From an uncultured Gemmatimonadaceae bacterium (lineage in GTDB: Bacteria > Gemmatimonadota > Gemmatimonadetes > Gemmatimonadales > Gemmatimonadaceae): a stretch of 64,000 bases of DNA. Under the pieces are notes generated by a model. That model was not told where the DNA came from, ran no database searches, and was given only the letters and a program-made list of their open reading frames with translations. Location of the stretch: the NCBI GenBank assembly GCA_963790305.1, contig CAWBOC010000013.1, positions 1 through 64,000 of the forward strand. Direction: 5' to 3'. The position numbers and the translations under genes are program-made. This document shows, piece by piece, positions 1 through 64,000 of the stretch; position 1 is the first letter of the stretch; the number at the start of each line of letters is the position of its first letter.

Positions 1-2126
1 AACGCGGCCCACCGTCTCACCGACCGGCTCACCGTGTCGGGAAACGTCTCGTACTCCGACACGCGTGGTGAGTTCATCGGGCGCGGCAACAACGTGAACG
101 GGCTGCAGCTCGGCCTGCTCCGCACGCCGCCCAACTTCAACAATTTCCCGTACCTCGATCCAGCGACCGGCCTCCATGGGTCATTCCGGTTGCAGAACCC
201 GTCCGCTCTCTCGGGCAGCGAATCCCGCGGGTTCGACAACCCGATCTTCATTCTGCACGAGCCGCTGAACGGCGCCAAAGTCGGACGCACCTTCGGCAAC
301 GTGAACGCGGAGTGGCTGCCGTCCACGTGGCTCAAGGTGAACTACACGTTAGGCGCCGACTAGCAACGACGAGCGGATCGAAGGCGCGCCGCAGGCGTCG
401 TCGGACGTGTCGGCGGGCGGTCGCATCACCGAGGGCACGATCACCAACTTCGAGCTCGACCACAATCTGGCGGGAACGGCGACGTGGACCCTCTCGCCCT
501 CCATCGGCGGGACGCTCACGCTCGGCCAGAACCTCAGCATCCCCAACAACCGGCAGCTGTCGGTGGTCGGTCGCACACTGGTTGCCCGAGGCCGTACAAG
601 TTGTCGAACACGTCAATGGGATCTCCCAATCAACATCGAGAACAACATCCACCGCGAGTCGTATTTGGGACAGCTGACCGTCGACCTGTTCGACCAGCTG
701 TACCTCACAATGGCGGCCCGCAATGACGGCTCTTCGACGTTTGGCGAGGAGGATCAGCGCAACTGGTTCCCCAAAGGAAGTCTCGCCTGGACGTTTACCA
801 ACTATCTCGGCGAGCAGCCCTGGGTGACGTTCGGCAAGCTGCGCGTGGCCTACGGCGAAGCAGGCACGGAACCGCAGCCGTACTTCACGTCCGACATTTT
901 CAACAGCGGCTCCATTCTGCTGACGCCGATCTCGCAGGGCACTGGATTGTCGCCGAGTCAGGGTGGGCGCGGCGGTCTGTACTCGTGGATCGTGAAGGCG
1001 GCGGATCGGTTGCTGCCCGAGCGCACGAAGGAGTTCGAGACCGGGTTCGACCTTGGGCTCTATCGCGACAAGGCAGATATCAGCTTCACGTTCTACAACG
1101 CCATCACGTCGGACGTGATTCTGTTGACGCCCCGGCCTCCTCGACAGGATATTTCACGCAGCCCCAGAACTCGGCCGAGTTCCGCAATCGCGGCTACGAG
1201 GTGGCGCTGAACCTCCGACCGGTCGCGACACCGAACTTCAGCTGGGATGTGGGACTGCAATGGGCGCGGAACCAGAGCCTGGTCACGCAGCTCGACGCCG
1301 CCACGTTCATTCCGATCGACGGCACCAATACGCTCACGCCTTACGAGGTGGCGAAGGAAGGGTCGCCCGTTGGCGTGTTCTACGACTTTGGATGGGTGCG
1401 GTGCGGCGTCAGCCCGAACGGGATGGACGCAGCGGTGAATGGGGATCTGGCTACGGTCTGCGGCGGCCAACCCGAGGGTGCGTTGTACATTGCGGCGAAC
1501 GGATTCCCGGTCGCCGATCCGAATCAGCGTGTGCTGGGCGACCCCAATCCCGACTGGACGGGGAGCGTTCGCAGCGGATTCCGCTACAAGAAGTGGGAGG
1601 TCTCGGGTCTCCTCGACATCCGTCAGGGTGGGGACATCTACAACGGGACCCGCGGCGCCCTCTACAGCTACGGGACCCACAAGGACACCGAGCAGCGCGC
1701 GAGCTGCTCCGGCGGCGTGTGCACGGGCAACGAGAAGACCTTTGGACGCAACGGCTGGTTCGACGGGGCAGTGGTGGGCCCAGGCGCCGGGACGGCAGTG
1801 CCGATCGGGGAAAACTGGTATCGCCAGGGGCTCGGGGCCGGTCCGTTCGCCGGCAACTCCGACGGCTTCATCGAGGACGGCAGCTACGTGAAGCTGCGTG
1901 AGCTGTCGCTCGGCTACACCCTCGACAATTCCTGGATCCGCAGCACGCTGGGCCTAACGAGCCTCGACCTGCGGGTCGCGGCCGGAACCTGAAGACCTGG
2001 ACGGACTACACCGGCTACGACCCGGAGACCAATCTGGGCGGCGCGATTCAGAACACGCGGGGCTACGACTACTTCAACATGCCGCAGACGCGCTCGTACG
2101 TGTTCACCGTCAACCTGAATCGCTGA
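1..2126 (+). CDS. SusC/RagA-family TonB-linked outer membrane protein (5'-truncated by window; several frameshifts)
   Basis: ORF pieces 34-363, 407-1210, 985-1992 and a tail ending ...NMPQTRSYVFTVNLNR-TGA(2126). SusC motifs RNDGSSTFG, KLRVAYG, PERTKEFETG, NRGYE, GDPNPDWTG, IEDGSYVKLREL, YTGYDPE. Indels near 361, 590-620, 1130 and 1985. Confidence 0.9.
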
Positions 2127-2145
2127 CCTCACGAGGATGACACCC

Positions 2146-3546
2146 ATGAGACGATATCTCGCGATCGCGCTCGGCGGACTGCTGTTCGCCGGCGCGACCG
2201 GTTGTACGGACTTCCTCACCAAGGATGGGGTCGGGAACGACAAGGATCCCAACAACCCTCGTGAGGCGACACGGGACCAGCTGTTCATCGCCGCGCAGGC
2301 GGCGCAGTTCGGCATGCAGGAGGCGAACATCGGCATGTTCGCATGCCTGTTCATGCAGCAGTGCGGGGGCGTCGGCGGTCGGTTCGTGCAGTTCCGCGGC
2401 TGGTACTTCATGACCGAGGTCGACGCGAACTCCGATTTCATTCAGCTCTACAGCGGTGGCGGTCTGCTCGACCTTCGGAAGGTGCAGGAGATCGCGGAGG
2501 AGGACGGCAACCGGGAATACGCCGGCGTGGCGAAGATTCTCGAAGCCATGCTGATCGGATTGGGTGCCGATGTCTTTGGCGACATTCCGTACCGGGAGGC
2601 CGCCCAGTTCGAGACCATCAAGACGCCTGCGTTCGATCCACAGGCCCAGATCTACGCCGACATTCAGGCGCTGCTGACGGAGGCCATTGCCGACATTCAG
2701 AGCGGTGCGGGCGAGGTTCCGGCGGCGCTCGATCTCGTCTATGGTGGCAACATGACCGCGTGGGTCGAGGCCGCGTATACGCTGAAGGCTCGCTTCTTCC
2801 TGCACACGGTCGAGCAGGCGAACGGTGGAGTGAACCTTACCGCGTACCAGAACGCCATCGCGGCCGCCAACAACGGCATCAGCTCCCCGGCGAACGACCT
2901 CCGCGCGTTCCACGGAAGCGCGACCTCCGAGCGCAACATCTGGTATCAGTTCTCGCAGACGACGTTCGGGCAGGATATCGTGGCGGGGAAGACGCTCGTG
3001 GATCTCATGGTTGCGCGGGGAGACCCACGTCTCGATGACTACTTTGGTCTCAATGCGCACGGCACCTATGGCGGTTACGATGCGCCAACCAATGCCACCG
3101 ATCCCAATGACATCTCACCATTCACGGGAAGCGCTCGGAACGTCCCGAACTTCCGGCAACCGCTCGTCACGTGGGAGGAGAACCAGCTCATTCTCGCCGA
3201 GGCGAAGCTGATGACGCTGGGTGCGGCGGCGGCGCTGCCGCATCTGACGGCGGTGCGTGCGCAGTACGATCTCGCGCCGGTGCCGGCGACGCTCGAGAAC
3301 ATCATTCTCGAGAAGTACGTCGCATTGTTCCAGAACATTGAGGTGTGGAACGACTACAAGCGCACGTGCTTTCCGCACCTGACAGCGGTACCCGACGCAG
3401 ATTTCGGGCACGGATTCGGCGACGAGGTTCCAGGCCGTCTGTTCTATGGATCGACCGAGATGAATGCCAATCCGAACACTCCCTCGGTTGGCGAGCAGCT
3501 CGCCGGAGGGTTCCGGAATCCGAACGATCCGAATGCATGTCCGTAA
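2146..3546 (+). CDS. SusD/RagB-family outer membrane lipoprotein
   Basis: Lipobox ATGC; motifs DPNNP, FGDIPYREA, ENQLILAEA, EKYVALF, EVWNDYKRT; directly downstream of SusC. Confidence 0.9.
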   Translation: MRRYLAIALGGLLFAGATGCTDFLTKDGVGNDKDPNNPREATRDQLFIAAQAAQFGMQEANIGMFACLFMQQCGGVGGRFVQFRGWYFMTEVDANSDFIQLYSGGGLLDLRKVQEIAEEDGNREYAGVAKILEAMLIGLGADVFGDIPYREAAQFETIKTPAFDPQAQIYADIQALLTEAIADIQSGAGEVPAALDLVYGGNMTAWVEAAYTLKARFFLHTVEQANGGVNLTAYQNAIAAANNGISSPANDLRAFHGSATSERNIWYQFSQTTFGQDIVAGKTLVDLMVARGDPRLDDYFGLNAHGTYGGYDAPTNATDPNDISPFTGSARNVPNFRQPLVTWEENQLILAEAKLMTLGAAAALPHLTAVRAQYDLAPVPATLENIILEKYVALFQNIEVWNDYKRTCFPHLTAVPDADFGHGFGDEVPGRLFYGSTEMNANPNTPSVGEQLAGGFRNPNDPNACP

Positions 3547-3550
3547 AGGC

Positions 3551-3628
3551 GAATGCGGAATGCGGAATGCGGAGATCAATAACGGGCGGCTGGCAATGCC
3601 GTTGATGCGAATTCCGCATTCCGCAATC
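3551..3628. repeat. Family A hairpin element, (GAATGCG)n...(CGCATTC)n, copy A1
   Basis: gaatgcg x3, a partly self-complementary spacer, then gcgaattc-cgcattc-cgcaatc. Confidence 0.85.
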
Positions 3629-4063
3629 GGCGTCACAATCGCGTTTGTCATCCTGCTCGCGGGTTGCCACCGCTACGAGCCGGTGACCGGCTCGACCGTG
3701 GCGCGCGGGTCGAGCGTGGCGGTGTCGCTGACGGACTTCGGCACCGCCAATCTCGGCCGGCTGTTAGGCATGGGTGTCGGGACGGTGGAGGGCAATCTCG
3801 TCTCCGTCTCCGACAGCGTGTACACGCTGGCCGTGCAGGTCGTGCGGCAGCGCAACGGCATCGAGACGTTCTGGCGGGGAGAGCAGGTGGCCATCCCGCG
3901 AACCGACGTCGCGGAAATTCGTCAGCGGCGGTTTTCTCGCAGCAAGAGCGCGCTGGCGACGGTGGCCATTCTCGCGGCGGCATTTGGCGCTGTCGAAGCA
4001 TTCATTGGAACCGGATCAGGCTCGCCGTCCCCCGGTGGCTCAGGAGGTGGCGGGCCGCGCTAG
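3560..4063 (+). CDS. Hypothetical lipoprotein
   Basis: Part of ORF 3464-4063; hydrophobic stretch ending LLAGC, C-terminal hydrophobic helix and Gly/Ser tail. Start uncertain (3533/3560/3596/3605). Confidence 0.7.
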   Translation: MRNAEINNGRLAMPLMRIPHSAIGVTIAFVILLAGCHRYEPVTGSTVARGSSVAVSLTDFGTANLGRLLGMGVGTVEGNLVSVSDSVYTLAVQVVRQRNGIETFWRGEQVAIPRTDVAEIRQRRFSRSKSALATVAILAAAFGAVEAFIGTGSGSPSPGGSGGGGPR

Positions 4064-4129
4064 GAACAGGCCGATCCCGGAGGGGTGCAACGCACGCGAT
4101 CCCCCTCCAACTGACCGTGCGGAGCGAAG

Positions 4130-4158
4130 TAAAACACCGCGACCAGGAGACGCGGTGC
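4130..4158 (-). terminator. Putative intrinsic terminator for the GDPD gene
   Basis: Minus strand reads gcaccgcg-tctcctggt-cgcggtgt-ttt. Confidence 0.45.
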
Positions 4159-4176
4159 CCTCCGGGTCGGCGACAA

Positions 4177-4238
4177 CGGAATGCGGAGTGCGGAATGCGG
4201 AGTAGTGCTGACAGTCCGCATTCCGCATTCCGCATTCG
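4177..4238. repeat. Family A hairpin element, copy A2
   Basis: cggaatg-cggagtg-cggaatg-cggagt...tc-cgcattc x3, between convergent genes. Confidence 0.9.
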
Positions 4239-5018
4239 TCATTGGGCTCGTCGCCGTTCTTCGAGGATCCCGCTCGGAGCGTTGGGGATGATTCCATTCA
4301 CGCCCTGTGCCCACAGTCGACGTGCTTCGCGTGGCTCGTCGACGGTCCAGACGTGCACCGGCGCCTGGATCTGGCGTGCGCCACGGACGATCAAGCCCAC
4401 CGGCACCGGCACTCCGTAGTACTCGTTGGGCGGACAGATGGCGCGATAAGGGACGCGCCCGGGCTTGAGTCCGGCAGCAGTGCGCGCCATGAGCTGCAAG
4501 ACGTCGCGCCGCGACGCGCCGCACGTGAAGGGCGGCTCGAGGAAGGCGTTCAGCGACCCGGCTTCGAAGGCGGCGACAATGCAGCGCGCTGCAGCCTTGA
4601 ACCGCTCGAGTACACGTCGGAGGGCCCACTGGGCGTGAATCGCCTTCACCTCGATGAGCATGGGCATGTCGGCGGGAATCGCCGCCAGGACTTCCTCGAC
4701 CGTCGGGACACGGATGCCTTGATCGCGGTACGGATACGTCTTGCCACCGTCGGGAGTAAAGCGTGCGCCCGCGTCGAGCTCTCGAAGCCGGCGCAACGAC
4801 ATGCTGGCGATCGCCCCTTCGCCCGACGTCGTTCGCATGACGGTGGGATCGTGCATAACGACCGGAACGTCCTCGGCCGTGACATGCACATCGAGCTCGA
4901 TGGCATCGACGCCCTGTTCGATCGCGCGGAGGAACGACGGGAGCGTGTTCTCCGGCGCTTCGGCCGAGGCGCCGCGATGCCCGATGACGGGATGCGCGGT
5001 GGTATCGAGAAGGATCAT
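4239..5018 (-). CDS. Glycerophosphodiester phosphodiesterase family protein
   Basis: IGHRGASAEAPENTL, IELDVH, VVMHD, IEVK and HVWTVD motifs. Confidence 0.92.
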   Translation of the reverse strand: MILLDTTAHPVIGHRGASAEAPENTLPSFLRAIEQGVDAIELDVHVTAEDVPVVMHDPTVMRTTSGEGAIASMSLRRLRELDAGARFTPDGGKTYPYRDQGIRVPTVEEVLAAIPADMPMLIEVKAIHAQWALRRVLERFKAAARCIVAAFEAGSLNAFLEPPFTCGASRRDVLQLMARTAAGLKPGRVPYRAICPPNEYYGVPVPVGLIVRGARQIQAPVHVWTVDEPREARRLWAQGVNGIIPNAPSGILEERRRAQ

Positions 5019-5162
5019 GGAGCGAGCAGGCTGGCCAGGTGCAGGGTGCGTTGGACCGAGGAGAAAGGCAGCGGGGCTGCAGACGTTCGCAGCCCCGCTC
5101 CTCATTCAAGGCAGACCGCGGGCCGTTGGGACCGTGGCCGCTCAAGTCCTCGATCAATCCCT

Positions 5163-7773
5163 CTAGAACGTCACCTGCAGCTGCGAGAGGATCATACGCC
5201 CGAGCTCTGGCGCTCCAATGAACTCGCGGTGCTTGTCGCCGAACAGGTTCTGCACGTTCACCGACAGGATCGTGTTCGAGGCGAAGGGCAAGCGATAGGC
5301 CGCGGACGCGTCCATCACGGTGTATGACTCAATCGTTCCGACGAAGACGCCAGAATTCATCGGGAACGTCTCGATCCAGCGGCCGCGCAGATCCACCGTG
5401 AAGCCGGTCGGCTGCTCGCGGTACGCGACGCCGAGTGCGGCCTTGTTCTTTGGCGCGTTCAAGGCGACGTCGGATACGCCTCCCACTTCGCTGCGCGGGA
5501 AGAAGTTCTTGTTGACGAACGAATATGATCCGTTGAGCGACACGCGATCGGTCATGAGGACATCGAACGCGAGGTCGGCGCCCCACCGGTCGAGATCTCC
5601 GAAGTTCCGGTAGGTGAGGATGAGCTCCGGCGCCTGCGTCAGCGGATTGTCCGGCGTCACGACACCGATGGGCGTGCTGGCGATGGCCGTGGCCGCGGTC
5701 GCCGCCTGCGCCGGTGCGATTCCATTCGCGATCAGGTACCCGGCTAGCGGCGTACCCGCGAAGTGCGCCGTAGGCGTTTCGACGATCAGCGGACCGACGA
5801 AGTCCGTCTTCTTCTCGAAATACACGTCGGCGGCGAAGCGGAGGCGTTCGGCGACGAGGCCGTTGTAGCCGACCTCGTACGTACTCGTGATGGTCGGCTT
5901 GAGACGGCCAATGTCACGCACGTCGGCGGGTTGAACCACAAAGGGCTGGTTCTGCGCGTTGCGCGCGAACAGGACCGTCGGCACCTGCGCGGCGGTGGGC
6001 CGCGGCACCGTCGAGATATTCACTCCGGCCTGTGCTGCGACTCCCTGCGCAACCGCCCAGAAGTTCGTGACGTCCGGAGGCAGGTACTGTAGGGGTCCAC
6101 CGAGTCCGGCAGGTGTGAAGGGCGACTTCATGCAGAGCGTGTTGCCGTTGACCGCGGTGCAGTTACGGCGGAACTGCAGCCCGCTTTGGGGCACGCCGAC
6201 CGTGCGTACGTTGTACGGCCCGAGCTGCTGCGCGATCAGGTCGAGGAAAAGATTGTTCGTGGTCGGCGTATTGAACGCGCGGTTGTACGTGAACCGTACG
6301 GTGTGTCCAGTGTCGGGCTTGAAGACGAGCGCGGCACGCGGCGAGAAAACCGGATCCTCGAGCTCGCTGTGATCGTCCCCGCGCAGGGCGAGGACGAGAT
6401 CGAACATGGGGCTCAGCCTGGTCTCCGACTGTATGTAGCCGCCCAACTCGGCAATGTCGTCGATCCCTTCGTTCCGGCCGTTGATGGTGCCATCGGTGCG
6501 CGGCTCCGTCTTCGAGTAATCGATGCCGTAGATGAACGACTGGCGATCTCCGAAATCGAGGCCGTGCTGGATCTGCCCAACCATGACGCGAGACTTGTCG
6601 ATGACACGCTGTCCCGTGCGCAACAGGTATGTGTCCGACGTGTTGCTCGTGTTCAGGAATGCCTGTGCGAAGAGCCGATTCCAGCGAAACCGCGCCTGGC
6701 CGAAGTCATAGCTCCAGTCCTTCGCCTGCGCGGTCCCAATGCCGGTCATCTCCGAGGGCGCTTCCCGCGAACGCGCGGCCCCCCGTGAACACCAGCTCCG
6801 ACGCTGGCGTGGGACGTACGTCGAAGCGAACCTCACCCGACCAGCGCTCGACGTCGAAGTCTCGTGGCAGCGTTTCGGCGGGATCGGTGTACTCCCAGTC
6901 CTCGGCCTTGAGGATCTGTCCGGAGATCTTGTAGCCGAAGCGCTCGCCCGAGGTGCCGGCGTGACGCACCGCTCCACGCAGGATGCTGCGGTTGCCGGCG
7001 CCGAGGCTGACCGTCGTGCCTTTGGACTCGAACGGTGACTTGCTGATGATATGCATGACGCCGTTGGCCGCGTTGGGTCCGTACAGCGCCGCGCCCGGGC
7101 CCAGGACCACTTCGATCTGACCGACGTCCTCGTTGGGGGTCGCGATCAGATACGGGGTGTTCACGCGAAGCGACGGCACGGTGGCGTAGCGATAGTCGCT
7201 GATCGTGAGCATCGCGCCGGAAAAGACATTGTTGAACCCGCGCACCACAACATTCCCGCCTTGCACACCAGTGCTCGCGTAGTCGACGCCCGGCACTGAC
7301 CTGATCTGATCGACGGGCGTGAGTGAGGGCCGCTCTTCAATGATCTGCGGCGTCACGACCTCGGTGTGAGAGGGCGCGTCCTGAGCTTTCTCGGGAGTGC
7401 GGGATCCGGTGACGACGGTCGGGTTCAGAACGATGGCGACGGCTGACACCGCCAAGTCGATCTCTACCGTTTGCCCCGGACCCACGACGACGTTGCGCCG
7501 TTCGGTCTCACCGTACGCGATGCGGCGCGCGGACACGGTGTATGTGCCCGGTGCGACGGAGAAACGGTACTGTCCCTCGTCGTTGGTCATCGCTCCGCCC
7601 GCAGGGGATCGCGCGGAAGTGAGCGCCTGCACAGTGGCGCCGACGACTGGCTGGCCGCCGTCGGCATCAGTCACGCGCCCGCTGATCGTGCCGTTTTGCG
7701 CCGCGGCGCTTCCAGCGACAAAAACCAGAGCGGCGACGGCGAACGCAAGCGTCCTGCGGAGAGACACGACCAT
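5163..7773 (-). CDS. TonB-dependent receptor with N-terminal carboxypeptidase-regulatory-like domain (frameshift near 6760)
   Basis: Signal peptide; GTISGRVTDA domain; plug motifs VVVRGFN and IEVVLGPGAALYGPNAANGV; barrel ending NVQNLF...QVTF. Split over ORFs 6706-8031 and 5163-6977. Confidence 0.88.
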
Positions 7774-8040
7774 CACGCACCTCGGCGTAGTGGATGAGAC
7801 GAATTGGGCGCCAGTGTGCTGGATGCGGCGGGCGATCCAGCGTCGGATCGAATACGCGTGCTCCGGAAGCGGGGGAGGACCCGGCTTTGGGATCGCGCGT
7901 GACGCAAGGGTAGACGGGTGAGGGACATCCAGCCATACGCGACATGACGTATGGCCGCGTCGAAAATGTCGTAGGGCGTGCATTCCGGCAAGTGTGTACC
8001 CGTGCTGGCCATGCCTGACGCCGCCGAGCATCTTCTCCCC

Positions 8041-9867
8041 ATGCCTGCCCCTCTATCGCGGTTCGCACGCCGTCCCTTCGCCGTTCCCCTCGCGCTCCTT
8101 GCCACGGCGTGCGCGCAGATGAACCCGGAGACGCGGCTCGATGTCAACCGACACGTGATTCGCGTCAACCAGGTCGGGTATCTTCCCGCGAGCCCCAAGG
8201 TCGCCGTGCTCTGTTCGCTCGATACGGTTCAGATTCGACAATTCACCGTCGAATCGAGCGAAGGAGTACGCGTTCTCGAGCCGCTGCCGGCCGTGGCAGC
8301 TCGACCATTTGGCCCGTGCGCCTCGACGCATCGGCTCGACTTCTCGAGCGTGCGTGCCGAGGGGGAGTACCGGCTCGTTGCGGCGGGAGTCCGCTCGCCC
8401 CTCGTTCGGATCTCGCGGACGGCGTACGCAGGTCTCGGAGACTCGCTGCTGTGGTACATGCGCCAGCAGCGCTCCGGATACAATCCGTTCTTTCGAGATT
8501 CCGTGCACAAGAAGGACGCGCTCCTCGTGGATCATCCAACGCGCGAGGGGGAATTCATCCCGGTGAGTGGTGGGTGGGCCGACGCGGCCGACTATCTCCA
8601 GTACGTCACGACCTCGGCCAACGCGACGTACGTGATGATGATGGCGTACCGCGAAACGCCCGATGTGTGGGGGGATGGACATCTCGCGGACGGCCTTCCC
8701 GGACGGAACGGCGTTCCCGACGTGCTCGATGAAGCGAGGCACGGTCTCGAGTGGCTGCTGCGAATGTTCCCCGAGGATTCGCTGATGCTCAACCAGCTGG
8801 GCGATGATCGCGATCACGCCTTTCTGGACCTGCCGACGACCGACTCCTCCGACTACGGCTGGGGAAAGGGCGGACCCCGGCCCGTGTACCCCTGCACCGG
8901 GAAGCCTCAGGGCCTCTTCGCGAACAAGAATCGTTCGACCGGATTTGCCTCGACGGCAGGGAAATACGCCTCGGCGTTCGCGCTCGGTGCGCAGCTCTTC
9001 GCCGATCGCGAGCCCGGTTTCGCGCGCCGCCTTCGTGACCGGGCAACGGTCGCGTACGAGATCGGTCGTGCGCGGCCCGGCGTCTGTCAGACTGCACCGG
9101 GACGGGCGCCCTATTTCTACGAGGAGGACAACTGGGCCGACGACATGGAGCTCGGTGCGACCCAGCTCTTCCAGCTCACGAGATCACCGCGGTATCTCGT
9201 GGAGGCGGCCGAGTATGCGCGCCTCGAGCCGGTGACGCCGTGGATGGGCGCGGACACGGCCAATCACTACCAGTGGTATCCCTGGCACAACAACGGGCAC
9301 TACGAGCTGTGGCGCGGAGGAGGAGCAGCGGAGCGAAGCACCGCGGTCGGATACTACCGTGAGGGTCTCGAGCGCATCGCGCGCCGCGCGGACAACGGAT
9401 TCCGGATTGGCATTCCGTTCATCTGGTGCTCCGCGAATCTGATGGTCTCGCTCGCGACACAGGCGCGGCTTTATCGGGAAATGAGCGGCGACACGCGGTT
9501 CGTCGACATGGAAATGGCGGCGCTCGACTGGATATTCGGGGCCAATCCGTGGGGAATGTCGATGGTCATCGGCATCCCCAAGGATGGAGTGTTTCCGCGA
9601 GATCCTCACTCGGTGGTGGCCAAGAACCTTGGTGTCGTGCTCACCGGCGGGCTGATCGACGGTCCGGTGTACCGATCGATCTTCCAGAATCTGCGCGGCA
9701 TCCACCTGTTTCAGCCCGACGAGTTCGCAGCCTTCAACGCCGGCCACATCGTCTATCACGATGACATGGGCGATTACTCCACCAACGAGCCGATCATGGA
9801 TGGCACCGCCAACCTGACGTACCTGGTGGGTGCGCTTGCACGTGATGGCATGCGGCTGGCGCCCTGA
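8041..9867 (+). CDS. Glycoside hydrolase family 9 with N-terminal Ig-like domain, probable lipoprotein
   Basis: IRVNQVGYLP, SGGWADAADY, DEARHGLEWL, FGANPWG and YHDD...YSTNEP motifs; LLATAC lipobox. Confidence 0.88.
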   Translation: MPAPLSRFARRPFAVPLALLATACAQMNPETRLDVNRHVIRVNQVGYLPASPKVAVLCSLDTVQIRQFTVESSEGVRVLEPLPAVAARPFGPCASTHRLDFSSVRAEGEYRLVAAGVRSPLVRISRTAYAGLGDSLLWYMRQQRSGYNPFFRDSVHKKDALLVDHPTREGEFIPVSGGWADAADYLQYVTTSANATYVMMMAYRETPDVWGDGHLADGLPGRNGVPDVLDEARHGLEWLLRMFPEDSLMLNQLGDDRDHAFLDLPTTDSSDYGWGKGGPRPVYPCTGKPQGLFANKNRSTGFASTAGKYASAFALGAQLFADREPGFARRLRDRATVAYEIGRARPGVCQTAPGRAPYFYEEDNWADDMELGATQLFQLTRSPRYLVEAAEYARLEPVTPWMGADTANHYQWYPWHNNGHYELWRGGGAAERSTAVGYYREGLERIARRADNGFRIGIPFIWCSANLMVSLATQARLYREMSGDTRFVDMEMAALDWIFGANPWGMSMVIGIPKDGVFPRDPHSVVAKNLGVVLTGGLIDGPVYRSIFQNLRGIHLFQPDEFAAFNAGHIVYHDDMGDYSTNEPIMDGTANLTYLVGALARDGMRLAP

Positions 9868-9873
9868 CACGCC

Positions 9874-10266
9874 GTGCGACAAAACATCTCGAGCGGCACA
9901 CCCTGGGAACCGATCGTCGGATACTCGCGCGCGGTGCGTGTGGGAAATACGGTCCACATTTCCGGGACGACCGCCACCGACGCGTCCGGGCGTGTCGTCG
10001 GGGCGGGGGACGCCTACGCGCAGACCCGGCAAGCGCTGAGAAACATCGAGTCCGCGCTGGCCCGCGCCGGTGCGCGGCTTGCGCACGTCGTGCGGACGCG
10101 CATCTACGTCACCGACATCGGTCGCTGGCAGGAGGTCGGTCGCGCACATGGAGAGACGTTTGGCGCGGTCCGTCCGGCGACGACCATGGTCGAGGTCCGG
10201 CGATTGATCGATCCCGACATGCTGGTGGAAATCGAGGCCGACGCCGTCATCGACGACGATGTGTGA
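9874..10266 (+). CDS. RidA/YjgF family protein
   Basis: [25 protein letters not shown] and LVEIEADA motifs. Confidence 0.92.
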
Positions 10267-10434
10267 CGTACGCTCGAAACACCGCTTCTCCGCTCACGCG
10301 TGATGATGATCCACGTCACTGAGCGAAGCGGCCCCGAAAATGCACTTTCGCGTGGCACGTGGCGCACTCTTCGTGCGACCGCGCCAATCGCGAAACACGT
10401 GGTGCCACGATGAACGTCGCAAGGGGAAAGACAA

Positions 10435-10704
10435 ATGAAGCTGAAGCGAGATCTGCATCTCGAGATCAGTCGCAAGCTGCAAAACAGCGTCAGCGTGAAG
10501 GTGTTTGCCTTCCGCGCTGACCGCGATGCAGAGCGCGTGTGTCTGGGCTCGTTACACATGCCCGAGGCGTACATGCGAGTATTTCGCAACATTCTCGAGT
10601 ACGGCTCGCTCGTACTCGGTGGCCGCGTGACCGTGGGCGGCTCCTATTTCTCGTCGGGACCCATCGTTCCCGACGACGCGATGCTGGGCAACCCGGCGCC
10701 CTAA
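10435..10704 (+). CDS. Hypothetical protein (89 aa)
   Basis: Purine-rich RBS (aaggggaaag) before ATG and normal codon usage; no recognisable family. Confidence 0.6.
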   Translation: MKLKRDLHLEISRKLQNSVSVKVFAFRADRDAERVCLGSLHMPEAYMRVFRNILEYGSLVLGGRVTVGGSYFSSGPIVPDDAMLGNPAP

Positions 10705-10714
10705 CGAGCGCCGC

Positions 10715-10804
10715 AGGTCGTCGAGGTAATCGAGGTCGTCGACGTGATCGAGGTGAAATGCCGTCCCTCGATCACCTCGACGACCTCGATTTCCTCGACG
10801 ACCT
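10715..10804. repeat. Family B hairpin element (tandem 9-mer AGGTSRTCG arms), copy B1
   Basis: aggtcgtcg-aggtaatcg-aggtcgtcg-acgtgatcg-aggtg...cctcgatca-cctcgacga-cctcgattt-cctcgacga-cct. Confidence 0.9.
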
Positions 10805-10938
10805 TTGGTGACCCGCGGCACCGCGTCCATCGTAACGCGCGGTCACAGCGGTCTTTTCGAGCTAAGCGGTCAAATTGCCCGTTTCCGAGCGGTGACGGGG
10901 CCCTTTGGGGAGCGTCTTTTAAGTATCCAAGGAGCCCC

Positions 10939-12021
10939 ATGCAAGACCAGATCGTCGAGCGCTGGGAAACGCAAAACGAGGCCGGGCGACGGTTCTTCGG
11001 CAGGGGCGATTTCGCTCGTGCCGAACAAGCGTTTGCCGCGGCTATTCGTGAAGCGGAACAGCTCGGCGCCGCCGATTTGCGTCTCGCGACGAGCCTCGCG
11101 AATCTCGCGCAGCTCAAGCTCCGTCAGAAGAACTACGACGAGGCGGACCGCCTCTTTCGTCGCTCCTTGCAGATCCGGGAGACCGCGCTCGGTCCCGATC
11201 ACGCGAGCCTCGTTCAGACGATCAGCGGTCTCGCCGCGGTGTGCTACGCACGCGGCGACATTGACGCCGCCGAGCCGCTGTTTCAGCGCGCGCTCTCGAT
11301 CACCGAGCGCCGACTCGGTGCGCAGCATCCCGACATCGTCACGAGCCTGAACAGCCTCGCGCGCATTGCATTCAAGCGGAACGACTACGCTGCGGCGGGT
11401 CCGTTGCTCGAGCGACTGCTGGTGCTCAAGGAGTCGACGGTTGGCCCGGGTCATCCTGAGGCCGCACCGATCCTCGGGAGCCTCGTAAAGGTCCGTTGCG
11501 CCGAGGGTGCGCTCGACGAAGCAGAGCGCCTGGCGCGTCGCGTCGTCACCATACGCGAGACCGAACAGCCGCTCAGCGAGATGGCGCTCGCGTCATCCCT
11601 CGAGCTCCTCGCCGATGTGCTGTCGCGACTCGGCAAGCGCGACGAGGAGAAGACCTCGCGACAGCGCGCGACCACGTTGCGCGGACATCCCGCGGCGACC
11701 GCCGGCCTGATGCCGCTGAACCAGCGACACACGCCAGCGCGAAAGGTGCCGGAGCTGCCGGAGCTGCCAGAGGTGCCGGATGTCCCAGTGGTGCCCGAGG
11801 TCCGCGATGTGCCGCAGGATGTGTTCGACCCTCACCCGACTCCCTCCGGTCTTCGCCGCAAGGTCGAGCCACCGCCCCCTGCTGCTGCGCCGTTAGGCGA
11901 CCACGCGTTCTTTCTGCCGGATATTGGCCCGAACGACGTCATCACGCCGATTCCCGCGAGTGCACCGCGTGCGCCCATGCCGTCGCCGATCGTCGCAGAT
12001 GCCGCGCATTTCGATGGATGA
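10939..12021 (+). CDS. Tetratricopeptide-repeat protein (kinesin-light-chain-like TPRs) with Pro-rich tail
   Basis: aaggag RBS; repeated TPR units such as RSLQIRETALGPDH and RALSITERRLGAQHPD. Confidence 0.85.
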   Translation: MQDQIVERWETQNEAGRRFFGRGDFARAEQAFAAAIREAEQLGAADLRLATSLANLAQLKLRQKNYDEADRLFRRSLQIRETALGPDHASLVQTISGLAAVCYARGDIDAAEPLFQRALSITERRLGAQHPDIVTSLNSLARIAFKRNDYAAAGPLLERLLVLKESTVGPGHPEAAPILGSLVKVRCAEGALDEAERLARRVVTIRETEQPLSEMALASSLELLADVLSRLGKRDEEKTSRQRATTLRGHPAATAGLMPLNQRHTPARKVPELPELPEVPDVPVVPEVRDVPQDVFDPHPTPSGLRRKVEPPPPAAAPLGDHAFFLPDIGPNDVITPIPASAPRAPMPSPIVADAAHFDG

Positions 12022-12820
12022 ATCGACGGACCAGATCGTGACGCGGCGGAAGACGCCGCCGGCGGCGCCGCCACCGCTCCCGGAGGCGCCACGAACCGTC
12101 GAGCCCAACACGAGCGTCGAAGGGGCAGGCCAGGAGATCGTCCCGATTCCGACGGCACCTCCGGCGCGCCCCGCGCCAGCCGTCCTCTCGCCCGCCCCAG
12201 CGGCGCCGCCCCGCCGCAGTACTCCGCGTCAGATACGACGCGAGCAGCCACGCCCGCGTCCGCGCCGACGCCGCGAATCGACCGGCCCTCGACCGCCGCG
12301 CCGACGCTCCGGCCGGAAGATGCTCGTGGTGCTCGCGGTGCTGATCACCGCCGGCGCCGCCGCCGCCGCGATGGGCCGCGGCGGCGTCACCGAGTCGAGA
12401 GGCGTGGCCGATGCGCCGACGCGCGAGTTTCGTCCGGCGCCGCGCAAGCCGCGCGCCGCTCGCGTCGTTCGACCGAGCGTCGACTCGCTTGCGGCATCGG
12501 TCCGCGACTCCGTTGCGCTGCTCATGGGCCAGCCGCCGGCGCCGCCGCCGCCGCCCCAGCGGGGGACGTCGGGATCGTCGCAGGAGGTCAACGTACCGGC
12601 TCCGCTTCAGCGCAGCGATCCACTGGCGCGGCAGATCGAGCAAATGCTGCCGACTCGTCAGGCGGAGCCCGAGACGCCCCTTCCCCCTTCGGCGAGCCTC
12701 AACAGGGCTGGCGCAGCTGCCGAAATGAGCGCCGCCCGCGCGATGGCGCGGATCGATTCCGTCACGCGAAGGGACGTCAGCCCGACCTTCACCGCGAAGC
12801 CGATCCCAAGACCGCGGTAG
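12014..12820 (+). CDS. Pro/Arg-rich membrane-anchored protein; probably the frameshifted C-terminus of the TPR protein
   Basis: ORF 11924-12820, one hydrophobic segment (MLVVLAVLITAGAAAAA), composition continuous with the upstream tail. Confidence 0.5.
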   Translation: MDESTDQIVTRRKTPPAAPPPLPEAPRTVEPNTSVEGAGQEIVPIPTAPPARPAPAVLSPAPAAPPRRSTPRQIRREQPRPRPRRRRESTGPRPPRRRSGRKMLVVLAVLITAGAAAAAMGRGGVTESRGVADAPTREFRPAPRKPRAARVVRPSVDSLAASVRDSVALLMGQPPAPPPPPQRGTSGSSQEVNVPAPLQRSDPLARQIEQMLPTRQAEPETPLPPSASLNRAGAAAEMSAARAMARIDSVTRRDVSPTFTAKPIPRPR

Positions 12821-12898
12821 TCGAGGTCGTCGGCAATGGCGAGGTAATCGAGGCGCATTTCCTCGATCACCTCGACATCGTCGACGACCTCGCTCACC
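12816..12898. repeat. Family B hairpin element, copy B2
   Basis: tagtcgaggtcgtcg...gaggtaatcgagg-cgcattt-cctcgatcacctcgacatcgtcgacgacctcg. Confidence 0.85.
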
Positions 12899-12937
12899 TT
12901 CCTTCGACGGGTTTGCTACCATTTCGGAGGAGTGTGC

Positions 12938-13729
12938 ATGCCAGCAGACGTGATCGACTACCGGCTCATCGGCGATGATCTGCAGGCGGTGATCGTGACC
13001 CTGGACCCCGGCGAGGGTGTGATCGCCGAGGCGGGCGCGATGATGTACATGGAGGAAGGCATCGAGATGGCCACGACTCTCGACCCCTCCGGCGCCGGTG
13101 GCGGGGTGATGAGCAAGCTGCTCGGCGCTGGCAAGCGGATGCTCACGGGTGAGTCATTCTTCATCACGCTGTTCGCCAACCAGGCGCACGTGCGGCGCGA
13201 CGTCGCGTTCTCCTCGCCGTACCCTGGAAAGATTCAGCCGATCGATCTCAAGGACTGGGGCGGGACACTCATCGCGCAAAAGGACGCCTTCCTCTGTGGA
13301 GCGCGAGGCATCGACGTCAGCATCGCGTTGAATCGCCGCATTGGTGCCGGATTTTTCGGTGGCGAAGGGTTCATTCTCCAGAAGCTCACCGGCGATGGCC
13401 TCGCCTTCCTGCATGCGTCGGGAACGCTGCACCCCATCGACCTCAAGCCGAAGGAGGCGCTGCGCGTCGACACGGGGTGCCTGGTCGCCTTCCAACCGTC
13501 GGTCGACTACAACATTGAGATGGTGAAGGGGATCAAGACGGCGCTCTTCGGCGGGGAAGGCCTGTTTTTCGTGCGCCTAACGGGTCCGGGCCGCGTGATC
13601 CTGCAGACGCTCCCCTTCTCGCGGCTGGCCGATCGCATCATCGCGGCGTCCCCTCGCGCGGGGGGAGCACGCCGAGAGGAAGGTGGCGTGCTGGGCATGC
13701 TTGGAAACGTGCTCGACGGAGACTCCTGA
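12938..13729 (+). CDS. TIGR00266/AIM24 family protein
   Basis: AEAGAMMYM, RMLTGESFF, GFFGGEGFILQKL, VDTGCLVAF and QTLPFSRLA motifs. Confidence 0.92.
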   Translation: MPADVIDYRLIGDDLQAVIVTLDPGEGVIAEAGAMMYMEEGIEMATTLDPSGAGGGVMSKLLGAGKRMLTGESFFITLFANQAHVRRDVAFSSPYPGKIQPIDLKDWGGTLIAQKDAFLCGARGIDVSIALNRRIGAGFFGGEGFILQKLTGDGLAFLHASGTLHPIDLKPKEALRVDTGCLVAFQPSVDYNIEMVKGIKTALFGGEGLFFVRLTGPGRVILQTLPFSRLADRIIAASPRAGGARREEGGVLGMLGNVLDGDS

Positions 13730-13733
13730 TCGA

Positions 13734-14864
13734 TCACGGGGCCCGGACGTCGCTGAGAACGCGTTCGAGCGCCGCGGCGTCGATCCACCCGCGATCGAGG
13801 GCATGGGCAGCGACCTCACCGGTGTCCGCCGCGAGCAGCAGCTCGGAACGCGCCTCGGCGACTTCTCGCGCAAGCGCGCGGATGCGGTCTGCGCGGCGAG
13901 CGTCAGGCGTCACGTTCCGGATGTAGATTGCCAGAATTCGGGACGGATATCGCGCGACGATCTCGCGGTAGATTTCCGGATCTTCCTGACCCGAGTCGCC
14001 GATGAGCACGAACGGGAGGGTGGGATACAGCTCGATGATCGCCCGGATCGCCTCGATCTTGTGCGAGCCGTGCGACGTCGGCAGGAGCTCGCGACTCGAC
14101 AGCCCCCAGTCGCGCAGCATGATGGGGCCTTCGGGGATTTCGCGAATGGCAAGAAACTCCGCGAGCACGTCATACAGGTTCCAGGGGCTGCTCGAGACGT
14201 AGAAGACCGGATTGTTCTGCCCACCGTCCGTTCCTTCCTGCAGCGCGCGATATAACGATGCAACGCCCGCGAAGGGCAGGCGTGTGCGCGCGTTGGCGAG
14301 GAAAACCGAGCGAAGGAGCGCGCGCGCGTCGGTGGCTCCGGTCTGCACGACCGTGTCGTCGAGATCGCTGATGACTCCGAGCTTCGCGGTCGCGGGAGGC
14401 ACGAGGACGCGGCCGATCGCCACCGGTGACGGGACGGCGAGGTCACGTGGTGCGAGTAGCTCGAGCGCGACGTCATGCCAGAGCGCGTCGCCGTGAAGAG
14501 CCTCGCGCGGCGCGAGCCAGGTGTCGAAGTATCCTTCGGCATCGGTAACGAGCTCCTGCGTCGCACCCGCGAAGCGAATACCCACGCGTGCGCCGGGCAC
14601 TTCATCGCTCTCGAGCCGACGGACCGCGCTCAACACGTTTCGCCAGGCGGAATCACGCTCGCCCGCGGCGGGGATTCCCTCATCCTCGAGCACCCGCCCT
14701 CGCACGCGGACGCGCTCGCTCGTTCCGTAGCCTCGATAGGCGTGGATGACGAGCGGATCGCGTCGCCCTTTCCGGTCGGCGCGGCGTGCCATTGCGGAAT
14801 CGACTCGACCTTCGAGCTCCGCGGCCAGCGCGAGCAGGCGTTCCCGCCATCCGGAATTGGTCAT
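13734..14864 (-). CDS. App1-family (DUF2183) phosphatidate phosphatase
   Basis: ISDLDDTV, YVSSSPWNLY, LIGDSGQEDPEIY and AIYIR motifs. Confidence 0.9.
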   Translation of the reverse strand: MTNSGWRERLLALAAELEGRVDSAMARRADRKGRRDPLVIHAYRGYGTSERVRVRGRVLEDEGIPAAGERDSAWRNVLSAVRRLESDEVPGARVGIRFAGATQELVTDAEGYFDTWLAPREALHGDALWHDVALELLAPRDLAVPSPVAIGRVLVPPATAKLGVISDLDDTVVQTGATDARALLRSVFLANARTRLPFAGVASLYRALQEGTDGGQNNPVFYVSSSPWNLYDVLAEFLAIREIPEGPIMLRDWGLSSRELLPTSHGSHKIEAIRAIIELYPTLPFVLIGDSGQEDPEIYREIVARYPSRILAIYIRNVTPDARRADRIRALAREVAEARSELLLAADTGEVAAHALDRGWIDAAALERVLSDVRAP

Positions 14865-14881
14865 GGAGAACGGCAGTGACC

Positions 14882-14941
14882 TCAGATGTCAGAATTCAAA
14901 TTCAGAGTTCAGATTACATTCTCTGAATTCTGACATTCTGA
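14882..14941. repeat. Family C hairpin element, (TCAGAAT)n...(ATTCTGA)n
   Basis: tcagatg-tcagaat-tcaaat-tcagagt-tcaga...tctgaat-tctgaca-ttctga; AT-rich island between divergent genes. Confidence 0.8.
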
Positions 14942-14973
14942 TCTCTTGGCCGTTCAAGCTCACTAGAGACCGC

Positions 14974-15555
14974 ATGGACCCTATCGAGCATTTTCGGACG
15001 CTCCTCGCAGCGGCACAGGCTGTCGATCGCGCGCAGCTTCCCGAGCCGACGGCAATGACGCTGGCGACCGTTGGAGGCGACGGGCAGCCGTCGGCACGGC
15101 TGGTCCTGCTCAAGTCGGTGGATGACCGCGGCTTTGTGTTTTACACCAATCTCCGCAGCCGCAAAGGCCGGGAGCTGGCAGCGAACCCGCGCGCGGCGCT
15201 CACGTTTCACTGGCAGCCCCTGGAGGTTCAAGTCCGTATCGAGGGTCTCGCAGAGCAGGTGGAGGACGCGGAGGCCGATGAGTACTTCGCGACGCGCCCT
15301 CGAGGAAGCCAGATCGGAGCATGGGCCTCGGATCAAAGCGAGGAGCTGACGCAGGCCGCTGATCTCGACGCGCGCTTCGTCGAAATGGAGCGGCGGTTCG
15401 CGGGCCGTGACGTTCCCCGCCCGCCACACTGGAGCGGATATCTCGTAATTCCGGAGCGCATCGAATTCTGGCGAAGTCGCCCGAGTCGGCTGCACGAGCG
15501 GCGCCTGTTCGAGCGGCACGGTGGGGGCTGGAGAGAGAGCCTTCTGTATCCCTAG
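14974..15555 (+). CDS. pdxH: Pyridoxamine 5'-phosphate oxidase
   Basis: AMTLAT, RLVLLK, FYTNLRSRKG, SQIGAWASDQS, PPHWSG and EFW...RLHER motifs. Confidence 0.95.
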   Translation: MDPIEHFRTLLAAAQAVDRAQLPEPTAMTLATVGGDGQPSARLVLLKSVDDRGFVFYTNLRSRKGRELAANPRAALTFHWQPLEVQVRIEGLAEQVEDAEADEYFATRPRGSQIGAWASDQSEELTQAADLDARFVEMERRFAGRDVPRPPHWSGYLVIPERIEFWRSRPSRLHERRLFERHGGGWRESLLYP

Positions 15556-15630
15556 GCGGTCGAGGTCGTCGAGGTGATCGAGGTGAGGTCGCCTGGATCA
15601 CCTCGCCGACCTTGGCGACCTCGACAACCT
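15554..15630. repeat. Family B hairpin element, copy B3
   Basis: aggcggtcg-aggtcgtcg-aggtgatcg-aggtg...gatcacctcgccgaccttggcgacctcgacaacct. Confidence 0.85.
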
Positions 15631-15667
15631 TTGGTCCACAGGCGCAACCAACTACTATTCGCCCATC

Positions 15668-17603
15668 ATGGCCACACGAATCGCTGAGCGCTCGCCCGTC
15701 GCCGCGCCGCCGCGAAGCTGGACGATCGAGGACTCCCGCCAGCTCTACAACATTCGAAGGGTGGGGCCTCGGCTACTTCGACATCAGTGCCGAAGGGCAC
15801 GTCGTCGTTCGGCCCGACAAGGCGCATCCCGAGCGTGAGCTCGATCTCTTCGAGCTGGCGATGGATCTCGAGCAACAGGGCGTGGGGTTGCCGCTCCTGC
15901 TCCGGTTCTCGGAGATCCTTCGCTCTCGCATCGAGTCGCTGAGCCAGAAGTTCGGCGCTGCGATCGAGGAATTCGGCTACGAAGCCAGCTATACCACCGT
16001 GTACCCGATCAAGGTCAACCAGCAGCGTCACGTCGTCGAGGAGATCGTGCAGTTTGGTGCGCCGCACGGCGTCGGGTTGGAGTGCGGCAGTAAGCCCGAG
16101 CTGCAGGCGGTGCTCGCGCTTCGCGAAAGCACCGATCACCTCATCGTCTGCAACGGGTACAAGGACACCGAGTTCATGCGGCTGGCCCTCATGGGTCAGA
16201 AGCTCGGTCACCAGGTCTTCATCGTCATCGAGCAGCTGTCGGAGCTCGACGTGCTCCTCGAGGCGGCGGACTCCCTTGGCGTCGAGCCGACCGCCGGCGT
16301 TCGCATCAAGCTGGCATCGGAGGGATTCGGCCGCTGGGCGAAGAGCGGAGGAGAGAAGTCGAAGTTCGGCCTCTCCTCGAGCGAGCTGGTGAAAATGATC
16401 GACAAGCTCGCCGCCCTCGGACGCCTCGACATTCTCCGCCTGATCCACTTCCACCTCGGCTCGCAGATCACCGACATCCGGTACATCAAGGCCGGTCTGG
16501 CGGAGGTCTCTCGGTTCTACGCCGAGCTGCGTGGTCTCGGGGTCAACATCACCCACGTGGACGTCGGGGGAGGACTCGGCGTCGACTACGACGGCTCGGG
16601 TACCACCGTGATCTCGAGCGTCAACTACACGCTTCAGGAGTACGCGAACGACGTCATCTACACCATCGGCGAGGCATGCCGGGAGCAGGGGCTCCCAATG
16701 CCCCACATCATCTCGGAGTCGGGGCGCGCGCTCACCGCGCATCATGCGCTGTTGCTCGTGAAGGTGATCGACGTGGAAACGCCGGTGGCGGTGTCGCCGC
16801 CGGTGCCGACCGAGGACGACCATCTGGTACTCCACGAGCTTCGCGAGGGGTATGACACCATCTCGACGAAGAGCGTGCGCGAGGTGTACCACGACGCGAC
16901 CTTCGCGAAGGAGCGCGCGCACGAGCTGTTCAAGAGCGGCGTGCTCACGCTGCGCGGCCGCGCGATGGCCGACCAGCTCTATACGGCCACGGTGAACGAG
17001 ATCGCGAAGCTCGCGCAGCTCGATCGCGAGGAATACGCGGATCTGCTGCCGGAAGTCGAGTCGGCGCTCGTGGACCGGTACTTCTGCAATTTCTCGGTGT
17101 TCCAGTCACTGCCCGACAGCTGGGCGATCGATCAGCTGTTCCCGATCATGCCAATTCACCGTCTGGATGAGGCGCCGGCGCGTCGTGGCACGCTGCAGGA
17201 CATGACATGCGACTCGGATGGCAAGATCGACCGGTTCACGGGCGGGCGAAAGGGAAAGCCGAGCCTGGAGCTCCATCCCTGGCACGAGGGTCAGCCGTAC
17301 ATCCTGGGCTTCTTCCTGACGGGGGCCTATCAGGAGATCCTGGGCGACCTCCACAACCTGTTCGGCGACACGAACGCCGTGCACATCCGCCTGGCGCCTA
17401 ACGGCTACGAGGTGACGGATCTCGTGCACGGCGATACCGTCACCGAGGTGCTGAACTACGTGCAGTTCCGGGCGTCCGATCTGCTGGCGACGTTCCGCCG
17501 GAAGGTGACGGCAGCGAAGACACTCTCCCGCGAAGAGGCGAATGCCTTCATTGCGGATTACGTGGCTGGGTTGGAAGGGTACACGTATTTGGAAGGCGAG
17601 TAA
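15668..17603 (+). CDS. speA: Biosynthetic arginine decarboxylase (frameshift near 15755)
   Basis: MATRIAE...WTIEDSRQLYNI joins EGWGLGYF; YPIKVNQ, HFHLGSQI, DVGGGLGVDYDG, TCDSDGKID and GAYQEILGDLHNLFG motifs. Confidence 0.95.
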
Positions 17604-17607
17604 TTCC

Positions 17608-17721
17608 GAATGCGGAATACGGAATGCGGATTCCAGGTAACCGCAAGCAAGCGAGGGCTCCGAGTCGGTTCTCGGAGCCCTCAGCGCATCATGCTCTTAC
17701 CCGCATTCCGCATTCCGCATT

Positions 17722-17722
<1 letters not shown>
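17608..17722. repeat. Family A hairpin element with perfect inner stem, copy A3
   Basis: gaatgcg-gaatacg-gaatgcg...agggctccgag-tcggtt-ctcggagccct...cgcattc x3; fills the convergent speA/sodA gap. Confidence 0.9.
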
Positions 17723-18333
<611 letters not shown>

Positions 18334-18381
18334 GAGCGCGTTCTCCGGGCCAATCGTGAAGTGCTTGGGGGCGCGTTCGGG

Positions 18382-19041
18382 TCAGACGTCGGTCGGAGAG
18401 GGACCGGCGGGGGCCGGAGCGCGCCGGCGTTCGTTCCACCAGTGAATGATCCCCGGCAAAATCGAGAGGAAGATCACTATCAGAATAACCTTTTCAATGT
18501 GCCGATCGATCCCGGGGATCCAGCGGCCGAGGAAGAAGCCTGTGAACAGCATGGTCCATACCCAGAGCAGGCCGCCGAAGACGTTATAGAACACGAAGTC
18601 CCGATATCGCATCTCGGCAACCCCCGCTACCACCGGCGCAAAGGTGCGGATGATTGGCATGAATCGCGCGAGTACGATCGTCTTGCCACCGTGCTTTTCG
18701 TAGAACGCATGGGCCCGGTACAGGTGCTTCTTGTTGAAGAACCGTGAGTCCTCGCGGGTGAAGATTCTGGGACCCGTTTTCCGCCCGATGTAATAGCCGA
18801 CCTGGTCGCCCGCGATCGCCGCGACGGAAAGCAGGAGGCCGAGGTAGTACACGTTGAGGCCGAAGTCCGGCTGGGAAGCCAGTAGCCCGGCGGTGACGAG
18901 CAACGAGTCACCGGGGAGGAAGAAGCCGATGAGGAGACCTGTTTCGACGAAAACAATGGTTGTGAGGCCCACGTAGCCGCCCCAGCGGACGATGGCTTCT
19001 ACGTCGGTAAGGCGATGCCACAGATCGATAAGGGTGTCCAT
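18382..19041 (-). CDS. DedA/VTT-domain membrane protein
   Basis: FVETGLLIGFFLPGDSLL and ARFMPIIRTFAPVVAG motifs. Confidence 0.93.
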   Translation of the reverse strand: MDTLIDLWHRLTDVEAIVRWGGYVGLTTIVFVETGLLIGFFLPGDSLLVTAGLLASQPDFGLNVYYLGLLLSVAAIAGDQVGYYIGRKTGPRIFTREDSRFFNKKHLYRAHAFYEKHGGKTIVLARFMPIIRTFAPVVAGVAEMRYRDFVFYNVFGGLLWVWTMLFTGFFLGRWIPGIDRHIEKVILIVIFLSILPGIIHWWNERRRAPAPAGPSPTDV

Positions 19042-19124
19042 GCCATTCCGGATGCGAGAGCAGGAGAGAGTCCTTCAACATCCACGGGCGCGCCGATGAG
19101 GTCAACCGGCGCGGTGGCAGCGCG

Positions 19125-20366
19125 TTGACTGAGCACGGTCATGGCGCCGGACGGGCCTCGGGCCCCGGCCATGGCATGCTGGAGGATGTCGAGCGCGCCG
19201 TTGTCGACGCGGCGCAGCGCATTCTGCATGGGGCCGAGCTGGCGTTTCATCTGCCGGCGCCGCCGAAGAGCCGCTGGCATCGCGCCGGTGTCTCGGCGCG
19301 CACGGAAAAGGTGATGGACATCGCCGGTGGAAGCCTGCTCGCGACCTTCCTCGTCGGCTGGTCGTGGTCCGTCGCCACGGCGGATGCGCGCCCAGACGAC
19401 GGAGCGGGGGTCAATCGCGTGACGGCCTCGATTACGAGCGCGCTCACGAGCTCGGACGCGCCGACCACCGCCTTCCTCACCGAGGCGGCGATGCAGGCAT
19501 TGTTGCCGCTGCGCGGCGAGAGTGGACGTCTGCAGGCGCAGTTTCGGGAGCCGGGCGCGCCGCTCGTCGGCGACACGCTGCCGGACGGCGCCGTCGTGCA
19601 CTACTCGTCAGGCGCCGCCACCGACTCGGCATTGGTGGATTCGGTCGTGCGCGGCCCCGGCGACCCGGGAATCTGGAGCGTCGCGATCAAGGTGGGCGCG
19701 GCCATTCGCCCCCTGTCGGACTTCAACGTCATCACGTTGAAGCCGTTCAGTACGAAGCAGCGCGGACGGATTGGGCTGTACTTCCTCGGAAGCTGGCCCA
19801 ACGAGCGTGGTCGTGCCCCGACCCGTTATGCCCCGCCGCGTGGATTCATAGAAGTCACCCAGGAAAATCGCAGCACGTACGTCAGCGAGCACTTTCGTCT
19901 GGGTGACTTCCTGACGAAGAACCAGTTCGAGGTGTGGCCCAAGTATCTCGTCCTTGAGACGCGGCTGCTCGACAAGCTGGAGTTGGTGCTCGCCGAGTTG
20001 CGCACCCTCGGCATTCAAACGAGCGGCGTGAAGGTGCTCAGTGGGTTCCGGACACCGCAGTACAATCGCGGGGGTGGTGATCCGCGAGGCAGGGCCGCGC
20101 TCAGCCGCCACATGTACGGCGACGCGGCAGATATCTACATCGACAACGACGGCAACGGCGCGATGGATGATCTGAATGGCGACGGTCGCGTGAACATTCG
20201 CGATGCGCGTGTGCTTCAGGACGCCGTCGACCGAGTCGAACGGGCACATCCGCAGCTCATTGGCGGATGCGGCATTTATCCGGGAACGGGCAGCCACGGC
20301 CCGTTCGCGCACATCGATACACGGGGCTACCGCGCCCGGTGGATCGGCACAGGAGACGGCGGATGA
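19125..20366 (+). CDS. Peptidase M15A-like (D-Ala-D-Ala carboxypeptidase fold) protein
   Basis: SEHFRLGDF, SGFRTPQYN, SRHMYGDAAD and HIDTRG motifs; start uncertain. Confidence 0.8.
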   Translation: MTEHGHGAGRASGPGHGMLEDVERAVVDAAQRILHGAELAFHLPAPPKSRWHRAGVSARTEKVMDIAGGSLLATFLVGWSWSVATADARPDDGAGVNRVTASITSALTSSDAPTTAFLTEAAMQALLPLRGESGRLQAQFREPGAPLVGDTLPDGAVVHYSSGAATDSALVDSVVRGPGDPGIWSVAIKVGAAIRPLSDFNVITLKPFSTKQRGRIGLYFLGSWPNERGRAPTRYAPPRGFIEVTQENRSTYVSEHFRLGDFLTKNQFEVWPKYLVLETRLLDKLELVLAELRTLGIQTSGVKVLSGFRTPQYNRGGGDPRGRAALSRHMYGDAADIYIDNDGNGAMDDLNGDGRVNIRDARVLQDAVDRVERAHPQLIGGCGIYPGTGSHGPFAHIDTRGYRARWIGTGDGG

Positions 20367-20923
20367 CCAGCACACGAGAAGCTCAAGAGACCAGGGCCGC
20401 AGCCCTGGGACGTTGTCCGGAGTGCGGAAAGGCGCGCCCGGATCTGTCCACGGCGTGCGAGCACTGCGGTGCTGCGCCCCTCGGCCCTGCCAATGCCGCC
20501 GCCAGTGAGGGCGCGACGCATCGGCGCGATGGTCCCGAGGCCATCATGCAGGTTCGCGCTGCGGACATGGAGCCGTACGTCGGCCTTCGCTACGTCGCGA
20601 AGCTGTTCCGACTCATGGCGTTGATCCTGGTGCTGCTCCTGGTCGCCGAGATCGTGACCGGGCTGACGACGCAGGGAAGCAGCGCGATTCCTACCCTGCT
20701 CGCCGAGGGGAGCCGACTGATCGTTCTCGCGGGCTTGCTGTGGGCGAGCGGAGACCTGGCGATCCTGCTCATCGACATCGGTCACGACGTGCGTGCGACG
20801 CGGATTCTCATTGGACGACAATCAGCGCACCACCTCGCCGAGCACCCGCAGGCGCGGCGCCGTGACGAGCGCGAGAGAGTGGTCGAGCGAAAGACCGAGC
20901 GGCAGCGCGAGCTCGCGGAGTGA
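20363..20923 (+). CDS. Hypothetical membrane protein with N-terminal zinc ribbon
   Basis: CPECG...CEHCG and two hydrophobic helices; ATGA overlap with the upstream stop. Confidence 0.7.
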   Translation: MTSTREAQETRAAALGRCPECGKARPDLSTACEHCGAAPLGPANAAASEGATHRRDGPEAIMQVRAADMEPYVGLRYVAKLFRLMALILVLLLVAEIVTGLTTQGSSAIPTLLAEGSRLIVLAGLLWASGDLAILLIDIGHDVRATRILIGRQSAHHLAEHPQARRRDERERVVERKTERQRELAE

Positions 20924-21477
20924 GCGTCACCGTTTACACGATTGGACACTCGACGAGATCGCTCGACGACTTCGTCGCGCTGCTGCATCGCGAGGGCATT
21001 CGCGCGCTCGTGGACGTGCGAGCGTTTCCGACGTCGCGACGCTACCCGCATTTCAATCAGGAGTCGCTTGTCGTGTCGCTGGCCGCGCACGGCATTACGT
21101 ACCGCCACGCCGCCGCGCTGGGCGGTCGTCGTCGGCCCCGTGCCGACTCGCCGAACGGCGCGTGGCGAAACGAGAGCTTTCGCGCCTACGCCGATCACAT
21201 GCGGACGCCGGAATTTCGTCAGGCGATCGACGAGATCATCGCCGGCGCGGAACGGGTTCGGACGACGGTCATGTGCGCCGAGGCCGTGCCGTGGAAGTGT
21301 CATCGCTTCTTGATTGCCGACGCGCTGGTCGCGCGCGGCTGTGAGGTTCGTCACGTGCTCGACGCGTCGACTGACCGTCACGAGCTGATGGAGATCGCGC
21401 GTGTGGAAAACGGCGAGGTCACCTATCCGCCACCTAACACGCCGAGGCCGCAGACCGAGTTGTTCAGGACCGGATGA
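20920..21477 (+). CDS. DUF488 family protein
   Basis: YTIGHSTR, LVDVRAFPTSRR, LGGRR and MCAEAVPWKCHR motifs. Confidence 0.9.
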   Translation: MSVTVYTIGHSTRSLDDFVALLHREGIRALVDVRAFPTSRRYPHFNQESLVVSLAAHGITYRHAAALGGRRRPRADSPNGAWRNESFRAYADHMRTPEFRQAIDEIIAGAERVRTTVMCAEAVPWKCHRFLIADALVARGCEVRHVLDASTDRHELMEIARVENGEVTYPPPNTPRPQTELFRTG

Positions 21478-21553
21478 TCACCGAGCGCGGCATGCGTGTT
21501 GCTCTACGAATCGTCGCGCCAGACGGAACACAAAACTCACTCAGGGGGCACGC

Positions 21554-21703
21554 ATGCTCTGGACGATCGCCATCATTCTGCTCATCCTTTGGCTCCTCGG
21601 TGCCTTCGTGGTCAACATCGGTGGAATAGTCCACCTGCTCCTGGTGATCGCGGTTATCGTGATCGTCTACCGTCTCGTGACGGGCCGGAGACCAGTGGCC
21701 TGA
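21554..21703 (+). CDS. lmo0937-family small membrane protein
   Basis: MLWTIAIILLILWLLG...GGIVHLLLVIAVI. Confidence 0.85.
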   Translation: MLWTIAIILLILWLLGAFVVNIGGIVHLLLVIAVIVIVYRLVTGRRPVA

Positions 21704-21718
21704 CGCCAGCGAATGCAC

Positions 21719-21751
21719 AAGGGCGGCCGAATCGGCCGCCCTTTTTTTTTA
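21719..21751 (+). terminator. Rho-independent terminator
   Basis: aagggcggccga-a-tcggccgccctt followed by a T-tract. Confidence 0.85.
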
Positions 21752-21763
21752 TTCATATCCGGC

Positions 21764-24433
21764 ATGAGCACTCTCGGTCCGTTCGACGTACACGTCGTCT
21801 CTCATACGCATTGGGACCGGGAATGGTATCTGTCGTTCCCTCGCTTCCGGCAGCGACTCGTGGCGTTGGTCGATGAGCTGCTCGACGCTCCGCTGGAGCG
21901 TTCGGCGTTTCTTCTCGATGGGCAAGCGATCCTGCTCAATGACTACCTCACTGTACGCCCCGATCGCGAGCGAGAGCTTGGCGCCGCGCTGGCGCGAGGC
22001 GCGATCGAGGCGGGTCCCTGGTACGTGCTCGCCGACGAGCTGCTCACATCGGGAGAGGCGCTCGTCCGAAATCTTCTGGCCGGACGTCGTGCCGTGCGCG
22101 CGCTCGGGGGCGAGCCGCTCGACGTGCTGTACTGCCCCGACTCGTTCGGGCATCCCTCCGACCTTCCAACGCTGGCGGAAGGTTTCGGGCTCCCGCTCAT
22201 CATCCTCTGGCGAGGGCTGGGTGGACCGGTATGGCCGGAAGGCGACGCGTTTGCCTGGCGCGCACCCGGCGGCGCGCGGGTGCTCCTGCACCATCTTCCG
22301 CCATCCGGCTACGAATACGGAGCGAATCTTCCCGCCGATGAAGCGCGCGCGCGGGAGCGATGGCGCGGGATGCGCGAAGTGCTCGCGAGTCGCGCGCGCA
22401 CGAGCGCGCTGCTCGTGCTCAACGGGGCGGATCATCACGCTCGTCAATCGCGACTGAATGACGCGATCTCCGCGCTCTCGCGCGTAGCGCCGCCGGATCG
22501 GGTGCGCGCGAGCACGCTCAGCGCTTTCACGGCCGCGTTCGTCGAGGGCGCGGCCGTCGAGCAGCTTCCCGAAATCGAAGGCGAGCTCCGTTTCTCTCCC
22601 GGATACACGTGGACGGTTCCAGGTACGTGGTCGTCTCGAGGCTATCAGAAGCGGCGTAACGCCCGTATCGAGCGGTTGCTCACTCGTGAGGCAGAGGTCT
22701 GGGCGGCCATTGCCGCTGCCCGAGGAGCACGCCCCCGAGGCCCGCTGTTGCACGCGGCGTGGCGCACCCTGCTCGAGTGCCACCCCCACGATACTCTGTG
22801 CGGATGCTCAGAGGACGCCGTCGCCAGGGCCGCCGACGAGCGGCTTTCGTCAGCAGCTGTCGAGGCACGCGGGATCGCCGAAGATGCCGTGCTCGACGTC
22901 ATGAGGCATGATGCGGCCGAGGCGCACGTGTCGCCGACGTGGTCGTCGTACGTTCTGGCGCGCAATGCGGCCGCGCGGGCGCGTGGAGGCGTGGCCGAGG
23001 TCGAGATCACGCGAGTGATCGCTCCCGAGCCCGTCGGCCCCGGTTCGGCGGGAGTGCCGGTCGAGGAGCGACAGCTCGCACGTCCCACGCTCGAAGGGGG
23101 AAGCATTCCTCTCCAGATCCTCGACCGGCGCACCCGGTCCGATCGGATCGAATCGCCGCGACACTATCCACGCAACGATCGCGTCGAAGTAGCGCGCTGC
23201 GTGGCCTGGATCGATACGGTACCCGGCTACGGAATCGCGCCTGTGCAAGTCGATGATCCTCCGGTGCTGAAGACTGCGGAGCGACTGCCGGTGAATCCTG
23301 TGCGGGCGACGGAGGGCTCGCTCGACAACGGCATTCTGCGGCTGGAGCCCGAGGATGGCGGTGCGCTCCGGCTCCAGTCCCTACTTCGGGGTCACACGTG
23401 GCGTCAGCTCATTCGATTCGAGGATGTCGGCGACGCGGGTGACCTGTATACACACTCACCGATTCGGCCGACCGTTCACGAGGCGCGCCTCATCGAGGCG
23501 AGGGTAACCCACGACGGGCCGCTGCGCGCCCAGCTGCGCCTGCGCTTTGCGCTCGATCTCCCGGTCTCATCAACGCGTGAAGGTCGGTCACGCCAGGTCA
23601 GACGGAACGACATTGCCGTCATACTCACTCTCAATGCGGGCGCTCCGTTCGTGCGCGTCGGCGTACACGGCGTGAACCGCGTGCGCGATCACCGGCTGCG
23701 CATCGTTTTCGCGACCGACGTGCGCGAGGGAGTCACCCTCGCTGATGGCATGTTCGGGCCCGTCGCCCGAGCGTCACGCGTGCAACCGCCCGAGACGCTA
23801 TCGATGGAGCTCGTGCCAGCGACGGCGCCGCTCGCGCGTTGGGTCTCGCGCAAGGGCGCGTCATATGGACTGGCGATTATCTCTGATGGGCTTGGGGAGT
23901 ACGAAGTGCTGGACGACGGCGCGATCGCCGTGACGTTGGTACGAGCGGTCGGAGCGCTATCCAGAAACGACCTCCCGGAGCGCCCCGGGCACGCAGGCTG
24001 GCCCGTTCCGACTCCCGGGGCGCAGTGCATTGGACGCTATCGCGGCGAGTTCGCACTGTTCCCTCATGGAGTGGACGATGACGTCATCGGCGACATCGAG
24101 CGCGCCGCGGACGATGTCCTCCTCCCCTTGCGGGGGTGGACGTTACGGTCGGCCATACGCCCGCTGGAACCGGTCGCGGGACTGACGCTGGAGGGGGACG
24201 GACTCCGCTTCCTCGCCTGCAAGCCGAGCGAGAACGGTGCATGGACGGTCCTTCGCTGCGTGAACGTCACGTCCCGACCCGCGACCGGGTCATGGCGCTG
24301 CGCGTGGGCTCTGCGCGAAGCGAGGCGCGCTCGCCTCGACGAGACCCCTGGCGAAGCACTCCGGGTGCGCGACGGGGGGGCCGTGGACATTCAGCTGGGA
24401 CCGCTGGCCGTCGCGACCCTCCTCGTTCGTTAG
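21764..24433 (+). CDS. Glycoside hydrolase family 38 (alpha-mannosidase / mannosylglycerate hydrolase-like)
   Basis: SHTHWDREWY, FLLDGQ, GPWYVLADE, PDSFGH, NGADH, HPHDTLCGCS and DAGDLY motifs. Confidence 0.92.
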   Translation: MSTLGPFDVHVVSHTHWDREWYLSFPRFRQRLVALVDELLDAPLERSAFLLDGQAILLNDYLTVRPDRERELGAALARGAIEAGPWYVLADELLTSGEALVRNLLAGRRAVRALGGEPLDVLYCPDSFGHPSDLPTLAEGFGLPLIILWRGLGGPVWPEGDAFAWRAPGGARVLLHHLPPSGYEYGANLPADEARARERWRGMREVLASRARTSALLVLNGADHHARQSRLNDAISALSRVAPPDRVRASTLSAFTAAFVEGAAVEQLPEIEGELRFSPGYTWTVPGTWSSRGYQKRRNARIERLLTREAEVWAAIAAARGARPRGPLLHAAWRTLLECHPHDTLCGCSEDAVARAADERLSSAAVEARGIAEDAVLDVMRHDAAEAHVSPTWSSYVLARNAAARARGGVAEVEITRVIAPEPVGPGSAGVPVEERQLARPTLEGGSIPLQILDRRTRSDRIESPRHYPRNDRVEVARCVAWIDTVPGYGIAPVQVDDPPVLKTAERLPVNPVRATEGSLDNGILRLEPEDGGALRLQSLLRGHTWRQLIRFEDVGDAGDLYTHSPIRPTVHEARLIEARVTHDGPLRAQLRLRFALDLPVSSTREGRSRQVRRNDIAVILTLNAGAPFVRVGVHGVNRVRDHRLRIVFATDVREGVTLADGMFGPVARASRVQPPETLSMELVPATAPLARWVSRKGASYGLAIISDGLGEYEVLDDGAIAVTLVRAVGALSRNDLPERPGHAGWPVPTPGAQCIGRYRGEFALFPHGVDDDVIGDIERAADDVLLPLRGWTLRSAIRPLEPVAGLTLEGDGLRFLACKPSENGAWTVLRCVNVTSRPATGSWRCAWALREARRARLDETPGEALRVRDGGAVDIQLGPLAVATLLVR

Positions 24434-25287
24434 GCCCGATCGCGCAGCGTCGCCACGCTCTCACCGGCCATCCGGTCCCGTAGTGCGTCACCGAGGAAGG
24501 TCGAGGCGACGACCGTGATGATCAGCGCCAGGCCGGGCGCCAGGGCGACCCAGGGGGCGATCACGATCGCATCGCGACCATCGGCGATCATGTTCCCCCA
24601 GCTCGGCTGCGGCGGCTGGACGCCCAGTCCGAGAAACGACAGGCCGCTCTCGAGGAGGATGGCGCCTCCCACCCCGAGCGTGATGGCGACGATCGCCGAG
24701 CCGAGCGCGTTAGGCATGACGTGTCGCCAGAGGACGCGGGATGGTTTCGCTCCGAGGGCAGCCGCGCCTTCCACGAAGGGGCGCGTGCGGATGCCGAGGA
24801 CCTCGGCGCGCACGAGCCGTGCGACCGCCATCCACCCCGTCGCGACGAGAACCGCGACGACGGTCAGGGTGCCGGGGCGCCAGAGCGCGGCGCAAACGAG
24901 CAGCAGGATCAACCGTGGTATCGCGAGAAGCGCGTCCGCGGCGCCCATGAGGAGTCTGTCAGTGAGGCCGCCGCGCCACGCGGAGAGCGCGCCAACCGCG
25001 ATGCCGACGCCGCCAGCCAGGAGTGATCCCAGGATGCCGATGACGAGGGAGATACGCGCCGCCAACATCGTGCGTGCAAAGATGTCGCGGCCGAAGCGGT
25101 CGGTGCCGAGCAGGTGAAACCCACCATCGACGTCCGTCGTGAACGGTGGCAGAAACCGCTGAGCGACGACGTCCCCCATCGTTCGAGGGTCGTCCGCGGC
25201 AAGGAGCGGCACCGCAACCGCTCCAACCGCAAGGAGGAGGATCAGCAGCAGAGGCACCGCGACATTGCGGCGGGGAAGCGGCATCAC
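24430..25287 (-). CDS. Peptide/nickel ABC transporter permease (DppC/OppC-like)
   Basis: LLGTDRFGRD, EAA-loop FVEGAAALGA and ESGLSFLGLGVQPPQPSWG motifs. Confidence 0.92.
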   Translation of the reverse strand: MMPLPRRNVAVPLLLILLLAVGAVAVPLLAADDPRTMGDVVAQRFLPPFTTDVDGGFHLLGTDRFGRDIFARTMLAARISLVIGILGSLLAGGVGIAVGALSAWRGGLTDRLLMGAADALLAIPRLILLLVCAALWRPGTLTVVAVLVATGWMAVARLVRAEVLGIRTRPFVEGAAALGAKPSRVLWRHVMPNALGSAIVAITLGVGGAILLESGLSFLGLGVQPPQPSWGNMIADGRDAIVIAPWVALAPGLALIITVVASTFLGDALRDRMAGESVATLRDRA

Positions 25288-26264
25288 GCGCGCCGTCGCG
25301 GATCGAGCATCGGAAGCGCAAGATCGGCGGCGAGATTCGCGAGGATCACGGCCGCGGAATAGACCGCGGTCGCGCCGAGGATCACGGGATAGTCACGAGC
25401 AGCCACCGCAGCCAGGGTCACCCGTCCCATACCGGGCCATGCAAATACGCCCTCGACGAATACCGAGCCCGCAAGCAGGCCGGGAATGGCGAGGGCGAGC
25501 AGCACCACGAGCGGCGGCCACGCATTCGCGAGCACGTGACGCAGGTACACCCGGCCTCGCGTGACACCCTTCGCACGCGCCGTGCGCACGAAATCCTGGG
25601 AGATCAGGTCGGCGGTAATCGTTCGCGCGTAGCGCGCGATTCCGGCCGCGCCGATCGCCGCGAGCGTGAGGACCGGCAGCACCGCGTGACGCGCGAGATC
25701 GGCGATTGCGGCGAGCCCCGTTGCGTCAGACGCGGGATCTCGCATACCGAACGCTGGAAGTCGAAGCGAGGCCGGGAACCCCCAGTGCGCCGCGCCGTAC
25801 GTGAACGTCGCTATGAGCGCGAGCGCCAGCCAAAAGCTGGGCGCCGCGTACACGGTTGTCGTCGCGATCGTCAACACCCGATCGGAACGCGTACCGCGCC
25901 GCGCCGCCTGATACATTCCGACGGCGATGCCGAGTATGAACGTGAGCGCCAGCGATACCGCGCCGAGTCCCGCCGATACCGGAATGGCCTCGGCGAGCAC
26001 GGTGCGGACCGGAGCACGGCGGGTGAAGCTCTCTCCGAGATCGCCCTTGATCAGCCGGGCGGCCCACCGTGCATATTGTATCGCGAGTGGCGCATCGAGT
26101 CCGAGCTCGGCGCGAAGGCGCGCCTGATCTTCTGCGCTCGCGCCCGGCGGAACGAGCAGCGTGGTGGGATCACCAGGCGCCGCGCGCGCGAGGAGAAACG
26201 TGATGGTGAGCACGATCCAGAAGAGGATGACGCTGCCCCCGAGGCGGCTCACGACGTTGCGCAT
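25284..26264 (-). CDS. Peptide/nickel ABC transporter permease (DppB/OppB-like)
   Basis: PGDP, GDLGES, DFVRTARAKG, EGVFAWPGMG, RDYPV and LDPR motifs. Confidence 0.92.
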   Translation of the reverse strand: MRNVVSRLGGSVILFWIVLTITFLLARAAPGDPTTLLVPPGASAEDQARLRAELGLDAPLAIQYARWAARLIKGDLGESFTRRAPVRTVLAEAIPVSAGLGAVSLALTFILGIAVGMYQAARRGTRSDRVLTIATTTVYAAPSFWLALALIATFTYGAAHWGFPASLRLPAFGMRDPASDATGLAAIADLARHAVLPVLTLAAIGAAGIARYARTITADLISQDFVRTARAKGVTRGRVYLRHVLANAWPPLVVLLALAIPGLLAGSVFVEGVFAWPGMGRVTLAAVAARDYPVILGATAVYSAAVILANLAADLALPMLDPRRRA

Positions 26265-26270
26265 GACGTG

Positions 26271-27840
26271 ATGATGCCGGTGAGGGGAAGCACGTCAACC
26301 ATCCTGCTTGCGGCGGCGTTGCTGGCGTGCGGGCAACCCGAGCGGCGAGCCGAGACCGTCGTGATCGCGTCGGGCGCCGATCTCGAGTCGGCGAATCCGC
26401 TGATCACCCTGCATCCGATGGCGCGCCAGATCCAGCGCTATGCGCTGTTCGTGACGCTCGCCCGGTATGATGATGCGCTCCAGCCGGCTCCATATCTGGC
26501 ACGGGCGTGGGCGTGGTCCGCCGATCGGCGTCGCCTCCGCCTGCAGCTGGCGACCGGCGTGCGTTGGCACGACGGGCACCCGACCACCGCGCGCGATGTG
26601 CGATTCACCCTCGAAGCCGTGCGCGATGCGGAGACGGGCTCACCACGATTCGCGGAGCTCGCCGACGTCGACGGAGTCGAGGCACCCGATGACTCGACGG
26701 TAGTCATTCGCTTCGCGCGTGCGCAATCGGCCTTTCCCCTCGTGCTGTGCGAGCAGCCGATCGCGCCCGCGCACCTGCTCGAGGGAGTGCCGCGCTCGGA
26801 GCTCCGCCGCGCGACGTTCGGCGACCGGCCGACGGGCAACGGGCCCTTCCGGTTCGTGGACCGGCGAGCTGGCCAGCGGTGGACGTTCGTCCGCAACGCC
26901 GACTTCGTCCCGTCGTTAGGTGGGCCACCGATGATCGAGCGGCTCGTCGTCGCGGTCGTGGACGAAGCCTCGACGAAGTTTGCCGGCCTCGTCAGCCACG
27001 AGCTCGATATGGCCGGAATTTCGCCATCGATGGCCGACGTCGCGGCGACCGATCCGGCGCTTCGTGTCGTCGATTATCCCGTCCTGGTGGCGTATGGCCT
27101 CGTGTTCAACTCGAGCCGGCCCCCCTTCAACGATCCGCGTGTACGGCGCGCCATCGCGGTGGCGATCGATCGCGACCGAATCATCGACGCCGCCCTGGCC
27201 GGCTTCGCGACGCCGGCGGCTGGTCCCGTGTCGCCCGATCACCCGTCGGCTCTGCCCGACCTGGTCCACCGAGACACCGTGATGGCCGCCGCACTGCTGG
27301 ACAGTGCCGGCTGGATTCGCCGTGGCGACGATCCGCGCACGCGGGATGGCATACCCTTGAGGTTCGAGCTGCTCACGGTGGGGAGCGCGGACAACGCCGC
27401 CGAACAGCTCATCCAGGCCGACCTTGCGGCCCTCGGCATCCGGCTGGAGATCCGACAGCGCGAGATGGGCGCGTTCCTCGCCGAGGCGCGCGCTCGCGAC
27501 AAGCGCTTCGACGCGCTGCTCACTGGAGTGCCCGGGCGACCTCTCGCTCGCCTATCTCACGTCGATGTTCGATTCACGGCTCGCTGGAGGGGCGCTCGAC
27601 TACGCCGGGTTTCACACCGCGCGTCTCGACGCCCTGCTCGCCGCCGCGCGCGTGGCGGAGGATGATCATCAGCGGCGAGCGGCCTGGCACGAGGTGCAGC
27701 GTGAGCTCTCCCGGGAGATGCCGGTCGCCTGGCTGTATCATGCGCGCGGGTTGCAGGGCATGTCGCGTCGGTTGCAGGGCGTGCGCATGGACCTTCGCGG
27801 AGAGCTCGCCACGCTCGTGCAGTGGAGAGTGCAGCCGTGA
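26271..27840 (+). CDS. ABC transporter family-5 substrate-binding lipoprotein (frameshift near 27536)
   Basis: LLAC lipobox; WHDGHPTTARDV, GNGPF and FNDPRVRRAIA motifs; C-terminus in ORF 27424-27840. Confidence 0.88.
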
Positions 27841-30567
27841 CGCTTCTCATCAATGCGGTGGGGCTCGACAACCGTCGCGGTATCGCGGCCGGTGCGCTCG
27901 CACCACTCACGGCGTCCCTTCGCGCGGATCTCGATCGCCTTCTTCGCGAAGGATTCGAGGTGCCTCACGAGAAGGCGCTTCTTTCGAGGGACGGGGGACG
28001 CTGCGAACGAGACGGCTCACTGTTGAGATTCGATCCGTATTCGCCACGAACCCACGCGTGCCCCCGGTGCGGATCGGTGTACGCCCGTGAGCGCGACTAC
28101 CTCTGGTGGGTGACCTCTTATCAGCTCTGGCTCGCGGAGCGTGCCGTGCACGCGGCGACGCTGCATGCGCTCACCGGGGAGACGACCCTGATTGACCTCG
28201 CGAGCCAGATCCTCGAGACGTATGCCGAGCGATATCTGAGCTATCCCAACCGCGACAACGCGCTCGGGCCGACACGGCTGTTCTTTAGCACCTACCTCGA
28301 GTCCATCTGGCTGCTGCAGATCTGTGTCGCTCTCTCACTCCTCGAATTGACGGGAACGGGGAAACTCGGCGCCCGCGTTCGCGAGCGGATCGTGGAGCCA
28401 AGCGCCCGGTTGATCGCCTCGTTCGACGAGGGTGCCTCCAATCGCCAGGTGTGGAACGCGGCGGCGCTGCTCGCCTCGGCGCGTCTGCTCGATGACTCCG
28501 CGCTTTCGGAACGCGCCATTCTTGGTCCCTCGGGGATCGCCGAGGTCGCTCGCGGCCTGCTTCCCGATGGATCGTGGTACGAGGGAGAGAACTATCATGT
28601 CTTCGCGCACCGAGGGCTCTGGTACGGCGTAACCATCGCCGAGGCAATGGGCTGTCCACTGCCACGCGATCTCGTAAGGCGGTTCGAGGAGGGGTTCGCG
28701 TTGCCACTGCTCACGGCCCTGCCAGACCTCACGATTCCAGCGCGACGCGACTCCCAATACGCGATCTCGCTGCGGCAATGGCGGTTTGCGGAAAGCTTCG
28801 AGCTCGGGCTCGGTCGGCGTGAAGACCCGCGCCTCTCGGCGGCGCTCGACCGGTTGTACGGCGATGCGACGCCCCGCCGCGACACGGGACGGTGGCGGAG
28901 CGCCGCGGACACGCAGCCTCACGAGGAGGCGTCGTCGCTCACCCGGGCCGACCTCGGATGGCGTGGGCTGTTGTTTGCGCGTCCCAGCCTCCCTTCCGCA
29001 CCGGCACTTGCCGACAGATCAGTGCTCCTCGAGGCGCAGGGGCTCGCCGTTTTTCGGCGCAATGGCGGGCGCACCTACGTAGCGCTCGACTACGGCCACA
29101 CCGGCGGAGGACACGGACACCCTGATCGCCTCAACGTACTGTTCGCGCGCGGTGAGGATCGCATTCTCGACGATTACGGCACGGGCTCCTACGTGGACCC
29201 CTCGCTTCATTGGTATCGGTCGACTCTCGCGCACAACGCCCCGTTCTTCGATGGGGTGTCTCAGCGCCGGGCCTCGGGCAGGCTCCTCGCACACGAGGAG
29301 CGAGGCGCCGCGGGCTGGATTGCCGCCGAGGTGCCCATCGACGGTCTCGCGCACAATGTGCAGGCGCGCCGTTCGATCATCGTAATGACCGATTATCTCC
29401 TCGACCGTTTCGAGTGGACCAGCCGCGGTGACGTCTCCGCGTTTCTTCCCATTCACGTCCCGGCAGATATTCCCGATCTCGCGTTCGTCAGCGCGCCGAT
29501 ACATGGGGGCGGCGCCGCCGATGATGGGTTCACCTACCTGCACGACAGCGAGCGTGCCGAAGTCCCTCCCGGCACCGTCGTGCATTTACGGCATCGCGAC
29601 GCCGAGCATGTGAACGGCTGGGTAGCGCCCAGTGCCCGCGCACAGTGGTGGCGAGCCATTGCGCCCGGGCCGCCCGCCTCTCCGGAGCGTCAGCTCTCAC
29701 TGCTGGAGGCGCGAGCGCGCGAGGGCAGCATAACGAGTGTCTGGAGCTGGGGTAGCGCGGTTACCGGCCTGAGCCTGGAGGGGGCGATCACGGTTCACCG
29801 CGGCGATCGCGAGCGGCATGAGCACCGACGGGTGGAAGGGGGATGGTCGGTGACCCTGCACGCCGGCGGCGCCCGCAGCTCGATCGACCTGGGCGGAATG
29901 CGCTCAGCCGAATCCGGGTCGGCAGGTGGCGCTCCGCCACCGCGTGGTATCGCGTCCGCGCAACCGCTTCGTCTACGCCCCACGCACGGACCGCTCAGCT
30001 TCGAGCTTGGTCGGAGCGCGTACCGCCGATCGGAGGAGAGTTGGCAGGAGGCCGGGGCTCCTCACGCGGAGATCGCACTCAGCGCGACGCAGCAGTATCT
30101 CGTGATCGAGGTGGTGGTGGGGAAGTCCGAGCTCATCTTCCGCGCTGCCGATGCCATCGATCCCGCGCTCGACAATGAACATCCCGACATCCACAGTGAT
30201 GGCGTCCAGCTCTATCTCGTTGCGCGAGGCTGGGACCGTCCCGCGGCGTGGCTGGTGGTGCCCGAGCAACCACAACCGCGCGTACGTACCCACGTCGTCA
30301 ATGGTGCGCGCCGCGACATCCCGCTCACCGCTGGATGGACCCGCGAGCCTCGCGGCTACTCCATGCGATTCGAGGTTCCGCTCAATGCGTTTGGATCTGA
30401 CCGTGAGCTCCCGATCGCGATCGACGTGATCGTGAACGAGAATGGCCGCCGGCCGCGTGCGCCGTCGCGGACAGCTCGCGCTGAGTGGCGGCGGAGACTG
30501 GATATACCTTCAGGGCGACCGGCAGTCTCCCGCGCGCTTTCTTCCCGTGGTCGTCGAGCGTGTCTGA
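27837..30567 (+). CDS. Heparinase II/III-like (polysaccharide lyase-type) multidomain protein (frameshift near 30443)
   Basis: SNRQVW, DGSWYEGENYH, GGHGHPDRL, DYGTGSY and WYRSTLAHN motifs; N-terminal Cys cluster; corrected end ...LQGDRQSPARFLPVVVERV-TGA. Confidence 0.8.
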
Positions 30568-31306
30568 TCCGCTCGCGCGCGTGCGGGTCGTGCTCCACGA
30601 GCCGCAGGATCCGGTGAACATCGCGGCCGTGGTGCGCGCGATGAAGAACATGGGCCTGCGTTCGCTCACCCTCGTTCGCCCGGGCGAATACGACGCGTCC
30701 CGGATCCACTTCGTCGCGCACGACAGTGAAGACATCGTCGCCGGTATTCGACACTGCGACACCGTGGACGAGGCACTCGAAGGCTGCGTCCACGTCGCCG
30801 CGTACACCGCACGCCATCGCGCGGCCAAGCGACGCGTCGCGGACCCTCGAACCGCCGCGGAAGGGCTGGTGGGGTTTGCCGCCGAGGGAGACGTCGCGCT
30901 CCTGTTCGGCCGGGAGGATCGCGGACTCGACAACGAGGCTCTGGATCGAGCGCACGTCGTGGTGACGATTCCGACCACTGACTACGCCTCGCTCAATCTG
31001 GCTCAGGCCGCGCTCATCGCCATGTACGAGCTCCGCCTCGCCGCTCCCGAGCACACACGGCCGCGGCGCGCTCCGCGCAAGGACGCCCCGCCGGCGACGA
31101 GCGAACAGTTCGAGCGGCTCTTCGCCGACATCGAGCGCGCGCTCGACGCCATCGATTTTTTCAAGACGCGGAACGGAGATCTGGTGATGCGATCCTTCCG
31201 CTCGCTCACCTTTCGTGCGGCGCCCGATGCGCGCGAGATCGAGCTGCTGCGTGCGATGGCGATCGAGGTGTCGCGATCGCTCGAGCGCGCCCAGCGGCGA
31301 CCTTGA
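30560..31306 (+). CDS. SPOUT RNA methyltransferase, TrmJ/LasT family
   Basis: NIAAVVRAMKNMG, LFGREDRGL and SLNLAQA motifs. Confidence 0.9.
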   Translation: MSDPLARVRVVLHEPQDPVNIAAVVRAMKNMGLRSLTLVRPGEYDASRIHFVAHDSEDIVAGIRHCDTVDEALEGCVHVAAYTARHRAAKRRVADPRTAAEGLVGFAAEGDVALLFGREDRGLDNEALDRAHVVVTIPTTDYASLNLAQAALIAMYELRLAAPEHTRPRRAPRKDAPPATSEQFERLFADIERALDAIDFFKTRNGDLVMRSFRSLTFRAAPDAREIELLRAMAIEVSRSLERAQRRP

Positions 31307-31340
31307 CGGTCGTGGCAGCCGCCGCGTTCTTGTAGTCGCG

Positions 31341-32558
31341 ATGGCCATCCTCGACTTCGATCGATCCGACGAGAACGTGTGGCGCCCCAGGGCCGCCGCG
31401 ATCATTCCCGGCGGCGCTTCCACCGGGAGCAAGCGCCCGGAGGCGCTGTTCGGCGAACGCGTCGGCGAGCTGCCGACACATTTCACGCGTGCGCGCGGCT
31501 GCCGCATCGAGACCGCCGAGGGGCGCGAGCTGATCGACTGCACCATGGCGCTCGGCGCCGTCGCACTCGGCTACGGCGACGACGTCGTCACGCAGGCCGT
31601 ACTCGAGGCGGCGAGCAACGGGAACGTGTGCGGCCTCTCGCCCGCGATGGAGATCGACGTCGCGGAGCGACTCGCCGAGCTCGTCCCATGCGCGGAGCAG
31701 GTGCGCTTCCTCAAGACGGGTGCAGAAGGCGTCGCGGCCGCGGTGCGAATCGCCCGCGCGCACACTGGTCGCCCCGTTGTCATCGCTTGCGGCTATTTCG
31801 GCTGGCTCGATTGGTCGAGCGACGCCAGTGGCGTGCCGGAGAGCGTGCGGGCCGACATCGTCCGTGTGCCTTACGACGACGTCGATGCGCTCGACACAGC
31901 CGCCAAACACGTCGGTAGTCGGCTCGCGGCGATCGTCATCGAGCCGGTGATCGAGCGCCTTCCGTCAGTCGAGTGGATCGCGGAGGCGCGGCGCGCCTGC
32001 GATGAATCGGGCGCCGTGCTGATCTTCGACGAGATCAAGACCGGATTCCGACTCAAGCCGGGCGGGTATCAGGAGCTGGTGGATGTCATGCCCGACCTCG
32101 CCGTCTTCGGAAAAGCGCTGGCCAACGGATACCCGCTGTCCGCGGTGGTGGGCCGCGAGTCCATCATGCGCGCCGCCAGCGATACCTGGATCTCCTCGAC
32201 GCTGGCGAGCGAGACGGTGGCCCTGGCCGCAGCGCGAGCCGTCATCGAGTGGCATGCCCGGGCCGAGGTGTGCGAATCGCTGGGCGAGGTCGGTGCGGAA
32301 ATGCGAGCGGCAGTCGATCGAGCGATTATCGCCAGTCGCATCAATGGCGTCCGAGTCGATGGCCTCGATCACATGTGGCTCATACGCTTTGATTCCCCTG
32401 CACGCGAGAGCCGGTTCCTCGAGCTCGCCGTCGAGGCCGGCGTGCTGTTCAAGCGGGGCGCCTACGATTTCCCGTCGCTGGCGCACGATGAGGAAGCGAT
32501 CGCGGAGATCGAGAGCGCCGCCAGCTCGGCGCTCGTGCGGCTTCGCGACGAGGAGTGA
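31341..32558 (+). CDS. Class III PLP aminotransferase (glutamate-1-semialdehyde aminomutase-like)
   Basis: IPGGASTGSKRP, LIFDEIKTGFR, FGKALANGYP and SSTLASE motifs. Confidence 0.88.
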   Translation: MAILDFDRSDENVWRPRAAAIIPGGASTGSKRPEALFGERVGELPTHFTRARGCRIETAEGRELIDCTMALGAVALGYGDDVVTQAVLEAASNGNVCGLSPAMEIDVAERLAELVPCAEQVRFLKTGAEGVAAAVRIARAHTGRPVVIACGYFGWLDWSSDASGVPESVRADIVRVPYDDVDALDTAAKHVGSRLAAIVIEPVIERLPSVEWIAEARRACDESGAVLIFDEIKTGFRLKPGGYQELVDVMPDLAVFGKALANGYPLSAVVGRESIMRAASDTWISSTLASETVALAAARAVIEWHARAEVCESLGEVGAEMRAAVDRAIIASRINGVRVDGLDHMWLIRFDSPARESRFLELAVEAGVLFKRGAYDFPSLAHDEEAIAEIESAASSALVRLRDEE

Positions 32559-32565
32559 TCGCTGC

Positions 32566-33444
32566 GTGACGGACCAGCCGTTGGCGGGGCGTGACCCGCT
32601 CATCGAGGTCCACGCCCACTTTCTGCACTCGCGGTGTGGTCGCAGGGATTGGCGGGAGCGCAACGCCTCGCGGCTGCGCGCGGGTGAGCGCATCGGCATC
32701 ACCGTCCACGTTGCCTCCATTCTCGGCTCGTGGGGACACACCTCGCCCATCTACTTCCCATCGCCGCCCGATGTGTCGCTCGGCAACGACGAGATGCTGG
32801 CACTGCAACAGCGGGAGGGCGACCGCGTTCGGAGTTACGTGACGGTGAATCCCAACGACACCGAGCACGCGCTGGCTGAAATCGGACGGTGTCTCACCCA
32901 GGGCGCCATCGGCATCAAGCTCGCGGCGAGTCGCCGGGCAGATGATCCTCTGCTGGATCCGATCGCCGAGGAAGCTGCACGTCGCGGCGTGCCGGTGCTT
33001 CAGCACGTTTGGCAGCACCGCCGCCGGGACTGGCCGGGGCAGGAGGCGTCAGACGGGATGGAGCTGGCGCGACTCGCCATCCGGCACCCCGGCGTGTCGT
33101 TCATTCTCGCCCACATCGGCGGGGGAGGGGACTGGCAGCACACGCTTCCGGCGCTCGCCAATGTGCCTAACGTGTACGTCGACCTGTCCGGGAGCGGGGT
33201 GGATCGTGGGATGCTGGACCGGACCGTCGCCGCCGTCGGCGCGTCACGAATGCTCTGGGGCTCCGATCTCACGATGGAGACCGGGCTCGCGAAGCTGTGG
33301 GCGCTCGAGGTGATCGGTCTCTCCTCGCAGGACCTCGCCGCGATCCGATGGCGCAACGCCGCGAGAATTTTCCCGGTGGGCAGCTTTCCGGCGATCGAGA
33401 GCGCCGACGCGGCGGCGCGCCGCACACCGGCGAGGGCGTCGTGA
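32566..33444 (+). CDS. Amidohydrolase 2 family protein
   Basis: IEVHAH, GIKL, ILAHIGGGG, VYVDLSG and LWGSD motifs. Confidence 0.85.
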   Translation: MTDQPLAGRDPLIEVHAHFLHSRCGRRDWRERNASRLRAGERIGITVHVASILGSWGHTSPIYFPSPPDVSLGNDEMLALQQREGDRVRSYVTVNPNDTEHALAEIGRCLTQGAIGIKLAASRRADDPLLDPIAEEAARRGVPVLQHVWQHRRRDWPGQEASDGMELARLAIRHPGVSFILAHIGGGGDWQHTLPALANVPNVYVDLSGSGVDRGMLDRTVAAVGASRMLWGSDLTMETGLAKLWALEVIGLSSQDLAAIRWRNAARIFPVGSFPAIESADAAARRTPARAS

Positions 33445-34230
33445 CGATCGACGTGCACACATGGATCGGGCCGTATCCGTTCCGGGACGTGCCCCATCCC
33501 GATCCGGAGGTCCTCGTCCGCGTGCTGGAGCGCGAGGGTGTGAACGGGGCATGGGTCGGCCATCTGCCGTCCGCGTTCTGGCGCGATCCGTCGACTGGCA
33601 ACGATGCGCTCGTTCGCGCGCTGGAGCGCTGGCCCGACGTCCTTCGTCCTGTTCCGTGCGTACGTCCCGATTGGCCGCAATGGGAGCGCTCATTGCGAGA
33701 CATTGCCGGCCGTGGCGTTCAGGCGGTGCGCGCCTATCCGCCGCAATGGGGTCTGTCCCCCCAGGACCGGTCGATGCTCGATCTCGCCGTTGCCTGCGGT
33801 GACCTGGGTGTGGTGCTCGTGCTCACGGCACGCTTCGAGGATCTACGACAGCGGCATTGGATGGACACCGCCGGCGACCTGAGCGGTGCGGCGATCCGAT
33901 CGATTGTGCGTGCCAGCGAGCGGGTGCACGTGATTGTGTGCGCGGCGGGGAGGGCCCTGATCGAGGAAGTTCATTGGGGGCTCACGCCGGGCGAGCGCGC
34001 GCGTATCTGGTGGGACATCTCGTGGCTGTGGGGACCGCCGGAGGATGACCTCGCGCATTCTGCTACGAACCTGCGGAGCCGAGCGGTTCGTATACGGCAG
34101 CGCGTGGCCGTTGCGTCTCACACAGACGCCGCGCGCAAACCTCGCGTTGCTTCCCGACGACCTCAGCGGGGCGACGCTGACGACCGCGAACGAGATCGCG
34201 AAGTCCGCGCAGTCGGCAGTGCGGACGTAG
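33441..34230 (+). CDS. Amidohydrolase-like protein (frameshift near 34060)
   Basis: IDVHTWIGPYPF; C-terminus GAERFVYGSAWPL in ORF 34045-34230. Confidence 0.75.
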
Positions 34231-34276
34231 GTCGGTGCGCTCTGAAATCCGACTTCTTCACGGTTCTCATAGACCC

Positions 34277-34342
34277 TTGCGAAGCGCCCGGAGATCAGAG
34301 CATTATACCCGCCGTTGAGTGGGCTTGTGAACAATTTCACAA
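34277..34342 (+). promoter_or_regulatory. Putative sigma70 promoter and perfect Rex-type operator upstream of actA
   Basis: TTGCGA(34277)-18 bp-CATTAT(34301); TTGTGAA-caat-TTCACAA at 34325-34342. Confidence 0.7.
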
Positions 34343-34375
34343 GACGTCGGCCTCCATCCACGCACCCTGCGCGCG

Positions 34376-34912
34376 ATGACGAATAGGAAGAAGTGGGCGG
34401 TGTACCCCGGGCTCCTCGCCCTGGCCGCCGCTGCCATCCTCCTTTCCGCCGTCAGCGGCGGGTCCACTCCGCAAGGCCGCGCCCCCGAACAGCCAATTCG
34501 CTTCCCGCACAATCCACACGTCGTGGCGCTGCAGATGAACTGTCTGTATTGCCACAACTCGGCGAACAAATCCCCGGATCCGGGGCTCCCCGCGGTCGGC
34601 ACGTGCATGGGGTGCCACACGATCGTCGGCGCGCGACGCCCGGACGGCACCGAGCGACCGGAAATCGCGAAGCTCCAGCAGTTCGCGACGAAGAATCAGC
34701 CGATTCCGTGGGTGCGCATTCACAAGGTCCCGGACTACGTGCAATTCCCGCACATGCGTCACGTGAACGCCGGCGTCACCTGTCAAACCTGTCACGGACA
34801 AGTGCAGGAGATGCTCCCCGTATACCAGCAGGAGTCGCTCAACATGGGGTGGTGCGTGAACTGTCACGTGCAGCGTCAGGTCCGCTACGACTGCAGCGTG
34901 TGTCACTACTGA
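34376..34912 (+). CDS. actA: Alternative complex III pentaheme cytochrome c
   Basis: Five CxxCH motifs (CLYCH, CMGCH, CQTCH, CVNCH, CSVCH); PEQPIRFPH and LNMGWC. Confidence 0.92.
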   Translation: MTNRKKWAVYPGLLALAAAAILLSAVSGGSTPQGRAPEQPIRFPHNPHVVALQMNCLYCHNSANKSPDPGLPAVGTCMGCHTIVGARRPDGTERPEIAKLQQFATKNQPIPWVRIHKVPDYVQFPHMRHVNAGVTCQTCHGQVQEMLPVYQQESLNMGWCVNCHVQRQVRYDCSVCHY

Positions 34913-34916
34913 CCCG

Positions 34917-37900
34917 ATGAGCGACACGACACAGCCCACGGGCGTTCGACGCCGCGAGTTCCTGAAGATCCTCGGTGTCACCGGCGCCGGGGCGGCTGCT
35001 GCGGGCTGCGGTCCGAGCGAAGCCGGACGCCTCATTCCCTACCTGGTCAGTCCGGACCAGACCGTTCCCGGCGTCTCGACATATTTCGCCACGACCTGTC
35101 GCGAGTGCGCCGCCGCATGCGGTGTCATCGCCGAGACACGCGACGGCCGCGCTATCAAGCTCGAGGGAAATCCAGAGCATCCGCTGAACCGGGGCGCTCT
35201 CTGCGCGCGGGGGCAGGCGGCGCTACAGGGACTGTACAACCCCGACCGCTACAATGGCCCACGCGTCCGTCGTGAGGGACGCCTCGTGGATATCACGTGG
35301 CCGGAGGCGGTGCAGCTGTTTCGCCAGCGGCTCGACGAGGCTCGGTCGAGCGGACGTGGAGGGGATGCCGTATTCCTCAACCGCCATGAGACGGGAAGCT
35401 TTCCATTCTTCCTCGATCAGTGGCTGAGCGCGATGGGGTTGGCGCCGCATCTCGCGGTCGATCCCCTGATGGATCACGCAGTCATCGCCGCCAATCGTGA
35501 GGCATACGGCGTTGCGTGGCCGTCCCTCTCGTTCGCCGATGCGCGGCTCATCGTCTCCATCGGCGCCGATTTCCTCGATGCGTGGGGCGCGAGCGTTCCA
35601 CAGCAGCTCGATTTCGCCGAGGCGCGGGCGAAAATGGCGGGCGCGCCTCGCTTCGTGTACATCGGCGCGCGCCGCTCTCTCACCGGCCTCAATGCCGATG
35701 AGTGGATCCCCGCGCGAAGCGGGAGCGAGCTCGTCGTCGCCAACGCGCTGCTCGCTGCGGTCCGTGGCGGCGGGCGAGCCGACATGGCGGGAGCCGCGAG
35801 CGCGGCGGATGTCCCGGTCGAGACGCTTCAGCGGTTAGGCGCCGAGCTGGCCGCCGCGCGCCCGAATCTCGTGATGTCCGGCGTGAGCACGGTCAACGCG
35901 CGCGAGGTCGCACGCGCCGTGAACGCGATCAATCAGGCGTCCGGAAACGTGGGAGTCACGATTCGGCCGGCGACGCCGATCAGCGCGTTCGAGGGCGCCG
36001 CCACGATCGCGGACATGAGTGCCGCACTCGAACGGATGCGAGGCGGACTCGTTCCACTGGTCATGCTTCGCGGGGTGAACCCGATGTTCACCATGCCGAA
36101 GTCGGCGCAGGTAGCCGAAGCGCTCGAGCGTGTGCCGTTCAAGGTGGCCTTTACCAGCTATCCCGACGAGACCGCCGAGCTGTGCGATCTCGTCCTCCCC
36201 GATCACCACCCACTCGAGTCGTGGGGAGACGCCCAGGCCACGCCTAACGTGGTGTCGCTGCAGCAGCCGGCGATGGATCCGGTGTTCCGCACGCGTGCAA
36301 CCGCGGACGTCCTGCTCGAGGTCGCTGCGGCGACGCCTCAGGCCGCTGGCCGGGTCACTGGCACGGATTATCGCTCCTGGCTGATCAGTCGGTTTCCCGG
36401 CGGCGGGACGGCATTCGCCACCGCGCTCGCGCGCGGCATAACGAGTGGAGCCACGGCGCGCCGCGCGCCGCGGGCGCCAACCCCCGCCGACGCGACGACG
36501 GTTCCCGCTCCCGTCGAAGGCGACGGCGACTTCATTCTCGTGGTCTATCCGTCGGCCGTGCTCGGGGCCGATGGTGCGAACAAGCCCTGGTTGCAGGAGC
36601 TGCCCGATCCCGTCAGCAAGATCTGCTGGCAGTCGTGGATCGAGATGCATCCCGAGACCGGCGCGCGGCTGGACATTCAGCCTGGTGACGTGATCGAGGT
36701 GCAGGGCGCCGGTGGCACCGTACGCGCGCCGGCGTACCTCTATCCGGGCATTCGCCGCGACACGGTCGCCATGGCATTCGGGCAGGGACACACAGCCTAC
36801 GGCCGATTCGCGAAAGATGTCGGCGCCAATCCGCTCGATGCGCTCAGCCTCGGCTTCGATCGCGGAGGGATGGCGGCATGGAGCGGCTCGCGGGTGCGCG
36901 TGAGAAAGGTCGGAGAGTACATGCAGCTGGTGACCACGGAGGGCTCGGCGCGCCAGCACGGGCGCGGTATCGGGCGTGCCCTGGCGGTCACCGAGCTGGG
37001 TGGCGCTGGCGCGGCAACCGGAGAAGAGCACGCTGCCGACGTTGCACCGCAGGGCACTGGCGAAGGGGGCGCGGGCGCGGCTGTGGGCCAACCAGCCGGT
37101 GCGCATGGTGGAGGGCACGCCATCCCCGGTGACGCCTCACACGAGCCGCTGCCCGGTCTTCGCGCGCCCATCGCCGCTGATGCCGAAGGTGCGCTGCGGA
37201 ATCCCAGGAAAAACGAGGTGGGTCTCTACGATCCGGAGCATCCGACGGGAATGGCGAAGCGCCGCTGGGCGATGACGGTCGACCTCGCCCGGTGTACGGG
37301 ATGTTCGGCGTGCGTCACCGCGTGCTACGCCGAGAACAACATTCCCACCGTCGGTGCGGCGTATCAGAGCGGACACACACAGGGACTGCCGCGAAGCGCC
37401 GGTGCGAACATCCTGCGCTCGCCGCGAGATGGCGTGGATACGGCTCGAGCGCTACTGGGAGGGCGACGAGAATACCGCCGACTTCGAGACGCGATTCGTC
37501 CCGATGCTCTGCCAGCACTGCGGCAACGCGCCATGTGAGCCGGTGTGCCCGGTGTTCGCGACGTACCACTCGCCCGACGGCTTGAACGTCCAGGTCTACA
37601 ATCGCTGCGTCGGCACGCGGTACTGCTCCAACAACTGTCCATACAAGGTCCGCTACTTCAACTGGTTCGGGTACGGCGAAACCAACCGCCCGCAATACGC
37701 GTGGCCGGAGCCGCTCAACTGGCAGCTCAATCCCGACGTCACCGTCCGCGGAAAGGGCGTGATGGAGAAGTGCACCTTCTGCGTGCAGCGCATCCGCGAA
37801 GCGGAGAATCGTGCACGCTCCGAAGGACGCGAGCTCGAGCCTGACGAGTTCACGGTCGCGTGCGCGCAGGCCTGCCCTTCGCGAGCAATCATGTTCGGCG

Positions 37901-38070
37901 ATGCCGCGGACGAGCGCTGGACCGTTGCGCGGCAGGTGCACGATGAGCGGGCGTACCATGTCTTCGAGGAGCTGAACACCTTCACCGCTGTGGTCTATTT
38001 GAAGAAGGTCACTCACCCGGCACCTGCTGCGCCGGGGGCGCCCGCGGCAGCCGCGCCGGCGGGCGGGTAG
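34917..38070 (+). CDS. actB: Alternative complex III molybdopterin-oxidoreductase-like/Fe-S fusion subunit (frameshift near 37420)
   Basis: Tat motif RRREFLK plus [61 protein letters not shown] and EKCTFC. Confidence 0.92.
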
Positions 38071-38080
38071 GAGGCGACAC

Positions 38081-39535
38081 ATGGCTAGCGTCGCCCGCCC
38101 AGTCGAGGAGATGCCGCGTCCGAACATCCCGTCGGCGAACATTCAGCTTCCCGCCGTTCGGAGCTACCAGCAGGTCAACGACGAGATCATCGCGACGCTC
38201 ACGCCGACCGTCGCCTGGTTCATCGGCCTCGGGATCGCGATCACCGCGCTGCTGATCGGGATCGGCACCTGGATTTATCAGATCTACATGGGCCTCGGCG
38301 TCGCCGGCTACAACCCGCCGGTGATGTGGGGCGTGTACATCATCACCTTCGTGTTCTGGGTCGGTATCGGGCACGCGGGCACGCTGATCTCCGCCATTCT
38401 CTATCTGTTCCGCGCCGGGTTCCGCACGACGATCTATCGATGCGCGGAAGCGATGACCGTCTTCGCCGTCATGACGGCGGGACTCTTCCCGATTCTGCAC
38501 CTCGGGCGGCCGTGGAAGTTCTTCTGGCTGATTCCATACCCGCACTGGCGCTTCATCTGGCCAAACTTCAAGAGTCCGCTGGTGTGGGACGTGTTCGCGA
38601 TCCTCACGTACCTCACCGTCTCGACGACGTTTTTGTACGTGGGACTTGTTCCGGACATAGCGGCGCTGCGCGATCGCGAGCTCAACCCCATTCGCAAGCG
38701 GATCTATTCGATCCTCTCGCTCGGGTGGCGAAACAGCGATCGCGAATGGCGCCACTTCACGCGCGCGTATCTGTTCCTCGCCGCGTTCTCGACACCGCTC
38801 GTGCTCTCCGTGCACTCGGTGGTGTCGTTCGACTTCGCGATGGCGCTCGTTCCCGGGTGGCACGCGACGATCTTCCCGCCGTACTTCGTCGCCGGGGCCA
38901 TCTTCTCCGGCATCGGGATGGTGTTCACGATCATCATCCCGCTGCGTCGGTGGTTTGGCCTGCGCCACTACGTGACGATCAATCATCTCGACGCCGCGGC
39001 CAAGCTGTGCCTCTTCACGTCGCTCGTGGTTGGCCTCGCGTATCTCACCGAGTTCTGGGTGGCGTGGTTCAGCGGCAACAAGGTCGAGCAGGAGTACTTC
39101 ATGAACCGCGTCTTCGGCCAGTGGTGGTGGGCCGCGTGGATCATGCTCACCTGCAACATGATCTTGCCGCTGACGCTGTTCTCGCAGCGGATGCGTCGCA
39201 ACACCACGTGGCTCTTCATCCTGAGCCTGTTCATCAATCTCGGGATGTGGTTCGAGCGCTTCGTGATCGTCGTGCCGTCACTCTCCCACGAGTTCGAGCC
39301 CTGGCAGTGGACGACGTATGCGCCCACATGGGTCGACTGGTCGATCCTGATGGGCAGCTTTGGCTGGTTCTCGATGTGGTTCCTGCTCTTCATCAAGCAG
39401 TTCCCGGTCATCGCGATCTCCGAGGTGAAGGAGATCGTCCCGCCGCGCCTGCGGACGCACGCGGCGACCACGGAGATCAACGTCTCGGGGCAGCACGTCG
39501 ACTACTCGCCTGAGACTCCCGGAGAACACGAGTAA
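38081..39535 (+). CDS. actC: Alternative complex III NrfD-type quinol-binding subunit
   Basis: FWVGIGHAGTLISAIL, HLGRPW, NFKSPLVWD and SVHSVVSFDFA motifs. Confidence 0.95.
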   Translation: MASVARPVEEMPRPNIPSANIQLPAVRSYQQVNDEIIATLTPTVAWFIGLGIAITALLIGIGTWIYQIYMGLGVAGYNPPVMWGVYIITFVFWVGIGHAGTLISAILYLFRAGFRTTIYRCAEAMTVFAVMTAGLFPILHLGRPWKFFWLIPYPHWRFIWPNFKSPLVWDVFAILTYLTVSTTFLYVGLVPDIAALRDRELNPIRKRIYSILSLGWRNSDREWRHFTRAYLFLAAFSTPLVLSVHSVVSFDFAMALVPGWHATIFPPYFVAGAIFSGIGMVFTIIIPLRRWFGLRHYVTINHLDAAAKLCLFTSLVVGLAYLTEFWVAWFSGNKVEQEYFMNRVFGQWWWAAWIMLTCNMILPLTLFSQRMRRNTTWLFILSLFINLGMWFERFVIVVPSLSHEFEPWQWTTYAPTWVDWSILMGSFGWFSMWFLLFIKQFPVIAISEVKEIVPPRLRTHAATTEINVSGQHVDYSPETPGEHE

Positions 39536-40035
39536 TGGCTGGCGTCCTTGGCGTGTTCCGCGAGCTCGATGCTGCTGTCGATGCCATCGCCGCCCTTCGT
39601 CAGGCGAAGGCGGGGTCGATCACCGTGTACAGTCCGACGCCGCGACACGAGTTCGAGCACGCGCTCGCGCACGGGCCAAGCGTCGTCAGGCGCTTCACGC
39701 TCATCGGCGGACTGCTCGGCGTCACCTTCGGCTTCTGGATCGCGATCTGGGTCTCCGAGTACTGGCCGATGGTGGTCGGCGGCAAACCCATTCCATCATG
39801 GGTCCCGTACACGATCATCGGGTTCGAGGTCATGGTGCTCGTCGGCGCGCTGTCGACCGTTTTCGGCATGTTCGCCGTGGCGCGGGTTCCGCGCCTGATG
39901 ATGACCGTTGGCTACGATGCGCGCTTCAGCGACGGCGATTACGGGATTTGGGTCGAGTGCCCGCCCGATCGCGAGGCGAAGGTGACGCAGGTGCTGCAGG
40001 AGAACGGAGCGGCGGAGGTGCGGCGTGAGCGCTGA
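39535..40035 (+). CDS. actD: Alternative complex III subunit D (DUF3341)
   Basis: YSPTP, WPMVVGGKP, FEVMVL and YDARFS motifs; operon position. Confidence 0.9.
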   Translation: MAGVLGVFRELDAAVDAIAALRQAKAGSITVYSPTPRHEFEHALAHGPSVVRRFTLIGGLLGVTFGFWIAIWVSEYWPMVVGGKPIPSWVPYTIIGFEVMVLVGALSTVFGMFAVARVPRLMMTVGYDARFSDGDYGIWVECPPDREAKVTQVLQENGAAEVRRER

Positions 40036-40834
40036 GCATCGAATGCGGAAGGCGGAAGACGGAATGCGGGACGCCGGGAGACTCCGCGTCGCGCTCGACG
40101 CATCTCGTCGTCCGTCATTCCGCATTCCGGTTTCCGCATTCGCGTTCGTTCTCGCCGGGTGTCCTTGGTTCACCACCTTCTCCGACCAGCCTCGACAGGA
40201 GCCGTGGGAGCAGCAGTGGAGCGACACGGTGACGTGGCTTGGCGTGCGGCCCGAGAGCCTGCCTCCGCGCGGGAATCCACAGTTTTCCGTTCCTATCTAT
40301 GGCACCACCGTCGCCGCGTTCGTGATCTCGAGTCAGCCCACACCCGCGGCGCTCGACTCCCTCGCGCTGCTGCCGAACCCGACGCCGGTGTCGGACAGCT
40401 CTCTCGCCAACGGGCGCCGCCACTATCAGATCAATTGCGCGGTGTGCCACGGAGCGGCGGGGGCAGGAGACGGTCCGGTGACGCGCTACGGTTTGCCGGC
40501 GCCATCGCTGGTCGCCGACATCACGAAGAATCGCAGCGATGGCTACATCTACGGTGTCATTCGCAACGGCCGCGGTCTCATGCCTCCATACAACCGGGTG
40601 GAGGACATGGATCGGTGGGACGTCGTCAACTATCTACGCGGCCTGCAGGGGCGTCTCGGGGCCCCGGTGTCGACTGAGCCCGCCGGGCAGCCGGGCGAGA
40701 ACGGTCCCGCGGTGCCCACGCATTCGCTGACAGCCCCCACGCGACCGGTGCCCTTTGCGCGCCCGACGGCGGCGCCGAGAGAAGCGCCATCGGACACGAC
40801 GGCGGCTGCCGCGCCGCCCGGAGCGCATCGATGA
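40025..40834 (+). CDS. actE: Alternative complex III monoheme cytochrome c lipoprotein
   Basis: LAGC lipobox, CAVCHG, DGYIYGVIRNGRGLMP and DRWDVVNYLR. Confidence 0.88.
   Translation: MSAEHRMRKAEDGMRDAGRLRVALDASRRPSFRIPVSAFAFVLAGCPWFTTFSDQPRQEPWEQQWSDTVTWLGVRPESLPPRGNPQFSVPIYGTTVAAFVISSQPTPAALDSLALLPNPTPVSDSSLANGRRHYQINCAVCHGAAGAGDGPVTRYGLPAPSLVADITKNRSDGYIYGVIRNGRGLMPPYNRVEDMDRWDVVNYLRGLQGRLGAPVSTEPAGQPGENGPAVPTHSLTAPTRPVPFARPTAAPREAPSDTTAAAAPPGAHR
40041..40141. repeat. Family A hairpin element inside the actE 5' coding region, copy A4
   Basis: gaatgcg-gaaggcg-gaagacg-gaatgcg...gtcattc-cgcattc-cggtttc-cgcattc. Confidence 0.85.
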
Positions 40835-42156
40835 GCGCGCATCACGACGCGCACGTGCTCACGCGCGAGGAGATCCTCAGCGCGACCGATCGCCCGATCG
40901 GGCGCGGAGTGAAGCTCCTCAGCGTCATCCTCGCGATTCTCGGCGCGGTCGTCTTTCTGTTCGGGGCGATTCAGGGCGAGAACCGCGCGTGGCAAGCGCT
41001 GCATGTGAACTGGCTGTTCTTCGTCTCGGTGTCACAGGCCGCCATCGTCTTCGTTGCCGTTCAGCGCATCACCACCGCGCGCTGGTCGCGCCCCGTGGTG
41101 CGCTTTCTCGAAGGGTACGTCGCCTTTCTTCCCGTGGCGTTCCTTCTTCTGGTGCTGATCTTCCTCGGCCGGCACCACATCTTCCCGTGGACGCACGAGG
41201 CTCCACCGGTGCCGGAGAAGGTCCTGTGGTTCGATCCCGCCTTCCTCATCGGCCGGGATCTGGTGGCCTTCGGCATTCTCGTGCTGCTGAGCGTGTGGTA
41301 CATCTACACCTCCGTTCGCCTCAATGTCGGCCGTTCGCAGGAGGCGGGTGCGCGGTGGGCTCGCGGCCTTCGCGACCGCATGCGCCGAGGGTTCGGCGAC
41401 GAGCGTCGGGAGATTCACACGACGCATTCGCGACAGGGACGGCTGGCCGTGTTCCTGTGCCTCGCATTCGGCTTCTTCATGTCGCTGCTGTCGTGGGATC
41501 TCTCCATGACGCTCGACATGCATTTCCAGAGCACGCTCTACTCGTGGTGGTTCTTCATGGGTGGGTGGCTCGGCGCCCTCATGAGCTGGGCACTCCTGAC
41601 AATGTGGTGGCGGCGGCACCTGAACGCGTACGACCTCATTACCGAACATCACTTCCACGATCTCGGAAAGCTGTGCTTCGCGTTCACCGCCTTCTGGGGC
41701 TACCTCACCTTCGGCCAGTACCTCGTGATCTGGTACGGCAACATGGGGGAAGAGACGCACTGGGCGCGGCTGCGCCTCATCGCGCCGTGGCTGAAGTTCA
41801 CGCTGCCCGTGGTCTTCCTGGTGTTCGTACTCCCGTTCTTCGGACTCCTCTCGCGCGCCGCGAAGGTGTACCTGCCCACGCTCGTGATCTTCGCGCTCTG
41901 CAGTCTGGTCGGGCTCTGGCTCCTGCGGTACGTCGAGGTGTACCCGTCTCTGCATTACGAGTCGGCGCACGCGCCGTTCGGGCTCTACGAGATCGGAGTG
42001 ACGCTCGGCTACCTCGGATTGTGGGGCCTCTGCTATTCGGCATTCATGGATGCCTTCCCGCGGATGCGGGTCACGCTGCTCACGTCCCCCTACCGCGATC
42101 AGGTGCAGGTGCCGTTCGATCCGGAGACCATGGAGACGATGCCGGCGCACGAATAG
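40831..42156 (+). CDS. actF: Alternative complex III subunit F
   Basis: Polytopic membrane protein; WDLSMTLD.HFQST, HFHDLGKL and QYLVIWYGNMGEE motifs. Confidence 0.9.
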   Translation: MSAHHDAHVLTREEILSATDRPIGRGVKLLSVILAILGAVVFLFGAIQGENRAWQALHVNWLFFVSVSQAAIVFVAVQRITTARWSRPVVRFLEGYVAFLPVAFLLLVLIFLGRHHIFPWTHEAPPVPEKVLWFDPAFLIGRDLVAFGILVLLSVWYIYTSVRLNVGRSQEAGARWARGLRDRMRRGFGDERREIHTTHSRQGRLAVFLCLAFGFFMSLLSWDLSMTLDMHFQSTLYSWWFFMGGWLGALMSWALLTMWWRRHLNAYDLITEHHFHDLGKLCFAFTAFWGYLTFGQYLVIWYGNMGEETHWARLRLIAPWLKFTLPVVFLVFVLPFFGLLSRAAKVYLPTLVIFALCSLVGLWLLRYVEVYPSLHYESAHAPFGLYEIGVTLGYLGLWGLCYSAFMDAFPRMRVTLLTSPYRDQVQVPFDPETMETMPAHE

Positions 42157-42170
42157 GAACGGCCAAAGAC

Positions 42171-42282
42171 GTCAGGGGTCAGGAGTCAGGGTTCAGGGGG
42201 GCCAGCGATGAGGTGGCAGGGGACGCGCATTCTCTCCTGAAACCTATGCCCTGACACCCCATGATCCCTGACTCTTGACCCC
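42171..42282. repeat. Family D hairpin element, (GTCAGGR)n...(YCCTGAC)n, copy D1
   Basis: gtcaggg-gtcagga-gtcaggg-ttcaggg...ccctgacacccc-atgatccctgactcttgacccc; between convergent genes. Confidence 0.8.
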
Positions 42283-42315
42283 CGTTGACTCAGCCGTTGA
42301 CCTAACGAGCTACCG

Positions 42316-42771
42316 TCAACTTCCGCCGAGCATCTTCTCCAACGCGGCTAACGGCACCGCCCCCGCCTGCTGGGCAACGGCTTTCCCCTCTCGGAAGACC
42401 ATTACCGTGGGAATACTGCGGATGTCGAACTTCTGCGCCGTCCGCGGCGAGGCGTCGGTGTCGAGCTTCGCGATCAAGGCGCGCCCGGTCATCTTCGACG
42501 CGAGCTGGTCGACGAACGGCGCCATCATCTTGCACGGGCCGCACCAGTCCGCGTAGAAGTCGACGAGGACGGGGAGCTCCGCGCTCTCGACCGTGCGGTC
42601 GAACGTGTCATCGGTGAGCTTGAGCGGTCGGTCGAGAAGAATTGGACGGGCGCACTTGCCGCACTTGGGGCGGTCGGCTGCCCGAGCGGCGTCGATGCGA
42701 TTCCACGTCTGGCAGAATTGGCACTGGATGGTGAGCGTGGGGCTTTGTTTTTCAGTCGTCGTCGCGGTCAT
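42316..42771 (-). CDS. trxC: Thioredoxin 2 (Zn-binding N-terminus)
   Basis: CQFC...CGKC zinc motif and WCGPC active site. Confidence 0.9.
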   Translation of the reverse strand: MTATTTEKQSPTLTIQCQFCQTWNRIDAARAADRPKCGKCARPILLDRPLKLTDDTFDRTVESAELPVLVDFYADWCGPCKMMAPFVDQLASKMTGRALIAKLDTDASPRTAQKFDIRSIPTVMVFREGKAVAQQAGAVPLAALEKMLGGS

Positions 42772-42875
42772 GGATCTCTCCGGGATACCGTGGCTACCAG
42801 ACGAACGCGCTCACCGCCAGTCGTGTGCCGAGGCTGCTGGAACGCCCCGACGGCACCGTTTATCTTTCTTCGCAG

Positions 42876-42948
42876 GGGGCGTTAGCTCAGCTGGGAGAGC
42901 ATTCGGTTTGCAACCGAAAGGTCGCGAGTTCGAGCCTCGCACGCTCCA
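42876..42948 (+). tRNA. tRNA-Ala(UGC), CCA not encoded
   Basis: Acceptor GGGGCGT/ACGCTCC with G3:U70; D-arm GCTC/GAGC; anticodon arm TTCGG-TTTGCAA-CCGAA; T-arm GCGAG-TTCGAGC-CTCGC. Confidence 0.95.
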
Positions 42949-44040
42949 TTACGCGCCGGCCTGCGATGAGCGGGCCGTTTGCGTCGGCAGGTCCTTCGGT
43001 ACCGGGATGACCATCCGCACCGCTGTCCCCGTTGATGCGGGGATGACGTCGAGCGTACCGCGCAGCTCGTTGCGAACCACGGTGCGCGCGATGATGAGAC
43101 CGCCCCCGGTCGAGTCCGGAGACGCGATCCCCCGTCCGTCATCGATCACCTGCACGACCACTTCGCCATTGGTGCCCTCAATGGCGACGCGGACGTTCCG
43201 CGCCTCCGCATGGCGCACGGCATTCATCACGAGCTCGTTGAGCGCCACGGCGAGAGAGCTTCCCACATTGGGCGGAACCTCGGCGTCCCCGTGAACCTCA
43301 CAGGTGGGAACCCGCAATGGTCCGAACACATCAACCATGTTCCGCGTGATGGCGCGGGCAAGCGCCGCCAAGGTGACGGCGCCGGCGTCCGTCGAGACCG
43401 CGTCTTGAAGCGCAGCCATCCCCCGGATGCGTGCGATGGCAACGTCGATGGCTTCATCGAGCGACCGACGCGGCGAGCAATGACGCTCGAGCACGAGCAG
43501 CGCCTGAATCGCCGCAAGGTTGTTGCGGACGCGGTGCTGAAGCTCGCGCAGCAACGCGAGCGTGCGCGACGCATCGAGGCGCGCACGTTCGTACAGCTGC
43601 CCATTCTCTGCCGCGAGCGTGACGAGGGTATCATTGAGGCGCGACAGCTGGCGCTCCGCCCGCCGAATGCGGACCAGCTCGTCAACGCGAGCGACGACTT
43701 CTCGCCCGCGCGTCGTCTGGCGTAGCCATGCATCGGGGGCAATCGTGCCAAGGGCGCGATGCGGGCGCGGGCGCAAGATGATCACCGGGAGTAGCGGAAC
43801 CTGAAACCGCGTCTTCAGACGTTGGCACAGCGCAAGAGCATCGGGTCCCCGCGCGGTGATGATGACTGCCTCGACTCGATCGTCGACGCGCTCCAGCGCG
43901 TCCTCGAGGCGTGTAGTCGCCACCTCGTGGCCGCCGCGGGTCAGCACCCGAGCCAACCGCGGAGCGGCGCCTACGATGAGGACGTGTGCAGGGTCCTGGG
44001 ACGAGCGCCCAGCGTCCATTGCGCTCTCGGGAGAGATCAT
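42949..44040 (-). CDS. HisKA_2/HWE-type sensor histidine kinase with degenerate receiver-like N-terminus
   Basis: ELQHRVRNNL, ELVMNAVRHA and DDGRG motifs; no TM segment; start 44040 or 44019. Confidence 0.85.
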   Translation of the reverse strand: MISPESAMDAGRSSQDPAHVLIVGAAPRLARVLTRGGHEVATTRLEDALERVDDRVEAVIITARGPDALALCQRLKTRFQVPLLPVIILRPRPHRALGTIAPDAWLRQTTRGREVVARVDELVRIRRAERQLSRLNDTLVTLAAENGQLYERARLDASRTLALLRELQHRVRNNLAAIQALLVLERHCSPRRSLDEAIDVAIARIRGMAALQDAVSTDAGAVTLAALARAITRNMVDVFGPLRVPTCEVHGDAEVPPNVGSSLAVALNELVMNAVRHAEARNVRVAIEGTNGEVVVQVIDDGRGIASPDSTGGGLIIARTVVRNELRGTLDVIPASTGTAVRMVIPVPKDLPTQTARSSQAGA

Positions 44041-44134
44041 CCTGACGAAAGAGGGCACGTTCCGTTCCCGGCCTCGGACCCCCGGTCCATCTCTTGCAGC
44101 CGCGAGATGACTTCTGCTTCTCCTGGAGTTTCTG

Positions 44135-44794
44135 GTGCCCGGATCCTCCCTGCGCATCCTCATCGGGGAAGATGAGAGCGTCACCGCCCTTGGCCTCGAG
44201 CAGGATCTTCGCTCACTCGGCCATACCGTCGTAGGCATCGCTGGCGATGGGGCCAGCGCCGTGGCGATGGCACGGACCATGGGTCCCGATCTCGTGCTCC
44301 TCGACGTGCGCATGCCGCACCTCGACGGGCTGACGGCCGCTCAGCAGATCCATGAGGAGCGCCCGGTGCCGATCATCGCCGTTACCGCGTACAGCGACGC
44401 CGAGACGGTCACGCAGGCGACGCGCGCGCCTATTTTCCACTATCTCGTCAAGCCGGTCTCGGCCGCGCAGCTGGATGCCGCGATCCAGGTCGCGTTTGCA
44501 CGTCACGAGGATTGGCTCTCATCGCAGCGTGAAGGTGACGACCTGCGCCGGAAGCTGGACGATCGCAAGGTGATCGAACGCGCCAAAGGAATCTTGATGG
44601 AGCGGGAGAGCATCACCGAGAGTGCCGCGTATCGCATCCTCCAGCGGACGAGTCAGAGTCGCAACATGTCGATGGCCGACCTCGCGCGCAGCCTGCTCGC
44701 TGCCGAGGATCTCATCCGCCCTCCGCAGCCACGCGTTGAACGCACGGGACGTAACGCGCGGACCGGAGACCGGGCCCAGCGCCCGGAAGGCTAG
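44135..44794 (+). CDS. ANTAR-domain response regulator (PdtaR/EutV-like)
   Basis: Receiver motifs LLDVRMP, TAYS and LVKP, then [12 protein letters not shown]...[13 protein letters not shown]. Confidence 0.92.
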
Positions 44795-44874
44795 CTCGCC
44801 CGTCGCCTTGCCGCCTGTCACCGCCGCCGGTACGTTGCCGGCGGCGTTCGCACACCGACCACCGCATCGCCACC

Positions 44875-45354
44875 ATGGCTACCAGCGTGTCATTGACATC
44901 CCCGCGCGTCGGGGATCTTGCGCCCGACTTCTCGCTCGACTCCACGGCGGGCGCGCCCGCGCGACTCTCCGATTTCCGCGGTGAGCGCAACGTCCTGCTG
45001 GCGTTTTTTCCGCTCGCGTTCACGAGCACGTGTACGGCCGAGGTGTGCGAGTTCAGCAACGACTTCGATCGTTATGCCGGCGCGCGCGTCGCGGTGCTGC
45101 CGATCTCGGTCGATTCCGTTCCCACGCTGCGCGAGTTCAAGGCGAAGCACGCCATTCGTGTCGACATGCTCAGTGACTTCCGCCGCGACGTCTCACGTCT
45201 CTACGGCGTGCTCGATGAGGAACGGTTTTTCGCTCGACGCGCGTACGTGCTGATCGATCGACGCGGGGTCGTGCGATGGTCGCACGTCGAGGATCAGCTC
45301 GGCCATCGGCGACAGACGGACGAGCTTCTCGCCAGGATCGAGGAGCTGGACTAG
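44875..45354 (+). CDS. Peroxiredoxin (AhpE/BCP-like)
   Basis: [26 protein letters not shown] and LSDF motifs. Confidence 0.9.
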
Positions 45355-45363
45355 GCGCCGCCG

Positions 45364-47491
45364 GTGGACCCGATCGAGCTGCTCGCCCGCGAGGACAGGT
45401 GGCAATTGTCGGCGGGAGAGGGGCTCATCTTCGCGCCGCCCCACCCGTTGTGGCTCGCCGCGCCCGGATTCTGGGATCCCGCCAGTCACTTCGGAGACCA
45501 GATCGGCCCGCTCTTTACCGTCGCCTTCCTCGATGACGATGGCGTGGAGGTGGCGTCGCACCTAACGACGCGCCGATGGAGCCCCGCCGAACTGGCCGTG
45601 GAGTATCGCCTGGCCAACGGCGCGACGGCCGCCGAGGTGCGCACGGTGCAGCCAGGCGGTGTGTTCGCGTCGGAGTGGCGTCTGGAGGCGCCGCGCCCGA
45701 CGCGCATACACCTCGTCGCCTGGACGGCTCAGCCCAGGCGCGCGCTCGACGGGGCCATGCGGTACGACGGCACCGTCGTGTTCCGGCGGCGCGCGGCCGG
45801 AGCCGAGCCGTACGAGATGGCGCTCGCGTGCGTTGGCGGCACGACGAGCTGGGCGCTCGCCGGCAGCGAGGATGCCCCGCTGTACCCGCGCTGGGGATAT
45901 ACGCCGTTCGCAGGCCAGTGGACGAGCGATGGGCTTCCCCTCGGCGACGCGCAGATCGAGCCTGCCGACGTGACGTATGCCGCCGTGCACCGTTCGCTCT
46001 TCGTGGCCGCCGAGGGCACCTCGACCGTCTTCGCGATGCGCGTGGCCCCGAAGGAGCCGGTGCCCGCTGCGCCCGCTGGCCCGGCCGTGCACGGGGGCGG
46101 GCATTCCGCCACGTTAGGCGGTGCCAGCCGGCGGCGGTGGCGTGACTACTTCACCCGCGTTCCGGCGTTCCGTTGCTCGGACCCATACGTGGAGCACTGC
46201 TACTGGTACCGCTGGAGCTGCCTCGAAATGCTCGCTGCCGGCCGGCTTGGCGTGTGTGAGGGTGCGGGCCGGCTTCACCGCCTCACGAGCGACGCAGCGG
46301 CCTGCCACGTGCGCGAGCTTCGATGGATGCGAGAGCCGGACATGGCACGAGAGGCGGTGCGTGCGGTGCTGTCCCGTGTGCGCGATGACGGCAGCATGCC
46401 CGCGCAACTTCGCGGCGCGGGGACGGCGCCAGCTCCCAACGCGTTCACCGACTGGGGAGGCGCGGTCCTCGCGCTGGAGGCCGCGCACCCTGATGACGCG
46501 TTCGTCGCGGAAGCGTACGGCTCGCTCGCTCGGCACGCGCGATGGATCCTCAAGGAACGCGCGAGTGGAACCGGCCTCATCGAGGTCATGCGCGGCGAGG
46601 TCGCGTTCGACGACCCGGACCGATGGCGGAAGAACACTCGTCTGTGCGCCGTGGATGCTGCGGTATCGACCTACGCCCTCCTCGTCGCCCTCGGGCGCCT
46701 GGCGCTCCGTGCTCAGTCACCGCGGGATGCCCAGGAGTGGGACCAGGCGGCCAGTCGCCTGGCCGCCGCGGTGCGCGAGCACATGTGGGACGCCGAGTGG
46801 AAGCTGTTCCGCGACGTTCATCCAAAGACAGGCAGGCGTGTGGGGCCGCGCTCCGCTGTCTGCTTCTATCCATACCGCACGGATCTGGCCGACGCGCGCC
46901 ATCTCCGCGGGCCTCGAGACGTCACTGCTCGATCCTGAGGCCTTCTGGACCGCGTTTCCCGTCGCGACGGCACCCGCGAACGATGTGCGGTTCTCACGCA
47001 TTGGCGCACGAGCCGGCGTTCGTGGTGACGCGACGTTCAGTGGTCCGGTCGTGCCGCTCGTGAACTCGCATCTGATCGATGCCCTGGCGCGTGTCGCCCG
47101 CGCATACGCGCCGCATCTCCGGTCGCACGTAGCCCACCTCGTGAGTCGGACCATCCGAATGTTCTTCGACGGTGCGGATCCGGTCCGAATCGGGTCGCAC
47201 GAGTACTACGATCCGCTCGAGGGTCGCGCGTCTGCGCACCGGTGGGCGAGCGACAGTACGCATTCCTGGGTCGTCGATGCGATCGTCCAATACGTTGCCG
47301 GCATTCGGCCGCATGACGGCGGCTTGACCATCGACCCGATGCCCTTCCACCTGGAGCTCGTCGATGTCAGCGGAGTGCGCGTCCGCGGGCATACGGTGGA
47401 CGTGCGCATCGAGGGGGACCGCGTGACGGCGACGATCGACGGGACCCGGCGCGAGGGGCGCCTCGGGGCGCCGATGGAGATCGCGATGTAG
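45364..47491 (+). CDS. Six-hairpin glycoside hydrolase (GH63/MGH1-like) (frameshift near 46908)
   Basis: CSDPYVEHCYWYRW, VREHMWD, FWTAFPVAT and HEYYDPLEG motifs; split over ORFs 45364-46938 and 46121-47491. Confidence 0.7.
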
Positions 47492-47588
47492 CGGAGGCGG
47501 CGTCGAAACGGACGGGTGCGTAACCCATTGAAAAATTTTGGCCTTGGTGAGCTAAAACCGTGACGTTGGAGGGGGGCTATCGGTCATA

Positions 47589-49217
47589 TTGTCCGGGGGG
47601 CGGGACGACCTGTCCCCCCGGGCTTTTCCCCCACGTCGAGGTCGATTGGCTCCCGTCGCACGTCTCACCCCGACCAGTCTCCAGCCGGTGTCGCCGGCGC
47701 TGGCGCTTCTGTCCGACGTCGCCGCCCACCTCGCGGCCGGCGGACCGATCGAGGACGCCCTGCACAAGGTCCTCGAGCTCCTGCGCCGGGCCCTGACGGC
47801 AGGCGACTGTGCGATCTGGGCGCTCGCGCCCGCCGGCCTAACGCGGGCCTGGGGTGTCGGGGATGGGGCAACGACCGACACCGAGATCGCCGCGCTGCTC
47901 GAAGCAGGCGAGCTCTCCAACGACCGAACCGTGCTCGCGCGCCTCATCGCCGGCGAACGGCTCCTGGGCGTCCTCGTACTGCGGGTGGATCGCTCGCTGG
48001 ACTCGGAGGAGCGCATCGTCCTGGCGACGATCGCGGATCTGCTCGCGCCGGCCATCGCCAACGCCGAGCATGCGCAGCAAATGGCGGTCGAGGTGCGCTG
48101 GCGGACGCAGCAGATCGAGGAACAGCGGCGGTTCACCGAGAAGATCATCGACTCGCTGCCCGTTGGCCTCTATGTAATCGATCGCGAGTACCGCATTCAC
48201 GCCTGGAATCGGAAGCGTGAGACGGGCATCCAGGGCGTGTCGCGCGAGGAGGCGATCGGGCGCACCATCTTCGAGATCCTGCATCGCCAGCCGGCGGAGC
48301 TGCTGCGCGGCGAGTTCGACGACGTGTTCGCCACCGGCAAGATCTCGACGTTCCAGATGGAGTCGAGCGCCACCGGCGATCTCCGCACCTTCCGCATCTC
48401 GAAGATTCCGATGCGCGTCGATGACATGAACGTCACTCACGTCATCACGATCGGCGAGGACATGACCGATTGGCGAACGGCGCAGGACCGGATCGCGCAG
48501 GCCGAGAAGCTGGCTGCGATCGGCCAGCTCGCGGCGGGGGTCATGCACGAGGTGAACAACCCGCTCGCGACCATCGGAGCCTGTGCCGAGAGCATGTCGC
48601 TTCGCCTCGACGAGCAGCATGCGGATCCGAACCTCCGGCAGGGATTCAGCGACTATCTGCGCATCATCGACACCGAAGTGCATCGCTGCAAGCGCATCAT
48701 CGATGGACTGCTGGATTTCAGTCGTCCGAAGGCGGCCACGAAAGTCGCCGTCAATGTCAATGCGGTGCTCGAAGAGACCTTGTTTCTCCTCAAGCATCAC
48801 GAGCGGTTCAAGCGAATGAGCGTGGTCCGCGAGCTGGACCGGGAAACGCCGCCGCTCGCGCACGGCAACGCGGAGCAGCTGATCCAGGTCTTCATGGCCC
48901 TCCTGCTCAACGCCATGGACGCGATGAACGCGCGAGGGGCGATCCTCGTGCGCTCGCGACGTGGGCGCCCCGGCGAGGAGCCGGTCGTCGTCGAGATCGC
49001 CGACGAAGGTCACGGGATCCCACGTGGGGAGATGACGAAGATCTTCGAGCCATTCTACACGTCAAAGCCGCCCGGCCGCGGCACTGGTCTGGGGTTGTCG
49101 ATCTGCTACTCGATCGTCGCCGATCACGAAGGGCGCATCGAAGTAGACAGCCATTTGGGGAAGGGAACCACGTTTCGTGTGTTGCTCCCCGCGGCGCACA
49201 CTGAGGGGGAGGCATGA
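47589..49217 (+). CDS. GAF/PAS sensor histidine kinase (NtrB-like)
   Basis: AAGVMHEVNNPL, QVFMALLLNAMDA, DEGHGI, FEPFYTSK and GTGLGL motifs; start uncertain. Confidence 0.9.
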   Translation: MSGGRDDLSPRAFPPRRGRLAPVARLTPTSLQPVSPALALLSDVAAHLAAGGPIEDALHKVLELLRRALTAGDCAIWALAPAGLTRAWGVGDGATTDTEIAALLEAGELSNDRTVLARLIAGERLLGVLVLRVDRSLDSEERIVLATIADLLAPAIANAEHAQQMAVEVRWRTQQIEEQRRFTEKIIDSLPVGLYVIDREYRIHAWNRKRETGIQGVSREEAIGRTIFEILHRQPAELLRGEFDDVFATGKISTFQMESSATGDLRTFRISKIPMRVDDMNVTHVITIGEDMTDWRTAQDRIAQAEKLAAIGQLAAGVMHEVNNPLATIGACAESMSLRLDEQHADPNLRQGFSDYLRIIDTEVHRCKRIIDGLLDFSRPKAATKVAVNVNAVLEETLFLLKHHERFKRMSVVRELDRETPPLAHGNAEQLIQVFMALLLNAMDAMNARGAILVRSRRGRPGEEPVVVEIADEGHGIPRGEMTKIFEPFYTSKPPGRGTGLGLSICYSIVADHEGRIEVDSHLGKGTTFRVLLPAAHTEGEA

Positions 49218-50578
49218 GAGACGAGTCCCGGATCCGCGTCCTGATCGCCGAGGACGAGGCGCACCTCGGAACGCTGCTCGAGAACTACCTCACCGGGCGG
49301 GGGTTCCAGGTGACCTCACGGCGCGACGGACGCGCGGCGCTCGACGCCATGAAAGCGGAAGCGTACGACGTCGCGCTCCTCGACATCGTCATGCCGGAGC
49401 TGGACGGCCTCGAGGTCCTGCGGCAGGTGCGCGAGGAGCCCTCACCCCCGGAAGTCATCATCATCACCGGCAACGGCACCATCGAGACGGCGATCAGCGC
49501 GATGAAGCTCGGCGCGTACGACTACCTCTCGAAGCCGTATCGCATGGCGGAGATCGACGTGCTCGTGAGACGTGCGTGGGAAAAGCGTCAGCTCGCGCGC
49601 GAGAACGTCCTGCTCCAGAAGCGCCTGTCCAAGTTCGACGGTTTGCCGGAGATCGTGACGCACTATGCGCCGATGCAGGCGGTGCTGTCCCTCGTCGAGC
49701 GCGTCGCGAAGAGCGACTCGACGGTGCTCATCTCAGGCGAATCGGGGACGGGCAAGGAGCTCATCGCGCGCGCATTGCATCGGCTGTCGTTCCGGGCGAA
49801 TGGCGCCCTCGTCGACATCAACTGCGCCGCGATCGCCGAGAACCTTCTCGAGAGCGAGCTCTTCGGTCACGAGAAGGGCGCATTCACCGGCGCGCTCTCG
49901 CGGAAGCTCGGTCTCTTCGAGCTTGCGGCCGGTGGAACGATGTTCATGGACGAGATCGGCGAGCTCGATCCGCGCCTCCAGGGAAAGTTGCTGCGGGCGC
50001 TCGAGCTCGGCAGCTTCTTCCGCGTCGGCGGCACGCAGAAGGTGCAGGCCGACCTGCGGATCATCGCGGCGACCAATCAGGATCTGCAGGCGAAGGTGCA
50101 GGACGGCAACTTCCGCGGCGATCTCTACTACCGCATCAATACCATCAGCATCACGCTGCCACCGCTGCGGGAGCGCGCCGTCGACATTCCGCTGCTCGCC
50201 GAGCATTTCCTTCAGACGTATGGCGGATCGACGCCGCCGCGACTCACCGAGGAAGCCCTCGCCGCGCTCCAGGCGTATTCCTGGCCGGGCAACATTCGCG
50301 AGCTGCGCAACGTGATCGAGCGCGCGGTGCTGCTCGCCACCGGCGGAACGATTCGCGTGTCGGATCTGCCGGTGCTGAATGGGCCGTCGAACTCGGGCGA
50401 TACGAAGCGCGTGGCGCCTGATGGACGTCCGCTCTCCCTCGCCGACCTCGAGCGGGACCACATCGCGACAGTGCTGCGGCAGACGAGCTGGCACCAGGGT
50501 CGTGCCGCGGAGATGCTCGGCATCTCGCCGAAGACGCTCTATAGAAAAATTCGGGAGTACGGGTTCAAGAGAGCCTAG
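49214..50578 (+). CDS. Sigma-54-dependent response regulator (NtrC family)
   Basis: Receiver domain, GESGTGKE, GAFTGA, WPGNIREL and a C-terminal HTH. Confidence 0.95.
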   Translation: MRDESRIRVLIAEDEAHLGTLLENYLTGRGFQVTSRRDGRAALDAMKAEAYDVALLDIVMPELDGLEVLRQVREEPSPPEVIIITGNGTIETAISAMKLGAYDYLSKPYRMAEIDVLVRRAWEKRQLARENVLLQKRLSKFDGLPEIVTHYAPMQAVLSLVERVAKSDSTVLISGESGTGKELIARALHRLSFRANGALVDINCAAIAENLLESELFGHEKGAFTGALSRKLGLFELAAGGTMFMDEIGELDPRLQGKLLRALELGSFFRVGGTQKVQADLRIIAATNQDLQAKVQDGNFRGDLYYRINTISITLPPLRERAVDIPLLAEHFLQTYGGSTPPRLTEEALAALQAYSWPGNIRELRNVIERAVLLATGGTIRVSDLPVLNGPSNSGDTKRVAPDGRPLSLADLERDHIATVLRQTSWHQGRAAEMLGISPKTLYRKIREYGFKRA

Positions 50579-50677
50579 GTCGTCGAGGTCGTCCAGGTCG
50601 TCCAGGTCGTCGAGGTGATCGAGGTGAAGTCGCCTTGATCACCTCGACATCCTCGATGACCTCGATCACCTTGATTT
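50577..50677. repeat. Family B hairpin element, copy B4
   Basis: aggtcgtcg-aggtcgtcc-aggtcgtcc-aggtcgtcg-aggtgatcg-aggtg...ccttgatca-cctcgacat-cctcgatga-cctcgatca-ccttgattt; fills the whole intergenic gap. Confidence 0.9.
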
Positions 50678-50678
50678 C

Positions 50679-51347
50679 ATGAAAATTCTCGTCATCGAGG
50701 ACGACCCCACCGTCGGCCAGTACGTCAAGCGCGGGCTGGAAGAGCAGCGGTGGGGGGTCGACCTCGTCACGAATGGGGAAGATGGCGAGCAACGCGCGTC
50801 ATCCGAGGCGTACGATCTCGTCGTGCTCGACATGCGCCTTCCCGGCCGGTCGGGAATGGAAGTGCTCGAGCGGCTTCGCGCACGCGGCTTCGAGCGTCCC
50901 GTACTCGTACTCACCGCACAAGACGCGATCGATGCCAAGGTCTCGGCGCTTCGGGCCGGGGCGGACGACTACGTCACCAAGCCGTTCGCATTCGAGGAGC
51001 TGCTCGCCCGCGTCGAAGCGCTCTCACGACGGCCGCGCGCGCTCGCCGCGCCCGTGCTCCACGTCGCCGACCTCGAGCTCGACAAGGGGACCCGTCGGGT
51101 CACGCGTGCCGGCCAGGAGATTGAGCTCACCCCCAAGGAGTACGCCGTGCTCGAGTACCTCATGCGCCACGCCGGGCGTGTCATGAGCCGCACGTTGATC
51201 ACCGAGTACGCCTGGGGGTATCACTTCGATCCGGGGACGAACATCGTGGACGTCGTGATCAACCATCTCCGCAAGAAGATCGACTCGAATAGCGACGTGA
51301 AGCTCATCCACACCGTGCGCGGCGTGGGATACGTGGTGCGTCCGTGA
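50679..51347 (+). CDS. OmpR/PhoB-family response regulator (CusR-like)
   Basis: GADDYVTKPF, LTPKEYAVLEYL, NIVDVVINHLRKKID and TVRGVGY motifs. Confidence 0.95.
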   Translation: MKILVIEDDPTVGQYVKRGLEEQRWGVDLVTNGEDGEQRASSEAYDLVVLDMRLPGRSGMEVLERLRARGFERPVLVLTAQDAIDAKVSALRAGADDYVTKPFAFEELLARVEALSRRPRALAAPVLHVADLELDKGTRRVTRAGQEIELTPKEYAVLEYLMRHAGRVMSRTLITEYAWGYHFDPGTNIVDVVINHLRKKIDSNSDVKLIHTVRGVGYVVRP

Positions 51348-51369
51348 GCGCCCTCGTGAGGCATAGCGG

Positions 51370-52905
51370 GTGAGCACCCTTCGATCGCGCCTGACGGCGA
51401 TCTATGCGACGGCGCTGGTCGCCACGCTCTTCGTCTTCGCGATCGCGCTGTGGGGAGCCCGGCGCGCCGCCTCGCTTCAGGAGCTGCAGCGCTACGTCTT
51501 CACCGAGGCGAACCTTGCCCTGAGCCTGGTCCGCAACGCGGAGCTGGCCGGGCAGCCGGTGACGGAGGTGCGCGATACCCTCCTCGGTCCGGCGATCACG
51601 CCGCAGCTGCGCACGCTGCTGGAGGGCATTCCCGATTACGTGCTCGTTCTCGACTCCAACGGTCGCAGCCTGTACGTGTCGTTCGCGGCGCGGCAGCTGA
51701 GCCCCGACGAGCTCGCATTGCTCCAGCAGCACGCGATCAGCGCCCCGACGAGTGGGCTCGCCGTGATCGTGCCCTTTGGGGGCGAGCGCCTCCTCATGGC
51801 CGCGCGGGCGCCCTCGTCCACGGAATCGCAGATCTCACGGGTCGTGGTTGCGTCATCCACGCGCTCGGCGGAGCTTGCGGTCGGCGAGCTCGTCGGCACC
51901 ATGCTGGTCATCGCGCCGCTGCTTCTGATCATTTCCATTGGAGGCGCGTACGTGATCGCGGGACGAGCGCTGCGTCCCATCGACGGCATCATCAACGAGG
52001 TGCAGGCGATCACCGACGGACGCAGCCTGCATCGTCGGCTGCCGTCGGTGGGCGTGGGCGATGAGCTCGAGCGCCTGACAACGACGCTGAACGAAATGAT
52101 GGAGCGACTCGAACGCTCCTTCGCCGCGTTGCGACGCTTCACCGCCGATGCGAGCCACGAGCTCAAGACGCCGCTGGCAGTCCTTCGTGCCGACGTCGAG
52201 CGCGCCATGACGCCCACCGTTCCCCCCGGCGAGCGGCTCGTGGCCCTCGAGGAGGCACTGCACGAGACGACGCGCATGGCCGATCTCGTCGAATCGCTGC
52301 TCACCCTGGCGCGCGCCGATGAGCGGCGTTTCGATCTGCACCTCGAGCCCGTTCCTCTCGAGGCGCTGGTGCGCGAGGTCTTCGAAACGGCCGTCATCCT
52401 CGGCGAGGCGAGCGGGCTGGCGGTGACGATGCCCGTCGTCGAGCCAGCGACCGTCGCGGGCGATCCCACACGGCTTCGACAGCTCTTCCTCAACCTGATT
52501 ACCAACGCCATCAAGTACACGCCGCACGGGGGGAGCGTCGAGCTCACGCTCGAATCCTTTGGCAAGACCGTCGCGTTCTCGGTGCGGGATACGGGCGTCG
52601 GAATTTCCGCGGCCGACCTCACCCACATCTTCGAGCGATTCTGGCGCGCCGACCGCGCCCGATCGCGTCCCTTGCTCACGGGCGACCGGCCATGGATAGC
52701 CGAGCGCGGCGGGTTCGGCCTGGGGCTGGCCATCGGGCAATGGATCGCCGAGGCACACGGCGGGTCGATCTCTGTGCGCTCGCGGCTCGGTCGCGGCAGC
52801 ACCTTCACGGTCACCCTGCCCGTACCCGAGGCGGGCAAGCGTGACACGGGCGCCGAGGAACTGATGGAGGAGCCCAAGGTCCCGCAGCCGGCGCGGAGCG
52901 CATAA
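51370..52905 (+). CDS. HAMP-domain membrane sensor histidine kinase
   Basis: Two TM segments, ADASHELKTPL, NLITNAIKYT and GFGLGL motifs. Confidence 0.93.
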   Translation: MSTLRSRLTAIYATALVATLFVFAIALWGARRAASLQELQRYVFTEANLALSLVRNAELAGQPVTEVRDTLLGPAITPQLRTLLEGIPDYVLVLDSNGRSLYVSFAARQLSPDELALLQQHAISAPTSGLAVIVPFGGERLLMAARAPSSTESQISRVVVASSTRSAELAVGELVGTMLVIAPLLLIISIGGAYVIAGRALRPIDGIINEVQAITDGRSLHRRLPSVGVGDELERLTTTLNEMMERLERSFAALRRFTADASHELKTPLAVLRADVERAMTPTVPPGERLVALEEALHETTRMADLVESLLTLARADERRFDLHLEPVPLEALVREVFETAVILGEASGLAVTMPVVEPATVAGDPTRLRQLFLNLITNAIKYTPHGGSVELTLESFGKTVAFSVRDTGVGISAADLTHIFERFWRADRARSRPLLTGDRPWIAERGGFGLGLAIGQWIAEAHGGSISVRSRLGRGSTFTVTLPVPEAGKRDTGAEELMEEPKVPQPARSA

Positions 52906-52932
52906 GTATGCGAGGGCTATGCGGGCGCTGGC

Positions 52933-53015
52933 GTTACCTCAAAGTAACCACGCCTTCATGAATTCTTAATGTTCGCAATGTTCCTGTTGTAATCTTCGGC
53001 CCGTAGCATTACAAC
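52933..53015. promoter_or_regulatory. AT-rich regulatory region upstream of tonB
   Basis: GTTAC-N6-GTAAC (52933-52948), AATGTTC direct repeat (52968, 52977), GTTGTAAT-N14-ATTACAAC (52986-53015). Confidence 0.45.
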
Positions 53016-53067
53016 CGCACGGCAATTGCGTTGAGCCACGCTCACCCACAGACCGGGCCAGGTTGGC

Positions 53068-53775
53068 ATGTTCAACGAGCTGATCGAGTCGAAGCCCAAG
53101 AAGCAAAAGAGTACCGGCGGCACCGTCTTCAGCGTCGTCCTGCACGCGGTCCTTGGCGGCCTTCTGATTTACGCCACGGCGAATGCTGGGCAGCAGCTGA
53201 CGAAGGAAAAGACGGAAGAGGTGAAGTTCGTCGAAGTGCCCAAGGACGAACCGCCTCCGCCCGAGAAAGCGCCTCCGCCACCGGACATCGTCGCCGCTCC
53301 GCCTCCACCCAAGGGATTCCAGGTGCTCACCGCACCCATCGAGATCCCTGACAAGATCCCCGACGTCGACCTCACGAAGGCCGTGACCAACGAGGACGAC
53401 TTTACGGGCAAGGGTGTCGCTGGCGGTACGGGCAAGGGTGTCGAGGGCGGCACGGGTCCGGTCAATCCGGATCAGGCGTACTTCGAGTTCCAGGTCGAGA
53501 AGCCGGCGCTGGCGGTTCCTGGCAATCCCAGTCCGCGCTATCCCGACGTGCTTCGCGAGAGCAACGTCGAGGGCGAAGTACTCGCGCAGTTCGTCGTCGA
53601 CCAGGAAGGGCGCGCCGACATGAAGACCTTCAAAGTGCTCAAGTCGTCGCACGACCTCTTTACGGCGTCGGTGAGAGCAGTCCTTCCATTGATGAAGTTC
53701 TACGCCGCCGAAGTCGGTGGTCGAAAGGTGAAACAGCTCGTGCAGCTGCCGTTCGCGTTCAAGCTGAACAAGTAG
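53068..53775 (+). CDS. tonB: Energy transducer TonB
   Basis: N-terminal TM with SVVLH, Pro-rich linker, C-terminal PRYP...VEGEVLAQFVVD. Confidence 0.9.
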   Translation: MFNELIESKPKKQKSTGGTVFSVVLHAVLGGLLIYATANAGQQLTKEKTEEVKFVEVPKDEPPPPEKAPPPPDIVAAPPPPKGFQVLTAPIEIPDKIPDVDLTKAVTNEDDFTGKGVAGGTGKGVEGGTGPVNPDQAYFEFQVEKPALAVPGNPSPRYPDVLRESNVEGEVLAQFVVDQEGRADMKTFKVLKSSHDLFTASVRAVLPLMKFYAAEVGGRKVKQLVQLPFAFKLNK

Positions 53776-53803
53776 CTCCCCCCACCCTACTGGAGTTCTG
53801 CAT

Positions 53804-54547
53804 ATGAATGTCGATCTGATCGAGCTATATGGGCACATGGGCTGGTTCGCCAAGGGCATCGTGTTCGTGATGCTTGGCATGTCCATTTGGTCGCTCACCG
53901 TCATGATCCAGAAGTGGTGGGCCTTGCGGAAGGCGCAAGCCGAGACCCGCAAGTTCGCTCCTGAGTTCTCGCAGTTCCTCGAGGAGGACAACCTCACCGA
54001 GGCGATCAAGCTGGCCGAGAGCTACAAGAAGTCGCACGTCGCCCGTGTGCTCGGTGGCGCGTTAGGCGAGGTTCGGCCCCTCATCCAGGATGGCTCGGTC
54101 ACCGTGGCCGACATCAACTCGGCGGAGCGCGCGGTCGAGCGGAACATGATGATCATCCTCGCCGAGCTGAAGCGCGGGCTCGGTATTCTCGCCACGGTGG
54201 GCGCGACGGCGCCGTTCGTCGGCCTCCTCGGTACGACGATGGGTATCGTCAACTCCTTCCAGGGTATGGCGACCGCGGGGACGGCGGGTCTCGGCGCGAT
54301 CTCGGCCGGTATCGCCGAGGCGCTCATCACGACCGCGCTTGGACTCCTGGTCGCCATTCCCGCGGTGTGGGCGTACAACTACTTCACGACGAAGATCGAG
54401 AATCTCACGGTCGAGATGACGTACACCTCGAAGGAGATGATCGATTACCTGATCAAGGGCGTCGCCGGCGAGTTCGGCCGCTCCCGCTTCACGCGCGAGT
54501 TCAACACGTCGACGGCCACGGGCGGCAACCAGCCGATCACGGGCTGA
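53804..54547 (+). CDS. exbB: MotA/TolQ/ExbB proton channel protein
   Basis: LATVGATAPFVGLLGT and GIAEALITTALGLLVAIPA motifs. Confidence 0.93.
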   Translation: MNVDLIELYGHMGWFAKGIVFVMLGMSIWSLTVMIQKWWALRKAQAETRKFAPEFSQFLEEDNLTEAIKLAESYKKSHVARVLGGALGEVRPLIQDGSVTVADINSAERAVERNMMIILAELKRGLGILATVGATAPFVGLLGTTMGIVNSFQGMATAGTAGLGAISAGIAEALITTALGLLVAIPAVWAYNYFTTKIENLTVEMTYTSKEMIDYLIKGVAGEFGRSRFTREFNTSTATGGNQPITG

Positions 54548-54573
54548 CCTAACGACGAGCCAGGAGAGCCGTC

Positions 54574-55053
<480 letters not shown>

Positions 55054-55073
55054 CCCGCGTCGAGGAGCTTCCT

Positions 55074-55493
55074 ATGGGAATGGCAGTGGGGAACGAAGCG
55101 GGCGGCCTAACGAACGAGCCGAATGTCGTTCCAATGATCGACATTCTGCTGGTGCTGCTGATCATCTTCATGATCATCCAGCCGATGATGCGGAAGGCGA
55201 TCGACTTGCAGCTTCCGGATCCGACGCCTCAGGCGACCCCCTCGGTGGCGAATCCTGACCAGATCGTGCTCGAGATTGGTCCGAACATGGCGATGTTGAT
55301 CAACAAGGAGCCCGTGTCGAAGGACCGCCTCGGACCGCGGATGAAGGAGATTTACGATCCGCGTCCGTCGAAGGTGCTTTTCGTGAAGGCCGACGGCACC
55401 AACAAGTACCAGGACGTGATCTGGGCGATGGACGTCGCCCGCGGGGCGGGAGTGAAAGTGATCGGTGTGCCGCCCAAGGACGCGGGTACCTAG
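55074..55493 (+). CDS. exbD: ExbD/TolR family protein (second paralogue)
   Basis: NVVPMIDILLVLLIIFMI and VKADG motifs. Confidence 0.92.
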   Translation: MGMAVGNEAGGLTNEPNVVPMIDILLVLLIIFMIIQPMMRKAIDLQLPDPTPQATPSVANPDQIVLEIGPNMAMLINKEPVSKDRLGPRMKEIYDPRPSKVLFVKADGTNKYQDVIWAMDVARGAGVKVIGVPPKDAGT

Positions 55494-55525
55494 CTCCACC
55501 AGGCACCCAATTCCGGGTCGGCAGC

Positions 55526-55564
55526 GGCGGACGAACCTATTCGGCTCGTCCGCCGTATTATTTT
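55526..55564 (+). terminator. Putative Rho-independent terminator
   Basis: ggcggacga-loop-tcgtccgcc followed by gtattatttt. Confidence 0.6.
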
Positions 55565-55594
55565 CCGGGAGCGCAGCATCGAGTCGGAGTTGAG

Positions 55595-56440
55595 ATGACA
55601 GAGCATTACGACCACCTAAACGACAAGAGCAAAGGCAACGACGAGGCAGACCGCCCGCCGTACCGGCCGCCCGTCGGCATGCCGCTCCGAGGAGAAGGGC
55701 GGTGGGGCGCGCCCTTCTCGGTGGCTGTCCACGTGCTGCTGATTCTTCTGCTGGTCACTCCGTTTTTCGCGAGCACGCTGGTGCCTCAGCTCTTTCCTGG
55801 CGGAGGTGCCGGCCCAGCGGGTGGCGGCGGTGGGGGACGCGGAGGCGTAGGCGGATTCCGACCCGAGCCGATCACTCCCGAGCGCCTGCGCTACATGCGC
55901 ATCGCTCCCGAGCCGCCTCCCCCGGAGCCGGCGGCCGAGGAGACGACCGAGCCTCTCACCGTTCCGAAGGAAGAGACGCCGCCGCCGCAGCCCACGCCTT
56001 CCGCGGAGCAAGCGGCGGTCGAAGAAACCGCTCCTGCCGCGGCTCCGATTCCCGGCACCGGTGGCGGGACCGGAAATGACGGGACGAATGGCACCGGGCC
56101 CGGGACCGGTGGCGGCACTGGCTCGGGAGTCGGAACAGGCACCGGCTCTGCGAATGGCCCAGGTACCGGCGGCGGTGACGGCCGCGACTATCTGCCGACG
56201 CCCGATTTTCTGCCGCTGCCTCCTGAGCCACGTCCTGGCAAAGTGCGCGGGCGATCGATCGCCGTGATTTTCACCGTCAATGCACGTGGCGACATCGTCA
56301 GCCTCGACTTCGCCAGCACCGGTGATCGCGGCTACGACCGCAAATTCCGCGAGCGGCTGCGCGAAGCGAAATTCCGTCCTGCAGTTGGCCCCGACGGACA
56401 GCCGATGCCCGCGACCTTCCCAATAACGTTCCAGCTCTGA
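55595..56440 (+). CDS. TonB-like protein with Gly-rich linker
   Basis: SVAVH TM anchor, Pro and Gly/Thr-rich linker, C-terminal FTVNARG...KFRPA. Confidence 0.7.
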   Translation: MTEHYDHLNDKSKGNDEADRPPYRPPVGMPLRGEGRWGAPFSVAVHVLLILLLVTPFFASTLVPQLFPGGGAGPAGGGGGGRGGVGGFRPEPITPERLRYMRIAPEPPPPEPAAEETTEPLTVPKEETPPPQPTPSAEQAAVEETAPAAAPIPGTGGGTGNDGTNGTGPGTGGGTGSGVGTGTGSANGPGTGGGDGRDYLPTPDFLPLPPEPRPGKVRGRSIAVIFTVNARGDIVSLDFASTGDRGYDRKFRERLREAKFRPAVGPDGQPMPATFPITFQL

Positions 56441-56458
56441 CGCACGGCGAGCCGTTTT

Positions 56459-56482
56459 CTCCTCGGTCCTCGTTCCTCGTTC
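56459..56482. repeat. Short tandem heptamer (CCTCGKT)x3, possible half element
   Basis: cctcggt-cctcgtt-cctcgtt; no clear complementary arm. Confidence 0.4.
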
Positions 56483-56588
56483 GTCACTAGCCTTCCCATC
56501 CCGCCGACATTACCTTCTGTCGGCTTTGCCCGACCGCACGGCCTAACCCTCCGCGCCGCATTGTTTTGCCTACAGGATCGAGGAGCTC

Positions 56589-58101
56589 ATGACCAGCGTG
56601 GCCACCGACGACCGCGTGACCGAGTCGCAGTCAGGGTTCGTCAAGGCGATGAGCCTGACCGACGCGACGATGCTCGTCGCCGGGTCGATGATCGGCTCCG
56701 GCATTTTCATCGTCTCGGCCGACATCGCTCGCAGTGTCAACTCGCCGTTCTGGCTCATCATGGCGTGGGTGGTGACGGGCGTAATCACACTCCTCGGCGC
56801 GCTCGCCTACGGAGAGCTCGCGGCGATGTATCCCCGAGCCGGCGGGCAGTACGTGTTCCTGCGCGAGTCAATGGGTCCACTCATGGGATTTCTCTATGGG
56901 TGGACTCTTTTCATCGTCATCCAGACCGGTACCATTGCCGCTGTAGCCGTGGCGTTCGGACGGTTTCTCGGCGTGCTCTGGCCGGCGATCACACCTGATC
57001 GGTTCGGATGGTTCCCTCAAGGGGACATTCTGCGTCTCGTGGCTCGGGTGTCGTGACGCATCGACGCAAGCGATTCAGCTTGGCCTAACGCCGCAGCGGT
57101 TCATCGCGCTGCTCTCGGTGTGGGTGCTGACCTGGATCAACCTGCGCGGCGTGCGCGAGGGCAAGATCATACAGACGACCCTCACCCTCGTGAAAACCGG
57201 GGCGCTCGCGCTTCTCATCCTGCTCGGCCTCACGATTGGCCGGAACGCGTCGGCGATCGCGGCCAACTTTGGCGCCGGCCGCTTCATGGGCGACGTCGAC
57301 ATCACGGGCCTGTTCATCATCGCGTTCGGCACGGCGCTGGTCGGCTCGCTCTTCTCGAGCGATGCCTGGAACAACGTGACCTTCGCCGCCGCCGAGGTGA
57401 AGGACGCGAAGCGCAATTTGCCGAAGGCGCTCGCGATGGGAACGGGGCTCGTCACGCTGCTCTACATCATGGCGAACTTCGCGTACCTGAGCGTGCTCCC
57501 GCTGCAGGGCGATCCCAATGGTGCGGGCGTGCTCGAGCGCGGCATCCAGCACGCCACGCAGGACCGCGTAGGCACCGCCGCCGCCGAAGTGATCTTCGGA
57601 CCCGCCGGCGTCGTCATCATGGCGATCGCCATTCTGATCTCCACGTTCGGCTGCAACAACGGCTTGATCCTCGCCGGTGCGCGTGTGTATTGGGCCATGG
57701 CGCGCGACGGTGTGTTCTTCCGCCGTGCCGGGACGCTGAGCAAGCACCACGTGCCGTCTACCGCGCTCATCGTGCAGGCGATATGGACGACGCTCCTGTG
57801 CCTCACGGGCACGTATGGACAGCTGCTCAACTACGTTATCTTTGCCGCGCTCGTGTTCTACGTGCTGACGACCATCGGCTTGTTCGTTCTTCGGCGAACG
57901 AGACCGGACGCGGAGCGTCCGTATCGCGCGATCGGCTATCCGGTGCTGCCGGCGCTCTACATCGTGCTGGCCGCCTCCGTGGCGGTCATCCTGCTCATCG
58001 CCGAGCGAACGCGCACCGAGGCTGTCGGCGGCCTCGTTCTCGTGCTCATCGGTGTGCCCGTGTATTTCCTCTGGCGCAAGCTCGAGCGCGCGCCAGCGTA
58101 G
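56589..58101 (+). CDS. APC-family amino acid permease (frameshift near 57025)
   Basis: GSMIGSGIF, ELAAMYPRAGGQY, DAWNNVTFAAAEVK and RPYRAIGYP motifs. Confidence 0.9.
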
Positions 58102-58130
58102 TCTCGCCATTCCCCAGGAGATTTTCCCCG

Positions 58131-60668
<2,538 letters not shown>

Positions 60669-60672
<4 letters not shown>

Positions 60673-62194
60673 GCGTGCGCTCGCTCTTCTGGCGGAAACC
60701 GATCGCCGAGCTGGTTCCGGAGGGCGAGGGCGCAAACACGCTCAAGCGTGCGCTTGGCGCGGGCGATCTCGTCATGCTGGCGATCGGCGCCGTCATCGGC
60801 GCGGGCATCTTCTCGTCGATCGGTACCGCGGCGGCGGGCGAGGTGCTTCCGACCGGAGAGGTCGTGCGGTACGGGGCGGGGCCGGCACTCGTCGTCTCGT
60901 TCATTCTGCTCGGCGCGGTCTGCGCGCCTCGCCGGCCTCTGTTACGCCGAGCTGGCATCCATGATTCCGCAGGCGGGCAGCGCGTACGCCTATTCGTACG
61001 CGACGCTCGGCGAGCTGATCGCGTGGATCATCGGGTGGGACCTCATCCTCGAGTACGCAGTTGGCAACATTGCCGTCGCGATCGCGTGGAGCGGGTACTT
61101 CAGCTCGTTCATCAGCGCCTTCGGGATCAACTTTCCTGACTGGCTGACCCACGGGTATCGGACGGCGCTGCTGAGCTCGGATCCGGCCGTCCACGGCCTG
61201 CTCGAGACCGCACCGCGCATCTTCGGGATTCCCGTGCTGTTGAACGTGCCGGCGTTCATGATCGTGATGTTGATCACCTGGCTCCTCTATATCGGGGTCA
61301 AGGAGAGCGTCCGCGCGAACAACATCATGGTGGTCATCAAGCTCCTGGTGCTGGGGGTGTTCATCGTCGTCGGGGCGATGAACATCGACACGGCGAACTA
61401 CACGCCTTTCGCGCCGAACGGGTGGCGAGGGATTCACCAGGGCGCGGCGATCGTCTTCTTCGCCTACATCGGGTTCGACGCGATCTCGACGGCGGCCGAG
61501 GAGACGAAGAATCCGCAGCGCAACATGCCGATCGGGATTCTCGCCGGCCTGGCGATTTGCACCTTGATCTACGTCATCGTTGGCATCGTCGCGACGGGAC
61601 TCGTGCCGTATCAGGAGCTGAAAGCGGCCGATCCGTTGGCCCGTGCCCTCGAGGTGGCAGGGCTCCCGATCGCGAGCTGGTTCGTGGCGTTCGGCGCTGT
61701 CGTCTCGTTGACGGCGGTGCTGCTCGTGTTTCAGTACGGCCAGCCTCGCATTCTTCTTCGCCATGGCGCGCGACGGCCTGTTGCCGAGGTTCGCATCGAA
61801 GATCCATCCAAAATACCGGACGCCGCACATCACCACGGTGATCACCGGCCTCGTGGTTGCGATCGGGAGTCTCGTCCTCGACGAGAACGAGATCTACGAC
61901 CTGACGAACATCGGGACGCTCTTCGCCTTCGCGATCGTGTGCGTGGGCGTGCTCGTGTTGCGCATCAAGGAGCCGGAGCGGCCGCGTCCGTTCCGCGTGC
62001 CCGGTCTGTGGGTGGTGTCCATCGTCGGCGCCGCCGCGTGCGTGTTCGTCATGAAGGGCCTTCCCGTGCGCGCGTGGGAGCGGTTCGGCCTCTGGATGAC
62101 GGCTGGCATCATCCTGTATTTCGCCTACGGGTATCGTCACTCGCTGCTCCGGCGTCGCGGAGCCTCACCCTCTGCAGACCGCACCGATGGCTGA
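60669..62194 (+). CDS. APC-family (cationic amino acid transporter-like) permease (frameshifts near 60925 and 61755)
   Basis: GAVIGAGIF, YAELASMIPQAGSAY, FFAYIGFD, MARDGLLP and RPFRVP motifs. Confidence 0.9.
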
Positions 62195-63572
62195 GCCGAT
62201 CGCGCATTCCGGAACTGGAATGAAGCTGCACACCAAGATCCTGTTGGGTCTGGTGGTCGGTGCCGTCGTCGGCATCGCGGCGAATCAGACGTTAGGTGGG
62301 AATCACGACGTCGTCATGTTCGTGAACAAGTACATCGCGACGCCCGTAGGGCAGATCTTTCTGCGGCTGCTGTTCATGATCGTGATTCCGCTCGTCTTCG
62401 CGTCCATCTCGCTGGGCGTGGCCGGGCTTGGCGATTTGCGCCGTGTCGGGCGGGTCGGCGGGAAGGCGATCGGGTACTTCCTGGTGTCAACCGCCCTCGC
62501 GGCGACGCTGGGATTGATCGCGGTGTCGATCGTTCGACCGGGTGAGCAGATGGACCGCGCGACGGCCGAGCAGTTGCGGGCCGAGTTCTCCTCCGATGCA
62601 TCGTCGCGAGTGGAGGCCGCTGCGTCCTCGGACTTCGGCGTGAACACGATCATTAACATGATCCCGCGGAACCCGGTGCGCGCTGCGGTCGACCTCGACA
62701 TGCTCGCGATCATCACCTTTGGGCTCATTTTCGGCGCAGCGCTAACGCTGATCACCGCCGAGCGCGCCAAGCCAATGCTGTCCTGGCTGGAGGCGTTGCA
62801 AGACGTCGTCATCAAGATCGTCGAAATGGCGATGCGCTTCGCGCCGTATGGGGTGGCGGCCCTCATCTTCGGCGTGACCTCGCGGTTTGGCTTCCATCTG
62901 TTGAAGCCGCTTGGTGCCTACGTGCTCGTCGTGCTCGGTGCACTGCTCGTGCACGTGCTGGTAAACATCTCGCTGATTTTACGCCTGATCGTGGGCGTCA
63001 ATCCGATCCTGTTCTTCCGTCGGATACGCGCCGCTCTCGTCACCGCGTTCAGCACGAGCTCCAGCAACGCCACCCTGCCGACAGCGCTTCACGTCGCCGA
63101 GCAGAATCTCGGCATTCCTCCGTCCATCGCCGGGTTTGTGTTGCCGCTCGGCAGCACGATGTGCATGAACGGGACGGCGCTGTTCGAGGGAATCACCGTC
63201 ATCTTCCTGGCGCAGGTGTTTGGAATCAATCTGGACCTTGGCCAGATGATCGTCGTGATGATCATGGCGGTGCTCACCGCGGTTGGGGCGGCCGGAGTAC
63301 CCGGCGGCTCGATCCCGCTCCTGGTGACCATCCTCGTGATGTTCGGAATACCCGCCGAGGGGATCGCGATCATCCTGGGCGTGGATCGCATCCTGGACAT
63401 GTCGCGGACGACGGTGAACGTGTGCGGAGACCTCAGCGCGACGGCGTTCGTCGCAAAGACCGAAGGCGTGTGGAACGCGTCGATGATTCCGTCGAATGAG
63501 GAGATGGCCATCCCTCACGTGCTCGACGACAGCCCGGGGTGGCCGCGGCCGGCGGACGCGCCGAAGCGGTAG
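62187..63572 (+). CDS. Dicarboxylate/amino acid:cation symporter (DAACS, GltP-like)
   Basis: AFSTSSSNATLP, MNGTAL, GAAGVPGG and DRILDMSRTTVNVCGD motifs; start 62187 or 62220. Confidence 0.93.
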   Translation: MAEPIAHSGTGMKLHTKILLGLVVGAVVGIAANQTLGGNHDVVMFVNKYIATPVGQIFLRLLFMIVIPLVFASISLGVAGLGDLRRVGRVGGKAIGYFLVSTALAATLGLIAVSIVRPGEQMDRATAEQLRAEFSSDASSRVEAAASSDFGVNTIINMIPRNPVRAAVDLDMLAIITFGLIFGAALTLITAERAKPMLSWLEALQDVVIKIVEMAMRFAPYGVAALIFGVTSRFGFHLLKPLGAYVLVVLGALLVHVLVNISLILRLIVGVNPILFFRRIRAALVTAFSTSSSNATLPTALHVAEQNLGIPPSIAGFVLPLGSTMCMNGTALFEGITVIFLAQVFGINLDLGQMIVVMIMAVLTAVGAAGVPGGSIPLLVTILVMFGIPAEGIAIILGVDRILDMSRTTVNVCGDLSATAFVAKTEGVWNASMIPSNEEMAIPHVLDDSPGWPRPADAPKR

Positions 63573-63579
63573 CAACCTA

Positions 63580-63701
63580 GGGGTCAGGAGTCAGGAGTCG
63601 GGGATCAGGGGGTGTCAGGCAATAGGTGTGAGAGGAACGGCCCGCGCGCGACCCCGATCTCTCAACCCCTGAGCCCCCTGATCCCTGACCCACTCGACCC
63701 C
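63580..63701. repeat. Family D hairpin element, copy D2
   Basis: ggggtcaggagtcaggagtcggggatcagggggtgtcagg...cccctgagccccctgatccctgacccactcgacccc. Confidence 0.85.
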
Positions 63702-63719
63702 CAGTTCCAGGGAGGCGAC

Positions 63720-64000
63720 ATGACCGCCACCGAGTACATCCAGCTGTACGTGTTCATGCTCGCCGGCGTCGTGGGATATCAGGTGATTTCCCGCGTCCCG
63801 CCGCTGCTCCACACGCCGCTCATGTCGGCGACGAACGCGATTTCCGGCATTTCCCTCGTCGGCTCGCTGGTGGCCGCAGGGTCTGACCACGGCACCATCA
63901 GCACTGTCCTCGGTGGAATCGCCGTCATGGCCGCGACGATCAACGTCGTCGGCGGCTTCATGATCACCGATCGCATGCTCAAGATGTTCAAGCGCGAGAC
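63720..64000 (+). CDS. pntA: NAD(P) transhydrogenase alpha subunit, membrane part (3'-truncated by window)
   Basis: ggagg RBS; MTATEYIQLYVFMLAG...VPPLLHTPLMSATNAISG...INVVGGFMITDRMLKMF. Not in the ORF track because no stop lies in the window. Confidence 0.92.
   Translation, partial: MTATEYIQLYVFMLAGVVGYQVISRVPPLLHTPLMSATNAISGISLVGSLVAAGSDHGTISTVLGGIAVMAATINVVGGFMITDRMLKMFKRE

Follow-up and report, generated by a model that had tools for sequence, protein, structure and literature searches.

A strand-symmetric octamer enriched throughout some Gemmatimonadales genomes, tentatively read as a product of uptake-type drive

Why should a non-palindromic octamer, CGTTAGGC, recur on both strands and in unrelated genes of the 64,000-nucleotide stretch of DNA analysed here (the window), which comes from a Gemmatimonadaceae soil bacterium? 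Exact counting found 14 copies, six on the + strand and eight on the - strand, at every position listed in the initial annotation, while 100 dinucleotide-preserving shuffles of the window gave a mean of 0.84 copies and a maximum of 4, none reaching 14. The reading frames of these sites rest on our own crude gene calls. Four copies read NCG-TTA-GGC, all on the + strand, at 347..354 and 46112..46119 (ACG-TTA-GGC, Thr-Leu-Gly, the former in a + strand gene), 11891..11898 (CCG-TTA-GGC, Pro-Leu-Gly) and 54060..54067 (GCG-TTA-GGC, Ala-Leu-Gly). Another four, on the - strand, read NGC-CTA-ACG on the gene strand, at 1952..1959, 47836..47843 and 55105..55112 (GGC-CTA-ACG, Gly-Leu-Thr) and at 13575..13582 (CGC-CTA-ACG, Arg-Leu-Thr). 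Three read CCT-AAC, at 17396..17403 (- strand; gene strand GCG-CCT-AAC-GGC, Ala-Pro-Asn-Gly), 24708..24715 (+ strand; gene on the - strand, ATG-CCT-AAC-GCG, Met-Pro-Asn-Ala) and 36242..36249 (- strand; gene strand ACG-CCT-AAC-GTG, Thr-Pro-Asn-Val). The copy at 24428..24435 (+) supplies the TAG stop of a called gene, 21713-24433, and overlaps the end of a convergent gene; those at 33165..33172 and 57083..57090 (both -) are intergenic. The 11 one-off variants with a GTTAGG core that had been reported were also all found, their hexamers starting at 3763, 10700, 21433, 26915, 35834, 42301, 45561, 54548, 55049, 56542 and 62291 (span 3763..62296), one base downstream of the coordinates first given; they carry T or G at the 5' end and T or G at the 3' end. 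The motif was said to capture most TTAG/CTAA words, and 25 of the 33 in the window do lie inside GTTAGG.

The enrichment claimed from the window extends to the whole source genome (G000; 4,313,030 bp in 13 contigs), which holds 855 copies where an order-3 Markov model predicts 44.3, making the word its top over-represented 8-mer. The suggested control words are much rarer, with 128 copies of CGTAAGGC and 160 of CGATAGGC. One-off flank variants occur at 3-7 times expectation, and CGTTATGC and CGTTAGGT are enriched 7.2 and 6.7 times. Outside the eight bases the information content never exceeds 0.10 bit, with no conserved flanks, and the other over-represented words of this genome belong to tandem-heptamer hairpin elements, none of them compact. 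It had been argued that protein coding does not explain the word, and this holds: coding DNA contains 667 copies (383 sense, 284 antisense), compared with about 43 after synonymous shuffling (14.0 sense and 28.9 antisense) and with 9.8 sense and 21.6 antisense after shuffling of codon order (10 shuffles each). The word contains 316 of the 1129 TTA codons (28%) and 137 of the 1922 CTA codons (7%), and TTA is chosen at 427 of 2084 NCG-Leu-Gly positions, against 147 of 7908 elsewhere. Its density is 0.185 per kb in coding and 0.19 per kb in non-coding DNA; it fills 3-22% of the amino-acid-compatible sites per allowed frame and is found at 64 stop codons. Density doubles with gene GC3, from 0.113 per kb in the lowest octile to 0.22 per kb in the highest, and is reduced in atypical genes. 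For a word containing A and T that arose by chance, the opposite GC3 trend would be expected.

Could the word nevertheless be a by-product of coding or composition, a dispersed repeat or an assembly artefact? An order-6 Markov model predicts 878 copies, close to the count, which shows only that 6-7-mers already carry the signal and that the word is no longer than eight bases. Against this reading stand the 15- to 19-fold enrichment under the order-3 Markov, synonymous-shuffle and codon-order nulls, the occurrence of the word without flanks in four reading frames, stop codons and spacers, and its presence in dozens of independent assemblies and a finished isolate record. We regard the reading as refuted and the genome-wide enrichment as confirmed. 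An assembly or basecalling artefact in particular is ruled out by the same enrichment in many independent assemblies of relatives and in the finished record of a cultured strain.

The two strands were described as equally represented, and across the genome they are, with 419 copies on + and 436 on -. A GC-skew test in the same genome revealed no replichore polarity (174 + and 163 - in windows of positive skew; 234 + and 263 - in windows of negative skew), and on contig C5, where the skew switches near 400 kb, the counts are 41/45 before and 52/52 after the switch. Close copies are avoided: among 842 gaps only 1 is shorter than 100 bp and 34 are shorter than 500 bp, where 17 and 82 were expected, a deficit common to all four orientations. 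A 400-kb stretch of a rich relative (G298) has 11 gaps below 100 bp against 21 expected. Sites are also conserved between related genomes. In a congener with 78% DNA identity (G003), 19 of 33 source-genome sites are identical in place, compared with 19-20% of general 8-mers, so that word sites are kept about three times better, while their flanks show no more than average identity (0.81 against 0.785). Turnover is seen at 14 sites present only in the source genome and 16 only in the congener, where the alternative state is mostly preferred codons, for example CGCTCGGC.

Word-rich genomes are patchily distributed within one order, Gemmatimonadales, and none turned up among 135 genomes from other orders; on two gene trees the pattern calls for a minimum of 3 to 5 independent changes. 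Density ranges from about 1 copy per 5 kb in the source genome to 1 per 0.8 kb in relatives. A lineage 'dialect' is apparent, in that CGTTATGC is co-enriched in genera g1, g5, g9 and g18 and not in g38 or g41. In 400 kb of a word-poor genome (G089) no alternative word is as strong, the best z being about 10 against 33-75 in rich genomes. Our literature searches, like the initial annotation, found no description of such a motif for this lineage.

One explanation is that the word would be bound by an abundant, sequence-specific protein of the chromosome, nucleoid-associated or chromosome-organising, with the spacing of its sites under selection. Strand symmetry, short-range repulsion, equal density in genes and spacers and site conservation all fit, and an asymmetric 8-base site with a strict 6-base core would suit a monomeric DNA-binding domain. 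We nonetheless consider it unlikely. No candidate protein was found, large-scale spacing in the source genome is Poisson-like (coefficient of variation of the gaps 1.006; one 54-kb gap), and density per Mb varies about 8-fold among rich genomes. The all-or-none differences between sisters, such as 3479-4141 copies against 66 inside genus g38, would require repeated gain of an architecture that looks essential.

The initial annotation missed that CGTTAGGC matches, letter for letter, the R' crossover end of integron attC sites in relatives. In their cassette arrays C-GTTAGGC is R' and GCCTAAC is R''; arrays with this core occur in G021 (about 20 attC sites in 20 kb), G019, G020, G018, G009 and G011, and the rich genomes G298 and G235 likewise use the word in attC sites. 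The identity with the R' end of the order's attC sites is real, and within the general attC/attI core (R' box, GTTRRRY) it extends to the flanking C. The dispersed words might then serve the integrase IntI as secondary recombination sites, landing pads or decoys; IntI recognises this same sequence as the R' end of attC and is intact in the source genome (448.9 bits, 355-aa open frame). One study describes IntI as able to insert cassettes at genomic sites, and also gives GWT as all that genomic attG sites need, which counts against this idea (10.1101/2022.09.11.507474). Unlike attC sites, the dispersed words are solitary, lacking R''/L''/L' partner arms, and lie inside ordinary genes; an attC-like partner accompanies only 2 GTTAGGC copies of the source genome. 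That genome's own array cores are CGTTCTGC and CGTTATGC, never GTTAGGC, and CGTTCTGC is not enriched there (277 against 258 expected). Nor does IntI track richness: among 31 relatives it scores above the family cut-off in 22, both rich and poor. Rich G012, G005, G395 and G125 yielded no IntI, the richest genome has it in three frameshifted pieces, and a tree of 20 rows mixes the IntI proteins from rich and from poor genomes, 478 of 500 shuffles giving as low a value. It is also not apparent to us how recombination could introduce in-frame copies into conserved genes, and an integron origin of the dispersed words seems rather improbable.

A further comparison is with HIP1 (GCGATCGC), a highly iterated octamer of cyanobacterial coding DNA with a lineage-specific distribution. 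By analogy, sequence-specific modification coupled to biased mismatch repair, as in HIP1 or Dcm-Vsr systems, would convert near-cognates into the word. Both words are hyper-abundant through coding DNA and patchy among lineages, and the enrichment of one-off variants at some positions would fit such conversion. HIP1, however, is a palindrome linked to methyltransferases, whereas CGTTAGGC is asymmetric. The published SMRT methylome of the cultured strain Gemmatirosa kalamazoonensis KBS708 contains only RGATCY, ATGCAC and CCAGN7TCA. This strain is word-rich (36 copies against 0.77 expected in a 50-kb stretch of plasmid 1), and the three m6A motifs are unrelated to the word, which disfavours the DNA-modifying protein suggested initially. 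Vsr was found in none of five genomes, the source genome included, and the C5-methyltransferase family PF00145 in none of three rich and both of two poor genomes. Repair of T:G to C:G would not be expected to yield a TTA core. As SMRT sequencing detects m5C poorly, m5C set by another enzyme family may be present. Overall we judge this route very improbable.

The spacing of about 1 per 5 kb recalls E. coli Chi, which occurs about once per 4.5 kb, and like Chi and KOPS/AIMS the word is an over-represented octamer depleted in atypical DNA. It could be a cis-acting signal read by an end-processing or recombination machine other than RecBCD/AddAB, selection keeping it at regular intervals and in both orientations to mark resident DNA as self. 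The repulsion of close copies, site conservation and lower density in atypical genes agree with this, and transfer of the machine would account for the same word in polyphyletic lineages. AddAB-type ORFs (PF12705) occur in 1 of 20 rich and 15 of 28 poor genomes, a raw inverse association; in family f1 the raw counts for these nucleases are 0 of 15 rich and 11 of 19 poor, and two AddB protein queries found no match in the 15 rich genomes. With phylogeny controlled for, the association does not reach significance; it fails an independent-pairs test in which supported branches supplied only 3 pairs, and it has exceptions in rich genomes with AddB (G030, G213) or RecC (G160, G317). To our knowledge every characterised Chi is polar with replication, whereas CGTTAGGC, unlike Chi and KOPS/AIMS, is not co-oriented with it. 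No candidate machine was found: the source genome yielded no RecC, PD-(D/E)XK AddAB nuclease or NurA, and no AddA/AddB beyond three UvrD-like helicases. With 6360 copies in 5.1 Mb, the richest genome (G016) carries the word more densely than this role would seem to require. The lack of RecBCD, AddAB, Vsr and C5-methyltransferase in the source genome, with no methylation reported at the word in the cultured rich strain, argues against Chi- and HIP1-type explanations, and we hold the Chi-like one to be doubtful.

A last parallel is offered by the DNA uptake sequences of Neisseriaceae (DUS) and Pasteurellaceae (USS). They too are short non-palindromic words in hundreds to thousands of copies, equal on both strands, present in several frames inside genes against codon bias, conserved in place between species, diversified into lineage dialects and accompanied by transformation genes. 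The source genome encodes comFB-comEC, a PilQ-like secretin and major pilins with GspH/FimT-like minor pilins; the genus has a ComEA-like HHH_3 protein, whose copy in the source genome is interrupted by a contig end. In favour of drive we count the enrichment, compactness, strand symmetry, absence of polarity, close-pair deficit, conservation and turnover, together with equal coding and non-coding density, the GC3 trend, the dialect, the competence genes and the lack of an alternative word in G089. The likeness has its limits, since CGTTAGGC is a different word in a different phylum, is less dense in the source genome (0.2 per kb) and coincides with an integron recombination core. Inverted pairs acting as terminators, as formed by DUS, are absent from the source genome, which counts against drive, as do the attC R' identity, which drive leaves unexplained, and the AddAB-type absence in rich f1 genomes (raw counts), which a transformation model does not predict. 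Richness also comes and goes among closely related genera, all of which retain competence genes: ComEC and PilQ-like proteins are each found in 47 of 48 genomes and HHH_3/ComEA-like proteins in 48 of 48, word-poor genomes being equally equipped, so these genes do not explain richness. Arrival at the same 8-mer at least 3-5 times would need a transferred gene or a shared pre-existing reader, and uptake bias alone would be insufficient.

The initial proposal of a DNA-uptake-like signal stands as the best fit, as a resemblance for which no uptake receptor reading the word was found, and we hold to a DUS/USS-like drive only weakly. Under uptake-type drive, some factor would recognise a compact 8-base word, with a strict GTTAGG core and a preference for C on either side, whatever the strand, reading frame or gene, and by acting on it would have raised the word's density. 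The type IV pilus-ComEA-ComEC transformation machinery may take up word-bearing DNA preferentially, so that alleles with a newly gained word would spread by recombination and then be kept. Both the biased uptake and drive, rather than cis-acting selection, as the maintaining force are what we infer. On our analysis CGTTAGGC would be a DNA-level 'self word' of some Gemmatimonadales lineages, its cause most likely a DUS/USS-type molecular drive, to which we assign a probability of roughly 0.35.

All 14 exact copies of the octamer CGTTAGGC (the word) that the initial annotation had listed by eye are present in the window, with none beyond them, against a mean of 0.84 copies in dinucleotide-preserving shuffles, where 14 was reached in 0 of 100. 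The 11 variants keeping the GTTAGG core are also there, but 1 base downstream of where they had been placed, and 25 of the 33 TTAG/CTAA words of the window fall within GTTAGG. The window is the beginning of contig C13 in an assembly of 4.31 Mb, 66% GC and 13 contigs (G000). Across this genome we counted 855 copies where an order-3 Markov model expects 44.3, making the word its top over-represented 8-mer; the enrichment therefore holds under the Markov check that had been proposed, and the control words named with it are scarce (CGTAAGGC 128 copies, CGATAGGC 160). The shorter words GTTAGG (1547 observed, 300 expected), GTTAGGC (1105, 96) and CGTTAGG (1229, 138) are enriched as well, and an order-6 model predicts 878 copies, matching the observed count, so the signal is already contained in these three and the word is no longer than 8 bases. 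Information content in the flanks is at most 0.10 bit at each position; with no conserved sequence outside the eight bases, a longer repeat or a dispersed element of the REP/MITE type is ruled out.

The other over-represented words of G000 belong to intergenic tandem-heptamer hairpin elements, and none is compact. In the window such inverted repeats lie between genes at 17600-17725, 10715-10804, 12810-12900, 14868-14940 and 15559-15630. Each arm consists of heptamers in tandem, such as (GGAATGC)n opposite (GCATTCC)n, or of TCGAGGT-type units. Dozens of matching places occur in five congeners, and the elements explain words such as GAATGCGGA (520 copies, 364 intergenic).

Using gene calls made for this analysis, which are crude (3559 genes, 83% of G000), we placed 667 copies within genes, 51 across a gene end and 137 between genes, and the density is the same in coding (0.185 per kb) and non-coding sequence (0.19 per kb). 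Frame 0 is unusable on both strands, since a TAG or TAA stop would result. Each of the remaining four readings is occupied within genes: NCG-TTA-GGC by 316 copies, NNC-GTT-AGG-C by 67, NGC-CTA-ACG by 137 and NNG-CCT-AAC-G by 147. It had been argued that protein coding does not explain the word, and the codon-preserving nulls bear this out, since the 383 + 284 coding copies fall to 14 + 29 after within-gene shuffling of synonymous codons and to 10 + 22 when codon order is shuffled. The suggested count of rare codons places 28% of TTA and 7% of CTA codons inside the word, which for annotation means that more than a quarter of the rarest leucine codon of the genome (that same 28% of TTA) is accounted for by the word. 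After an NCG codon, TTA-GGC encodes Leu-Gly in 427 of 2084 cases, and elsewhere in 147 of 7908. Depending on the frame, 3-22% of the amino-acid-compatible positions are filled by the word, which also supplies 36 of 920 TAG and 28 of 501 TAA stops. At 24428-24435 in the window, one copy serves a gene as its TAG stop, in the stretch where that gene overlaps the end of a convergent one. Density rises with gene GC3, from 0.113 per kb in the lowest octile to 0.21-0.22 per kb in the highest, the opposite of how a word containing A and T would behave by chance.

The two strands carry the word alike (419 copies on +, 436 on -), as first judged from the window. The replichore-polarity check gave a correlation between word skew and GC skew of rho 0.19 (p 0.08, 86 windows of 50 kb), and around the clear GC-skew switch of contig C5 the strand counts are 41/45 before and 52/52 after. 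Co-orientation with replication of the Chi/KOPS kind is absent, also across this switch. Among the 842 gaps between copies in G000, close pairs are deficient in all four orientations: 1 gap is below 100 bp (17 expected), 4 below 200 bp (34), 34 below 500 bp (82) and 108 below 1 kb (155). Over longer distances the copies are spaced in a Poisson-like manner (coefficient of variation of the gaps 1.006). The same short-range deficit was observed in 400 kb of a richer relative, G298, with 11 gaps below 100 bp against 21 expected. That the word is a binding site for a chromosomal protein seems improbable to us. One stretch of 54 kb, C6:288265-342699, has no exact copy; its GC is normal (0.662), its genes look ordinary and it holds 6 GTTAGG hexamers. 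Under exponential spacing we roughly estimate such a gap at about 1 in 70 genome-wide.

Aligning 191 kb of the congener G003 to G000, at 78% identity, we found 19 word sites in place in both genomes, 14 in G000 only and 16 in G003 only. Thus 58% of the G000 sites are conserved, compared with 19-20% for 8-mers generally. The flanks of shared sites are 0.81 identical, barely above the 0.785 at random positions, so it is the word that is constrained. At sites private to one genome, the counterpart in the other mostly carries preferred GC-rich codons, for example CGCTCGGC. Public sequencing runs held small shares only, in soil-metagenome contigs, and the cover from four runs was fragmentary.

All eight congeners are enriched, with 382-1006 copies, and exceed the reversed control word 1.7- to 4.3-fold (below twofold in G002 and G007). 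Single genomes of other genera are also enriched, up to 6360 copies in the 5.1 Mb of G016. In a survey of 401 genomes of the phylum, where a genome counted as rich with 300 or more copies, provided that these numbered no less than double those of the reversed control word, 13 of 95 genomes were rich in family f1 and 3 of 166 in f2, and none among the 135 from families outside the order; G015, G079, G198 and G118 were counted only within poor-genome tallies. Close relatives can differ sharply: genus g38 includes three genomes with 3479-4141 copies and a fourth with 66. A ComEC tree (40 genomes) requires 9 changes in richness, of which well-supported branches force 5 or more; a tree of a more conserved, methylmalonyl-CoA-mutase-like marker (31 genomes) requires 7, of which 3 or more are forced. 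Each is a single-gene tree built from a quick search. No other word reaches a similar strength in 400 kb of the word-poor G089. Genera g1, g5 and g9 are also enriched in the one-base variant CGTTATGC, G030 most of all (315 copies, control 30), but g38 and g41 are not; G000 has 253 copies of this variant, 237 of them dispersed. We judge the observation robust and the phenomenon genuine, specific to certain lineages and under active maintenance.

Genome-wide 'self words' are known in very few bacterial groups, and their origin is disputed between drive, selection and repair bias. The closest analogue of the word is the DNA uptake sequence of the Neisseriaceae (DUS) and Pasteurellaceae (USS). The likeness lies in over-representation past composition (855 against 44) and past coding (667 against about 43), in equal use of both strands with no replication polarity, and in the transformation machinery encoded by G000. 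By this analogy a mechanism of the DUS/USS type may be at work, and we give it a probability of roughly 35%. The machinery includes a comFB-comEC pair, the ComEC having Competence and Lactamase_B domains, a PilQ-like secretin, two major-pilin-like genes and a minor-pilin operon with two GspH/FimT-like proteins and one PilX-like protein; a ComEA-like protein was found in the genus. Two copies of the PilQ-like gene, with open frames of equal length, lie at C3:186339-187694 and C11:41993-43348, so C11 may repeat part of C3. At C3:176000-178600 xerC-like and trmFO/gidA-like genes are broken across frames, a sign of probable assembly indels.

The competence genes make transformation plausible, but they are equally present in word-poor genomes and leave the difference between rich and poor unexplained. 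As discriminators ComEC, the ComEA-like protein and PilQ drop out, being in nearly all of 48 genomes. No gene family at 41 comEC loci was specific to rich genomes, and a small family there that had seemed rich-biased proved to be ComFB, which tblastn matches in poor genomes too. In Neisseria the dedicated uptake receptor is the minor pilin ComP. Our minor-pilin protein searches gave weak matches in rich and poor genomes alike, the pilins being too divergent for comparison. A literature search on competence in Gemmatimonas returned nothing relevant among the matches listed, and we found no description of such a motif for this lineage in the published literature searched, in agreement with the initial annotation.

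The word could also be a Chi-like signal acting in cis for a machine other than RecBCD or AddAB. In raw counts AddAB-type nucleases occur in 1 of 20 rich and 15 of 28 poor genomes, and within f1 these helicase-nucleases are in 0 of 15 rich and 11 of 19 poor, two AddB protein queries agreeing; the AddAB and RecC tallies cover 48-50 genomes of the order. However, the rich genomes G030 and G213 have AddB, the rich G160 and G317 have RecC, and an independent-pairs test on the tree, with three usable pairs, was not significant. We treat the deficit as a lead only, and consider a Chi-like signal possible but unlikely. Chi acting through RecBCD or AddAB is excluded for G000, which is without RecC (found in 4 of 48 genomes), PF12705 nuclease, AddA or AddB. 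NurA was found in 0 of 5 genomes, G000 included. A gene replacing the AddAB locus was not readable, as synteny with rich sister genomes is not conserved. Small GIY-YIG nucleases of the Ssn type were rejected, because they are mostly in poor genomes and do not track richness; the Ssn-type repeats, as described (PMC11893778), are extragenic hairpins, unlike the word.

A DNA-modifying protein had been another option in the initial annotation, and it lost ground in a cultured strain. A 50-kb stretch of plasmid 1 of Gemmatirosa kalamazoonensis KBS708, which we do not count as independent of the surveyed relatives, holds 36 copies of the word against 0.77 expected. The word lies outside the three methylated motifs of this strain, the SMRT methylome comprising RGATCY, ATGCAC and CCAGN7TCA only (PMC3974934). 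Neither the C5-methyltransferase family PF00145 nor Vsr was found in G000. Vsr was absent from all 5 genomes searched, and PF00145 from 3 of 3 rich genomes (G000, G235, G298) while present in 2 of 2 poor ones (G287, G132), a very small sample. HIP1 is a palindrome tied to a cognate methyltransferase, whereas the word is asymmetric and matches no methylation motif in KBS708. Repair linked to modification is accordingly very improbable. Because the plasmid stretch is word-rich, uptake, binding and recoding experiments are possible in KBS708.

Word-poor relatives carry the word in arrays on one strand, at intervals of about 500-600 bp, and these copies are integron attC sites. Their R'' arm is GCCTAAC and their R' arm C-GTTAGGC, so the identity with the word spans all eight letters; the GTTAGGC within it fits the attC core GTTRRRY at the crossover point. 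Long cassette arrays of relatives, L001 (G021:C95:1-20000) and L002 (G019:C3:1-9000), have about 20 attC in 20 kb, as very uniform sites of about 90 bases. G000 has a sedentary chromosomal integron of its own from C9:694984 to about 720000 (locus L254 is 690001-700000). Its integrase gene intI is intact at C9:694984-695919 (448.9 bits, 355-aa frame), with the cassette array next to it on the same strand. From C9:696600 onward folding revealed at least 11 attC sites of 133-140 bases, with the cores CGTTCTGC (8) and CGTTATGC (3) and the R'' arms GCAGAAC or GCATAAC, and the word is never used as a core in this array. Within the G000 arrays the dispersed word has ordinary density. Genome-wide, CGTTCTGC is not enriched (277 copies, 258 expected).

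The eight-letter identity with relatives' R' ends would suit a role linked to the integrase IntI, but the integrase does not follow the word. IntI scores above the cut-off in 22 of the 31 relatives irrespective of richness, is not found in the rich G012, G005, G395 and G125, and is frameshifted in G016. The G000 array beside an intact intI uses other cores, and an attC-like partner (RYYTAAC 45-150 bases upstream) accompanies only 2 GTTAGGC copies in G000. IntI is not the reader of the word, and we hold an integrase-linked role to be improbable. The dispersed copies are not themselves attC sites, imperfect palindromes R''-L''...L'-R' of 50-150 bases, given a partner in 2 only and 1 of 842 gaps below 100 bp. 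A special IntI clade in rich genomes was also dismissed, as the IntI proteins of rich and poor intermingle. The proposal that rich genomes move their integron core off the word is true in G000 and fails in the rich G298 and G235, whose attC sites do use CGTTAGGC, so there is no general avoidance of the word as a core. Published insertion sites of integrases in genomes require only GWT (10.1101/2022.09.11.507474). What probability remains goes to mechanisms outside those discussed here.

Returning to uptake of the DUS/USS type, it is conceivable, though we rate this particular form as improbable, that DNA-import machinery tuned to the R' crossover end of attC reads the word as a self tag. Word-rich Gemmatimonadales would then preferentially take in both conspecific DNA and integron cassettes, and an attC end common to the order could lead separate lineages to converge on the same eight letters. 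A link between natural transformation and cassette capture has been shown in Vibrio (PMC12614218). That the word is identical to an integron crossover site raises a testable link of this kind in an abundant soil phylum, and its repeated switching-on among close relatives provides natural contrasts for finding the reader gene. If the import reading is true, an uptake sequence would for the first time be documented beyond the Pseudomonadota, and uptake specificity would for the first time be tied directly to integrons.
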